Source: Paramoeba atlantica (lineage: Eukaryota; Protista; Discosea). From it: a stretch of 64,000 nt of DNA. The stretch covers positions 620,001 through 684,000 of the forward strand of contig CDRNVI010000003.1 of assembly GCA_977017575.1 (NCBI GenBank), given 5' to 3'. Below are positions 1-64,000 of the stretch, piece after piece. A program made the translations under genes and the position numbers. Position 1 is the first letter of the stretch. The number at the start of each line of letters is the position of its first letter. The notes beneath the pieces are model-generated. The model worked only from the letters and a program-made list of their open reading frames with translations, had not been told where the DNA came from and did no database searches.

Positions 1-40
1 TCTTTCAGAGCGTCTCGAAATAATAAAACAATACAAGAAT

Positions 41-3000
41 CATAGCTGTCATTCGACGTCGAAAATTGCAATTCGACGTCTTCGAATGCCTTTCGACGTC
101 GAAAAAATGGGTCTTTCGACGTCGAACGAAGGAAAAAAATGGGGGATTCTTGTGTTCATGTGCAGCACTTGAAAAAATGTTTCGATCGACGGATTCTTTT
201 CACTACAGTAATTTGCTATGGTATTCGGACGAATAGATGACTACCAGAGAATAAGAAAGTAGCAACGTATGGTTGTCGTCAGATTGTTCGTCAGACCGCT
301 AGGAAGTTCTAACCGTGTTAAATGCGTCACCTTTTATTTGAAACATGTTCAAATACGTAATTAATGAAGTTTAATAAAAAGATACGGAAAATTATGACTG
401 TACTAGTCATTATCATAGTATAAGCTTATGACGTTTACTGTTGCCGTATAGCTAAGCACAAAATATCTCGCGTTGCAATAATACAAGAAAAATTTAAGTG
501 TGGGGAAAAAGTTTAGCCTTAATGGTCCTGAAGTATGAGACAAAACATGGAAAAAACCCCAGAAAATACCAGTTTCCGAACAATACATGAAACATCCATA
601 CATAAATAATTATACAGTAATACAATATAACAATATTATAATGGGTTATGAATTTATGACGTATCAGAAAAAAAGCAGACTCGCATCAGGAGCCATTAAG
701 TAATTCGGAAGCTTGAAAGAAGTTACACCGAATCCCCATTTCCCGCTGATCCTAACTGTTCCAAATTGTCAAGATACCCGAGTTTGTCGTAGTTCCCCCG
801 TAACAGCATAGAGTTTTGTACTGTTTGAGTGCCCATGGATGATTGACGGGAGTTGTACTTGGTGTTCATAACCGACATCCAAGAATCACATTTCGTCACT
901 AAAGGGGGTACCCATAAATAATGTATCGCCGCTTGATGTATACCTGGGTATTTGTAGACTCCAACTGTTTGCCACCAATGCAATTCGCACTTGTGCACTC
1001 GCGAATCCCATTCGTAGTCGACGCAATTCACATATTCATTCCATTCATTTTCCGTAATTTGAAAAATGGGAGAACCGCCTCGAAAAAGGTCGTTAGCACG
1101 ACTGAAATGAATTGGTTCGAGACCGGCTTTCCGGGCGCGTAGTGCAATGAAATCCGGTGCAAACCACATGACGTCTTCCCAATATTTCATATTGTGATGA
1201 ACTGAAAGTCGATTTATGTGATGCTTGAGGGCACATTCAAAAGCTTCACTGCAGCTTCCCACCCGACTAGCCTTCCGTAATCTTTCTAAAGTTGGCCAAA
1301 CTCCCGTTGCTAAAGGCGTACCGTCTAAATCCGAAAATTTTTGTAACGCTTTCTGGATAGGAGCTAGTTCTTCAAGAAAATATTTTGCGGAAGTCGCCAG
1401 GTTATCTACCCCTTCCCGAGCAATAAGATCCGCACACTTACGTACAGACTGACAAACTCGGGGGTTTTCCAGTTCTTGCTTCAGGAACGCGACAACAGTA
1501 GGTAACTGAGTAGAAAAGAAGGAAATGCTGCTGAACTTATCATGGCACCAGCGAGTAACTCCCCCTAACTTAGGAGCCGTAATGCCGTGTACATCCTTTG
1601 CTCTACGAACAGCTTCAATTACTTGAGGTCCATACAATGAAAGTGCGTTACGACAGCGAGGAATATTTTCATGCTGAGCGTTCAGTTCCGCCAAAATTAT
1701 ATCAGCTTCATCGGGCGCATATTGTTTCAAAATTTGTACGCTGCTGCGAAGCTGACACACCAGCTCTGTCTGATATTCATCGTCCAGTTTATTGCTAGAC
1801 AGCCCCCCATACCATTGAGTGAAAAATTGTTCCGCTTTGTTAGTTTCTTCGTCGAAAGATCCAAGAAGAACGTCTAGGGCCACACCACGATACCGCCCCT
1901 TCTTCGTACAGATCTTGTCATGTCCATAAAATGTTTGTCTGAAGAGCTTTTTAAGTTCAAAAAGGGGTGTTTCCTGAAAGGGTTTCATCGCATCCATCGC
2001 GAGGTTATTGAGAAAATGACCAAAGCAAGATAGTAAGGAGACGTGTGGCATCATGTCCACGGCCCGGTTTCCGAAGTTTATCCAGTCCGACTCCCCAATT
2101 CTTTGAACGCGATCATATATTCTTTTTAATTCTCCTTCTGCCTCATCACGGGCCACGTGGTTAACGGCACAGCCATCCACCATTAAAAACCTCATTTTTC
2201 GTACCAGGGTAATGCCGAGAATAGAATTCAATGTATTAACCAAACTCTCAGCTGTTTCTTTGCCGTTGAATGCCTTCCGCTTCGGATGATACATGGGTGG
2301 TAATAGATATTGCTCATCTGAAACATACACCACCCCTACTAATACGTGCTCGTTGAGCACGGAATCAACCCCAGCATCCACAGCTACCCCGAAGAAAGGA
2401 TGAATATCGATTTTTGAAATCATTTTTTCCCATATTTCGTTGGCCAAGTCCTTCTCCCAATCACGCATGACCCTGTGATTGTTGCCGAGTGCATTGAGAA
2501 TTTCTTCAGTATTTGCTCGCTTGGGGCGTAATTCTTCATAGTTACGAAGTAAAGCGTGTGCAGCTTTGCATGACAAGTTCGTCTTTGCCACAAGACAGGG
2601 AACGCAGCGACGAACAAAAACATTTACACTCATTGAATTGTCGTTCGGGGTCAGTGAAAAAAGTTCCGGTTCGTTTGCGATTCTCTGTCCCTCGCGCACT
2701 AAACAAGTGTGATTGATATGGTGATAGTAATGGTTGTTATGGAGCGAATGACTCCACCACGGACAGTCGCGACACTTTATGTGAGTCCGCTGGCCCATGG
2801 TATTCACGAGATGGGGCCGAGGATATTTCTCGGCGTATTCGCGACACTCTTTGTTTTTCTTCTCCAAATCTTTCGTTCTACCAGGCGGGGTATCCATTCC
2901 CAAGCAGCGTTCACGAAAGAATTTTGTCGAAATACGGGGAAACCGCATTGGGTCCTGTACAAGCTGTTTTCGAACTACTTGCCTTACAGAGCTTGCCTGT

Positions 3001-3529
3001 TGTGATGGAGAGGACGACATTTCCTCTTCAAGCCTCGCGGTACACTCTCGTCGTACTGAGACAGGAACATAACTCCCTGACGGAACGTTATCGGAAATTT
3101 CAAATCTGCTCTGGGTAGGACCATCTGCTGCTTCCGTGGAAGCATCTCGCTGCATGGCAGTTCTATTCTTCTTCGCCGAATTGGTTCTCTTGGCACGAAC
3201 CGAAGTAACTGAAGGAGTAGTAGATGAAACAGATTCGGAAGAATTTGCTTCAGCTAAAGTTGGCACGATTGCATCTGATGAAAGAGCTGGGGGAGAAGGT
3301 ATGCGGATAGGAATCATGCGCCCTCTTCCTCGAACAGAGGTGTGCATTGTGAAAAAAGAAGTAAATTAACACAAAAAAGTAGAAGACTGGTTGCAAATAC
3401 ATTTTTTAAACATTTTATAAACATATATTCTGTTGAAAAAAATTCTTTCAGAAACCACACAAGCACTCAAAATGTTTCGACCTTTCGACCGTCGAACGAC
3501 GTCGAATTCGACGTCGAATGACAGCTATG
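41..3529 (-). mobile_element. Complete hAT-superfamily DNA transposon, probably autonomous
   Basis: Perfect 23-bp TIRs CATAGCTGTCATTCGACGTCGAA at 41-63 and reverse complement at 3507-3529. AAGAAT direct repeat flanks both ends (35-40, 3530-3535). Subterminal TTCGACGTCGAA palindromes at both ends. Encloses an 874-aa transposase. Confidence 0.92.
723..3347 (-). CDS. hAT-family transposase, 874 aa
   Basis: BED-like CxxC..H..H (CRDCPWW..HHINH), FGVAVDAG (D1), FLMVDGCAVN (D2), CFGH (CxxH), TRW, and a C-terminal hAT dimerisation-like region (HWW..YP..P...CDSWMS). Confidence 0.85.
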   Translation of the reverse strand: MHTSVRGRGRMIPIRIPSPPALSSDAIVPTLAEANSSESVSSTTPSVTSVRAKRTNSAKKNRTAMQRDASTEAADGPTQSRFEISDNVPSGSYVPVSVRRECTARLEEEMSSSPSQQASSVRQVVRKQLVQDPMRFPRISTKFFRERCLGMDTPPGRTKDLEKKNKECREYAEKYPRPHLVNTMGQRTHIKCRDCPWWSHSLHNNHYYHHINHTCLVREGQRIANEPELFSLTPNDNSMSVNVFVRRCVPCLVAKTNLSCKAAHALLRNYEELRPKRANTEEILNALGNNHRVMRDWEKDLANEIWEKMISKIDIHPFFGVAVDAGVDSVLNEHVLVGVVYVSDEQYLLPPMYHPKRKAFNGKETAESLVNTLNSILGITLVRKMRFLMVDGCAVNHVARDEAEGELKRIYDRVQRIGESDWINFGNRAVDMMPHVSLLSCFGHFLNNLAMDAMKPFQETPLFELKKLFRQTFYGHDKICTKKGRYRGVALDVLLGSFDEETNKAEQFFTQWYGGLSSNKLDDEYQTELVCQLRSSVQILKQYAPDEADIILAELNAQHENIPRCRNALSLYGPQVIEAVRRAKDVHGITAPKLGGVTRWCHDKFSSISFFSTQLPTVVAFLKQELENPRVCQSVRKCADLIAREGVDNLATSAKYFLEELAPIQKALQKFSDLDGTPLATGVWPTLERLRKASRVGSCSEAFECALKHHINRLSVHHNMKYWEDVMWFAPDFIALRARKAGLEPIHFSRANDLFRGGSPIFQITENEWNEYVNCVDYEWDSRVHKCELHWWQTVGVYKYPGIHQAAIHYLWVPPLVTKCDSWMSVMNTKYNSRQSSMGTQTVQNSMLLRGNYDKLGYLDNLEQLGSAGNGDSV

Positions 3530-3535
3530 AAGAAT

Positions 3536-3753
3536 GGTATAAATGCAATACAAGAATGGTGGGACAAATGGATAAAATTATAAAAAACAAAATTAAGTCT
3601 CACGATCACGCCACCCTTGCACAAGCCATTAAAAAAGCTTTTTCCTTCCTAAAACGATCCCCTGAGACACAAAAAGTGTTAAACTCCATTGATTCGGTTC
3701 CCAATAGGCTTCGAAAAGTACTGCAAAACAATGGAGGACATTCTGGTTATTGA
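3536..3753 (+). pseudogene. Possible Tc1/mariner transposase C-terminal remnant
   Basis: LAQAIKKAF..SIDSVPNRLRKVLQNNGGHSGY* resembles the Tc1 C-terminal pattern L..AI..AW...SMP.RL..V....GG.T.Y. No catalytic motif is visible. Confidence 0.35.
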
Positions 3754-3950
3754 TTCGTTGTAGTTTTCTTCTAGGATAAGCATTTTTAAATATACTTTTT
3801 TCGTTGGTGTTACTTTTTCTGAATATGATTAAAAATCCAAAATTTCTGTTTTTTGCCAACTTTCGAGGCACCGACAGGGCACCTGGGGGTCTCTATGAAA
3901 AAAAGGCGGCAAAGCTCTTCGCTAGGGGAACGAGATGTCTTCAATGCTGC

Positions 3951-4113
3951 AAAGATGAGCAAAAACGGATTAAAAATTAAAATTTCCCGAAAAAAATTAA
4001 AATTTCCCAGGAGGGGGCAAGATCAACAACCGCCCCTGTATAAAGATGAGCAAAAACGGATAAAAAAATTAAAATTTCCCAGGAGGGGGCAAGATCAACA
4101 ACCGCCCCTGTAT
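3951..4113. repeat. Imperfect tandem duplication of a ~70-90-bp unit ending CCGCCCCTGTA
   Basis: AAAGATGAGCAAAAACGGA starts at 3951 and 4042; AAAATTTCCCAGGAGGGGGCAAGATCAACAACCGCCCCTGTAT occurs twice. May be a duplicated TA-ending transposon terminus (inference). Confidence 0.75.
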
Positions 4114-4439
4114 CCCAGGCTGTGGGCAATGCCCAGGCTTTAACGCTACATCGAAACATAACGCCCTCGTAAAGTATATCTATGATCTATGCATCAAAAC
4201 GGGGATCCCCTGTGAAAGAGAGCCACGACATTTCAGCACATGGACATGCCGGAACAAAAGGCGGAGGTTTTCGCATCACATTTCGAAAAATTATACAATA
4301 CGAAAAAACCAAAGTTCTGAAAGCTTGCGTAAGTAATTGATAAACGGGTGGGTATAATAAGATAATAGGGATACAACCGTATTTTCTATAAATTGTCTAG
4401 TATCCATTTTGTACTGTTCATATCCAAGATAAAAAGTTT

Positions 4440-5813
4440 ATGCCCCTCACACGTGCCCAAGCCGCGGCTCGCGAGGCAACAACTGCTTCGCACAATGACG
4501 CCGGAGAGCGGACACCGGAGCCTTTGCCTATTTATCCTGCTACGCGAAAGTCGACCCGCCAGAGGTCTCAATCGTTGCCGCGCTTGTCGAACCCGTTTAC
4601 GCAAGCCCGGGAGAACTTTCCTGCAGTAGAGGGCGAGGCCCGTGTACAGGCAGCCAATTTAATGGTTGACGTGTTCGGGAGACTTTCGAAGCAGCTAGAA
4701 GGAGTACTCAAAAGCCAAGAAGAACAACAAAAGCGATGGGAGCGTCGTGAAGTTGAGGCACGCGAGAGGATGGAGGCACTAATTGAGGGCTTGCGCTCTC
4801 CTGTTGTGGGGAACGCGGCGCGCGTACCCGACCGTACGAATCCAACAAATATAAACAGTTTTCAAGCTGAGTCCCACGCGGCACGAGATCAACCAGCTCA
4901 GGATCCTACACAGCCCCGACAGGAACATTTAACGAACCTGACCGAACAACAGGTAACAACAAAAATCGATGAAATCAAGAGTCTGGTCGAGCAATATGTC
5001 GTGGAGATTGTGGTGGTTTGGCGCTGGGAAACCGATGATTCCGATGCATCTTACACTTGGCGTGGGGTGGTCCATGAAAATGACTCGATGCAGTCCGGAG
5101 CTCTCACTGTAACCTTTCCACATGCTACAGTGGATATCCCGATGCGTGACGTTGCGTATCGAAGTATAGAAATCGTAGACAAGATTCCAATCGACGTCCA
5201 CACGGTATCCGGAGAGGGGGAAGGACCGGCAGTTGCATTGGAGAAAGGCGATGGTTTTGCTTTGCACGATGTCATAACGTGGGGCGCACTTCTGAAGCCG
5301 GGCAAAGAGTATGATATACTGGAGAATCGCATTCGCCTTGGACTAAAGCTTCCGCTCGTATTGTCAGAAGAGCTGCAATGTATCTGGGAATTATTCCACC
5401 AGTGGGTAGTTACAACTCAAGAAAAAGGTGGTCTTGAAGTGGCTGGCGCCAATGATGCCCGAATGGGCCAAATGATATTGGGTCGAATACGGATCAAGCA
5501 CGCCATCGCACAAGGAGCAGATCCCAAGTATGTTGAATCACATTACGTAGCTCAGAAGGATCCGACAGACGTTCTCGGTCAGATCTTAACCACAAGCATC
5601 GTGGTTAACCACAATTACTTAACCACAATTACAATCGTGGACGAGGAGTGGGGAGTTACTCCCGGTATCGAGGGAATCGGAGTTTCGCCGCCTCGAATCG
5701 CCCGTACACTCCCGAGGCAACTCAACAGCGCCGGGATTTCGCCGGTCGGGGGTCTGGCGCAAAGAAGTGACAAATGCAGGTCCGCCCCCGGACAAAACGC
5801 CAGTTATTTATAA
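4440..5813 (+). pseudogene. gag-like ORF of T1; C-terminus frameshifted
   Basis: Homologous to T2 gag (W..TWRG.V; GADxxYxxSxYVxQKDPxD.LG). A 14-bp duplication (TTAACCACAATTAC x2, ~5605-5632) shifts out of the RG-rich tail ending ..RDFAGRGSGAKK*. Confidence 0.7.
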
Positions 5814-5989
5814 AAAAGATAGTTTCAGAAAAAATCGAAAGATAGCAAGTATAAATAGAATTGTCAAGGAAAAATTGAATCAAATTGTAAAAACAAGCAT
5901 TGGTCTCGAAGCGAACAATATCGCGCACAAACAAGTGGCGACAGTAAGTTTAACCGAAGCAAAAAGTCAGAGGAATCAAGGCCGTTCCG

Positions 5990-6770
5990 CACAAAAACGC
6001 GTTTTGAAGTCCTCCGCTGCATCCCGCAGGACGGGCGGTTTCATGAACGACGTCCGTTACGTTATGGCCGAGATAGGCATAAAGAGCGCGGAAACTCAGA
6101 AGGAGCTAATCACATTATGGGCAAGAACAACGTGGTCGACACGGGCCCGTTTGCTGCGTCAGATGCGTGCGGCGAACATGGAGTTAAACGACGACGTGGT
6201 GGCTTTCATTTTCGCGTTAAAAGTAACACCACAAACCAAGCACACGTACATCAAACACATGATTTCGATACTAACACAGGCATTCACGCCCAAATGCTCG
6301 CCAAAACGCTAGTGAGGGCAGGCGCCATGATCCCGACGCACCAAGCATGTCCAATTACAAAGGACCAAATCCAATACCTTTTGCCGAAGATGACACCACT
6401 AATGGAAATCGTCATGTTAGTAGCATACAAAACAGCATCAAGAGCTGGCGAAGTGGCAAAGATGAGGCGCCGGGACGTCATAATACTGCGACCAGATCGC
6501 ATTATAATAGACTGGGGGCAACGTACCAAGGCAACGCGATCTCAACCCTACCGCCCGGACACGTTCACGGTAATAGAGGGGACCTACAACTGTATATCAA
6601 CAGAATATTCCAATACCTTATAACCTTGGGCCCTGCCCAGCGCTTCAGTACGGTGACGACAGAGTAAATTTCCCAATTCCTCAGGACGCATCTTGTCCCA
6701 GGTTACAGCTCCCACAGCTTAAAGCATGGGGCGATCCGCCATCTAATGACCCGAGTGGCGGAGAATACGC
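5990..6770 (+). pseudogene. Tyrosine recombinase of T1, frameshifted
   Basis: WARTTWSTRARL, TKHTYIKHM, then in another frame AYKTASRAGEV, DWGQRTKATRSQPYRPD, and SHSLKHG near 6710-6730. Confidence 0.8.
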
Positions 6771-7644
6771 TCACAATCGAGGAGGTACAACGTATGGCGC
6801 AGCACAAGCAATTGAGCACACTTCTCCGATATTCTGACCGCAACGAGACAACTGCAATGGCGTTGGGTACCCAGAGGGCAACGCGAACTTTGTAGGATCA
6901 AACACAAAGTCACGCGATTCCCCGAATCATCCAGGAATAACATCTCCATACATCGGAAAGCCCCAAGACGGAGAAAGAATGGCATGCGTGTACGAAAACG
7001 GCCTGAATGACGCGGCTTGGAGCCCAAAGAGGGTATGGTCGCGTATACACTGGAAAACTGAACGTCCGACCCAGGAAATGATGCAAACATTGCCGATACA
7101 TGCACGTCGGGTAAAGCCGCTACGACTGCACCGAATTAGAGATTTGATGTTGCCACACGTACGTACACGCTTTGATCAGATATGGGGGAAGATAACGAAT
7201 CCAACAGGATTACTACCCCAACTAAAACCCTCCCCTGTCACAACAAAAGATTTGACGCACTCAGATATCAAATCTTTAATGCAGGCTGACATAATCGAGC
7301 GCGTGGAACATACGTACAGCAACCCCACAAGATGCATACGTCTTTCTTGCTCAGACATGTGGGAGCTACGAGAGGTATAGTGGTGATTGGTGCATCGTTC
7401 GTTGGGTTAATAAGTAGTTCCCACACTTGTGTGAAGCGTTCTCGCGTAGGCGCATTCATCAAAGAAGTTAAACGTTCCAGGTACAGCGGCGGTAGATGTT
7501 TCGCGTGGATAGGTAGCGTCTGCATCTGCTCCGCCGTAGGGCGGCATGTTCGGCGAAACATTCTGGTTATCGTACGTCGAATACCGTACTGCATTTTCTC
7601 CGTGATTCCGATCCACCCACCTTGGTATTCGAGCGTCTTAGATT

Positions 7645-8679
7645 TCATAGGAGTTTGGTCAGCTTCTGACTTCCTAGTGCCAGTGCAGTAGTCTCGTTCA
7701 TACCTGCATAGCGCATAAGGGTTGACAATTGTTTGTGTTTGGCCAGCTGCATGACTTGCGGTATAGTTATGGAGCCTTTGGCGACTTGCCACATCAGGCA
7801 TTGGACTGATCCATGCTTGAAGGAGTGGGAACTGTAATTGCTCCCCAGTCCTTTCTTGAGCGTCCGAGTGAGGTCTTGTGTTGTACAGTTACTGATCCGC
7901 TGATGCGGGCTTAACCTCTTCAAGTAGTTGTAGATACGCCTGGTGGTTTCTCCCTCGATTACCACTAGATTGTCGGGGCGGAATGGTTGTGCCTTGGAGG
8001 TTTTCGATTTCGTACCCCAGTTGATGGTAATACGTGACGGGCGGAGCACTATAGCATCCTTCCTGCGTAGCTTGGCGATTTCCCCAGCCCGGGAAGCTAT
8101 TTTGAAAGCAAGGAGTGCAACCACTGCTCTGTCTTCCGGCATGCTCATAAGCGTTTTCTGCAAATCCTTCTTGGTTACTGGGGCCGCCTGGTGCTGTGGG
8201 ATAGATGCCCCCTTGCGGATCAACACTTTCGTGTACATTTGGGATTGCCGCGTACAGAGTTCCAGTCGCTTCAAAATTGCTATAAGGTGTTTTAGGTACG
8301 TGAGCTTGGTCTGTGTAGATATCGGGCGTCCCATAATAAATCGTATGACCCCCGTATCCGTAATGGGTATTCCCAAACTCCGCATATGGCATAGCAGACG
8401 GCACCTGGTAGTCCATGTTGTCTCCGCACACATAGGCTTCAACGTCTCCATTACCGAAGGAGATGTCATGTTGAGGAAATTGGACATAACGTAAGGGGGT
8501 CTGTTCCTGGTATGTTGTGTCTCGGTGGCTGGGTAATATTCGATATTTTGATGTGGGATCCATTGGTCTGACGATGAGCCTTGGTGATGATACGTCGGGT
8601 AGTGGATCTGTGGGTATCGATATTGCTGATTCGAACTTTGCACGTGTGGGACGGTAGTTTTTCCGTTTGTGTCTTGCAA
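7645..8679 (-). CDS. Tyrosine recombinase of T2, 344 aa
   Basis: FKIASRAGE (catalytic R), WGTKSK (K), SHSFKHG (HxxK variant of HxxR), AKHKQLSTLMRY (H, Y). Confidence 0.85.
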   Translation of the reverse strand: MQDTNGKTTVPHVQSSNQQYRYPQIHYPTYHHQGSSSDQWIPHQNIEYYPATETQHTRNRPPYVMSNFLNMTSPSVMETLKPMCAETTWTTRCRLLCHMRSLGIPITDTGVIRFIMGRPISTQTKLTYLKHLIAILKRLELCTRQSQMYTKVLIRKGASIPQHQAAPVTKKDLQKTLMSMPEDRAVVALLAFKIASRAGEIAKLRRKDAIVLRPSRITINWGTKSKTSKAQPFRPDNLVVIEGETTRRIYNYLKRLSPHQRISNCTTQDLTRTLKKGLGSNYSSHSFKHGSVQCLMWQVAKGSITIPQVMQLAKHKQLSTLMRYAGMNETTALALGSQKLTKLL

Positions 8680-8897
8680 ACGGGTCGGATAGAGGTGCTG
8701 GTCTGTAATACTGGCTGATAAATGTTTTTCCGTTTTGTACTTGCTTTGTTTATTGCAATTTGACTTTGTATTTTAATTTTCGTTTTCGTGTTCTGCTTCA
8801 TATTGATATTTTTGTATTTTAGATTCTGTATTTGATCTTTTAACTTCCTTTTTATTGGTGTGTACTTGCTTTTCCTCGGGGGGAGGACTCTTGAGAG

Positions 8898-9806
8898 TCA
8901 GTGCTGTGGACCGATCCCCCGTCCACGAAAATCCGGAGCGCGTGGTGCGATGGTCGCTTGACGCGTAATGCCATGTTCTAGTATGCCAGTCCGATTTATG
9001 GGGGTCCGATTTGCATATACTCGCCCTCGTATCGGCATGCGAGGCGTATAGCGGGTCCGCTGGGATCCACGGCTCGTATACGTGGTTGCTTGATTGTAGG
9101 TTACGCTTTGCTCAATTACATTACCAAGTCGGTCCTGTGGGTCTTTCTGGGTAACGTATTGTGAGCGTATATATCGAGCATCTGCTCCTCGATATATTCC
9201 TTGCAGAATGCGTATCTGGTCAACTGTGCTTTGGCCGACGTTTTTGTGATTGACGGCGTCGCTGTTCACGCCCCCTCTTTCTGCGCTATCGTCTATCCAA
9301 GCACACAAGATATCCCAAAGGGCTTGTAGCTGTGGCGACATTCGAGAAGGGAGATCCAGCGCCGTTCGCAACCGCTGTTTCAATATTTCAATCCCTAGTG
9401 GCCCCTGGGTAATGTATGTGTTCTATGTTGTAACGTCCCGGGGGTTGAAACTGTCGTTCGTCTCTTCTGATGGTGCAGTTTCATCGTCCGATTCGGGCAA
9501 TTTGCCTGGCATCTTTGGCTCACTTGCTGATATCACGATGCGCGTATAACACACGTTGCTATTAGGCAGAGGATAGTTACCCCATGGGTAGGGAACAATG
9601 ATAGGATTTTCCTCGTCTCCATTGTCCTCTACCGTACCTCGCCATGTTGTCGCTGTCTCTTTCCTACCTCCAACGGGGAACCAGGTTACTTCGACTTCTA
9701 TGTCATTCTGTTGCATGGTCGCCATAACCTCATTGACTTGACTCTCTACTTCCTCTGGGAGCATAACCCTTTGTGCGGCGTATTGCTTGTTGAGCTCTTC
9801 TGGCAC
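8898..9806 (-). pseudogene. gag-like gene of T2 in two frames (9423-9806, 8898-9383)
   Basis: Homology to T1 gag in both pieces; disrupted near 9400. Confidence 0.7.
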
Positions 9807-9876
9807 ACTGCATCTCTTTTTGGATCCGTAATGTCTCTTTTCACTTTTATTCGTGCGAAATACAAATAAGAAAAGT

Positions 9877-9913
9877 CAACAAGGTACAGAAACTGTATCT
9901 TTATCGTTAAAGT
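9877..9913 (-). other. Full 37-nt spliced-leader exon relic
   Basis: Reverse complement reads ACTTTAACGATAAAGATACAGTTTCTGTACCTTGTTG. It is followed by ACTTTTC, not a GT donor, and flanked by a 35-bp direct repeat (9843-9877, 9916-9950). Confidence 0.85.
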
Positions 9914-10289
9914 CAACTTTTATTCGTGCGAAATACAAATAAGAAAAGTCTGTCTAATTTTGCAAATAATATCATACCGTAGTTCACGAATAAATCCTTC
10001 ATGTTTAATTCCTGACACTAGTACAAAGGCCCAATTACATTTTCAAGAGTTTTATTAAGGCAGGGTAGTGGATTAACTTGTTAATCCACGCTGGGGAGTA
10101 GCGAACCCCTCCTACCCTGGAGCTAATAATTATTGGTTTCCTTTCATAGGAGGATAAGTCGGGTGTGTGCCCTCTATGGTTGAGATTACTCCTGTGTTGG
10201 CACAGATGCTTCGAGCATCAGCATCCGCACAGCGGACCTAGGCTGGAACTAGGGGGCCATATCTCTTCGGAGACAAACGGCCTTGTGAT

Positions 10290-10500
10290 AAAACAAAACA
10301 AACAAACTACCCGTTCGCACCCTGCCTTCGAGAGTACTCCATGCTGTAATGGCGCGAACAGTGGCTCTAGAATGTTCTCGTACCTTTGTATGAGAATGCA
10401 TCCCGCTAATTTCATCAACACTTCCCCAATGGCGACAGGTCTTATTCCACCATTCGGTTTATGGAGCGCGACCAGCCTGGCGCGGGTGAGACGACGCATC
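10290..10500 (-). pseudogene. CRE-like (subfamily B) RT fragment
   Basis: RLTRARLVALHKPNGGIRPVAIGEVLMKLAG..QHGV matches the RT N-region of the elements at 50629-51834 and 55392-55690. Confidence 0.8.
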
Positions 10501-10509
10501 ACTTCTTTT

Positions 10510-10590
10510 TTCATCACCCCCTTTTTGTTTATCACCCCCTTTTTGTTTATCACCCCCTTTTTGTTTATCACCCCCTTTCTGTTTAATCAC
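10510..10590. repeat. 18-bp tandem repeat (TTTATCACCCCCTTTTTG) x~4
   Basis: Direct inspection. Confidence 0.9.
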
Positions 10591-10715
10591 CTTTTTTTTG
10601 AGAGAATCTACCTCCAAAAATACATATCAATCTTTCATAATTCCCGCCTACAGTGCAGCGGTTAAAATACAATATTGCCCCTTAAATTAGGGCTTCTTCT
10701 TCACATGATGATCTC

Positions 10716-10837
10716 GGAGATTTATCCCCCGTGGAGATCTCATTCGTCCTCAAAGGATCGAGAACTCACGTTTAGACGGGCGAGACTTGATCTCCTTTAC
10801 CCCCCGTTATCTTCCCTCTACCCTGTATCCCATACCG
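10716..10837. repeat. ~122-bp dispersed repeat, second copy at 24060-24183
   Basis: GAGATTTA.CCCCGTG.AGATCTCATTCGTC..CAAA.GATCGAGAA.TCACGTTTAGACGGGCGAGAC..CCCATACCGTA at both sites. Confidence 0.85.
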
Positions 10838-11577
10838 TACAATAATATTTGTAATAAAATTTACACTGTGAAATCCACGCCGCGGGCCTTAATAAATAAC
10901 ATGTATCGAATAGTAAACAAAGAAACAACTAAAATGTATCTGATTGCTCACAAGCCCTATTTCCCAATCTCAAAACATAACATCAACATTAAACTGTAAA
11001 TAATATGTTCTCACGACAATTTTAGGCCTGCAAACATATATGTCACTGTCACTCTGTTAACGGGGTTCCCCCCACCGGAACCCTCGACCAACCTGCCCGC
11101 ACACACGTCACACAAAAGAAAACCTGTATAAAAATGCCCGGACACATAGTAAATCATATATAGAAAAGAAATCATAATCAAACCTCACTTACAGAACTCG
11201 TACAAGGATAACGATAGCAATGGATGACCAGTCCACTGCCACGCCCTTTACAAGCTCACACGAGCTACACAGGTTACGCTTTCAACCTCTGCCCATGCAC
11301 CAACTTGGGAACTAGAAGTGTGGAGCAACTAGGCGTGGTGTACGGCCGTGTCAACAGTGATGCGGTTAAAAAACATTAAGGCGTTAATCGTAGAATAAAG
11401 AAAGCTTTACTCATCTTTATCTCACATTGGGGAACCTTGTTTTCGAAAAAAACAAGGCGTGAGGATAAAGCCTGTCAACCGATTAACATCCATAATCTTC
11501 CAAAAATTATAGGGACAACCTCCAAACCCCCGGATCCCGTCCGCTCTTTTTTTTTTTATATTTGGTGATCCTGTCCC

Positions 11578-11730
11578 CTAGGGTTTTTCCTCAATATGAC
11601 TGCCTACCTTATCAATATCTCTCTCAATCTTACCCTTACATCTCTCCACCTTCTCCAACTCAACCTCCTTCCCGCGACTGACAGCATCCGCCGGGTTCTC
11701 ATCCGTGGATATGTACGCTGCCTTCACACA
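11578..11730 (-). pseudogene. Displaced C-terminal end of the RNase H of copy T4
   Basis: CVKAAYISTDENPADAVSR continues in frame the ..EEKGI break at 17350 and aligns with GIAVQAQYICSSENPAD in T3/T6. Confidence 0.85.
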
Positions 11731-12197
11731 AGAATTGTTCATCATAAATATTGTAACTAAGAAAGAAATGAACTAAATCCAAGAAGTATATTAATTCCCC
11801 TCTGCACTCTAACAAAAGATAAAACTCAAGCCTATATATAGTTCGTCAAATTCATCATCTTATAGTTCGTCAAATATGCATAAGGTATGACCGGTCATTA
11901 AACAAACGACACTATTCCACAAATCTCCTTCCCTCTCCAAGCTAGCGAACGGGTCTCGCGGGGACCGCCCATTCGCTCGTTTTATAATATTCACCCAATC
12001 GCGCGTTGATTGAATTTAGCGGTGCCTACTCCGCCAAACTAAATCATATTGAATTTCCCATTGAAATCGCTCAGCGTTTCTGTTCTGCTCGGGCATCAAA
12101 GGAATCCAAATCTCGCCGTCTTCTGTCTCTGTCCAATATCATTTCAGCACTATCCTTTTGTTATAACAATTTCTTTTTTTTTTACTTGTCCTTTTTC

Positions 12198-14963
12198 TTA
12201 CATTCGGCTGTATGGATCTGCCGGATTTTCACTCGAACATATGTATTGCGCCTGCACTGCTATGCCATTCTTTTTTAAAAATTCCAATAAGCGTCGGAGT
12301 TCTGCCGTGATTCCATCTGAGCTGGATATCTTTCGATTAATAGCTGCAACGCAAGAAGTATTGTCCACATATAAATCGACGCATGTCTCCTTATGAAAAT
12401 GATGACCATATTTCTCAAACGCGAGTCTAACCGCCCGAGCTTCGGCGCGGTTGACCTCGTACGTAAAGTCTTCAGGCCATCGTGCTCCAGAACATAGCAT
12501 TTGGCCGTAATCTAGGTACAACACAGCTCCCCATCCTTTTGATGATGCATCGGTACACGATATGTGACGGTGTGGGACAGTATCGGGATGCGGAGGGGGG
12601 GAAACCGGGGATTTATATAGCAAATCATCTCGCCAAGAGGATAGGGCTACTCGAACGGGCGTTGGTAATGGCACTGCATTTTCTGCGAGTTGTGGTTCTC
12701 GATTTAGCTTATTGATTCTGCGCCGAACGATTTTCAATTCTAAATGATACTGTGGAATGTTAATACCCATAATAGCAGACGCGAAAATTAAGCGACCTAC
12801 CCCTGCCTCGAGAGAGCCGTACGTAGCTTCGGCAAAGTCATCTGTTTTTAGCCTCTTAGTCAATTTCGGACCCAGGGCAACCTTCCCCTCCCGACGGTGA
12901 TAATCAATACCATTGAAAGTGTAATACTGTTCTGGAGCAACGCCCTTATCCTTGAACTGTGCGTTGACTCTTTCCGCTCTGTCGTCAACGAAACGAGCAT
13001 ACTCTCTCGTATGTATGTCCTTCCCGGCGTACCGAATTCCATCAATGTAGACGTCGGGCTTACCGTAAGAAAAGGTAGTTTTCGTGTTGCAAAAAGCCCT
13101 GTCGCCCGCCAGCGTAGCAGTGAGCGTATGCATCAGTTCTGGCGCGCATCGACGCCCCATTGGCATCACTGTCAGCTCAAACAAATCCCCTCGTTGATCA
13201 GTAAAGCGAAATTTCTGACGACTCTCCACGGGTATCTCCACTTGCCAAAATCCGCAGGCCAGGTCCCGTTTTACCGCGCTCTCCTCCTTTGCTCGGTGAA
13301 GATAGTACGCCGCGTGCTTCACAGGTACATACGGGTCATATTCACCCTTGATCCGATCGTTGTCTTGCTTTGTCCACGCTATAAACCTCCTCCGTTCACC
13401 GGTCCCATCCTCTGTAGGCTCAATTACTGTGAATGGTAACACCCAGTCCATTGTCGGGCGATCCCTTTTCGCCATGACACTCACCTTTGTGACGAAACCA
13501 GCATCGATGAGTTGCTTTACGTCAGATTGGGGCAGGAAAGAACGGTAGACGGGCACCCGAGATGGTTGTTCTGGTAAACGTAGTAATGTAGCCCATGTCT
13601 CATCGAACCGTTCCTGTGTCGTCTCGTTCATCATGTTCCGTAAACTATGCACTTGCATGCGAGGAATCCCCTTCTTAATATGCAGCGGTATGTTGAAATC
13701 CTTCGGTGAAGCTACCTTTGAGGTGCGACGCGTACGTGTAATCGTATGGCGGACTTTTTCATGCGGAAATTCCTCAAGAAACTTGCGAAAAACATCTTCT
13801 GGACTCATAATACCTGTAGCTTGGACGACGCTTTTTGGGTACCAAGCGCTAAGGCTGTAGTCACTGGATCCGCATTGTATCTTAGCAGGGACTCGAGTGA
13901 TTGGTGTTTTGCTAACCTCTGAACGTCCTCGAGCGCTGCATTCCCTTTGACCACCTCGGCAAAGAGCTGGGTTATCGCTCCACGTTTTGCTGAATGAGTT
14001 CCGAACCCCTCCCCTGGTATGTGGCGGATTCTCCGATCCACGTTTGAGACTGATGTGCGAGACATCGGCTGAAACCTCCCGAGGTTTGATACGTATGCCG
14101 CCAGTAGATCTGTCCCCGGTCCTTCCACTACAGTATACATAGACGGGCGGTACGGATTGAACCGAGACGTCTTCGTTTGGCGTCCCCACCATATCACAAT
14201 CCTTGTCGGCGTCAATTCGTGAAACTTGTCCCTTGTTAATACGGAGGTTTCGGCCCATCGGCTGGCCGCCTTCCAGCAAAGCAGAACAGTATGTTTTTCG
14301 TCGTCCGGAAGGTGATTCCACAGTTGATGAAGCGTCTCCGGAGTCAACGGCGTCATTTGCCGAATCGGCTCGCTCGCCCCCTCCGACATCAGTGACTTCA
14401 CGTAAAACCGAAGAGGGTTGGTGTCCTTTCCCAGATTCAGTATTGCAGCAAGACTTCTGGCGTACGTTAATTTTCCTTGGATACGTATCGGCAAACTTGC
14501 AATGAAAGTGACTGCGTGAATAGGTGTTACCTCTATTTCTTTCCAGTGGCAATACGCTGTCAGTCGTTCCCAAAGCCGTGCGCGAGCTGTCCACGTCGCC
14601 GTGCTCCACATCTCCCACATGGCGTCCAACGCAACTCGAATTTCCGGAGTTAGACACGCCACACCCAACAACAGCTTGATTAACTGGAACCGCACCGGAG
14701 AAGCAGCCTGCAGACTCAACGTGCCGCCGTATATACTCTCTGAGCTCACTGATCTCCCCTTTAAGCACTGCGCATCCCGAACATCTAAATTTTCCATTTC
14801 TACTCTCCTCCTCTTTGGGGCTTGCGATATTATAGACACAATTTTCCTTTTGAAGCAAATTTGTGAACTGGCCGTTTGGGTGGGAGATAGTCATAAACTC
14901 TTGCTGCCTGGAGCAGGGCCAGCCACCCGCGCCCGAAAATCCTGCTGAAAGCGCTTCGGACAA
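12198..14963 (-). CDS. RT-RNase H polyprotein of T3, 921 aa; N-terminal third overlaps YR
   Basis: RRRFIAWT, KRDLACGFWQV, VMPMG, YIDG (YxDD variant), RNase H CTDASSKGWG, VNRAEARA, LYVDN, ENPAD. Confidence 0.9.
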   Translation of the reverse strand: MSEALSAGFSGAGGWPCSRQQEFMTISHPNGQFTNLLQKENCVYNIASPKEEESRNGKFRCSGCAVLKGEISELREYIRRHVESAGCFSGAVPVNQAVVGCGVSNSGNSSCVGRHVGDVEHGDVDSSRTALGTTDSVLPLERNRGNTYSRSHFHCKFADTYPRKINVRQKSCCNTESGKGHQPSSVLREVTDVGGGERADSANDAVDSGDASSTVESPSGRRKTYCSALLEGGQPMGRNLRINKGQVSRIDADKDCDMVGTPNEDVSVQSVPPVYVYCSGRTGDRSTGGIRIKPREVSADVSHISLKRGSENPPHTRGGVRNSFSKTWSDNPALCRGGQRECSARGRSEVSKTPITRVPAKIQCGSSDYSLSAWYPKSVVQATGIMSPEDVFRKFLEEFPHEKVRHTITRTRRTSKVASPKDFNIPLHIKKGIPRMQVHSLRNMMNETTQERFDETWATLLRLPEQPSRVPVYRSFLPQSDVKQLIDAGFVTKVSVMAKRDRPTMDWVLPFTVIEPTEDGTGERRRFIAWTKQDNDRIKGEYDPYVPVKHAAYYLHRAKEESAVKRDLACGFWQVEIPVESRQKFRFTDQRGDLFELTVMPMGRRCAPELMHTLTATLAGDRAFCNTKTTFSYGKPDVYIDGIRYAGKDIHTREYARFVDDRAERVNAQFKDKGVAPEQYYTFNGIDYHRREGKVALGPKLTKRLKTDDFAEATYGSLEAGVGRLIFASAIMGINIPQYHLELKIVRRRINKLNREPQLAENAVPLPTPVRVALSSWRDDLLYKSPVSPPPHPDTVPHRHISCTDASSKGWGAVLYLDYGQMLCSGARWPEDFTYEVNRAEARAVRLAFEKYGHHFHKETCVDLYVDNTSCVAAINRKISSSDGITAELRRLLEFLKKNGIAVQAQYICSSENPADPYSRM
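13805..14839 (-). CDS. Tyrosine recombinase of T3, 344 aa, nested in another frame of the RT ORF
   Basis: WKAASRWAE, WWGRQTKT, THSAKRG, AKHQSLESLLRY. Confidence 0.88.
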   Translation of the reverse strand: MSIISQAPKRRRVEMENLDVRDAQCLKGRSVSSESIYGGTLSLQAASPVRFQLIKLLLGVACLTPEIRVALDAMWEMWSTATWTARARLWERLTAYCHWKEIEVTPIHAVTFIASLPIRIQGKLTYARSLAAILNLGKDTNPLRFYVKSLMSEGASEPIRQMTPLTPETLHQLWNHLPDDEKHTVLLCWKAASRWAETSVLTRDKFHELTPTRIVIWWGRQTKTSRFNPYRPSMYTVVEGPGTDLLAAYVSNLGRFQPMSRTSVSNVDRRIRHIPGEGFGTHSAKRGAITQLFAEVVKGNAALEDVQRLAKHQSLESLLRYNADPVTTALALGTQKASSKLQVL

Positions 14964-17217
14964 TTACGCCACATGTGGTCCGGGGATCTGCATCCAAAGC
15001 ATAGAAAAGTCCGTCGTTGGGGGAAACCAGTCGGCCGTGTCTGTCCAGGCGAGGGGCGCGTTGCCAATGCAGGAGGTGAACCGGCAAACGATTGATAACG
15101 GGCATATTGTTTCTGCCGATCAGCTAACTGGTCACTCACATGATGGTAGAACTTGTCCTCCGGACGTACATCCTTCTCCAATTTCAGATGCACTAACTCC
15201 ACATCGACACGGCGCGCGCGCCAATATGCGTCCCGCATGGTTTGTATAATTCCACGTCCCATCTCCAGATACACACCCTGGTTCCACTGCGGAGTAAGGC
15301 GCGCATAAATCAACCACTTGCAAAACACTGTGTTGAAAATCCGTTCTTGCTGTTTCACGAAAGCTCGATCGTATATTTGACCTTGTTGATTACTAAAAAC
15401 ATACCCCCCATGCGCCCCTTCAACCCACCCCCCTCCCAGAGGAAAACCCCCTCGTATCACCGCCCCTTTGTGGCCGACGTCGCCCCCTTCACTCTGCGCC
15501 CTCCACTTCGTTGCTCCCTTCGCTCACCCTGCCTCAACTCCCCCGCTCCTTCGCGGCCCTTTTTCGCCCCCCTCCGCGCCACGATCTCGGCCGCCCTCCC
15601 GCTCCGGTGCTCTCCTCGCCGCGCTCTCCCTCGCTGTTTTTTTTGCTCCCTCCCGTGCCCCCCTCCGCGCTCCACGCAACGCTCTCCGTCGCCCTTCCCC
15701 TCTGGCGCTCTCCTCCCACGCTCTCCGCCGCTGTTTTTTTTTCTTCGTTGCCTTCGTCCTCCCCTCGCCACCCCCTTGGTCGCCCTCTGTTGCCCCCTAC
15801 GTCGCTCTGCCGCGCCGCTTTTCGCCCCCCACCCACTGCGCCGTCCCCCTCGCCGCCCATTCCCCCGCCCTCCCTGCTCCCACCTGCGCCACTCTTTCCC
15901 TTCATCCCCTCCGCCACCCCCTCACGCTGCATCTCGAAAAATGGCGCCGCCCGGTACCGAATATAACAAGGTACTAAAAAACTAGGGTAGGCGTCATTCA
16001 CGCTTTTTCTTTTCTTTTTTCTTTCTTTCTGCGGCTTGCAACTAGCCCATGATAACGGGGCTAGGGTAACAATTTGGAGAGATACGAGCTTGTTGAAGCT
16101 GAGATTTGGCCTGTTGAAGCTGAGGAGCCAGTCCGCTCGAGGGGATACCACCCTAGAAGACTTGGTCCGTTGAAGCTGAGATGCTAAAACCGTTGAAGCT
16201 GAGAGTCGACACTCCCAAACTATGCCAGCAAGAAGGCAAGGGGTCAAGGAGCACTGCTTTTGGCAGTGTCGGGGTGTGGCGAACCCCACCCTCCTAGCTA
16301 ATCCAGCTTCCCGCAGCGGACTTTCAGTCTGCGCGTTAGCTGGATCGGCTTGCATCGGCTCTGTGCTGCAATCCTTTTAGGTCTGCGCATGGGTCGTGCG
16401 GGTCGGAGCTACCTTCGGCTCTCTCCGAGGAGGCAACACCCCGTCTACGGGGTTTTTACCTGATACATAACATAACATAACATATTTGATTTATACGCAA
16501 TTCAAATTCGGGCGCATCCCGAAGCTCCCTAATCAGGTCGCGTGTTCGGAAACCATCATCGTCAACTGCATTTATCCATGGACCGAACGTAAGGGGCTCA
16601 TAAGGATTCAGGGCGTTCGGGTCGACGAGCAATGGGGCTCCATCTGAGGGATTTTTTGATGTCGAAACGAGCGGTACACCAATAGATCGTCCTCCGGCCA
16701 AATCGTTACGATTCGAAAAAGCCTCGTCGTGTAGTGGGCCCGGCGGCCGACCAGATGTCGACTGTAGAGCCACTTGAGTCGGATTTGAACTACTCGTTGA
16801 AGGATTAGAACTACTCGCTGAACTACTCTCTGGGGGAGAATCGTCAATAACTTGAACAGCGTAGTAATCAAGCTCGGGGTGCGGAAACGGATACTCCTGG
16901 CTGGGTTTATCCTCCCATACGGCCCATAATTCGAGGCCCTCCTTTCGAACCTTTCCAAACAAAGTCTGACGACCCGCCTCGCTGTCATCCTTGCGCCGAA
17001 ACGTAGCCTCCACCTTCATTACGGGATGATTTCCTGGCTTTAACATAAGCTTTTCCCGTACAACCGTACATACTAAACTCAGTTCCTGTTGCGTCAGCGG
17101 CTCGGTAGGCTCGAGCGACTGCACAAGAGAGGAACTTCGCGAAGAGCGTAACGCCCGTGTCGATGGTGCGTCGATAGTTGGCATGAAAAAAAAACATTTT
17201 CTGTCGCGAATAATCAA
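14891..17217 (-). pseudogene. gag of T3 with CCHC knuckle, split by a 1.1-kb insertion
   Basis: N-half (16482-17217) and C-half (14891-15380) rejoin in frame as EFELRINQIYDRAF and align with T7 gag. Knuckle CFGCRSPDHMWRNC. Confidence 0.85.
15381..16481 (+). mobile_element. Non-coding SINE-like insertion, family S1, 1101 bp
   Basis: 8-bp TSD ATATTTGA (15373-15380, 16482-16489), no TIRs, (ATAAC)n tail after GGGGTTTTTACCTG. C-rich 5' half, hairpin module at 15940-15998, four GTTGAAGCTGAG repeats. Starts with CCTTGTTG, the SL 3' end. Other copies at 24725-25490 and 30370-30552. Confidence 0.85.
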
Positions 17218-17349
17218 AAGAAGCTAAAAATGTTAAAACGTATGATTACCACAATAAACTTCATAACGTATTTACACAAGGGGGGTACATGGGGGGTGTA
17301 GAAAACGAATGTCAATATTATATTCGACCAATTCTCTCCGTAAACTGTA

Positions 17350-19156
17350 AATACCTTTCTCCTCTGTCAGTCGCAGGACTTCGCGCAATTCCATTGAAAC
17401 CCCCTCTGACTTGGAGATCCTCCTGTTCAGTGCAGCCTGACAGGAGGTGTTATCAACGAAAACATCCAAGCAGGTTCCACGGGGGCAATGCGCGGAAAAC
17501 TTCTCGAGGGCTAGGCGGACTGCTGCAGCTTCCGCACGATTCACCTCATACGAGGAGGACTCAGGCCACGCCTCTCCCGTAATCAAAACCTCTCCGCTGT
17601 CTAAATACATAATCGCTCCCCACCCTTTCACCGAGGCATCGGTGTAGAGACGATGCTTGTGTGGAACAACATCGGGGTGGGGAGGTGGAGACCGTGGAAC
17701 ATTCTCCAACAACTCGTTTCTCCACTCTGTTAGCATGGAGCGAGTGACGACAGGGAGTGCGACCGGACGGTCACATAACTTCGGGCAACGGTTCAACAAA
17801 TTGATACGCCGTTGCGCCACCTTCAGAGCGAAATAAAATCGCGGCATATTGAGCCGGAGAACTGCGGAGCCATAAATGAGGCGCCCCACCACCGCCTCTA
17901 GGTCAACAAAGGAAATGTTGAAGAAAGAATCGGCTCGCAGTTTCCTGATCACTCGCGGTCCCAGGCAGACCGTATGCGCATTATGGTCGAACGACACCCC
18001 ATTAAACACGTACTGTGCTACAGGGGCCTGACCCCGATCTTTGAAAAGACCGTTCGCCTTATCGCAACGCTCATCAATGAACTGAGCGTACGTGGTGGCC
18101 TCGGAGTTGGTTCCTGCAAACCGAACTCCGTCAACATAAACGTCGATAGCGCCTCGGTGAAACGAGTAGCGCTGAGAACAGACCGACGTCTCGCCAGCAA
18201 TCGCGGCGGTAATCGTGTGCATAACCTCCGGTGCACACCTATGGCCCATCGGGAGGACGTTCATCTCATACACGTCTCCACTGTTCGTTCTAAGGCGGAA
18301 TTTGGGCCGCGCCCTCTTCGGGATACCAATCTGGTAAAACCCGCATGTGAAGTCCCGCTTCACAGCCATCGGCTCGTGCGCCTTATGAAGGTACTTGGAG
18401 GGATGATATAAAGGGACCTGTGGTTCATATCCTTTAAGTCTATCATTATCGTCCCGTGTCCACGAAATAAACCTTCTGCGCTGATTGCCCTGATCATCGG
18501 TCTCCACAACCGTGAAGGGAATCATGAACTGCATCGATGGGCGCTTTCTCAACTCCTGCGCCGGGACCTTGGAGATTATGCCTGCGTCCTCTAACAATCG
18601 GACGTCCGCCTCAGGCAACGAACCTTTCACATTAGGTTCGGGGTACGGGGCTTTAGGTACCCATAATAGCTCGTTCACTACCTTGCGAAATCGAGTGGCT
18701 GCTGACATACTCATCCACTCCTTAACCTGATCCAAATGGATAACAGGTATCGACTTCTTGACATGCAAAGGTAGGTGTGCGTCGTGTGCCTTGGCTAGCC
18801 GTGAAGAGCGGCGTGCACAAACAACGGAGTGCCTGCGAAGGTAAGGCACTTCCCCGAAGCACTTTGCCACGTGCTCCGAGGTTACAGCACTGGAAGACGT
18901 CAGGGCATTCGACTTTTGTCGGATGATGGGGCGTAGCGACCCCAGCTTCCCTAGCTAACTCACCCGGCGTCGCACAACAAGACGCTACATACCATAAAAG
19001 TAAAGGTCTTAATAAAAGTAAAGGTCTTAATAAAAGTAAAGGTCTTAATAAAAACAAAGGTCTTAACAAAAGATTTTATGACCATTTCTTTTAAAGCGTT
19101 TTTGTATGATATAAACTGCGAATCCTCTTCAAACAATTCTTTTCGTAAACTATGAG
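17350..19156 (-). mobile_element. YR retrotransposon T4: RT-RNase H body with rearranged 5' region
   Basis: RRRFISWT, KRDFTCGFYQI, LPMG, YVDG, YTDASVKGWG (ORF 17272-18870, true homology stops at 17350). Terminal motif at 19134-19156; gag and most of YR are replaced by a hairpin block and 18-bp repeats. Confidence 0.8.
18899..19075 (+). repeat. Multi-hairpin block plus 18-bp tandem repeat (TAAAAGTAAAGGTCTTAA) x~4
   Basis: Block GTCAGGGCATTCGAC..GACGCT is shared with ~19496, ~21609 and 35217. Segment ~18845-19200 is duplicated at ~19420-19758 and continues after 20691. Confidence 0.85.
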
Positions 19157-19758
19157 ACTTCCTATGGTCCTAATATTATATATTCGAAAGATAATATTGA
19201 AATTTAATTTCGGTTCCGCATAATTGTATTTGAATGTTTATAAGAAACATTGTTATTCTAGGTTGAAAAGTGATATACAAAATGTGCTATTCAGTCTTCT
19301 AGCGATTTCTGTATATTATCTATTTCATTATTGATGCTTGTAGGGTAAAACTAACTTGCTAATACTAACGACTGGGTACCGTCGGCACCCACCCTTAAAG
19401 GCCCTTCACCCACCCTTAAAGGCACTTCCCCGAAGCAATTTGCCACGTGCTCCGAGGTTACAGCACTGGAAGACGTCAGGGCATTCGAGGAAGAGTCAGG
19501 GCATTCGACTTTTGTCGGATGATGGGGCGTAGCGACCCCAGCTTCCCTAGCTAACTCACCCGGCGTCGCACAACAAGACGCTACATACCATAAAAGTAAA
19601 GGTCTTAATAAAAGTAAAGGTCTTAATAAAAACAAAGGTCTTAACAAAAGATTTTATGACCGTTTCTTTTAAAGCGTTTTTGTATGATATAAACTGCGAA
19701 TCCTCTTCAAACAATTCTTTTCGTAAACTATGAGACTTCCTATGGTCCTAATATTATA

Positions 19759-20691
19759 AACCCCCGCTCACGAAAAGTGACCCCCCTCTTTTTTTTTCGT
19801 ACAAATGTCCGTTTGAGCTGTTTTTTGTTGCATTTTGCAGATCTCAACACAAGGACTTTGCGCGTGCAGAAATGAGACAAAAAGAAACGAATATGCACAA
19901 TTTAGAGAAGAATTACCATTTTGTCACTTTTTCGCCCTTCAATCTTATACACTCCTTAAGTCGAGAATCAAAACTTGATACTGTTTTGTCGATCACTTTT
20001 TGAGTTAAAAAAGACCATGCTTTACGTACACATCGGATAAGTGAAGGTTTGTCCGATGGGGTTTGTTCGTCTACCGCCTCTTGGACCATAGACCAGACGT
20101 TTTCTATGGGGGAAAGGTCGGGCGAGTTGGGGGGCCAATTTCTTAGAACATCACTCATTCAATTCTCAATATACTCTTTGGAGGCACGGGCAGTATGTGC
20201 CGTTGCCCCATCCTGTTGAAATACACTATTAGGGGGAAATCTACCTGTTTTAATGTTTCTACGTACGTCTCACTTGTAATAGATGTGTCATTGTAGATGT
20301 CTCACTTGTAATAGATGGTCACAGGACTCAAAGTGTATTCCCCGCTAGATTTTTTTTCGTTCAGATATTTTTTGATTATCCTTCTAGAGACGTTAAAATC
20401 ACGGGATAATTGTTTTATCGGAACACCTTCTGCCTGTCTCATCTTCAAAAGAACCTTACCACTATCCGTAAGCCCCCCTTTTGGGAGCCGATATGGTGAT
20501 TTGGTCATTTTTGGAAAAAAAAGTTGAAAAACCAATTATGTTTTTTGACTAAATTTTAAAATTTTAAAATGAGCTAAAAACAGCGGGAACGTACAGATCT
20601 CGAAATTTTGAACGAAAAAGTGATATGATCACCCACCGACGCCCCCCTGTGCTAAAAATAAGGGGGGGTCACTTATTCGTGAGCGGGGGTT
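19759..20691 (-). mobile_element. Internally deleted Tc1/IS630-type transposon, 933 bp
   Basis: ~29-bp TIRs AACCCCCGCTCACGAA(T)AAGTGACCCCCC and TA TSD; empty site visible in the paralogue at 19171-19190. HTH N-terminus (20302-20535) and FQQDGATAH..*..WPPNSPDLSPIE C-terminus with an in-frame TGA. Confidence 0.9.
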
Positions 20692-20841
20692 TATATTCGA
20701 AAGGTAATATTGAAATTGTCCGGAAAATGGGTCTGTGCTGTTATAGAAATTTGAGATAGAACTACTGGGTAAGATTGAAGCTATGTATCAGAAGAAAATG
20801 AAAATATGTTTTCTTGTAGTATGAAATTCTAAGCCTAGGCA

Positions 20842-22611
20842 ATGGCATTACGTATTAAAAATGTTACGTATGTGAAAGCATATTACAAACTCTATAATAT
20901 AGTTTTCTTACCGTGTTTGTCAGATTTCTTGATTTTTTGTAACAGGCGCATGGAGCAGCGCTCGAAAAAGTGCAAGGACTCTTCTACTGGAATCGTAGAA
21001 GGGCCTATTCCCTTATCAGAGCTGTGGTCTGTCGCTCTTACGCTTAACAAAGGAGATATGGTACATTTCAAATGGCGGTTAAAGTCATCAAATGGTGGGA
21101 AAGCAGATCCTTGGCAAGAACAACAAGGTTACGTGAGATACGTAATTTTGGACGGGGGAGATGACCCGGCCGAGGACAACTACTGCTGGTTGAAGTATCA
21201 TCTTCCTGGAGAATATGAGAAACGAACAGTTGCGTTCCCACAAGACGGGCTATATGACAACGATGAAGTCGAATATACATCACTCGTGGTCGTTCCGGCA
21301 AAGAAGTCTTTTCGTATCCCAAAGAAGAATGAATCTGTTGAAGATTCGTCGTCTTGTTCGGAAGACATAGAAGACAGCGATTTGCTCCAAATTTCGGACT
21401 CGGAGAGCTCTGTGCCGTGCGGAAAGCCTAGTGAAACCATTGCCGACGCCCCCCGAGTTGCTATGGATCCTGAAGTTTGGCCGAACGAAATATTCACTCC
21501 GATGCATTTCTTCACGTTGCAGCAGTATTACCGTGACATTCTGGATGACTTTGGTTACAAGCACCCGAACCGCACAGTTTTGGAGATTCATGTACAGCGC
21601 ATTCGACCGTGAGGGCATTCGACTTTTGGTCGGATGATGGGGCGTAGCGACCCTAGCTTCCCTAGCTAACTCACCCGGCGTCAGTACAACAAGACGCTAA
21701 ATAACTAGGGTGAGCACGATGAAAACAATATGGACGACACTACCCGATGCCAGCAAAACAAGGCACTAAATAATTAGGGTAGATGCCATTCCGGCAATGC
21801 AGAATGGGTGGCACCGCCCGGTACCGAATATAACAAGGTACTAAGAAACTAGGGTGGGTGCCATTCGGGCTAATTTTTGGAATGTGTGTGTGTTTTTTTT
21901 ATCCACCCTCAAAAGATAGAGTGGTTTTTTTGGTCAAGGGGCGCCTTATTTGCATTACCTAAGGTGCAGGGGTATAGCGCACCCCACCTCCCTAGCTTAG
22001 GCGCACGACTGACAACCCTTGCTGCGATGATCTGCTCTCGCGCGGGTTGAGCGCCGAGAGGCACCTCAGCTCTAATCTGGGGAAACCATAGCCCTCGTTG
22101 GGCAAACGGTTTTATTAACAATAACAATAACAACAATGTACAGCGCATGCTCCACGTAATTGCAATGTTTCGCGGTCAACGAAGCCTCTCTTCTGATCCC
22201 AAATGGATTGCTAGCGTTCGTGACACGATAGGTTCCATTGATGTGATCCGGAAGGAAAAGCAAGGCTATACAAAAGCGGTAATTAGCGAGCTACAGCGAT
22301 GTTACAAATCTAAGGCAGAACCAGCGTGGATGCGCGCCGTGCATCAGAGTGCTTTACAGAACGTGAAGGCAACGACCGTACAGTATGACCCGCAAGTGAC
22401 ATATTACGCAAAGCGCCAAAACGCGGCCCCAAAACCGGGAGGCACAACAACCCAGTCCGGTTCATTGGAATCAAAAAGCGCAGCCAAACGCAAGAAGAAG
22501 AAGGAAGCACTTTCTAGCAGAGTAGATAGTGTCATCTCTAAGTTGGGACCTGCATTTGACAAGTTATCGGTTGAAGAAAAGTCGGTGTTCCGTCGTGGGG
22601 GTTTTCAGTAG
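20842..22611 (+). pseudogene. gag-like gene of YR element T5, split by a 533-bp insertion
   Basis: Halves rejoin in frame as EIHVQRMLHVIAMF across a 13-bp duplication. Position upstream of a YR remnant matches the other gag genes. Confidence 0.65.
21603..22135 (+). mobile_element. Non-coding SINE-like insertion, family S2, 533 bp, with three tandem hairpin modules
   Basis: 13-bp TSD ATGTACAGCGCAT (21590-21602, 22136-22148), (ACAATA)n tail, no TIRs. Homologous to 63560-63750 on the minus strand. Confidence 0.85.
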
Positions 22612-22759
22612 GGCGTGGGGGCCCAGAAAAACCCCTAAAGCAACACCGTTACAGACAAGGCCTTGTCTCTTCGGGCCCAGATACAAGGCTCTTCGGCACG
22701 GGTCCAGTCGAAGGCTCAAGAGACGGAGGCAGTGAGGTCGGCTTTGTCCAACCCCGAAA

Positions 22760-23215
22760 GTGTGTTTTCGCTCGAAAAGGAGGCTTCTCACGTTCGAGAT
22801 GTTTCGGAAAATCATCAACGCACGCGTCAGAGAGTGGAAGAAATGTATCATCTGTCTGGGGAAAACAGCCTAGCGGGAAATAGCCTGCCTGGATAGATGG
22901 CGCCAGATTTATGCTCCAACAACTGCACTCCTGTATGGGAAAGTACTCAATGCCTTGTATCCTCAAAAATGCCCGAAACAGTTTCGCTTACTTTTAAGCC
23001 ATATCCGCCAGCAGAGCGGGGTTTTGAAGGTTCACCGCGCAACCGCTGTTACCCCGATTCAGATAGCTCAGATCCTAAGACGCGAAGATCAAGAGACGGC
23101 AGCAACGGTGTTGCTCATGTTTATCAGCGCGTCTCGTCACATGGACCTCATGCGAATTTGGAAATCCGAGTGGAACCCTCCGAACCTTTCCATGCAATGG
23201 AACGTTGTTGGCTTT
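22760..23215 (+). pseudogene. Tyrosine recombinase remnant of T5
   Basis: ALLYGKVLNAL..AVTPIQIAQIL..VLLMFISASRH matches the YR N-half; contains a stop and is truncated. Confidence 0.55.
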
Positions 23216-23288
23216 TTTATTTTTCTACTTGGTTAAAATTCCTATGATTCCTTGGGGCGGTCGCCCCGGCTCCGAAGACTTCACCAAC

Positions 23289-23962
23289 GCCGTGCCCTGC
23301 GTAGCCACGACTCTGCGAGGATCTGTGAGGAACAAGTCGGAAGAGCATGACGCCGGCTACACGATGGTAGTGGATCCCGATCTCGAGCGCCATAAATGCT
23401 TTTCAGTTCGGTTGGGGAATGCTGCTTTCCTGTGCTTTGTTGTGTTTAAAACGACGGAAGCCGTGCCCTGCGTAGCCACGACTCTGCGAGGATATGTAAG
23501 GAACAAGTCGGAAGAGCATGACGCCGGCTACACGATGGTAGTGGATCCCGATCTCGAGCGCCATAAACCCTTTTCAGCTCGGTTGGGGAATGCTGCTTTC
23601 CTGTGCTTTGTTGTGTTTGAAACGACGGAAGCCGCGCCCTGCGTAGCCACGACTCTGCGAGGATATGTGAGGAACAAGTCGGAAGAGCATGACGCCGGCT
23701 ACACGATGGTAGTGGATCCCGATCTCGAGCGCCATAAATGCTTTTCAGCTCGGTTGGGGAATGCTGCTTTCCTGTGCTTTGTTGTGTTTAAAACGACGGA
23801 AGCCGTGCCCTGCGTAGCCACGACTCTGCGAGGATATGTAAGGAACAAGTCGGAAGAGCATGACGCCGGCTACACGATGGTAGTGGATCCCGATCTCGAG
23901 CGCCATAAATCTTTTTCAGCTCGGTTGGGGAATGCTGCTTTCCTGTGCTTTGTTGTGTTTGA
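23289..23962. repeat. 171-bp tandem repeat, ~4 highly similar units
   Basis: CGTGCCCTGCGTAGCCACG starts at 23291 and 23462 (period 171); one frame is stop-free, giving a 57-aa repeat. Confidence 0.95.
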
Positions 23963-23963
23963 A

Positions 23964-24018
23964 ATTAAGCTTGTGAATTTTATTAAGCTTGTGAATTTTA
24001 TTAAGCTTGTGAATTTTT
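23964..24018. repeat. 18-bp tandem repeat (TTAAGCTTGTGAATTTTA) x3; same unit at 53506-53567
   Basis: Direct inspection. Confidence 0.9.
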
Positions 24019-24724
24019 TTTTGTGTAATATCTTCGGTTTCTTTATCCGTTGCACTCTCGGAGATTTAACCCCCGTGAAGATCTCATTCGTCTTCAAATG
24101 ATCGAGAATTCACGTTTAGACGGGCGAGACGTGATCTCCTTTACCCCCCATTATCTTCCCTCTACCTTATATCCCATACCGTAAACTTATAATAGCTATA
24201 TTAATTATACTTTTTTTTAAAGTTTCCAAGGTTTTTGTTTTTAAAGTCAAATTCTAGAGGCCCATGTTTTGTGAATCGTCATTAGATAAATAATTTCTCA
24301 GCTGAGAGAATACAATCGACTTTTTTGTATTAAGACCACTTTTTGTATTAAGACCACATTTTTTGAATGAATATCTACCCGTAATCAAAACCTCTTTTTT
24401 TTTACACCATTTTTATAAGAACACCATTTTTATAAGAACACCCTGCATAATTAATCATAAATAATTCGATCAGCATGCATACTTCTTATTCTACATATAA
24501 ATGCTTCAATTACTTTCACAAGATCTCATTATCGTATGATGATGATGTATATTTATAAGAAGATTTTTTTTTGGGGGGGTGTGCACCCCCCCTAGGCCCA
24601 CCGGAAGCCTACCCTCTTTTCATATGGATTTTCATCATTTAAAAATCCATTTCTAAAGAAAATACCTTTCTTTCTTAAGGAAAAAGGAGTTTTGTCCTTT
24701 TAATAGCCCTCAGAGTTTAGTGTC

Positions 24725-25490
24725 CTGTTTGTTTGTTTGTTTTTCAGGTAAAAACCCCGTAGACGGGGTGTTGCCTCCTCGGAGAGAGCCGAAGGTAGCT
24801 CCGACCCGCACGACCCATGCGCAGACCTAAAAGGAGCGCAGCACAGAGCCAATGCAAGCCGATCCAGCTAACGCGCAGACTGAAAGTCCGCTGCGGGAAG
24901 CTGGATTAGCTAGGAGGGTGGGGTTCGCCACACCCCGACACTGCCAAAAGCAGTGCTCCTTGACCCCTTGCCTTCTTGCTGGCATAGTTTGGGAGTGTCG
25001 ACTCTCAGCTTCAACGGTTTTAGCACCTCAGCTTCAACGGACCAAGTCTTCTAGGGTGTTATCCCCTCGAGCGGACTTGGCTCCTCAGCTTCAACAGGCC
25101 AAACCTCAGCTTCAACAAGCTCGTATCTCTCCAAATTGTTACCCTAGCCCCGTTATCATGGGCTAGTTGCAAGTCGCAGAAAGAAAGAAAAAAGAAAAGA
25201 AAAAGCGTGAATGACGCCTACCCTAGTTTTTTAGTACCTTGTTATATTCGGTACCGGGCGGCGCCATTCTTCGAGATGCAGCGTGAGGGGGTGGCAGAGG
25301 GGATGAAGGGAAAGAGTGGGAAGGGAAAGAGTGGCGCAGGTGGGAGCAGGGAGGGAGGGGGAATGGGCGGCGAAGGGGACGACGCAGTGGGTGGGGGGCG
25401 AAAAGCGGCGCGGCAGAGCGACGCAGGGGGCAACAGAGGGCGACCAAGTGGGTGGCGAGGGGTGGGCGAAGGCAACGAAGAAAAAAAAAA
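24725..25490 (-). mobile_element. Second S1 SINE-like copy, 5'-truncated at the internal T-run
   Basis: Near-identical reverse complement of 15735-16460, with the same 3' end (..TTTTTACCTG) but an (AAAC)n tail. Confidence 0.85.
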
Positions 25491-25491
25491 A

Positions 25492-25528
25492 ACTTTAACG
25501 ATAAAGATACAGTTTCTGTACTTTGTTG
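25492..25528 (+). other. Full SL exon relic (T variant, ..GTACTTTGTTG) directly upstream of the intact CRE element
   Basis: 37-nt match, followed by AATTTTTC with no GT donor. Confidence 0.85.
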
Positions 25529-28500
25529 AATTTTTCTTTCTCTTTATTGCTTACTAGGGTCGCACCATGCCGCCCGATGATTCCTTTGATGCCAACGCGT
25601 TACCAATGGATGATGACTCTTTTCGCCAGGAACAAATGTCACACAAACCCGGAGATTGGGACCAATTCGCAGGAAACGCTCACCTGATTTTCGGCCAAAG
25701 CACCTGCAATGAACTTTTGTATACGACACCTATCCCCGAAAACGTACCTAAACACTGGACCGAAAGAGCCTACAAGATCGCGGCAGAGGAACCTACACCG
25801 GACACAGGCAGAATGACCGCGGACGAAGAGACAAATCACTCCCTTGTCGTGGCAAACAACGTGGGAATTACTTCGGAGGCCTCATCCGCCCACATTTTCT
25901 CTCCAACTAAGGCTACAAAGCGCAAGAATACTGATTCTGCCCCTACCACATACCACAACGCCAATACGCAGCAGAAGGATGTAGAACGTCAATGCCCAGC
26001 AGAAGGATGTACGTGGAAAACCCCACCACATAGCGGAAAATGGCAGGCATTTTATCACCATGTGGCTCATCGACACGGCAAAAACATTCCAAACGAGTGG
26101 TGGGAGGGAGAGGGAAGATTCCTCTGCAGAGATTGTAGCAGACACTACGCCAAGAACAAGCTCAAGTCTCACCCCAAAAACTGCAGGGGCCGCAACAATT
26201 CCGGACGGTCATTAGCCCCACCTCTTCCAACGGCACGTCCCCAAAACGCAGAAGAAAATCCAACAGACAATTTGCCATCACTCGGCTCCATCTGCGCACT
26301 TCCCATGAGCACCTGCAAAGACGTTCCACACTGTTGCAGATTCCTCTGGGCGAGCATCCTCACGCAATCCTTGACATCCGCAGTGAAGGAAAACACGGTA
26401 GAGGCATGGACACTTCTCGCAATGCTCCCTAAGTGTGTCCTACCAGCACCTTTCCGAGGCGGTCGCAAAGGCCACACATCATACTCTACGTACGTCGAAA
26501 ACCGCATGAAACTGTGGCTAGCGGGGGAGTACCTCTTGCTATGGGAAGATGCCGAGAGGGATCATTATAAAAAGCGCTCCAGATCACGCGACTCCGAAAT
26601 CGATGCAGACAGAGCGGCAATTCGAGCCGAACTCTTGGCCCGCCAGGGGGAATTTTCCAGGGGAATGGAAGCCCTAACCGCAGCCCCCCTGGCGCCAGAC
26701 AACGCAGATACCCTCGAAAAGCTCTTGGAGAAGCATCCAGTCCCACACGAAAATCCCTTGCAGAATGATCTACCACCGATCGAGGGCAACCCCCTACACC
26801 TAGAGGAAACAGAGGTCAAAAAAGCGATCGTCAGCTTCCGCAGGGGATCTTCCGCCTGCACGATGGGCCTTCGTCCAGAGCACCTCCAGGCAGCCATCTT
26901 GGAACATGTGGACAAGGATGTGAATCCTCTCTCGGCCCTCACGCGACTAGTGAACCACATGCTTCAAGGAAAAGCGCCACAAGACGTCCAATCATTCTAC
27001 GCTGGAGCCCGGCTCTGCGCCCTGGAAAAAGGCGAGGACGATGTTAGACCAATCGCAGCGGGTGAAACCCTTAGACGCCTCGTAAGCAAGGCGGCATGTA
27101 TCTCGATAAAGGAGAAAGCGGGTACTCTGTTCAACGGGCGACAATATGGTGTAGCAGCCCCCTCGGGAGCCGAACGAGTTATCCACCTCTGCCGGAGAGC
27201 CATGCTCAATAACCTGGGGAGTGACAATTTTGTCTTCTGCAAAGTGGACTTAAGAAACGCTTTCAATAACGTCAGCAGGCCTGTTCTCACCCTAACCACG
27301 CGCTTAAATTTCCCCGAACTCTCACCTTGGGTAGAGTGGTGTTACTCCAACGTGAGCTGTCTTACCTACAGAGACAATGTCATACCCTCGGCGGAGGGGG
27401 TACAACAAGGAGACCCACTAGGCCCTCTTCTCTTCTCTCTAGTACTATCCAGTGTAACAGAAGAAATATCGTCTCGGTCGAATCTAGACACTCAACTTTG
27501 GTACCTAGATGACGGGGTACTCATAGGGGAGGCTGAGGAGGTCAGGAAGGCGCTCGATGTTTTTTCCGATGTTGGCTCCCGATGCGGACTTTTCCTAAAC
27601 CCATCGAAATGTGAGATAATAACACCGCCTGCTTCATCCCATCTCACAGGATTATTTCCAGAGATACCGAAGGCTAAAACTCGTACTGATGGAAATTTCG
27701 ACATCTTGGGCTCCCCGATTGGGTCAGCGGAGCATTGCGTGGAGTTTCTCAGGTCAGAAGCCATTGAGCCCGCACGCGAAACACTAGACGCAATAGGTCT
27801 CATAGGAGACCCACAAGTAGCCATGTCCCTCATCCGGCAGTGCACTGGATTCTGTCAAATGGTCTACGCACTTCGCACGACACCCCCTCATGCGCTTTCT
27901 GAGCTTTGTAATTCCCTTGATGAAAATGTTCTAAAAGCCGCGGAATGGGCACTTTTCCCTCTGGATTCCCACGCGCGTGACCAAATCCAACGTAAGAAGC
28001 GCAACGGGGGTTTTGGTCTCAGGTCTTCGCTCCTCCACGCAACAGCAGCATATGTCTCCTCCGTTGCGCACGCCGCCGATGCAGACGATTGGGACCCTTC
28101 AGAAGCCGAGGGATTCACCACTTCCGTGCAAGACGTGAATAGAAAGGCGGGGGTAGAACTTGTGGATCCCGGTACAGGACGCATCCCGAAACAGAATAAA
28201 CCACATCCAGAGTCCAGCCAAAGACACAACCTCACCTCGAGAAGCAAACGCCCACGACACATACTCAACAACATGGACGCGGATAAGACGGCCGAGCCGG
28301 AAATGGTTATCCCCCGGCAGCAGCAACTGAGCCAAGCCATATCGCAGCAGGAATTCACTACAGCCTACGGCCAGGCCGACCCCCGCACCCGAGCACGATG
28401 GGTTTCTCAGTCAGGAAAGGGAGCTGGGAGCTGGGCCTTCGTCACGCCCTCAAGGAGTAAAGGTTTTGCCTTCACACCAACCGAGTTCCGCACGTTATCG

Positions 28501-29608
28501 CGCTGGTGGTTTGGCATGGACATTTATGGCCAAGACCGCCCCTGCCCAGCAAACGGGTGTTCCCTACCCCTACAGAAAAATGGGGAGCATGCATTATTGT
28601 GCAAGAACGGACATGGCCTCATCACGCGGCACAATGCGCTTTGTGTAGAATTCGCCTCCTTTTGCAGCAAGGCCAACATAGCTCCCCAGCGAGAAAAAAG
28701 TCTGGGAAATCGGGGGCCAGGAGGGGGTCTCACCAGACCGGCTGACGTTTTCCTCCCCACGTACACTCTAGGGAAAGGCATGGTACTAGACTTCGCAGTC
28801 ACTCACGCACAGCAAACAAAGTATTTGGACTCTGTCCGGAATGCTAGCTGGGTGGCTGCAGGGTCTTTCGCCGAGCATTACTCAGAAACGAAGGAAAAAC
28901 AACGTCAAGAAGCAGAAGAAGCACAACTAGGGTTCACGGCCATGGTTGTCGAGTCTTTTGGCTCGTGGAGTAAAAGCGCAATGGCGGTCTTATGGAAGGT
29001 GGGAGCACTACGCGCCAACTCGTCAAAAGGTCTTCTCACGGATGCTCAAGCCCGAAATGACCTTCTGAAAGAGCTTAACGTCACACTCATGCGCTCTCAG
29101 GCCCGCATGATGGTCTCCCGGATAGTCGTCAGTGACCCCCAAGCTCCCCTGGAAGAGGAGTAGGGCCCACAGGCATGGTCCTCTAGGGTAACAAGACGAT
29201 TAGGGTGCTGGTCGCGTCGATAGAGTCTATACTCACGCCTAGCCCGCGAGGGCTAGGTACCCCAAGTGAGGTAGTACACGGGCAGTGAATCTCCTCCCCG
29301 TCGGCCAGCATCCTGTTTCGCGACCGTGTCGCTGTCGACACAGGCCCGCGCCTGCGCCCTCCTGTATAACAAGGGAAGGGTTCACAAGTCAGGCCGTGGA
29401 GAGGTCGAAAGACCCGGTCCGGAACGCGCGAATGGATTGGGCATAGATTGCTTGATTTTATTGTTATTATTTTTATTGTTCTTATACTTACGGGAGATCG
29501 AATTGCTAGTTTTGGGCTCCAAAATATGAAATTGCTAATTTGATTGCTTGTTTTAAAATCATATACCCCCCCCAATGGACCTACTTGGTTCGTCTAAAAA
29601 AAAAAAAA
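25529..29608 (+). mobile_element. Intact CRE/SLACS-like non-LTR retrotransposon (subfamily A) with poly(A) tail
   Basis: Single long ORF, ~430-bp 3' UTR, A-run at 29596-29609, SL copies on both sides. Confidence 0.9.
25567..29163 (+). CDS. CRE-like ZnF-RT-REL protein, 1198 aa
   Basis: N-terminal zinc fingers (CPAEGC..HVAHRH; CRDC..HPKNC), RPIAAGE, DLRNAFN, GVQQGDPLGP, YLDD, GFGLR, CPANGC..H..C, RHN, RPAD..LDFAVT (restriction-like endonuclease). Confidence 0.92.
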   Translation: MPPDDSFDANALPMDDDSFRQEQMSHKPGDWDQFAGNAHLIFGQSTCNELLYTTPIPENVPKHWTERAYKIAAEEPTPDTGRMTADEETNHSLVVANNVGITSEASSAHIFSPTKATKRKNTDSAPTTYHNANTQQKDVERQCPAEGCTWKTPPHSGKWQAFYHHVAHRHGKNIPNEWWEGEGRFLCRDCSRHYAKNKLKSHPKNCRGRNNSGRSLAPPLPTARPQNAEENPTDNLPSLGSICALPMSTCKDVPHCCRFLWASILTQSLTSAVKENTVEAWTLLAMLPKCVLPAPFRGGRKGHTSYSTYVENRMKLWLAGEYLLLWEDAERDHYKKRSRSRDSEIDADRAAIRAELLARQGEFSRGMEALTAAPLAPDNADTLEKLLEKHPVPHENPLQNDLPPIEGNPLHLEETEVKKAIVSFRRGSSACTMGLRPEHLQAAILEHVDKDVNPLSALTRLVNHMLQGKAPQDVQSFYAGARLCALEKGEDDVRPIAAGETLRRLVSKAACISIKEKAGTLFNGRQYGVAAPSGAERVIHLCRRAMLNNLGSDNFVFCKVDLRNAFNNVSRPVLTLTTRLNFPELSPWVEWCYSNVSCLTYRDNVIPSAEGVQQGDPLGPLLFSLVLSSVTEEISSRSNLDTQLWYLDDGVLIGEAEEVRKALDVFSDVGSRCGLFLNPSKCEIITPPASSHLTGLFPEIPKAKTRTDGNFDILGSPIGSAEHCVEFLRSEAIEPARETLDAIGLIGDPQVAMSLIRQCTGFCQMVYALRTTPPHALSELCNSLDENVLKAAEWALFPLDSHARDQIQRKKRNGGFGLRSSLLHATAAYVSSVAHAADADDWDPSEAEGFTTSVQDVNRKAGVELVDPGTGRIPKQNKPHPESSQRHNLTSRSKRPRHILNNMDADKTAEPEMVIPRQQQLSQAISQQEFTTAYGQADPRTRARWVSQSGKGAGSWAFVTPSRSKGFAFTPTEFRTLSRWWFGMDIYGQDRPCPANGCSLPLQKNGEHALLCKNGHGLITRHNALCVEFASFCSKANIAPQREKSLGNRGPGGGLTRPADVFLPTYTLGKGMVLDFAVTHAQQTKYLDSVRNASWVAAGSFAEHYSETKEKQRQEAEEAQLGFTAMVVESFGSWSKSAMAVLWKVGALRANSSKGLLTDAQARNDLLKELNVTLMRSQARMMVSRIVVSDPQAPLEEE

Positions 29609-29657
29609 ACTTTAACGATAACTTTAACGATAAAGATACAGTTTCTGTACCTTGTTG
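29609..29657 (+). other. SL relic: 12-nt partial copy plus full 37-nt copy right after the CRE poly(A)
   Basis: ACTTTAACGATA ACTTTAACGATAAAGATACAGTTTCTGTACCTTGTTG AATT. Confidence 0.85.
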
Positions 29658-30190
29658 AATTATTTCTCCTTTTCTTTCCTACAACATCTTCTGGACCATG
29701 GGAGGGCACCCCCCTCAAATTCTCACTCTGTTGCCGGCATCCCCCCTCCCTCTCTCATCCCATCATCCCCTCGCGTCATATCTCCCCACCTCTTCCTCCC
29801 GCCTCTGCGCGCTCGTTGTTCTTCTGTCTTTCTCTCTTGCGTCCCCCACCCCCGTGCCAGCAGCCCAAAGTATTGTATCCTTGCTCACGGGGTGGGGGCA
29901 GAGTTCCAGACGGATGGGCTGCGGCGTCGTTTTCCCTCGTCTCCGCGTCCGTCCCGCCATGTCTCTCTTCCCGCTTTTTGCCCTTGGCGCGACGGCGTCT
30001 TTGCGCTTCGTTACCTCCACGTCTCCCACCCTCGTACAGCAACACAAAGTATCTGATACTGCTAACGGGGTGGGAGCGGAGGTCACCTCCACATCTTCCA
30101 CCCTCGTACAGCAACACAAAGTATCTTATACTGCTAACGGGGTGGGAGCGGAGGCTCTGGACCACATGGGCGCTCGCGCGGACGAGTCGG
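29658..30190 (+). repeat. SL-headed C-rich non-coding sequence X; first ~165 bp repeated at 44351-44510
   Basis: CTTTTCTTTCCTACAACATCTTCTGGACCATGGGAGGGCACCCC..CGTTGTTCTT at both loci, each behind an SL. Internal ~63-bp tandem repeat at ~30026-30150. Confidence 0.75.
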
Positions 30191-30369
30191 TATAGGGTAG
30201 GGGGTAAGGACGGGGATGGATGAGAGGGTTAAGGGAAAGTGTGGAAAGTGGGGAGTAAGTACGGTGAAGTGGGGAGAGTAAGTACGGTGAAGTGTGAAAA
30301 GTGTGCGAAAGTGTTCGAAAAGTAGATAAAAAAAAACTCCGGCGGAGAGCGCGGGAGGAGAGCGCCAGA

Positions 30370-30552
30370 GGGGAAGGGCGACGGAGAGCGTTGCGTGGAG
30401 CGCGGAGGGGGGCACGGGAGGGAGCAAAAAAAAAACAGCGAGGGAGAGCGCGGCGAGGAGAGCACCGGAGCGGGAGGGCGGCCGAGATCGTGGCGCGGAG
30501 GGGGGCGAAAAGGGGCCGCGAAGGAGCGCGGGAGTTGAGGCAGGGTGAGCGA
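30370..30552 (-). repeat. Partial third copy of the S1 C-rich segment
   Basis: Reverse complement of ~15519-15725. Confidence 0.8.
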
Positions 30553-31404
30553 ATTAGTGTCCTGTATCTGTGCCCATGTTGTTGTTGTTGGGTCCTGTAT
30601 CTGTGCCCATGTTGAATAATACGAGATAGACTTGACTTTGGAGACTAGAAGATTATTTGGCTTCAAAGGCTTATGCCACCTAGTCATTTTTCACCCTGTA
30701 TGTGGTTCCGCAATTGCGATACGATAGTGTAAGCCGCAAACTTTTCATTTTCCAATTGAAAAGCTTCACGTATAACTTTTGGGTCAGAATCCGCTCGTTT
30801 TGCAAGGGCTTTGATCAAGACCTTGGTATCTTCATGTAACATTCCACAATCCTATAAAGCTATGCAACGAAAATACTCTGGTTCTAATCCCTTCTCTACA
30901 ACGAATTGTGCATCATAAATATTATAAGAAAGAAAGAAAGCACTAAGCAAAACAATATCTTCATTCCCCTCTTCTATCTGATATTTGATACGTTCAATTC
31001 TATGCACATTCAAAATTCATATGAATACTGTATGACCGGTCATAACATAACAAAATTAAATAATCCCACAACACTTCTGTCCTCTCCAAGCTTGCGAACG
31101 GGTGACGCGGGGAGTGGTTAGGGGGTTTGGCGGGTGGGGAAACTTTAACTGTCGCGAGTTAACAAAGGAAATAAAGTCTTGAATTTATAATCACCATAGC
31201 AAACGTCATATTCGTCTGTATACACATGGGGTTACATCTGGGGGGTGTATATATCAAATCAGTTGAATTCTTACAACAGGTACAATGCCCCTCGGCCATC
31301 ACACAATAGATAAACTGGTATAACGTAAATAATTTATTCGCCCAATTCTCTCCGTAAACTATGAGAATTGTGCATCATAAATATTATAAGAAAGAAAGAA
31401 AGCA

Positions 31405-31964
31405 GGGTACGAGGACACTTCCGTGAGTACTCATCGAAACGCCCACGTGTCAAAACGAAAATCATCGAAACGAAAGAAACTCATCGAAGGTGATTTTAAT
31501 TACTTTTGAGGTGGTAGCTGCATTTTCGACTAAAAAACAAATACACAATCCTGCGGAAGTGGCAGACATAGGTCCTCAGTGCGCGACCCGCGCGCTGGAG
31601 CGCGCGGGTCGCCAAAAAACATAATTCTGTCCCAGGGCTACGCTCACAGTTGGGCCTTGCTCGCAAACGGGGGCTTTTGCCTCCAGAAGTGGGCTTCTCT
31701 CAAAGTTGGGCCTTGCCTCCAGACACGTAAACTAGGTGTCGTAGTATAAGAAAACAAATACACAAACCTGCGGAAGTGGCAGACACAGATTCTCAGTGTC
31801 GCCGCTTTCTTATTTTCATGTTCTCGATTTTTTTCTTTCCAAAGCAATTAAAATCACCTCCGATGAGAAGATTGACGTTTCGATGAGTCACCCTGTGACA
31901 CGTAGGCACTTCGATGAGAAATCATCGAAGTGTCTCAAAAACTCACGGAAGTGCCCGTGGAGCC
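31405..31964. mobile_element. 560-bp MITE with GG-starting imperfect TIRs and 8-bp TSD
   Basis: TSD AGAAAGCA (31397-31404, 31965-31972); inner TIR CACTTCCGTGAGT / ACTCACGGAAGTG; further inverted blocks inside. Empty site visible at ~30925-30950. Confidence 0.85.
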
Positions 31965-32369
31965 AGAAAGCACTAAGCAAAACAATATCTTCATTCCCCT
32001 CTTCTATCTGATATTTGATACGTTCAATTCTATGCACATTCAAAATTCATATGAATACTGTATGACCGGTCATAACATAACAAAATTAAATAATCCCACA
32101 ACACTTCTGTCCTCTCCAAGCTTGCGAACGGGTGACGCGGGGACCACACATTCGCTCGTCCTACTTCCATTTACAACCCAATCGCACGTTGATGTATTTC
32201 AGCGGTGCCTACTCCGCCAAAATAAATCATAAGGAAATTCCATATCGCTCACCGTACCCGTGCTTCTCGATATTCACTACTACATTTTTTTTTAATGATT
32301 CTATATAAATAACTATATAAATAAGATTTTTTTTTTTGGTATCGTATCTTCAAATTCAAAGTAAGTCGA

Positions 32370-34814
32370 CTACATGACATCTGCTTTATCCGGGTCTACC
32401 GTGCAGAGTCTACTATAAGGATCGGCCGGATTTTCGCTCGAACAAATATACTGTGCCTGAACGGCGACACCTTTACGCTTTAAGAAATCTAACAACCGGC
32501 GTAGCTCAGAAGTTATACCGTCTGAACGTGACATTTTTCTATTTATCGCAGCAACGCACGAAGTATTGTCAACATACAGGTCGACGCATGTATCCGAGTT
32601 GAAATGATGACCATATTTTTGAAAGGCCAAGCGAACAGCCCGCGCTTCCGCGCGGTTAACTTCATACTCGAAATCAGGGGGCCATTGAGATCCAGTGCAC
32701 AACATTTGTCCGTAATCCAGATATAAAACTGCCCCCCAACCCTTCGAGGAGGCGTCTGTACATAAAATGTGCCGATGCGGAACTGTTTCCGGATGCGGAA
32801 GCGGAACCACCGGCGATCGATATAAAAGGGTATCGCGCCACTCAGTTAGCGCAACCCGTACTGGCGTTGGCAAGGGCACTATTTGATCGAGCAGTTCGGG
32901 TTCTCGATTTAACCTATTGATTCTCCGGCGCACAATTTTTAACTCCAGATGATATTGAGGTAGATTCACACCCATGACACCTGAGGCAAAAACCAGACGT
33001 CCGACACCAGCCTCTAACGATGAATACGTAGCACCAATAAATTCATCACGCTCTAATCTGCGGGTCAATTTTGGTCCCAGTGATACCTTCCCCTCACGAT
33101 GGTGATATGTTATACCGTTGAATGTGTACCGCTGCTCAGGTGGAAGACCATGATCCTTAAACAAGGCATTCACCCGCTCCGCTCTATCGTCCACGAATCG
33201 CGCAAAGTCGTTTGTGATCTTGTCATTCCCTGCAAATCGAATTCCATCGATATAAGTATCGAGGCCTCCATGAAAAAACGCCATTTTGTTCTCACAATAT
33301 TCTCTATCTCCAGCCAGCGTTGCAGTTAATGCGTGCATCAGCTCCGGTGCACACCGGTGGCCCATCGGCATCACCGTCATCTCATACAGGTCCCCCATTT
33401 TATTCACGAAACGAAATTTTTGACGGCATGATAACGGAATTGCGACCTGCCAAAATCCGCACGCGAGATCACGCTTCACCGCACTCTGTTCCTTCGCGCG
33501 GTGTAGATAGAAAGCTGCGTGTCTCACAGGAACATATGGCACATAACTCTCCTTAATCCGCTCATTATCCTCCTGTGTCCATGCAATAAAACGTCTTCTC
33601 TCGGAGCCATCATCGGCCGGTTCAACAACAGTGAAAGGGATTACCCAATCCATCGTGGGGCGACTACTCTCCTGTTCTGCATCCACACGCGAAACGAAAC
33701 CCGCGTCGACCAACTCCTTTACATCTCCCTCCGGCAAGAAAGATCGATATGTGGGAACCCGAGATGCCACCCCTGGTAAAGATAACAACGTATTCCACGT
33801 CTCATCGAATCGAGCTCCCGCAGTCTCATTCATCATATTCCTGAGGGCTTGCACTTCAATGCGTGGAATACCTTTTTTCAGATGCAATGGGATGGAAAAA
33901 TCTTTTGGGAGCGCTACTTTCGAAGTGCGTCGTGTACGTGTGATCGTATGCCGAACTTTCTCGTGAGGAATGTCCTCCAAAAACTTGCGAAAAACAAAAT
34001 CAGCGTCTACATTATGTTTAACCGGCTTGTCGCGTTCTGCGTACCCAGCGCTAGCGCCGTCGTAACGGGGTCTGCATTGTATCTTAGGAGTGACTCCAGC
34101 GACTGATGCTTCGCTAACCGCTGTACTTCCTCGAGGCTCGTACCCCCCTTTGCGACCTCGGCGAACAACTGAGTTATCGCCCCCCTCTTGGCAGAGTGCG
34201 TCCCGAATCTTTCCCCCAAAATGCGCCTTATTTGGCGATCCGCTTCGGATACCGTTGTTCGAGACATTGGCTGGTACCCCCCCAGTCTGGAAATATAGTT
34301 CGCCAGCCGGCTCGTTCCCGGACCTTCCACTACCGTATACATTGACGGGCGGTAAGGATTGAAGCGAGACGTTTTTGTGTGGCGCCCCCACCAAATCACT
34401 ATCCTGGTAGGCGATATCTCGTGAAACTTGTCTCGGGTCAACATTGCCGTCTCTGACCACCGACTTGCTGCCTTCCAACAAAGTAGCAAGGTATGTCTTT
34501 CGCTGTCCGGTAGATGGAGCCACAGTTGATTTAGATCGGTCAGAGTCAATGGGGTCATCTGGCGTAGCGGCTCCGTCGCCCCTTCGGCCATCAATGATTT
34601 TACGTAGAAGCGCAGAGGATTCACCACTTGCCCTGCCAGGTTGAGAATTGATGCAAGGCTGCGTGCGTACGTTAACTTTGCTTGGATTCGAATTGGCAAA
34701 CTTGCGATAAATGCGACCGCGTGAATTGGGGTGACCTCTATTCCCCTCCACTGACAAAACATTGTCAGTCTTTCCCACAAGCGAGCCCTCGCTTGCCACG
34801 TTGTTGTGCTCCAC
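32370..34814 (-). CDS. RT-RNase H ORF of T6, 814 aa
   Basis: KRDLACGFWQV, YIDG, CTDASSKGWG, ENPAD; close relative of the T3 RT. Confidence 0.88.
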   Translation of the reverse strand: MEHNNVASEGSLVGKTDNVLSVEGNRGHPNSRGRIYRKFANSNPSKVNVRTQPCINSQPGRASGESSALLRKIIDGRRGDGAATPDDPIDSDRSKSTVAPSTGQRKTYLATLLEGSKSVVRDGNVDPRQVSRDIAYQDSDLVGAPHKNVSLQSLPPVNVYGSGRSGNEPAGELYFQTGGVPANVSNNGIRSGSPNKAHFGGKIRDALCQEGGDNSVVRRGRKGGYEPRGSTAVSEASVAGVTPKIQCRPRYDGASAGYAERDKPVKHNVDADFVFRKFLEDIPHEKVRHTITRTRRTSKVALPKDFSIPLHLKKGIPRIEVQALRNMMNETAGARFDETWNTLLSLPGVASRVPTYRSFLPEGDVKELVDAGFVSRVDAEQESSRPTMDWVIPFTVVEPADDGSERRRFIAWTQEDNERIKESYVPYVPVRHAAFYLHRAKEQSAVKRDLACGFWQVAIPLSCRQKFRFVNKMGDLYEMTVMPMGHRCAPELMHALTATLAGDREYCENKMAFFHGGLDTYIDGIRFAGNDKITNDFARFVDDRAERVNALFKDHGLPPEQRYTFNGITYHHREGKVSLGPKLTRRLERDEFIGATYSSLEAGVGRLVFASGVMGVNLPQYHLELKIVRRRINRLNREPELLDQIVPLPTPVRVALTEWRDTLLYRSPVVPLPHPETVPHRHILCTDASSKGWGAVLYLDYGQMLCTGSQWPPDFEYEVNRAEARAVRLAFQKYGHHFNSDTCVDLYVDNTSCVAAINRKMSRSDGITSELRRLLDFLKRKGVAVQAQYICSSENPADPYSRLCTVDPDKADVM

Positions 34815-34835
34815 ATCTCTCCCATGGCATCCAAT
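34007..34835 (-). CDS. Tyrosine recombinase of T6 (N-terminus truncated), overlapping RT
   Basis: WKAASRWSE, THSAKRG, AKHQSLESLLRY. The first ~35 aa of the track ORF (to 34936) come from the neighbouring fragment. Confidence 0.8.
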
Positions 34836-35215
34836 GAACTATCCCCTACGAAAGGTACAGTAGTATCTTTCACTACCGTTGAAGAAAGAGACGACGGTGT
34901 CCGACGCAGGTTTATTTGTTGGCCTTGCCAGCACAATGCTTCTTTACAACACAGTTATACGCCGAACGTCCCGATCTCACAGCCGGTAACATATGTAGAG
35001 GCACTGAAGCATGAACAAGGCTTGAAGAGAGATCTCAAATGCAGTTTCTTTCAGGTAGAACTGCCACCAGAAGCGCGTGCGTTTTATCGTTTCCTATATC
35101 ATGATCGTGTATATGAACTGAATCGCATGCCTATGGGTCATGTGTGTGCCCCAGAAATACAGCATTCCATAACTTCCGTGCTAGCAGGCGATACCTCATA
35201 TTGTAATTATATTGC
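34836..35215 (+). pseudogene. YR-element RT fragment, head-to-head with T6
   Basis: RRRFICW, KRDLKCSFFQV, RMPMGHVCAPE. Confidence 0.8.
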
Positions 35216-35216
35216 A

Positions 35217-35321
35217 GTCAGGGCATTCGACTTTTTTGGTCGGATGATGGGGCGTAGCGACCCTAGCTTCCCTTGCTAACTCACCCGGCGTCAGTACAAC
35301 AAGACGCTAAATAACTAGGGT
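35217..35321 (+). repeat. Hairpin block with one complete module (S2-type 5' part)
   Basis: Near-identical to 21609-21711. Confidence 0.85.
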
Positions 35322-35343
35322 AAATAACTAGTATCTGCCACTT

Positions 35344-36248
35344 GTGAAAAAGGAAACTACGACTGGCTCGTCTCCTCGTCTCGTCTGGTCCCATCTCATT
35401 TATTCACCCCTTCTGTTCTTCCCCGACTTGGTCTCCCACACCCCGACATACCGTGCAATCTCCAGTGCCCTGGCTGCAACATTCTCCTTGACTCTTCTTC
35501 AGCTCTGCGACACATCCCCGCGTGCACTAAATGTCCAGGAAACAATGCAACCACGAAACATAATGCCCTGGTTCGTCACGTACACGAGCTCGCGTTGAAG
35601 GCCGGCTTGCCATGTGAAAGAGAACCCCGCCAATTCACCTCATATCGATGTACGGCGTGCTCTGAAAGTTTTGCACCGCACCAAAAGCGCAATCATGAGC
35701 GAAAATGCGGAACAGGAAGGATACAACGCTCCGGACCCGACTTAGTAATATACTGGGCATCTGGCGAGAAATATTACGATCTGACAATTGCTCATGAGTT
35801 AAGCCCCCCCAATCAAGGCAAGCGCGGCCATCGCTTGATGCAAGATGCGATCAAACGAAAGCAAGTAACGTACGTCAATTCGGGTTTAATGCCGGGAAAC
35901 AAATTTGAATGCCTTCCCTTGCTTTCCGGTGGAGCGCTGCATCGCAATACAGAAAATCTTCTCAAGACGCTGGCGGATAGGGGCCAACTTCCGCGTATGT
36001 CCGTGATTTCAGAATTCAAATTGTATCTACAGGAGTTAAACGGGGCAGCTGCCCACTCGCAGCTTCGGCAATACCTTCCTCACAAGAACAGTGGGGAGGA
36101 CTACGGGTTTTAAAGGTTTTTCAAAAGTTCAAGGTCATAGTGGTTGGCAGATTTGGATGGAGAGGTAGGATTTAGAGTTAAACCCAATGAGACTCAACGG
36201 GAATTGGCAATTGACCATGAGCCGGCGTAAAAAAAAAATAAAAAAAAA
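35344..36248 (+). pseudogene. 3' end of a CRE-B element: frameshifted ZnF-REL region, 3' UTR and poly(A)
   Basis: CPGC..H..C..C, KH..LV, CEREPR, SGPD, YYDLT; A-run at ~36229-36248. Confidence 0.8.
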
Positions 36249-36481
36249 TTGGGGTATTCCTTTACTCCTACAGAATTTCGAACCTTGGCCCGCTGGTGGT
36301 TAGGGGTCGACGTCTACCCTGAAGAAGGGAAATGCCCTATGCCGAAATGTTCTCTCTCACTGGACACCAAAGGGGACCACGCATTGTCCTGCAAACACGG
36401 CAATGGATTTATCACGAGGCATAATGCCGTGGCAGATCAGTTCACGGACCTTTGCAGCAGAGCCAAACTGGCCCCACAACG
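36249..36481 (+). pseudogene. Internal CRE-A fragment (ZnF-RHN)
   Basis: FTPTEFRTLARWWLG..CPMPKC..H..C..TRHNA; overlaps in sequence with 43237-43295. Confidence 0.8.
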
Positions 36482-38254
36482 GGCCCATCCATTTCACATG
36501 ATGCAATTGCGGAAGCCTTGAAGGCCTTTTCTGTACCGCCCATATTGAGCCGAATGATACTCGCACCTTACGCTTCACCTGTAGGCTTTGTGAGATCACC
36601 TTTTGGAAACACGGATAACTTTAACATCTCGTCTGGGGTGTTGCAGGGTGATGTTCTGGCCCCGTTTCTCTTTGTCATGTGCTTGGATAGATTGCTACAT
36701 GAGAGTATGCAAAACCCAAATTTTGGACTTACCTTATTTCGATCTGGAACGAAAAGCAGAGGAAGACAAATTATGCGCCTCAGAGACATCGATTACGCCG
36801 ATGATGTTGCCCTTTTCGCTGGTTCGCGAGAAACTCTACAGGACATGATGTTGTCATTAATGAATGAAGCAGCGAAGGCGGGCATGAAGCTCAATATAGG
36901 AACTACAAAGACAGCATGGATGGGCGTCGGCAAGAAACTGAAATTAAATGAAAGCGGTGATATTTATTTACCGGAGCACGGCCTTATACCTTATGTGGAG
37001 GCGTATAAATATCTAGGACACATGAAATATGCGCATACTTCGTCGCTCACTCTCCAAGAACGCGTGAAACTTGCATGGAAAGCTTTTCACAGACTTAAGC
37101 CTCTCTGGAATCACCATATAAATGTTCTGCTTCGCTTGCGATTGTTCGAAGCCCTTGTCGGAAGTGTGTTGTCATACGGATCAGCGTCGCTTGTTCCGAC
37201 ACTAACCGAACTGAGAGAAACGGATGTCGAGGTAAATAAGATGAGACGTTTAGCAACAGGCACACCACTATGGAACGGGCACGAAAATACACCGACATCT
37301 GCGCTGTATAGAGGCGACTCCAAGTTTTCTACGCAGTTACGCGTCAGCAGGGCAAAGCTTGTAGGACATTTATTGCGGCACGACTCGCCATTTCAAGAAC
37401 TAATTCTCTTTCTGAGATCTGCGCTGATGATTTGGGCATCGACATTTTGGAGATGAGCGAAGCAGCTTCGAACAGGGAACTGTGGCGCTCTCTTGTAGCC
37501 AATCTGAAAACCAAACTTGATGATGTACCAACTTACGTACCTTACACTAGTAAAGCACGCAATGCTCATCGCATACTAAGCACAAGAATCAACGAACATG
37601 ACAAATGGGCTAGACTCCAATTTCAGGAAGAAAGTGTCGCAGTATGGCCTGAAGGAGATTTGACACACGTGTATTGCGATGGTTCCGTGCAAAAATCGGG
37701 AACTTTGTACGTCAGTGGGGCAGGCGTCGCCCTGTTTCAGGGTGGGAGCTGCGTACTCCAAGAAAGCGTAAAACTGGACTCTGTGAATAACACGTCTTCG
37801 CGTGCAGAATTGTGTGCGTTTTCCAGGGCATTGTCAATCGGACAACAGAGATCTCAAATATGCGTTATCCACGTAGACTCTGAATATGTTTGGAAATTCT
37901 GGCATTATTGGCGCATAGCATATCAACTGGATGGATATTCTGATTTAGAGAACGTTGATCTGTTGCGTACAATTGGGGCCAAAGCCAAACACATACTGAA
38001 AGCGCACACAATTCTAGTCATCAAAGTCAGGGCTCACTGTGGAAACATTCGCAATGAATTGGTTGATAGATTGGCATCTCACGCGTCAAAGAGCAACATA
38101 TCGCTGTTAACGCAAGAGACAATTTTTGAACTACCCAATGTAAACATAAGCGTAGTTGAAGTTGCATCAGAGCATAAGCAAGAGGAATGTAAACACAAGT
38201 GTAAGAACAAAAGCACGTGCGGTCACAAATGTTGCAAGCGGCATCTCCCTGTCT
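36482..38254 (+). pseudogene. 5'-truncated RTE/RTEX-like RT followed by RNase H and a CxHxC..CxHxCC finger; frameshift near 37430
   Basis: GVLQGDVLAPFLF, YADD, YKYLG, thumb AASNRELWR. RNase H YCDGS, SRAEL, HVDSEY, KVRAH.GN.RNELVD.LA. Terminal CKHKCKNKSTCGHKCCK. Confidence 0.8.
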
Positions 38255-38282
38255 ATAAAGATACAGTTTCCGTACCTTGTTG
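38255..38282 (+). other. SL relic (nt 10-37, one mismatch) heading the two-ORF element
   Basis: ATAAAGATACAGTTTCCGTACCTTGTTG followed by AATT. Confidence 0.8.
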
Positions 38283-38642
38283 AATTAATTTTCATCTTTT
38301 GTACTAACTGTTATCACCCCTACAGGGGCATGTCACTCCACACCACTACCTCTGCCCCCCAGGCGCAAGGCGACCTCCCTCGAGGATCTGCTGGCGCAAA
38401 ACCTTCACGCAAGCATACCTTCAACTTCACACAAAAAAGTGCGATTTCTGTAAAAATAAGACACTCAACTTCCACATCATGGCTCTATTTCCCTGACATC
38501 CACGCGGCGGCTTGTTTTCTAACCAAGAAGAGGCACTTCAATGCCGAAATTTCAGCGGAACTTTCCTTAGCACGAACCCTTCGAAACAGGAGCAAAGCGG
38601 TCTGATGGTATATTAGTAGAAAAATGCACTTTACAAGACGTA

Positions 38643-40187
38643 ATGAACGAGGAAGCATGCGAACATTTCGTATTCCGCGAAATTGCACCGCCACACAGGA
38701 TATTCCGGCACACTAGCTGGGCGACAGCACACGCAGACGCATCTCTACAGCTAAATAAACAGTACTCTTGTCCTGGAACCCTTGGACGCGCCATCAAGAA
38801 GAAACTGGCTGGGAACAACATCTCGGGACTTGCGGCGTTCGACCTAACCCACGTCCACACTAAGGAAGTACACGATGAAGGCTCTTGGGAAAGAACTAGG
38901 ATTGAGTACGGCGAACCTTTCCTGATCCGGAAGCCCAACCAGGCGGCGGCACAAGGAACGCGGACAGTGCGGCAACAACCTTGTGCCCACCGCTGCTTGA
39001 ATAAACGCACCTGTCTCCACCCGTGTTGCAAAGTTGGGATGGAACCCGAGCTCACCAACAATCGTCCAGAGGAACCGGGTGGCCACGCACCAAACAGAAG
39101 TCATCCGCTGCCTCGTACAACGGACGAACCAACCCCCAACCACGAAGCTCGACCCAGCCGTACTCAACCGTGTGCTCATCGATGTTTGAACAAGCGCATA
39201 TGCCTCCACCAATGTTGCAAGATCAGTATTGACCCCGAACCTATGGACCACCCCTCACCTCACCCAGATATGCAGAGAGCAGATAGTGCAATCCAAAAGT
39301 CTGATGCCAGGCCTGATGCTACACCATGGCTTCGAGATGAACAAACGTCTAGCACATGCGCGACACCTCGACGATCATGTAAACACATTTGCCAAAACAA
39401 GCAACAATGTAAGCACATGTGTTGCAAGATTGGGGTAAAGATCGACCCTAAAAGACTTGAATCCTTAAACGAAGAAACAACAGTAATTGCGACCCCTCCC
39501 TCACCTGCCCCACGCACTCAAACACCGCCAGACAGAAATCTGCATCACATAACAACGTCGGAAGAACAAGAACTCTCGCGCAGGCCCTGCAAGCACGTAT
39601 GCCGCAACAAGGCCGAATGCAAACACCAATGTTGTAAGGAGGGAGTACTCAGCCGCCCTCAGGACGCTCGGCAGGAACCCACCCGCTGGAGCCTACGCAA
39701 CCTCTTCTCGTGGAATCTGTCTAACAACGAGACAAACGGACAAGCACCTGCTGGTCACAGCGAAAGATCCGTATCTTCTGAGCCTCAAAGACAGGTAGAA
39801 ACCAAAATAGGTGCCGCACGGAGTTCACCACGAGATCAGCGCCACGAAAGACGCTTCACAAATGCCTCCGAAGAAACCCGCATCAATCAGTCTCCACGAC
39901 AACCAGCACATCCACCGGTGAACAACGTAACCTCGGAACCAGCGCCAACCTTCGGAACTGAAAGTAACACACAGACGCTTACCCAGACTCTCCCACCGCG
40001 GGGCGGACCACGGCAGACCCACGGGCCGAATGACAGCACGATCCTGAACTCACAGAGGAATAGATCTCGAAATGAAAACATATTAGACACCGAGACGGCT
40101 GAATACTTGTTAAGCACCATGCGTACGATCGAAGGAGGGCGGGTCATGATAAGCCTCTCACAGGACCAATGGCAGCTGGCAATATAG
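38643..40187 (+). CDS. ORF1, 514 aa, with four CxHxCxNKxxCxHxCCK fingers
   Basis: CAHRCLNKRTCLHPCCK, CAHRCLNKRICLHQCCK, CKHICQNKQQCKHMCCK, CKHVCRNKAECKHQCCK separated by P/S/T-rich linkers. Confidence 0.75.
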   Translation: MNEEACEHFVFREIAPPHRIFRHTSWATAHADASLQLNKQYSCPGTLGRAIKKKLAGNNISGLAAFDLTHVHTKEVHDEGSWERTRIEYGEPFLIRKPNQAAAQGTRTVRQQPCAHRCLNKRTCLHPCCKVGMEPELTNNRPEEPGGHAPNRSHPLPRTTDEPTPNHEARPSRTQPCAHRCLNKRICLHQCCKISIDPEPMDHPSPHPDMQRADSAIQKSDARPDATPWLRDEQTSSTCATPRRSCKHICQNKQQCKHMCCKIGVKIDPKRLESLNEETTVIATPPSPAPRTQTPPDRNLHHITTSEEQELSRRPCKHVCRNKAECKHQCCKEGVLSRPQDARQEPTRWSLRNLFSWNLSNNETNGQAPAGHSERSVSSEPQRQVETKIGAARSSPRDQRHERRFTNASEETRINQSPRQPAHPPVNNVTSEPAPTFGTESNTQTLTQTLPPRGGPRQTHGPNDSTILNSQRNRSRNENILDTETAEYLLSTMRTIEGGRVMISLSQDQWQLAI

Positions 40188-40193
40188 AAGGCC

Positions 40194-43043
40194 ATGGATA
40201 GATGTAAAAAGTACTTAAAGCCTGCATCAACCCCGAGCGAAGCCCTACTACATACGGAATTACTGACAGCTTGCATGGCGGTCTCGGTTTATGAAGTTGT
40301 ACGGGAACTCGACCCCACCAAAGGGTTCAAATTGCGCTCCAAAATTGGCCATGCGAAACGCCCCACACGACCCCTTAGCTATGACCGCTCTGCGAAGCAA
40401 CTAGCAGGACACATCCGTCAACTGAAACGTACTCTTTCCTTTACCCACGGACGCTCAGAAAGGGACCGCTTGATCGGCAACATAAAAGAAGCGACCAAAG
40501 CGCATAAGCTGTACACGGAAGAAGCGAAACTAGTCAAACAAGAACGAGAGAAACGCTGGATGATGGACAGGTTCCAAAGAAACCCTTGGACAGCAGCCGG
40601 AGAGTGTCTTGACAAGAACGAGCAACTGGTAAATCAGCCGGCAACCTTTCCAGACTGCTCGCAAGCAGCTATCGAAACATTTTTCCAAGAATCGTTAAGC
40701 ACAGACACGGAAGATCATAGTCTACCTCCAACAAACCTCCTTGGCCTGGATCTAGAGAATGCAATGGAATGGGAAGCAATCGACGTACCAACCATAGCAG
40801 TGGCAATCTCCTCGAAACGCCCCTCGGCTGCCCCAGGCTCCGATACCGTGGGAAACGCATTTCTTCGACGCTGCGAAGAGCTCTACCCGTTCATCGCGCA
40901 AGTCTTCAATGACGTACTGAAGCATTCGGTCAGCCCTCCCTATTGGAAACAGGCCGTCACCCGACTCATTCACAAAGGCGGAGCTCCCAACCAATTGTCC
41001 AACTGGAGACCCATCAGTCTTACGAGCTGCCTTGGTAAGTTACTCCACTCCATTATTGGCCACAGAATCTTGAGCCATGCTGTGACGACAGGAATAATTG
41101 ACACAACCATACAAAAAGGATTTTTGCCAAACGTAAATGGAACTATCGAGCATACCCAGTCACTCTGTGAACTATTGGACTTTCAACGACAGCATAAACG
41201 ACAATACTGCCTTGGTCAATTTGACTTAAAGAACGCGTTTGGTTCTCTCCCACACTCCATTCTCTTTCAAGTCCTAACGTGGGCAAAGGTATCACCTCAA
41301 ATCATCGCGTACATCCGCTCCCTATACCATGATGCGACTATCCGGATCAAATGTTCGGAAGGGCTGACCAAACACATCCCCGTCAAACGAGGTGTTCTCC
41401 AGGGCGACACACTATCCCCCGTACTATTCAATCTCGCCATGGAAGTGGTTCTACGATATCTCCGATCGAGCTTCCCTAGCTATGGTATTAAATGGGGCAA
41501 CCAAGAGTCGTTCTTAAAAGCCTTTGCAGACGATCTGGCTATCATCACGAACTCGGCTGAAGAAATGCAACACGTGACGAACGCCCTGGTGAACATGCTT
41601 TCCAGGTTAGGCATGCGCCTTAACGTACCGAAATGTCGTCTCCAACACATGTCTGTAGCAGAAGGCGGATATAAGACCCACAGACCCCGTATCTTGGCAT
41701 ACGGTGAGAGTATTCCCAACGTTTGCGACAAAGGAAGTCAGTTCCTAGGTATGACACTCGCGCCGGGGGCCCAACAAGGGAAAGTACTGTTCAAAAGTCT
41801 CCTAAAGCAGCTACGATTTTGGTTGAACAATGTATCCAATAGTGCCCTAGATACCCCCGCTCGTCTCTGGGCCTATAATAACGTAATCATATCTCGCCTG
41901 CGATATGTGCTCACGGTCAATCCAGGAATCACACTAAACTTTATCCTTCGACTACAAAAATATGCGACGAGACACATTCGAAAATGGATAAACATGGCCA
42001 AAACAGCTACGAGCGAAGTTCTGTACTCTGAACGCGGCTGGGCTCTCACCAGCCTGTCTAAGCTTTGGTTACTCTGCACAGGCACAGCAGTTGAACAGAT
42101 GAAAAAATCTCGTGATCCAGCAGTGCAACAAGCGCTGAGATATCGCATCCGTCGTGAACACGACAAACGTTCTTCCGGACAAGTGCGACCAGTCGTCGAG
42201 TTGTACGACCGCAGTGGAAATCACGCATCGACACGGCAATACATTGAACATGAATACGAAAGACATCTCTCAGAAGCTGTGCAGCGTCGAGCACCAATCG
42301 CGGGGCAGTGGTTTCGCATGGCTACAGAAGACGACCTCGCGAAAGACTTCGCTGCTGCTCTGTGCAATATTAAAAGTACGTCGCTCTCCAGATTTGCTTC
42401 ATCTGTTCTGACACAGACACCGCTTCCGACCCGATCCGCCTTACACCGCTGGGGCCTCAGTTCCCACACGAACCGTAAATGCCCCATTTGCACAGAAGAC
42501 GTACAAACTGTGCGCCACGTTCTAACAGGCTGCAAGGCCGCCCTGCAACAGGGGCGGTATACCTTCCGTCACAACCTCATTCTACACGCCCTTGCAGATG
42601 CTATTCGACAATCCCCCGAAACCGCACAGTATCACTTTGACCTCGCTCACCATCAGAATCCGCCAACCTGGCTGAGCGGGCAAGAAACGTCCCTCCGACC
42701 TGATGGATGGGTCCAACTTAAGAACGGTTCTGAGTTCATACTCGAACTGACATCTCCGTGGGAGGAAAATTTTATCTCCTCACACGAACGGAAGATGCAG
42801 AAGTATGGACATATGTATCTACAACGGAAAATGTCGAACCCAGCCACTTTTCTCCTGGCCATTGAAGTAGGTGCCAGGGGAAAGCTCAACAGCTCAACTC
42901 GAGCACTGAACTCCCTTTTTGGTGGAAACAAGGCCACCGCCTCGCGATGTCGTCAGCATATGGTAACAAGAGCCCTTAGTGGCAGTTTCAAAATTTTTAA
43001 TAATCGCGACATTGAGCAGTGGAGTGAGGGCACGTGCTGGTGA
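40194..43043 (+). CDS. ORF2 RT-CCHC-REL, 949 aa
   Basis: NWRPISL, QKGF, DLKNAFGS, GVLQGDTLSP, FADD, GWAL, CPIC..H...C, RHN, RPDG..LELTSPWE..K..KY. Confidence 0.9.
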   Translation: MDRCKKYLKPASTPSEALLHTELLTACMAVSVYEVVRELDPTKGFKLRSKIGHAKRPTRPLSYDRSAKQLAGHIRQLKRTLSFTHGRSERDRLIGNIKEATKAHKLYTEEAKLVKQEREKRWMMDRFQRNPWTAAGECLDKNEQLVNQPATFPDCSQAAIETFFQESLSTDTEDHSLPPTNLLGLDLENAMEWEAIDVPTIAVAISSKRPSAAPGSDTVGNAFLRRCEELYPFIAQVFNDVLKHSVSPPYWKQAVTRLIHKGGAPNQLSNWRPISLTSCLGKLLHSIIGHRILSHAVTTGIIDTTIQKGFLPNVNGTIEHTQSLCELLDFQRQHKRQYCLGQFDLKNAFGSLPHSILFQVLTWAKVSPQIIAYIRSLYHDATIRIKCSEGLTKHIPVKRGVLQGDTLSPVLFNLAMEVVLRYLRSSFPSYGIKWGNQESFLKAFADDLAIITNSAEEMQHVTNALVNMLSRLGMRLNVPKCRLQHMSVAEGGYKTHRPRILAYGESIPNVCDKGSQFLGMTLAPGAQQGKVLFKSLLKQLRFWLNNVSNSALDTPARLWAYNNVIISRLRYVLTVNPGITLNFILRLQKYATRHIRKWINMAKTATSEVLYSERGWALTSLSKLWLLCTGTAVEQMKKSRDPAVQQALRYRIRREHDKRSSGQVRPVVELYDRSGNHASTRQYIEHEYERHLSEAVQRRAPIAGQWFRMATEDDLAKDFAAALCNIKSTSLSRFASSVLTQTPLPTRSALHRWGLSSHTNRKCPICTEDVQTVRHVLTGCKAALQQGRYTFRHNLILHALADAIRQSPETAQYHFDLAHHQNPPTWLSGQETSLRPDGWVQLKNGSEFILELTSPWEENFISSHERKMQKYGHMYLQRKMSNPATFLLAIEVGARGKLNSSTRALNSLFGGNKATASRCRQHMVTRALSGSFKIFNNRDIEQWSEGTCW

Positions 43044-43236
43044 AGAGTTTTAAAAACCTAGGAGAAACTCGTTTTGTGCGAGGATTGCGTGCTAGTCATG
43101 CATCTTCTAGGTATCAATCTCTGCAGTTAAACTGCATGAATATCAAAAGCGTGTGCGTGATTGAAAGTCAAAATGCATAGGTACTTAGTCACACACACAA
43201 AAAAAAATGTGTGATGTATTATTATTATACTATTAT

Positions 43237-44310
43237 TAATGCCGTGGCAGATCAGTTCGCCGACCTTTGCAGCAGAGCCAAACTGGCCCCACAACGAGAA
43301 AAAAGTCTTGGCAACAGAGGCCCAGGGGGCGCCCTCACCAGACCCGGCGATGTCTATTTGCCCGGTCTCCAGTTGGGGAATCCGATTGTACTTGACTTCG
43401 CGGTCACCCATGCTCAGCAACTAAAATATGCGGACAAAGTCCGGAATGCTAGCTGGGTAACCGCGGGGTCATTTGCTGAACAATATTCATCAACGCAAAA
43501 GGGCCAGCAGAGACACGAATCTGAAGAAGCCGGCTGTGCCTTCACCGCCATGGTGGTGGAGAGCTACGGTGCGTGGAGCAGCAGTGCATCCGCAGTACTC
43601 CGTAAAGTTGGAGAACGGCTTGCGGGTTATTTTGCGGGCTCGTGCGGGTTATTGACAGAAGGGGGGGCGACGAGCAGAATCTTCACGGAGTTAAACGTGA
43701 CCCTCATGCGCCTTCAGGCCCGCATGATGGTTAATCGCCTTCTCCCTTATGACCCGTTTTCTTGCTTCGGGGAGTAAACGTTTCCTGACCGGACGGCAGT
43801 CAGCACAGACCCACGTTTGCGCCCTCATAGATGGCTGGCCTGGATGCTGGTCGATGCCGACAGGGTCTATGCTCACGCCTAGCCCTCAAGGGCTAGGTAC
43901 TCCAAGTGAGGTAGGACATGGGTCGGGAACTAAAACTTCCTCCCCGTCGGCCAGCACCCTGTTTCGCGACCGTGCCGCTGTCGGCACAAGCCCGCGCCTG
44001 CGCCCTCCCATATAACAAAGGAAGGGTTCACAAGTCAGGCCGAGGAGTGGTCGAAAGACCCGGTCCGGAACGCGCGAATGAATTGGGCATAAATTGCTTC
44101 TTTTTATTATTATTGTTATCAAAATCATAAATAACTTAAGGCAGGTTGAATTACTAGTTTTGGGCTACAACATGTGAAATTGCTAATTTGATTGCTTGTT
44201 TTCAACTCGTATATCCCCCAATGGACCTACTTGGTTCGTCTACTGGGTTAAAATATAGAGGCAATGCCGCGACTCATACTTCTCCCCCCTCATTAATTAA
44301 AAAAAAAAAA
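43237..44310 (+). mobile_element. 5'-truncated CRE-A copy: REL domain, 3' UTR, poly(A)
   Basis: RPGD..LDFAVT ORF ends at 43777; 3' UTR homologous to 29200-29595; A-run at 44299-44310. Confidence 0.85.
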
Positions 44311-44345
44311 TTTAACGATAAAGATACAGTTTCTGTACCTTGTTG
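44311..44345 (+). other. SL relic (nt 3-37) directly after the CRE-A poly(A)
   Basis: TTTAACGATAAAGATACAGTTTCTGTACCTTGTTG, then a 10-nt repeat TACCTTGTTG and sequence X. Confidence 0.85.
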
Positions 44346-44695
44346 TACCTTGTTGCTTTTCTTTCCTACAACATCTTCTGGACCATGGGAGGGCACCCCC
44401 CTCAAATTCTCACTCTATTGCCGGCATCCCTCCTCCCTCTCTCATCCCATCATCCCCTCGCGTCATATCCCCCCACCTCTTCCTCCCGCCTCTGCGCGCT
44501 CGTTGTTCTTGACTTCGCTCTCTGTACGCACACCTTCTTTGAGTTTTTTTCTTCTTCTTCTATTCCGTAAAAAAAAACGCCTTCAAATATCTTTTTTTTT
44601 TACTTTTTGTATGTCTTCATGTCACACATATTCATCATTTTGCACGTGCCTCCTTCTAAAAAAAAAGCAAACTTTCTTTCTAAAACAAAGCAACT

Positions 44696-45745
44696 TCAAA
44701 ACATTGCCTTTCCCTCATCCTCCGCTGCTAAATAGCGGTGTAATTGGGATAACAGAGTTGAACCGTTCAATTCTTGAAGCAAAAGAGCAAAATCCTCTAA
44801 AATGGACTGTCTGGAGAGTTGACAACGATCTGCTAGAGCACCCAGAAGGTTCTTTGTGTTACTATGCAACGCTCCTCCGGACAATAAAGCGAGGCATTTG
44901 AATTTCTCTTTGGCTATCAACCCTGACGAAACGTAACGCTCAAGCTTTTTGTTGGTCGCTTCCCTCATCATTTTGCACGGTTGTTTGTTCACGTGTGCCT
45001 GAGACAATTCATGGATCAGTCAAATCGTAGAATACTGTGCCGTCCGCCCAATAAACTGCTAGATCCGGCCCTGATCGGTGGATGTTACCATGGCAGCTGC
45101 GCTGGTGTTCTAAGCGCGTTTCCTCTGTTACCGCTGACTGGCAGCTAGCGCACACAAGAGTGGCAAATTCCCTTGGCTCTTTCTCACAAACCAGACCGCT
45201 TTTCAGGCACAAATCGTGAATATAACGGACTAAGGCATTGTGCTTGGTAGTTGCGTTCACGCCAGAGCACTTCACGCATCCCGGAATGTGATTCAACGCA
45301 GTAGCCGATGTTAAAGTGCACTTGCAACCAGGACAAAGTAAATCATTTGGAAGTCGAGGGTGTTTAAGCGCAAAACGTGGCATTATCGCCAATTTGAATT
45401 TGGAACTCGGAACCAAACGCACTTTAGAGGTAATCCAGGAAAATTGCCCCTTTTGAGATGAAAGCATAATGATGGGAGCGAGGCTTTTATCTTTCAGCAA
45501 CTCTTCACGGACTCCATTGTGATATTTCTCTTCTGTCACGAACTCATCATTAGGTGGATTAATGTCGCAATTATCACTTCCAAGAGGGACCGGAGCGTTC
45601 CGTATTTGTGTAGCCCAAGCTGAAGAAGCTTTTCTGTGCTCCAGAGCTGCACTGCGGGACGCGTCATAAGAGGCTCCTCTCAACGGTTCCATGGGAGTGA
45701 TGCCTAAGCCACCTTTTATTAACACAACTAATCTTTCCCAGTAAA
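44696..45745 (-). pseudogene. CRE-B C-terminal region, frameshifted near 45010
   Basis: KGGLGITP, CPGC..H..GC..C, CEKEPR, SGPD, FYDLT, CLALLSGGALH. Confidence 0.8.
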
Positions 45746-46195
45746 CGCAAACTGAGCACTTTACTTTATGGTTATTTTCCTGAAGGACAAATATCACAAT
45801 GACAAAAATGTAAATTCGTGTTAGTAATTATACTCGGAAAGTCAGGTAATCGTTCAGACGAAATATATGATATTTTATTGAACATTAGAAATAATTTCCA
45901 TAAGTTAAAACTTTTTGCAAAAGTTAATAAAGCTTTTGCTTTACTTTGCAACTCGAAAATTTTGGACCACCACCCTTCCCTTTACATAATTAGAAAAAAA
46001 AATTAGCAAAATCAAAATTTTCGAATAATCGCCCCTTTGCACAAATGATGGCGAATATATCTAAATATAGTTACCTTCGTCAAAAAAAAAAAAGATATTT
46101 TATTGACTATTGATATAAGAGTTGAAGTTTAGACGACTGAAAGTTTTATAATGAACACATTTTTTATAATGAACACATTTTAAAAAAAAAAAAAT

Positions 46196-48151
46196 GTGAA
46201 GCCGGAAGAAATCTGCCGGAAGACCATCGCTGAACACATTGACGACGACGACTTCATACTTTGTAAAGTCGATCTAAAAAACGCATTTAATAATGTTTCG
46301 CGAGATTCTTTTACGGCCCTAGCGCGCCGCCACTTCCCTAAACTGGGTTGCTATGTGGAATGGTGCTACAATGCGGGAAGCATTCTTACCTTTGGTTCCC
46401 GGACCATCGAATCCTCCGAAGGGGTACAGCAAGGCGACCCGCTTGGACCTCTTCTTTTCTCACTGGTCATGAAAGAAGTCGCATGGAAAATCCGTGTGGC
46501 CGCCCCAAACCTCGACCTCAACCTGTGGTTCTTGGATGACGGGGTACTAGCAGGACCATCTTGCGACGTACGGCATGCTCTAGACGTGATTGCGATAACC
46601 GGCCCAAAATGGGGATTACACCTCAACGTGGCAAAGTGCGAGCTTATATCACACCCCGCTTCCTCCCACCGTTCTTCCCTTTTCCCCGACATTCCCGGTT
46701 TGAACAAAAATGGGGAAGGTAATTTCCATATTTTGGGGAGCCCGGTTGGATCCACCCAATTTTGCCGAGAGTTCTTCCTCAAAAACGCAATCGACTTAGC
46801 CGAAGAGTCGTTGGAGGCCATAACCACGCTTGATGATCCCCAGATTGCATTGTCTCTGATCCGACACTGTACAGGTTTCTGTCAAATGGTGTACTCTCTC
46901 AGATCCACTCCGAGCGCTGAACTACAGGATATCTGCAAACGCCTAGACGATGCCGTCCAGCGTACCACTGAACACTTCTTTCGCCCTCTGAGCGATGGGG
47001 CCCGACGCCAGGCGCAACGTGAAAAGCGGTACGGGGGGTTGGGGCTCCGGTCAGCGGAGGAACACGCGAGTTCCGCCTACGTAGCCTCCGTCGCTTTTGC
47101 ATCAAACAAAGACCGGTGGGACCCAGAGGACGCTGAGGGGTTCACCCAAGCTGTTCGGGAGGTCAACAAACGCACCGGGACGGCAGTCGTCGAACAGTGC
47201 GGATTAATATCAAAAAGCCTCGCATTGTCGATGACCACGCTTAACTCGAATAACGATGCACAAGAACTTAGCACAGAGCTGGTAATTCCTCGCCAACGCG
47301 ATCTGAGTCATGCCATCGCTTCCTACGAATTTCGGGAGTCGTTTGCTCGTGCCGACCTTCGAACGAGGGCCAGATGGACATCGGAAACGGGAGAAGGGGC
47401 CTCGGAGTGGGCTTTCGTAATCCCCTCCAAGAAAAGCGGCTTAGCCTACACACCGACTGAATTCCGTACTCTTGTGCGTTGGTGGCTCGGGGATACTATT
47501 TACCCAGCTTTCCGGCCCTGTCCTCTGGAGAAATGCTCGTTGCCGCTTGACCCCGAAGGTGACCACGCACTGGTATGCAAGTGCGGGCACGGCATAATCG
47601 CACGGCACAACGCCATTGCGGGACAGTTCACAACAGAGTGTGCCAAAGCCGGGTTTACCCCACGGCGAGAAGTGAGTCTGGGGAATACGGGCCCCGGAGG
47701 CACCCTCACCAGGCCAGCGGACGTATTTCTTTCCACATTCGACGTAGGCCAGTCTCTCGTATTAGACTTCGCTGTCACTCACGTCCAGCAGCCAAAGTAT
47801 ACGGACTTAGTCCGTGACGCTAACTGGGTGGCAGCGGGGTCTTTCGCGGAGCGCTACGCGACGGAAAACAAAAAGAAACAAAGAGAGGAAGCAGAAGCCG
47901 CACGCCACAGGTTTGGTGCTATGGTGGTGGAGACCTACGGGGCATGGAGTCCCAGTGCCTTCGCCATTCTCAAGGAGGTAGCTGCTTCACGGTCAGCGTA
48001 CTCCGGGGGACTCTCGAAGGGTGAAGCCCTTCATCAACTGGTCACAACGCTGAACGTCGCCCTCATGAGGACACAAGCTCGTATGCTTGTACTGCGCCTC
48101 CCCGCAGCCTCCCCCGATATCTGTGTTAATGGGTACGGGAACGAAGAGTAG
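46196..48151 (+). CDS. 5'-truncated CRE-A-type RT-REL ORF, 651 aa; 3' UTR and A-run extend to ~48400
   Basis: DLKNAFN, GVQQGDPLGP, FLDD, GGLGLR, RHN, RPAD..LDFAVT. Confidence 0.85.
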   Translation: MKPEEICRKTIAEHIDDDDFILCKVDLKNAFNNVSRDSFTALARRHFPKLGCYVEWCYNAGSILTFGSRTIESSEGVQQGDPLGPLLFSLVMKEVAWKIRVAAPNLDLNLWFLDDGVLAGPSCDVRHALDVIAITGPKWGLHLNVAKCELISHPASSHRSSLFPDIPGLNKNGEGNFHILGSPVGSTQFCREFFLKNAIDLAEESLEAITTLDDPQIALSLIRHCTGFCQMVYSLRSTPSAELQDICKRLDDAVQRTTEHFFRPLSDGARRQAQREKRYGGLGLRSAEEHASSAYVASVAFASNKDRWDPEDAEGFTQAVREVNKRTGTAVVEQCGLISKSLALSMTTLNSNNDAQELSTELVIPRQRDLSHAIASYEFRESFARADLRTRARWTSETGEGASEWAFVIPSKKSGLAYTPTEFRTLVRWWLGDTIYPAFRPCPLEKCSLPLDPEGDHALVCKCGHGIIARHNAIAGQFTTECAKAGFTPRREVSLGNTGPGGTLTRPADVFLSTFDVGQSLVLDFAVTHVQQPKYTDLVRDANWVAAGSFAERYATENKKKQREEAEAARHRFGAMVVETYGAWSPSAFAILKEVAASRSAYSGGLSKGEALHQLVTTLNVALMRTQARMLVLRLPAASPDICVNGYGNEE

Positions 48152-48448
48152 TCTTCGTGGAACCCGCGGCTTTTCTTGGGAGTTTTCTTGGGTGGGGGGC
48201 CCTTTTCTATGATGGGGGGATGTGGCCAGCGTCCGGATTTCCTGCGGATTTTAAGGTACGGGGTTGGCGCTTTGAAGGGAGGTAGGGGTTTGCTAGTTTT
48301 TGGTTTGCTAGTTTCGGGATTAAGACTTTTGGATACGTAATTGGACAGTTGTAATAAATGCAAAACACATTGCTATCGTCATCTATTGCTATCAAAAAAA
48401 TGTGATATAGGAAAGAATTGCCTCTTCAGGAGGTTTTCTAAAAAAAAC

Positions 48449-49152
48449 TCAGCTCGGACCGACAACCTCGAAATACATTTCTGACGTCATAAATGGTAGC
48501 AACTTGTTCATTTGTGCCTTGGTCAAAGGCTGGGCTTGTTGAAATGGAATTTGCGATCCGCAGCCACCTTTGCGAGTTGGAAGACGGATCCATGAAATTT
48601 GAGTATCTGTCAGTTGGCCAAACCAGTTTTTGAGGACATCATCTACGCTTGCATCGAACTCCTGTGCCAAATTCAGTGTCGCGGGTGTATGCAGTGTTGT
48701 ATTTTGATTTTTGAGGTGACATGCATCACGCAAGAGACGTGCACTCCTCAGCAGGAAGAAGAAAACTTCCTGTCTCTTCAGTTTGCCGGAGCGTAAATGG
48801 GTTATCCGTGCTCATCAACAAACCTCCGAGACAAGAAGTCTCACTTTCCTCTGCTTCAGAGTACACAATCTCATCACTTACCCATTGAAAGCATTCCGCA
48901 ACACTCTCCATCTTTCCAGTTTGCCGGAGCGTAAGTGGGTTTTCCGTGCTCATCAACAAACCTTCAAAATGAAGAGTGTCTCGTCCTGCTTTCAACGAGC
49001 ACATGATCTTTTTGCATGCGCATGCCACACTCAGTGCCTTTTTCACCTTTCCAGTGTCGTTTGCTTCGGAGCGCGGGCGAAAGCGAGGGTCCTCCGACGA
49101 TGTGACATTTGAAAGGATCATAAAAGGAATAAAAATCAACAAGGTACAGAAA
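48449..49152 (-). other. SL-headed chimeric fragment: 16-nt SL remnant, a segment with a ~45-bp repeat, then a CRE-B thumb fragment
   Basis: TTTCTGTACCTTGTTG (rc of 49137-49152); GTTTGCCGGAGCGTAA..CATCAACAAACCT at ~48781 and ~48920; WFGQLT..RLPTRKGG at 48560-48680. Confidence 0.6.
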
Positions 49153-49201
49153 ATTGATGTTTGCTTAATTTCCCACATAGCTGCTTGCCCACGTGCTGCG
49201 T

Positions 49202-49345
49202 AATTTGGGCCGCGCCCTCTTCGGGATACCAATCTGGTAAAACCCGCATGTGAAGTCCCGCTTCACAGCCATCGGCTCGTGCGCCTTATGAAGGTACTTG
49301 GAGGGATGATATAAAGGGACCTGTGGTTCATATCCTTTAAGTCTA
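49202..49345 (-). repeat. ~143-bp exact copy of T4 RT sequence (18298-18443)
   Basis: AATTTGGGCCGCGCCCTCTTCGG..CCTTTAAGTCTA; I saw no differences by eye. Confidence 0.9.
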
Positions 49346-49453
49346 CTTTTTTTTTATGTGATATAAGCCCCTCGGCTAAATTTCCATGCGTAGACTTCTA
49401 GATTTTATCCCATCTAACCTAAATTTATTCATTACTAACAAAGGAAAAACCAC

Positions 49454-52088
49454 TTAGAAAGCGAGAGCCATCTCACTCTCATCAGAAATAAGCTTCTTCA
49501 ACTCCGAAAAGGTCACAGCTCCGTTGAGTTCCTGTAAGTGGAGAGTAAATTCTTGGAGAGTGTTCTCTCTATTCTGGCCGGCGCTGTCCGCGAGTGTGAA
49601 AAGAAGCATCTTGAGATTGTCGTGCATCGCACCTCCGGACAAAATCGGAAGGCATTTAAACTTTTTGTCGGGGATCATTCCAGATTGCACGTAAGTAATT
49701 TGCTTGCGTCGAATCGCATCCTTCATGAGCGCAGCACTCCGTTTCCCTAAATTGGAGGTCGCCAGTTCATGGATTACGGTAAAATCGTAATACACCTCAC
49801 CAGATGCCCAGTAGATAGCAATGTCAGGCCCAGATCGATGTAGGACAGCATTTCTACATGTTTGGATATGTTCACGTTTCCTTCCGCAGTCAAACGAGGC
49901 TCCACAAGAGGTGCATTTGTAGGAAGTGAACTGTCGGGGCTCGCGCTCACAGGGGATTCCAGCTTTCATACATAAATTATAAATCCGTCTGACTAAAGCA
50001 TCGTGCTTTGTTGACACGTTACTCCCTGAACATTGCGCACATCCGGATACATGGGCCATTTCAGCTTCGGCTGAAAGAAGAATGTGGCAACCAGGGCATT
50101 GTAAATTTTCTGGAAGACCCTTATGTGCGACCCCCAAGCGTGGTAGCAGTGCTAATGTGAATAGTTTTGACGGGACCAATTTGACGGTCGAGTGTAGCCA
50201 TCTCGAGTTCCCTTTTTCGCTTGTTGCACGAATGGTTGGAGCAATCCTGTTATTTTTTAGGAGTTCGTCGCGGATTCCTTTGCTCAACATAGCCTCTGTT
50301 GAAAATTCATCGGTTGGGCGGCGTGACTTTCCTTCCATATCCCCGATCGGCTGGGGAGGCATGGGGGCTACTGCTCGAACTGAAAATTTGTTTAAACGTT
50401 CAAGGGCAGCGTGCTGAGATGCCTCGTAAGCCGATTTGCGGAGGATAACAGAGGGAGTCAGACCAAGACCACCTTCCTTCACCGGTAACCGAGCCAACGC
50501 TTTTTGGTGTATGTCCAGCGGTCCGAACCAAGTATTTAAAACGTCATCTACCTGTTGATCGAACTGCTTAGTAAGTTCAAAACATTCTTGCGGCCGATGT
50601 ACCCGAATGTGATATCTATGACGAACATTCACGCATCTCGCAAGCAACAAGAGTGAAATATTATTGGCACCCATTGCTTTGAGACGTCGAAAGGCTGCGT
50701 ACTACCAATAAAAGCACCAAGCACTTTGGTTGATTCTGAATCTGTTTTCACGCCTGCTGCGTCAAGTCTTGCCGGGATGGGTAATTGCCGTTGTCCCCCA
50801 AACCACGCACACTTATGTAATGCCACTTGCAAATTTTGTGTCAGTAGAAGACTCCGCAAACGTTCGAAGGCTTTGGCTAAGAGGTCCCCATCTCTGGACG
50901 CCATGTTGATATCGTCGACAAATGCAAATATCTGCACCCCTGGAAATTCCTCTGCAAGTGTTTCTAGAATCGGTTGCAACATGGCGCAGAAATAAAGGGT
51001 TGAAAGTGGCGATCCTTGCCGCACCCCCGCCGAGCTTTGAATGGTGCCTGCGAACTTGCCATCTGCCCCGTAAAATAGCAGTTCAGACGGTTCTGCGTAT
51101 TCCGCAGTGAAAATGCGTCGGAAAGGACGGAGCGTGGACATTCCAAAAACGCATTTCGCTATCTCATCACGGGAAGGAGAATTAAAGGCGTTGGTCAGAT
51201 CTACAGAGAGGATAGCGTGCCCCATATTGTAAAGATCGGTCAGTTCATGGATTACCTTTTCGCAACCGTTTTTCATCATAACTCCGTATTGAAAAGGGGC
51301 GAACAAAGGAGGGAGCGTCTTTTCGTAGCGTTGTAGGAGGAGAATCCCTGCTAGTTTTAAAATGATTTCCCCCATAGCTATCGGTCGGATGTTATTGTCT
51401 GGTTTCGGTAGCGCCAGGAGCCGAGCTCTCTTGAGTCTATGCATGACATCTTTTGCCAAATTCCCGTTTACTAAATCTTTTATCATGTGACACAGACAAG
51501 AACAACAGATTTCGTCGTCCAGGAGGCGAAGAACCCCATCTGTCGTTCCTGAGGGACCTGGCGCTGCTCCTTTTGAGAGCCTCTTGCCAGCTTCACGCAA
51601 CTCCACAGTCGAAATGCAAGCTACGGCCGGCGCATCCGAAGGGAGATTAAAGGTACACGGTAGCTGAGGGTGTAGATCTCGGAGTTTTGTCATCACTTCC
51701 GCGTCCGAAAGCGTTCCTTTTCGCATGTCTATATCAATTACTTTTGAGGCCTTCGAGGTACATCCATCCAAAACGAGGCGAATAGCTTTTTTCATTGCAC
51801 GGATGTCTGACCGTTCAAGGTTGTCAGCCGACATTGTTGAGTCACTAATATCATCGCTATTCTGGCGTCTTTTATTCTACCGTTCTTCTCTCTGATTGTC
51901 GCCAGTGAATGCTTCGTTGCCGACATCAATCGATGCCAGATTCGGTTTCCGTATTCATAGTTGCTGTCCGCGTAATCGCGTATTATGTCACGGAAAATAG
52001 TTACCACTCCTGGTACGAATTCTGGAGATATTGTGCGCATTGTGGGCAGCGGCTCTAAGTCCAGATCTTTCTCCGTGTGGTTCACGGC
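49454..52088 (-). pseudogene. 5'-truncated CRE-B element; RT-REL with two deletions/frameshifts
   Basis: RPIAMGE, DLTNAFNSP, GVRQGSPLS, FVDD, GGLGL, CPGC, SGPD, YYDFT; breaks near 50700 and 51830. Preceded by the poly(A) of an upstream fragment. Confidence 0.85.
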
Positions 52089-52090
52089 AG

Positions 52091-52315
52091 TTTTTTTTTT
52101 TTTTTTACCGATTAAAACACAAAGATTTCGAATAACGGATCACAAACGTCACAAACAATCTGTCATAAGGCTGCGAACACCATAAAGATCTAAAATCCTG
52201 CATCTTTTTTTTAACTGTGTGTATGCGACAGCGCCGTTAAGTTCTTGGTGTTCTTATAAAAAAGGTGTTCTTATAAAAAAGGTGTTCTTATAAAAAAGGT
52301 GTTCTTATAAAAAAG
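52091..52315 (-). repeat. Very short CRE-B 3' fragment with poly(A), headed by a 17-bp tandem repeat (GGTGTTCTTATAAAAAA x4 on +)
   Basis: 52211-52246 duplicates 52502-52537; T-run at 52091-52106. Confidence 0.75.
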
Positions 52316-52454
52316 GATGATAGTAATCATACTATGTGCTATTTCATTTCGTTTGAAGCTACGCATCGTTCCATTCACATGGTAAGATCAACAATTTTCA
52401 ATAATTGAAAAACCAAATTATTACTGATTTGTCGCAATGGCATACCTAGTATGG

Positions 52455-53290
52455 TTAAATTGTGCATTCGCTTTCTTGCTTGTCTCGTCCAAGATATTTC
52501 TTTAACTGTGTGTATGCGACAGCGCCGTTAAGTTCTTGCAAGAGAAGTTGAAACTCCTCTTTTATTTGTTGTCGGGGACGTCCGCTGGCATCCGCCAGTG
52601 CCGTAAGCAGAGCTTGTGTGTCCGTGTGCATAGAGCCTCCTGATAATATGGGAATGCATTTAAAGGATTCTTCAGCTATTTTGCCGGTTTTAACGTAGGT
52701 ATCATGTTTTCGTTTACAAGCCTCTCGAAATAGATTGGCGCATTTAACTGCGAGATTGGAGGGTGCTAGTTCATGGACGATTGTCAAGTCATAGTAGATT
52801 TCTCCACTTGCCCAATGAACAACTAAGTCGGGTCCTGATCGGCGAAACGATTTGCCGCCGCATGTTTTTTCGTGTGTCCTCTTGTGACTCGGGTCGACGA
52901 CCTCATCGCATTGTGTGCACCGGAGGGTAGAGAAGGTGCGCGGCTCTTTCTCGCACGGAATACCGGTTTTCAAGCACAATTCGTAGAGGAAGTTTACCAA
53001 TGTGCTGTGTTTGACCGTTGCATTTTACCCTGCGCATTTGGAACATCCTGTGACGTGTCGTATCATATTGTCGGAGTTCAGCAGAATTTTACAACCAGGA
53101 CAGACAATGTGGGAAGGTAGATCTGGATGTGGAATTCCTAGCCTTGGCATTATAGCGAGCCGAAAGAGATGGGGTGGAATAAGTCTTGCATTTGAAAGTA
53201 CCCATTCATTGTTTCCTTTATAGGCTACTTTTTCGAGAATTTTCTATATGTCTGAGGTACCGCTCGTTAGCCTTTTCCACGTCTTTGAGT
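52455..53290 (-). pseudogene. CRE-B C-terminal fragment with an in-frame TAA
   Basis: CPGC..H..GC..CAG*NATVKH, CEKEPR, SGPD, YYDLT. Confidence 0.8.
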
Positions 53291-55897
53291 GTATCTGAGC
53301 TGCGGTGGCTGTTTCGTCGTTGGGAGGTATGCTCGCGTTTTGTCGGTTGTCCGGGGCGTTCGGCTTCACTAGAGTATCGGCTCGAGCTGAATTGTTGTTT
53401 CTTTGCTCAAGAACCGAATGTCTTGAAGACTCTTTTTTTTTTTTTGATTTCGTTCTTCGCTTAATTCGATTTCTGAGATCGTGCTGTATTTTATTTGACT
53501 CAGATGCTTGTGAATTTTATTAAGCTTGTGAATTTTATTAAGCTTGTGAATTTTATTAAGCTTGTGATATACCTTTAATTTTTAATATCTGTAGTTCCCT
53601 TGCAGCAATTTTAAGTTTCCCTCAAGTTGGGTGGGCAAGATTTTTCTATTCTTCACTACTTAACCCGGCACGTGCTCCTAGAAAGTTGCGCAATTGGGAG
53701 AACACGATAGCACCGTTTTGCTCCTGTAGATTGAGCGCGAAGTCTTGAATCACGTCCTCTCTGACTAAGCCGCACACGTCGGCAAGAGATTTGAGGAGGA
53801 GCTTGGTGTTTTTATGTAGAGCCCCTCCCGAGAGCATGGGAATGCAGAGGAATTGCTCTTGAGGAATAAGGCCGGTCGACACGTAGGCTTTTATTTTACG
53901 CCCAATCGCATCTTTCATGAGTCGGGCACCCGTTTTCCCCAGGTTGGAGGGAGACAATTCGTGGATCAGCGTAAAATCGTAGTATATGTCTCCTGCTGGC
54001 CAATGTATGACGATGTCCGGGCCGGATCGCACGAAGGAACCGGTGCCACATGTGCGTTGATGCTCTTGCTTTTGAACTTCGGCTATCGCATCTCCACACA
54101 CTTTACATTTGAAGGATGAGAGGTGCCGGGGCTCAAGTTCACATGGAATTCCTCCCTTTAAGCAAAGTTCGTAGAGGCGCCGCACCATTCGATTGTGTTT
54201 TACCGTCGCATTGTTTCCCGTACATTTGGTACATCCTGAAATGTGTGCCACAGCTGCATCAGCCTTAAACATAATATGGCATCCGGGGCACTGCAACGAT
54301 TCAGGCAAGTCAGGGTGGGATATGCCGAGACGCGGCATTATCGCCAGAGCGAAATGGCGAGACGAAACCAGGCGCGTCCGCGCGGTGATCCATGAGTGGT
54401 TCCCTTTTTCGCTGGCCGCGAGTATAATTGAAGCCGTATGCTTGTCTTTGAGGAGATTTTCGCGCACTTCAATATTGTACGCTTCTTCCGCTGTTGCTTC
54501 TTCGGCTGGTGGCCGTTCAGTGGACTCGTTTCCTTCCGGGTTTTGGCTTGGTTGCAAGTACAAAGTTTCGGCTAGAGCTGATGGTAGGTTTGTTCGCTCC
54601 ATTGCGGAAAACTTTGACTTGTTAAATGCAGCCTCACGGATGAATTCTGAGGGTGTTAATCCCAGGCCGCCTTTCCGAATCGGCAGTCTGGCCCAAGAAA
54701 TTTGCTTGGCGGTTAACTTTCCAAACCATTTCTCAAGAACTTCGTTTACTTTGGCATCGAATTGTTGTGTTACTGCCAGTGTCACCTCTGGGTCGTGAAC
54801 TCTTATTTGATATCTATGTCTCACGTTGACACATCTCGACAGTAACAGGAGAGATATGTTGTTCGCCCCCATTGTTTCAAGTCGCCGAAAAGCCGCACGT
54901 GATTTATTAAGTGTGGATAAGAGTTTCTCGCTAACGCGGTTTTTGTCCCCTACAAAGGCCCCTAGAGTTTTTATGGCTTCAGACTCATTCTGAATCCCCT
55001 CCAACTCAAGCGACTTCGGTAAGGCAAGCCTTTGGTGACCGGCAAGCCATACACACTTTTGAGGTGCCATATCAATCATTTTGGAGATCATTAGTTCTTT
55101 GAGCCTTTGGTAAGCGCTTTCTAACATTCCAGGGTCCGTAGCAGCGAAGTTGATATCATCTATGAAAGCGTAAATCTTAAGCGTAGGAAACTCTTGAGCG
55201 ATGGTGGCTAGAATAGGTTGCATGAAAGTACAGAAAAGCATTGACGACAGCGGCGACCCTTGGCGAACACCGGCTGAGCTTTTCAAGATTGCCTTAAGCT
55301 CTCCATTTCTTCCATAGTAGAGAAGTTCGGACGGGTTGCAATATTCGGCGGCGAATAGTCTTTGAAATGGACGCAGCGAAGCAAAGGCGAATTACGCTTT
55401 GGCTATTTCGTCGCGAGACGGCGAGTTAAACGCGTTGCGAAGATCTACCGATAGTATTGCACAACCATCTTGGTAGTGTTTCGTAAGTTGATGGATTATG
55501 CGTTCACAGCCTGCTTTTGCTATTACTCCGTACTGCCAGGGGGAGAAAATGTGGAGAAGTTTTTTCTCATGCCGTTGCAGCAAAACGATTTCCGCGAGTT
55601 TCAGTATGACTTCTCCAACCGCTATGGGACGAACGCCACCGTTTGCCTTTGGTATTGCCACCAGGCGCGATCGGGTGAGACGTGTCAGAATTTCATTTTG
55701 TGTGAATATCGTACTTTGTAGAGATCCTATATAAAGTATACGCCCATTCAGGGTAAGGTTTACAATAACTATCAAAACATATAGTTGCAGAATAGAATGA
55801 TATCAACATTCGTTTTGTCGACCTATAATATAAACTACCTAAATCAAAACTATACGATAGGGCATCGCGCCTGGCCGGCGCCACCACCCTCTCGCTA

Positions 55898-58777
55898 CTA
55901 ACTTTCCACCCCTTTCGCATTATCAGGGTCTGCCTCGGCATAACGAAGTCGGCTGATTTTGTCCGCAGGGTTACTTTTCGTGCTCATGTACCGCGCATCT
56001 ACGGCAATTCCTTGCTTTTTAATTACATTCAAAACCTTTTCAAGTTCGTCAGAAACGCCGGAAGATTTCGATATTTTCCTATTGACGGCTGCCATGCACG
56101 AAACGTTGTCTACATGTAAATCTAGACACGTCCCTTCCCGAAAGTGGTGTTTTAATTTTTCAATACTAAGATAAACGGCACGAGTTTCTGCCCGATTGAC
56201 TTCATAGTCAAACGATGCATCCCACTTACCGCCGACACAGATCATTTCTCCATAGTCCGTGTACAACACCCCTCCCCATCCAACCTTGGAGGCATCGGTG
56301 TACAAAACATGTTGGTGAACGACTGTATCCGGTCGAGGTTGAGGAGCAACGGGTATATTAGCTCGTAACTCGTCTCTCCATTTTGCTAGACCACACCTAG
56401 TAACCTTGGATAATGGCACAGCAACATCCGCCAATAAAGGGTAGCGATTCAGCTCGTTTATGCGGCGTCGCGTGATCCGTAAAATATTGTGAAAGCGGGG
56501 GAGGTTCATTCCTAATATCGCGGACGAGTAGATAAAACGGCCAACACAGGCTTCAAGATCACTGTACGTCAGTATTCCAAAATGGTTCGCCTCTATTTTA
56601 GACAACACCTTCGGTCCAAGTGCGACCTTATGCGCTTGATGGTCGTAAAGCACGCCGTTATAAACATATTTCGTCAGTGGATAACCTTCTGCGGATTTGA
56701 ATTTCGCGCTTATGCTTTTTGCCCTTTGATCGATAAAGTTCTCGTAATGTTGTACAGCATTGAAAGAGCCTGCGAACCGAACGCCATCAATATATACATC
56801 AATGGCTGACGAAGTAAAGCCATGTGATTGCTTGCAATAGTGGGAATGACCCGCTATAGTGGCGGTCACTGTGTGCATAATTTCGGGCGCGCATCTGTGA
56901 CCCATAGGCATTACTGTCATTTCGTACATTTCTCCCTCATGGGAGAACCGAAACTTTGCGCGTGACTCGAGGGGTAGTCCAATCTGAAAGAAACTACACG
57001 CCAGGTCACGTTTGACTGCGAATGAAGAGCTTACATTATGTAGATAATACGCGGGATGTGAGAGAGGCACGTACGGCTCATATTCTTTTAACGACATATT
57101 GTCGACTCGCGTCCAAGCTATGAATCTTCGCCTCTGGGATTCTCCATCATCTGTGCGTTCAACTACTGAAAAGGGAATAATCTCTTGCATCGTTGGACGG
57201 TCCACCAATTCATTTTCCCCGACGCGGGAAATAATTCCATGTTCAACAAGAGCGCGAACATCCTCATTCGCAAGCCCCCCGCTCACCCGACCAGTTTTTG
57301 TTGTCCCCTCCGGGAGCTTAGTCAACATATCCCAGACCTCTTCGAAACGGTACAAAGTCGCTGGGTTCATCCATTTTCGAACTTTTTCAAGATCTATTCG
57401 GGGAATGTCAGGCTTTATATGCAATGGTAAATTCAGATCGTCGGGGCCGGCCAATCTAGAGGAACGGCGCGGTCGCACTATTGTGTGACGTTTTTTGAGA
57501 GGATAATCATCGAGGTACGATTCGAAGTCTTTATAGCCCATCATATTGGTAATAGTTGTGTCGCTTTTTGGGTCCCTAGTGCAAGAGCTGTTGTCAAGGG
57601 GTTCTCGTTGTATCGGAACAACGATTCTGCTTCTTGATGTTTCGCTAGACGTTGCACTTCTTCCAGGGTTAAGAGGCCTCTTGCCACTTGTTCGAATAGA
57701 TACGTTATCGCCCCTCGTTTCAGCGAATGCGTTCCGTAGCCGTCCCCGAGAGTCGAACGAATTATTGTGTCCATTTCGCGCACGGTTGTTTTGCAGAGGA
57801 GAACCCCTTTTTTCATCTTTGAAACTTGTTGCGCTATTTCGCTCGTCCCGTCCCCCTCCAGCACAGCGTACATCGACGCCCGATACGGGTCTAATCGAGT
57901 CGTCTTCGTCTTTCGTCCCCACCATATGACTACTCTTGCGCTCGTGACGTGGCAAAATTGTTCTTTGACTAAGTTTGACGTTTCGGTCCACCGGGACGCC
58001 GCCTTCCAACATATTAGTGCGGCTATGTCCTGGGATCTCGTTAGATTGCTTCGCAATTGCGCGAGAAGTAGAGGCGTTATCGGTTTCATTTGATGAATCG
58101 GCTCCGCAGCCCCCTCGGATAACAATGTTTTGCAACGAAATTTTATCGCATTCGTGTTCATTTGTAGACCATTGAATATGGCCATCAAATTTCGGGCGTA
58201 TGTGAGTTTCGTTGTGACCGCTATTGTCAACGTTTCCAAGTATGCTACGGCGGACAAGGGAGTCACCTCTAGGCTTTTCCTGCAACAAAACTCGTTTAGT
58301 TGGTGCCACAAGCGTCCCCTCGTGGCCCACGTGCTTGTTGCCCACATTCCTCTCATAGTTTGAAGGGAGGTTTCTATGGCTGCGTCTGACTTTTTTGTCG
58401 CGGTCAGCCTCCACAAAAGATTGTCTTGTGCGGTTTTCCTGTCGTTTACAACGTTTGTTATCACCCTCCTTGACGTTATTTGGTCCTGAGGGGGCGCAGT
58501 ATCCGCAATTCGAACACTTTGTCGAATCTTCCTCTTCTTCGCTTTTTGCGAGGTAGTTTGACATGAGTTCACTGATCCGGACGATAAAGTCTCGGAAGCT
58601 GGAGTACTTTTCACCCTTCGTTTCTTTCGAAGAGTACGAGCTGTTACGGGTGGGGGTCCCTAGTAGGACCTCTTGCTGCCTTGTATGGCAGAGCCGTCCA
58701 CCCGTTTTTCGAAATCCCCCGTCTTTGCGCTGGGACAATCTTTTTGCAAGTGTCCAATTTGATGACAAATAAAGCAC
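55898..58777 (-). CDS. RT-RNase H ORF of T7, 959 aa
   Basis: RRRFIAWT, KRDLACSFFQI, VMPMG, YIDG, YTDASKVGWG, LHVDN, SNPAD. Confidence 0.9.
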   Translation of the reverse strand: MLYLSSNWTLAKRLSQRKDGGFRKTGGRLCHTRQQEVLLGTPTRNSSYSSKETKGEKYSSFRDFIVRISELMSNYLAKSEEEEDSTKCSNCGYCAPSGPNNVKEGDNKRCKRQENRTRQSFVEADRDKKVRRSHRNLPSNYERNVGNKHVGHEGTLVAPTKRVLLQEKPRGDSLVRRSILGNVDNSGHNETHIRPKFDGHIQWSTNEHECDKISLQNIVIRGGCGADSSNETDNASTSRAIAKQSNEIPGHSRTNMLEGGVPVDRNVKLSQRTILPRHERKSSHMVGTKDEDDSIRPVSGVDVRCAGGGRDERNSATSFKDEKRGSPLQNNRARNGHNNSFDSRGRLRNAFAETRGDNVSIRTSGKRPLNPGRSATSSETSRSRIVVPIQREPLDNSSCTRDPKSDTTITNMMGYKDFESYLDDYPLKKRHTIVRPRRSSRLAGPDDLNLPLHIKPDIPRIDLEKVRKWMNPATLYRFEEVWDMLTKLPEGTTKTGRVSGGLANEDVRALVEHGIISRVGENELVDRPTMQEIIPFSVVERTDDGESQRRRFIAWTRVDNMSLKEYEPYVPLSHPAYYLHNVSSSFAVKRDLACSFFQIGLPLESRAKFRFSHEGEMYEMTVMPMGHRCAPEIMHTVTATIAGHSHYCKQSHGFTSSAIDVYIDGVRFAGSFNAVQHYENFIDQRAKSISAKFKSAEGYPLTKYVYNGVLYDHQAHKVALGPKVLSKIEANHFGILTYSDLEACVGRFIYSSAILGMNLPRFHNILRITRRRINELNRYPLLADVAVPLSKVTRCGLAKWRDELRANIPVAPQPRPDTVVHQHVLYTDASKVGWGGVLYTDYGEMICVGGKWDASFDYEVNRAETRAVYLSIEKLKHHFREGTCLDLHVDNVSCMAAVNRKISKSSGVSDELEKVLNVIKKQGIAVDARYMSTKSNPADKISRLRYAEADPDNAKGVES
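57541..58614 (-). CDS. Tyrosine recombinase of T7, 357 aa, nested in the RT ORF
   Basis: WKAASRWTE, WWGRKTKT, THSLKRG, AKHQEAESLFRY. Confidence 0.88.
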   Translation of the reverse strand: MKSTPASETLSSGSVNSCQTTSQKAKKRKIRQSVRIADTAPPQDQITSRRVITNVVNDRKTAQDNLLWRLTATKKSDAAIETSLQTMRGMWATSTWATRGRLWHQLNEFCCRKSLEVTPLSAVAYLETLTIAVTTKLTYARNLMAIFNGLQMNTNAIKFRCKTLLSEGAAEPIHQMKPITPLLLAQLRSNLTRSQDIAALICWKAASRWTETSNLVKEQFCHVTSARVVIWWGRKTKTTRLDPYRASMYAVLEGDGTSEIAQQVSKMKKGVLLCKTTVREMDTIIRSTLGDGYGTHSLKRGAITYLFEQVARGLLTLEEVQRLAKHQEAESLFRYNENPLTTALALGTQKATQLLPI

Positions 58778-59769
58778 ACACGCTTTTTCCTTCCGAAGCT
58801 ACCTGGTCCCGTTTTCGCTTTGATTTTTTTCTGTTTTGCACGCTCATCTTCGGCAAGCTGAGCAAACCGATCGCCTGTACGTTCTTCAGCCTCCATTTTC
58901 GAACGGATCGATTCTACATCAACCTTCAGTTCGCGTTGATAATGCATGTCTCGTAGAAGTTCACAAATGTTTTTACCGAGCTTAAGACAGTGTCCCTCAT
59001 CCCAATCTTCTGTCTCTCGCGCATTATAAATCCACTCGACAAGTAGATTCTTAAATATCCGTAGTCGGTACTTGGGCGGGTCATCACGTAAACCGAATTC
59101 TTCCGCGTCGCGTAGTTCACGAATTAATTCGCGTAATTTCAACGGATCTCCATCATGCGCCATCCACAATTTCCATGTTAAGGGATCCATTGCATCGAAG
59201 TTGTACGCATCTCCCCGACGTTCCACCTCGTTATCAACTTCGATTTCCTGACCCCCTGGCATTTCGTAGTACACATTTTCTACAACAAGATCATAGTAAT
59301 AGATATCGCGATGGGGAAACCGGTACTTCCGGCTTGGGTTCGTCGTCCATTTGGCCCACAATTGTGTACCTTCAAGCGATAGAACTCCAATAATTGTGTC
59401 CGTATTTTGCGGAGCGTGCGGCCTTTGCGCGACGGGCCCAGTAGATGGAGCCCAAACAGCCTTCACAGTAACTCTTGCACCTTGGTCTATAAGAGTCTTT
59501 ACATGCACACAAAAAAGATCAAGCTCGCGCTGTGCTAAAGGTGCACCTACGGGGGTTGCTGCCGGCCCATTTTGTTCCGAATTACTTTGTGTCTGCTGCG
59601 TTCTTTCTTGGTGAGTCTGTTGGGTTCTTTCTTGATGAGATGCATTTCGCTGTTCTTGAACATTAGCTCCAGAAATCCGCAGCGAGGCGTCCGAACATTC
59701 AATAAGGCAGAAACAATATAAAGTATCTAATTCCAGAAATACGCACTTCTGTCTCTTTTCACTGAACAT
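58660..59769 (-). CDS. gag-like protein of T7, 369 aa, with CCHC knuckle
   Basis: CFICHQIGHLQKDC; aligns with the rejoined T3 gag. Confidence 0.82.
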   Translation of the reverse strand: MFSEKRQKCVFLELDTLYCFCLIECSDASLRISGANVQEQRNASHQERTQQTHQERTQQTQSNSEQNGPAATPVGAPLAQRELDLFCVHVKTLIDQGARVTVKAVWAPSTGPVAQRPHAPQNTDTIIGVLSLEGTQLWAKWTTNPSRKYRFPHRDIYYYDLVVENVYYEMPGGQEIEVDNEVERRGDAYNFDAMDPLTWKLWMAHDGDPLKLRELIRELRDAEEFGLRDDPPKYRLRIFKNLLVEWIYNARETEDWDEGHCLKLGKNICELLRDMHYQRELKVDVESIRSKMEAEERTGDRFAQLAEDERAKQKKIKAKTGPGSFGRKKRVCFICHQIGHLQKDCPSAKTGDFEKRVDGSAIQGSKRSY

Positions 59770-60093
59770 ACAATATTTTTATAGAACAGGAATACATGTA
59801 TACTACGATCTATAATGCGCACGCTAATAAGATAATAACTTGGTACCGAATCTAAAATCAATAATAAAACAAGTAAATACTATGTGAAGGGGCTAAGCCC
59901 CCAACACTCGCAGCCTCCAACCCGCTCACGCGTAGCTATTGAGCTCCTTTCTCGCGTTTATCCAATGTCGCTTGTCATGATAGAATGCCAAAAAGGGTGA
60001 CCAAACCTTCGTGACACGCTTTTCCGAGGTTTTTTTTTTTTTTTTTTTGAAAACTACATGTATATGAACGTCAAAGGTTTTGAACGTTAAAGG

Positions 60094-60500
60094 TTTTTTT
60101 TTTTTTGAATCGCGGCATTGCCTCTATATTTTGACCCATTAGACGAACCAAGTAGGTCCATTGGGGGGGGTATATGATTTTAAAACAAGCAATCAAATTA
60201 GCAATTTCATATTTTGGAGCCCAAAACTAGCAATTCGATCTCCCGTAAGTATAAGAACAATAAAAACAATAACAATAAAAACAAGCAATCTATGCCCAAT
60301 CCATTCGCGCGTTCCGGACCGGGTCTTTCGACCTCTCCACGGCCTGACTTGTGAACCCTTCCCTTGTTATACAGGAGGGCGCAGGCGCGGGCCTGTGTCG
60401 ACAGCGACACGGTCACGAAACAGGATGCTGGCCGACGGGGAGGAGATTCACTACCCGTGTACTACCTCACTTGGGGTACCTAGCCCTCGCGGGCTAGGCG
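60094..60500 (-). mobile_element. CRE-A 3' UTR-only insertion with poly(A), inside the T7 5' region
   Basis: Near-identical reverse complement of 29236-29595; T-run at 60094-60106; (T)nGAAAACT on both flanks. Confidence 0.85.
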
Positions 60501-62552
60501 TTTTTTTTTTTTTTTTTTTTTTTTTGAAAACTTCGAAAACGTGTAGATTTTGTATTTGAATAGTCCCTAAGCACATACACATCCGTTAATAACTTTTCTA
60601 ATGAATTTACGAAATCAATCAATCAACAGTCACATTTTCAATGATAAGTAAAACTATACGTAATAAGCTCTCGCCTGAATTTCTTACCGTAAACTATTAG
60701 GCAGTGACATGTCGGGCAAAGGATTTACTACAGGATAGGGACTCGGCATCGGAATCTGAGAATGACCTGGATCATACCGTCCTGCACGCCCCGTCGGAGG
60801 CGGAGTTAAAGACCTTTGTGAACGCTGGGCCATCGACCTTGTGTTGACCATCGCAAAAATTATCGAAATCGCAAAAAATTATCGAAGTAAAGTGAAGAAA
60901 ATATTGTTCTAAGAATCTTCTTCTAAGAAATATTATATGAAATAACGAAACAAAAGTACATTACACGTAAAGTTTATGCGTAAAAATGCAGTATATGCTA
61001 AAGATGTATTCAAGATTGCACTGGTTGGTGCGTGCATGAAACACGTTAACCACTGCACACTTCCTAAAATTCTTTTCGTAAACTCTTATTGTCTGCTTTG
61101 ATAGTGCACCGTTGATCAGATCTCGAAGCATGTGACATAAACTCAGGCAACATATTTCATCGTAATATGGAGTCTGTTTTGCCTGTTGGGCCTGGGGCCG
61201 CACCTTTCGCCATGCGTCTTCCTGCTTCTCGGAGTTCGTAAGGGGATATACACGCTACTTCTGGAGCGTCTGCGGGAAGACAAAAGGTTGTGGGTATTTC
61301 GGGGTGCAGATCGCGAAGTTTAGCCACTATCTCTTCGTCGCTCAAACATTTGGGCTTAAATTCCTGATCTAGCACGTTCGACGCTTTTGAGACACATCCG
61401 TCCAGGGCAAGACTGAAGGCTTTCTTAATTGCCCGAGCATCTGTTAACGTTTGAGATGGTTGGGAGCCCTGAGACGTATCTTGCGCTTGCTCTTCAATAG
61501 GTTTGCGCCTTCCTCGCTTTGCACTGGCATTTCTCACTGTCGCCAGTGAAAATTTCATCGCAGATAGGACTCGTTGCCAGATTCGGTTACGCTCTGGATA
61601 GTTGCTATCTGTATAATTGCGCATCATTTCGCGGTAGATAGTAACTACACATGGAATGAATTCTGGACTGTCCTGAATGTTGGCATAGGTTCGTAGTCCA
61701 GATCGGCTTCGGTGCTCTGACTGACACTGTATACCGTACGGGCTTCTTGTGGCTGGGGTACTGACGGGTGCCATAGGATTTTGAATACTCTCACATTTTG
61801 CTGAGGCGGTATGTGACCCGCGAAGGTCTCTCCTGCTTTGTGCCCATGAATGCCTTTGTATTCCATGGACAGTTTGTGATTTCCTTTTCGCTTTTGATAT
61901 GCCTTGACCACTCCTTCGGATACGTTGAGCTGTGAATTTAAGTCGAAACTCCAGGCGATCACACATTTGCTTCCGGGTTTCGCTTCGCGCGACTGTTCCC
62001 ACACAGTGTCTGGCGGTGTTGGGAAATGAACGGTGGAAATTATCGTGCGTAATAGGATTCGGACTAAAGACGTAAGGTCGTTTTCCGTGTACGATGTGTT
62101 TAGCTCGCCGGTGACTTTGTCATTTGATGTGTATGTCGACTCTTGATGCACATAGTTTCTTGTCAAAATGGGGGTCACAATCGAAGAATTCGTGTTGCGT
62201 GTCCGCACCTTGTGCATCGATGCACTCGGGACTTGGTATCTGTGACTCTGACATATCGTTGGTTCTTTCCTTCCGCTCGTTAAGGCATCTGCCTTCATAA
62301 TCGGGGTCATTTGTGCATCTCTCTGTGTTTTGAATCGGTGGGAAGTCTTCAGGGTTTCCGAAGTCGCTATCGAAAATTGGAGTTCGGTAGGGATTGTTTT
62401 CTTGCTGAGCGACGGCCGATAATGAGGTGATGGACTGATGATGGACTGATGATGAAACTTGCGGTAGTGCTGGATGTTGCGGGGATGCTATCGAGGGTTG
62501 GGTTTTCTGCTGCGGAACGAAGCGACCGGAGTGTTTTGTCAAGCGCTTGAAG

Positions 62553-62589
62553 ACTTTAACGATAAAGATACAGTTTCTGTACCTTGTTG
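62553..62589 (+). other. Full SL exon relic, head-to-head with the CRE-B 5' end
   Basis: ACTTTAACGATAAAGATACAGTTTCTGTACCTTGTTG followed by ATTTATT. Confidence 0.85.
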
Positions 62590-63226
62590 ATTTATTAATA
62601 TTAATATTAATTACACTATGCATTCTCGCGAAATCGAAATACACACTTCGGAATCGGTTCCTGGTGATGCTACGCCCAAGCCGCTCAAATTAGTCACATC
62701 GCGCAGTGTGCAAGGAACGCCACAAAGTTTGTCAATCAAGTCTGATTCTCACTTCACTTTAGGAAAACGAGATGGAAATCCAGGTCGGGCTGCTCATAAA
62801 ACATCTAGTAGAACTAGTATATAAAAATATATGGAAGCAATAATAAGAAATTTGAAGACTGCTGATTTCTCAATGATCTTACGAAGATATATCTTTCCTG
62901 TAGTGTATTTATGGAAATAAACCCAAGAGACTAAGTGAGATCGTCATAACCTATCATAATCAATGTTAAAAGAGTACCAAATAAACTAATAACGTTGTGA
63001 ACGGGAATGCCCGTCCGCGCAACCCGCAGCCAAATGGTTGGGGGCTGGTGGGTGGGCACAAAAACTAGTTAGTTAGTTATTATCCAGCCATTTGTCTGCG
63101 AACAGATGTGGCTGCCTCACTTCACGCGTAGGTCGCGTTGCCGGTGCTCCACGCGGGGAGTAATCTTCTAGCACGAGAGCGGTTGGCTCAATCATATAAG
63201 AAGACACCGGACTTTAGACAGACATT

Positions 63227-63750
63227 ACCCTAGTTATTTGATGCCTTGTTTTATTGGCATTGGGCAAATCCATCTATAGGAAAGGTGTAATGCCCTAGTT
63301 CTTTAGCATCTTGCTATTTTGATGCCGGGTACCTCCTTTCGTAAGCTTTCTAGTTTGCTTACATATTGTACGCATCTATGATGATGAATTAGGCAATATA
63401 TCTCCGAGGAGATGTTACCTCCCTAGAACAAGCCTCCCCTTATCGCTTGCTAGGAGCTGTGCCACGCAGCACGCAAGTCAAATCCGAAGATTTGACCAGA
63501 TCGAGCGCGAGCAGCCAGCTTATCTTTTTTTATCCCCTTTTATATACTACAAGAAAATATTCTTTATGAAAAAACACTTCTTTTGAAGTGAAAAACACAA
63601 CACACTCCAAAGATTATGCTGAATGACACCCACCCTAGTTTCTTAGTACCTTGTTATATCCGGTACCGGGCGGTGTCATTCTCACGCTGCGATGTCTGGG
63701 TGACCGTTACCCTAGTTATTTTGTGCCTTGTTTTGTTGGCACCGGGTAGT
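63227..63750 (-). repeat. Four hairpin modules in two pairs (63227-63265, 63292-63330, 63621-63681, 63709-63747); S2-related element
   Basis: Same consensus as 21670-21866 with different stems; 63560-63750 aligns with 21735-21930. Confidence 0.8.
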
Positions 63751-64000
63751 GTCATCCGCGGGACCTTGATCGTACCCACCCTAGGTATGTAGTACGCATC
63801 TATACCAATATCGTATGTATCACTTGTTCCATATAAGTCCTGTATTTCATACGACGTACTTCCTGCCTATGATATCATAAATGGGAAACTTTAATTTAAG
63901 TTTCTCTCTTTTTTCTGCGCTTTCTTTGTTTCGTTTCTTCTTGCTTATACTTTTCAAGCGTGCTCCTCCATTTAACCCTGTCTTGTGCCTGGTATTTCCA

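Follow-up and report, generated by a model that had tools for sequence, protein, structure and literature searches.

Zepp of Chlorella is a known example of a LINE that nests in the poly(A) tails of preceding copies, and Alu and L1 likewise insert into A-tails. The R2 supergroup is better known for strict sequence-specific targets, and end-to-end jumping of the R2 reverse transcriptase (RT) between templates is established in vitro. LINEs of the SLACS/CRE1/CRE2/CZAR clade insert at one relative position of spliced leader (SL) RNA genes (PMC12278014). Relics of the SL on retrogenes have been described in dinoflagellates (PMC6050394, PMC5585692). Here, we analyze a 64,000-nt stretch of DNA (the window) from a genome that is read as that of a free-living-type kinetoplastid, in which SL copies stand at the heads of several retroelements. 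A first-pass annotation had proposed that SL exons scattered by retroposition serve as new landing sites for SL-specific CRE elements, and such a self-seeding SL-target system is not supported as proposed. We favor, with a probability of roughly 55%, the reading that LINEs with a restriction-like endonuclease (RLE) integrate at A-tracts, chiefly poly(A) tails left by previous insertions, building head-to-tail chains.

Spliced leader copies and the elements that carry them

The SL is 38 nt long. Its copies in the window were identified by sequence match and compared with shuffled sequence, for which 0.00-0.05 matches are expected by chance:

9877-9913 (-): SL relic of 37 nt (SL nt 2-38), inside a tyrosine-recombinase (YR) retroelement
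25491-25528 (+): full SL with 1 mismatch, head of CRE-A
29608-29619 (+): 5' SL piece of 12 nt (SL nt 1-12), lying behind the poly(A) of CRE-A and ahead of the full SL of B
29620-29657 (+): full SL heading B, directly 3' of the 12-nt SL piece
38255-38282 (+): partial SL (SL nt 11-38, 1 mismatch) heading REL-2, without an A-run upstream
44308-44345 (+): SL head, followed by a 10-nt duplicate TACCTTGTTG at 44346-44355
49136-49152 (-): partial SL (SL nt 23-38) at the head of a unit on the minus strand
62553-62589 (+): SL relic (SL nt 2-38) heading the non-coding X, without an A-run upstream

The copies are thus present where the first-pass annotation had placed them, and it was also right that none is followed by GT and that the downstream sequences differ, the SL intron being absent after every window copy. 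An SL-like piece at 15381, previously listed as a weak 8-nt remnant, is 9 nt long and, taken by itself, no better than chance. Further, the terminal A that had been counted as SL belongs to the element bodies, as the exon of the real gene ends in TTGTTG. A genome-wide scan returned 575 copies of an SL 33-mer (at most 2 mismatches) in the 45.7-Mb genome versus 0 with a reversed control. Promoter-bearing SL RNA genes number 35. The SL sequence was also looked for in the literature, with no match. The carriers named at first, specifically a YR element, a CRE element, a two-ORF REL element and the non-coding X, are all headed by SL copies, and one further carrier, B, can be added:

9916-9949 and 9843-9876: 33-34-nt repeat copies on either side of the SL at 9877-9913 (-), with AG before the upstream one
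25491-29609 (+): CRE-A, a LINE of one ORF with an SL head and a poly(A) tail
29620-30336 (+): B, a non-coding retroposon (~715 bp) that starts with the SL and ends in A9
38255-44310 (+): REL-2, a two-ORF LINE with a putative RLE, a 3' UTR shared with CRE-A and an A12 tail
44308-44510 (+): B variant, consisting of the SL, the 10-nt duplicate and the first ~165 nt, directly after the REL-2 poly(A)
60106-60525 (-): truncated CRE-A, with an A25 run (60501-60525) followed by an SL-less, 5'-truncated CRE-A 3' part with an A13 tail

A Phage_integrase match on the ORF at 7645-8679 (-) identifies the element around 9877-9913 as being of the tyrosine-recombinase type, and the YR unit with its SL is also found in tandem on C1 with a 5093-bp period. 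C1 also holds a near-duplicate of the window. The CRE-A ORF (25567-29163) encodes 1198 aa comprising N-terminal zinc fingers, an RT and a C-terminal RLE-like domain. It matches Pfam RVT_1 (E=1.4e-17) and its best PDB matches are R2 proteins. The nearest named homologues are sponge RTs (~33% identity), and no named SLACS/CRE sequence is found among the top 120 CRE-A homologues. The C-terminus, which gave no HMM match, was read by eye and carries a CCHC motif (residues 993-1012) followed by RHN, RPAD and, further on, a D; the same layout was read by eye in REL-2 ORF2. The family of the minus-strand unit headed by the SL at 49136-49152 is also found in L033/L051.

SL RNA genes and the RNA origin of the relics

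The SL RNA gene consists of a promoter, a 38-nt exon ending in TTGTTG and an intron starting with GTATGAG, TTGTTG|GT being the true donor. Searches for TTGTTG(A/G)GT donors yielded relics only. The 35 promoter-bearing genes are arranged in arrays, and their RNA is predicted to form a stable three-hairpin fold (z=-6.2). The arrays, the GT donor and this fold are indirect signs that mRNAs of this organism may carry the leader. Rfam searches of the window, of L031 and of a real SL gene gave no SL RNA family. An SL array with 7.3-kb spacing is carried by C74. A 2087-bp array on C18 was ruled out as an SL gene array and is instead a tandem SL-headed gag/CCHC element. In all promoter-bearing genes the exon is intact to nt 27 or beyond (35/35), and in all but one the sequence runs on without a break through the intron start (34/35). 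None of the 35 is preceded by an A-run and none is occupied by an insertion, although it should be noted for the latter count that SL arrays may be under-assembled.

In the window SL copies the gene's intron is missing, which points to an RNA origin of the relics. Instead of GTATGAG, element leaders follow, the SL being joined straight to the transcript body, and the sequence supports the view that these are DNA copies of the leader from trans-spliced element RNAs. The first 1-4 nt of relic SLs are often garbled, as is expected where a reverse transcriptase reads a modified cap, and CRE-A-like copies are garbled in the same way as SL-RNA retrocopies, whose derivation from RNA is certain. In the YR copy, the SL is joined exactly at the AG-preceded 33-mer, with the unspliced 33-mer also standing alongside, and some relatives (L049/L050) have SLs in stacks, with re-splicing at an AG inside. 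The missing intron, the garbled starts and the AG join of the YR copy bear out the earlier suggestion that retroposition of trans-spliced element RNAs scatters SL exons.

Proposed insertion at A-tracts and its alternatives

CRE-A is inserted into a resident G-rich repeat, here called Z-A-Y, of which the window holds both an uninterrupted and a split copy:

15519-16482 (-): resident repeat in uninterrupted 'empty' form, Z-A9-Y, with A9 at 15734-15742 (self-BLAST and alignment)
24730-25490 (+): Z and A-run, left half of the split resident repeat (self-BLAST, alignment and genome-wide copies)
30337-30553 (+): Y, right half of the split resident repeat (self-BLAST, alignment and genome-wide copies)

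Further empty Z-A9/10-Y copies are located at C1:41194, C38:32411, C40:77928 and C40:108764, resulting in five empty loci including that of the window. At 25481-30337 of the window, the composite SL-CRE-A-pA-SL12-SL-B-A9 lies between Z-A10 and Y, and on C27 a second, independent SL-headed insertion is found 8 nt into Y. The same A-tract site is therefore empty at five loci and filled by two independent events, a clean comparison of this kind being limited to one target, the Z-A-Y repeat. To judge from the aligned copies, the A-run before the SL of CRE-A is an internal A-tract of the resident repeat and not a lander's tail. Separately, a joint 25481->30328 seen in reads shows the Z-A-Y form; it may stem from other repeat copies and is therefore not taken as a polymorphic empty allele.

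That Z-A-Y had no SL before insertion also speaks against a target-site duplication, by which the SL (+AATT) on CRE-A-like 5' ends would be a ~42-bp duplicate of the invaded element's head and not a product of trans-splicing. Window CRE-A does have SL+AATT on both sides, but the bracket is inexact, with the 12-nt piece on one side only. AATT(ATTT) right after the SL is common to many diverged families and the SL-body junction moves by 1-4 nt between copies within one family, both of which such a duplication could accommodate; however, CRE-A tails abut non-SL DNA at 4 loci, and the first-nucleotide garbling is the same as in the RNA-derived SL-RNA retrocopies. We consider this very improbable and the least plausible of the explanations weighed here.

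What follows A-runs was counted in the window and in L094-L101, sequence that was not picked for SL. L094-L101 are loci reached through homologues of the CRE-A protein. They belong to this genome too, L099 and L038 being 100% identical, and thus represent extra sequence, not an independent strain. A-runs of at least 10 are directly followed by 5'-truncated CRE-A/REL-2 bodies in 8 cases and by SL heads in 5. All 8 truncated copies are in the same orientation, as in LINEs that nest in poly(A), and SL-less elements also stand tail-to-head (L097/L098). In a sample of about 20 independent full SL heads adjoining A-runs, every one continues into a CRE-A-like ORF or B; no A-run precedes the SL heads of YR, gag or other-RT elements, X, SINEs or SL-RNA retrocopies (0/~25). 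SINEs and REL-2, though poly(A)-tailed, were not found behind A-runs, and the preference therefore belongs to the CRE-A-like group, not to target-primed reverse transcription here in general. At a boundary between poly(A) and SL, insertion into the A-run and insertion beside the SL look alike.

These counts bear directly on the model of the first-pass annotation, in which an SL-specific CRE nuclease recognizes DNA-encoded relics and inserts just upstream of or within them, so that relics seed further insertions. Strict adjacency of an A-run and an SL is far above chance (74 cases versus 0 in the control), and the exact CRE-A tail abuts SL at 3 of 7 loci. Yet no more than 74 of the 575 SL copies are strictly adjacent to an A-run, which accords with the A-tract reading. 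However, these three represent one composite type, the other four abut non-SL DNA, as do most tails in L094-L101, and neither the 35 real SL genes nor the ~25 SL relics of non-LINE elements are occupied. The 12-nt 5' SL piece before the SL of B lies near the SLACS/CRE insertion site of trypanosomatids, at nt 11/12 in those hosts. Yet the SL scraps found between an A-run and a full SL end variously at nt 12-14, 16, 19, 20 and 25, and because these ends are heterogeneous there is no single cleavage site. With the A-run before CRE-A's own SL being resident DNA and SL-less truncated copies following A-runs as often as SL heads do, we regard landing at SL relics as very improbable. The dense clusters that it was meant to explain are real, the evidence pointing to poly(A) tails rather than the leader as the source of their growth.

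The internal junctions could also arise in one step if, during a single integration, an R2-like RT that reaches the 5' terminus of an RNA, whether SL or break point, switches to the poly(A) of another RNA and so produces a chimeric head-to-tail cDNA. Such template jumping would account for RNA termini on both sides of the junction, for SL scraps of varied length and stutters, for the strings of very short 3' fragments that each have their own tail, and for a tail-less B' joined to the last 33 nt of a different element. It leaves the outer Z-A-Y junction unexplained, where A-run and Y are resident DNA, would require broken RNA templates for the 5'-truncated bodies behind A-runs, and is never seen at SINEs with SL nt 11-38 heads. 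We hold it to be rather unlikely. At C3:818983 the composite CRE-A-pA-SL12-SL-B is found again next to another 3' flank, and for this case unit-wise copying or template jumping fits at least as well as A-tract insertion.

Under the preferred reading, insertion at A-tracts, three kinds of retroelement would be transcribed, trans-spliced and copied to DNA from spliced RNA, and full-length copies would start with the 38-nt SL because their templates are spliced RNA. CRE-A-like RLE LINEs and their non-coding passengers would then use A-tracts as sites of target-primed reverse transcription, and the longest such tracts in this genome would be poly(A) tails left by their predecessors. As every insertion brings a new tail, head-to-tail chains and dense clusters would grow. 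Reverse transcription to the RNA 5' end would result in a junction of A-run and SL, and an early stop in a junction of A-run and truncated body. The sequence itself shows the RNA-derived SL heads, the empty and the filled A-tract site, the tie to element class and the junctions lacking an SL. We infer that priming occurs on the bottom-strand T-run, and the order of insertion inside chains is likewise inferred.

Comparison with known systems

CRE-A resembles SLACS, CRE1, CRE2 and CZAR in its kinetoplastid host, its one long ORF, which combines zinc fingers, an RT and a putative C-terminal RLE, its poly(A) tail and its association with the SL. Unlike in these elements, the SL of CRE-A stands whole at its own 5' end and is not a split target flanking the element, there is no fixed SL-gene exon position (0/35 genes occupied), and the 3' flanks are often non-SL. 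In a free-living kinetoplastid, CRE-like LINEs are not restricted to SL RNA genes, which is relevant to the question of when SLACS/CRE/CZAR of trypanosomatids became strictly specific for the SL gene. Tentatively, a CRE-related RLE LINE lineage may have abandoned the SL gene target and may now home to poly(A) tails, with tails seeding the next copies. The SL head could then be more than a scar, for example by its AA start pairing with the A-tract in 5' joining or by providing a ready leader for read-through transcripts; we see this extended proposal as possible, if doubtful.

As with the relics of dinoflagellates and perkinsids, a DNA-encoded leader marks copies of trans-spliced RNA, and stacked leaders and internal AG re-splicing are observed. 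Here, however, the leader is carried by three mechanistic classes of retrotransposon instead of host retrogenes, and the SL of the YR element lies at an apparent circle junction between terminal repeats. Marking copies made from full-length trans-spliced RNA, the SL represents a built-in tag for dating and tracing kinetoplastid retroelements.

End-to-end jumping as in R2 could join the 5' end of one RNA to the 3' end of another with extra or stuttered bases, whereas the outer Z-A-Y junction is a true DNA target; to our knowledge, chains of such length in vivo are not a described feature of R2. With Zepp and Alu/L1, the clusters share same-orientation head-to-tail chains, many 5'-truncated members and insertion sites in A-tracts. 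They differ from these in that the endonuclease appears to be restriction-like, as in the R2 supergroup, and that full-length members carry the SL.

Spliced-leader copies and the elements they head

The first-pass annotation had placed spliced-leader (SL) copies throughout the window, and the 38-nt leader was found at each of these places to within one base, with essentially zero matches in shuffled sequence. A 9-nt match is also present at the proposed remnant at 15381, but on its own it carries no significance. The window corresponds to C3:620001-684000 of a genome of 45.7 Mb in 248 contigs. Genome-wide, a 33-nt SL core with at most 2 mismatches occurs in 575 copies while the reversed core, used as a control, occurs in 0; only 74 of the 575 are strictly adjacent to an A-run. 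As first described, none of the window copies is followed by GT and their downstream sequences differ: they lack an intron and each is followed by an element leader.

SL copies in the window and the elements they head
9877-9913 (-): SL within a tyrosine-recombinase (YR) element, flanked by two copies of a 33-34-nt repeat
25491: SL heading CRE-A, a LINE with one ORF (1198 aa: zinc fingers, RT, C-terminal CCHC/RHN/RPAD domain)
29620: SL heading B, non-coding, ~715 bp, A9 tail
38255: SL nt 11-38 only, heading REL-2, a two-ORF restriction-like endonuclease (RLE) LINE; 3' UTR common to REL-2 and CRE-A
44308: SL heading a 200-nt B variant immediately behind the REL-2 tail
49136 (-): SL heading another unit
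62553: SL heading the non-coding element X

The closest relatives of the CRE-A protein among solved structures are R2 proteins. An RNA origin of the window leaders is well supported by their sequence, because the SL copies contain no intron, their first bases vary (AAC, ATC, ACC, AGC and others) as in SL RNA retrocopies, and the join in the YR element is set by an AG, which precedes the upstream repeat, the SL-joined repeat copy beginning at the identical base. Further, relatives at two loci (L049/L050) bear a second, 5'-shortened SL right after an internal AG. A double head, in which SL nt 1-12 stand ahead of a full SL, is found at window 29608-29657 and at loci L027/L028 and L030, and is common to B and its 87%-diverged relative B'. 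As the element upstream of B' differs from that of B, the double head has apparently been inherited, a pattern not easily reconciled with new trans-splicing in each cycle.

SL copies also occur in other arrangements. A tandem array with a 2087-bp period (L031, G000:C18:34500-44499) consists of SL-headed units encoding a CCHC zinc-knuckle protein, with an SL at every unit junction, and L020 (G000:C2:553073) carries two inverted SL copies with overlapping 5' parts (...GTACAGAAACTGTATCTTTAACG...). The start at SL nt 11 (ATAAAGATAC...) is common to SINEs (L058-L087) and the two-ORF LINE at window 38255. With the leaders aligned, this presumably coincides with the position (nt 11/12) at which SLACS/CRE elements interrupt the SL of T. 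brucei.

SL RNA genes and their retrocopies

A genome scan for GT-followed genes using the originally proposed 38-mer recovered relics only; real genes emerge when the splice donor is placed directly after ...TTGTTG. The corresponding pattern, ...TTGTTGGT, occurs 177 times, mostly as SINE heads beginning at SL nt 11 and continuing with gtacatttt. The intron start GTATGAGAAGC is present in 40 copies, 33 of which share an identical promoter, exon (AACTTT...TTGTTG) and intron, with one more differing by a 1-nt promoter indel. These genes form arrays with a ~2.56-kb period on contigs C97 and C107 and smaller groups on C74, C11, C3 and C24, and their RNA is predicted to fold into three hairpins (z = -6.2). 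All 35 promoter-bearing copies in the assembled genome, where arrays may be collapsed, are unbroken up to at least exon nt 27, and 0/35 have an A-run upstream. SL genes in the assembly are thus free of elements at the SLACS/CRE-type site and throughout the first 27 nt. On C74 (G000:C74:104138-121534), four intact genes are spaced 2.7, 7.3 and 7.3 kb apart, which, given the usual ~2.56 kb, suggests ~4.7-kb insertions in SL spacers. A promoter with at least 27 nt of exon at G000:C41:280821-280866, absent from the exon-intron list, may be an SL gene broken after nt 27; a head consisting of SL nt 19-38 (L056) lies 1.3 kb downstream.

Of the 40 copies with the intron start, the remaining 6 are scattered through the genome as retrocopies of unspliced SL RNA, with their first 2-4 bases garbled. 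These (L088-L092 and L071, G000:C6:27079) comprise the exon and the intron up to ...GGGGCTTA, followed by an A-run, and start with AGC, AGA or GTAC, which looks like reverse transcriptase reading a modified cap. A 5'-truncated SL RNA intron copy (TTG-TATGAGAAGC...GGGGCTTATT) lies behind A11 within a chain of tailed fragments (L101:1380-1500).

A-tracts and SL relics as possible insertion targets

Two sequences flanking the CRE-A/B unit, Z (760 bp before the CRE-A SL, ending in an A-run) and Y (217 bp past the B tail), are contiguous as a G-rich repeat, Z-A9-Y, at 15519-16482 (-), as revealed by self-comparison. An anchored genome search found contiguous Z-A9-Y at four more loci; the filled form was confined to the window and a near-duplicate of it on C1. 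As Z-A9-Y is uninterrupted elsewhere, at this single target with empty copies the A-run ahead of the CRE-A SL is resident DNA and the SL-headed unit is the newcomer. On C27, Y is interrupted 8 nt in by another SL-headed insertion that is independent of the first. The near-duplicate, C1:36000-84000, matches window 9800-62600 in element order (Z-A-Y 41194, CRE-A SL 50982, B 55109, X 83946), with one interval ~4.1 kb shorter; it must be a haplotig or else the product of segmental duplication, and junction counts should therefore treat it and the window as one locus.

It had been proposed that SL relics are themselves landing sites for SL-specific CRE elements, producing self-seeding clusters. Were the SL the target, SL heads of other elements should be struck as well. 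Among ~70 distinct SL sites in loci retrieved from this genome, a CRE-A-like ORF (37-98% identity) or B comes after each full SL that has an A-run in front, and no A-run lies ahead of the SLs heading YR, gag or other-RT elements, X, SINEs or SL RNA copies, which counts against this proposal. Of seven loci with an exact CRE-A tail, four abut non-SL DNA, and the three abutting an SL represent one SL12+SL-B composite (window, C1 duplicate and C3:818983). The SL scraps that separate the A-run from the full SL terminate at nt 12-14, 16, 19, 20 or 25; these varied end points do not indicate one cleavage site and look like reverse transcriptase stuttering. In sequence chosen irrespective of SL content, namely the window and eight loci of the same genome found via CRE-A homologues, A-runs of at least 10 directly precede 5'-truncated CRE-A/REL-2 bodies 8 times and SL heads 5 times. 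Examples are an A24 run followed by CRE-A sequence truncated at nt 781 and, at window 60106-60525 (-), an A-run followed by an SL-less 5'-truncated CRE-A body. Elements without an SL head at L097/L098 are likewise arranged tail-to-head.

On the simplest reading, CRE-A-like RLE LINEs and B insert at A-tracts, above all in the poly(A) tails that earlier copies left behind. Every insertion would supply a new tail, extending the chain in one orientation, and an SL would appear at the junction only if cDNA synthesis had extended to the capped 5' end. Self-seeding would thereby survive in altered form, the evidence pointing to the tail, not the SL, as the seed. Internal junctions could also arise by template jumps within one event instead of successive insertions, and some jumping is favoured by the recurrence of the CRE-A/SL12/B composite with differing 3' flanks, by very short tailed fragments strung together and by a tailless B' fused to another 3' end. 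Insertion at A-tracts would be a property of the CRE-A-like group, since REL-2 and the SINEs, both headed by SL nt 11-38, insert elsewhere than at A-runs. Many 5'-truncated 3'-UTR copies (L094:9397, L096:7184, L100:9301, L101:1056) begin within a few bases of one point, about GGAAGGGTTCACAAGTCAGGC (REL-2 nt ~5766-5770), which might mark a strong stop for the RT, a site of RNA processing or an internal start.

Relation to known retroelements

CRE-clade elements insert at one position of SL RNA genes (PMC12278014), all four kinetoplastid TE clades are present in Bodo saltans (PMC4728078) and dinoflagellate retrogenes carry SL relics (PMC6050394, PMC5585692). The searchable literature yielded no account of kinetoplastid transposons headed by an SL. 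Judged by its insertion sites, CRE-A lacks the site specificity that defines the CRE clade. LINEs that nest in the tails of earlier copies are a known kind, exemplified by Zepp. The system described here would be a variant of these, differing in that an RLE LINE does the nesting and that full-length copies are SL-tagged.
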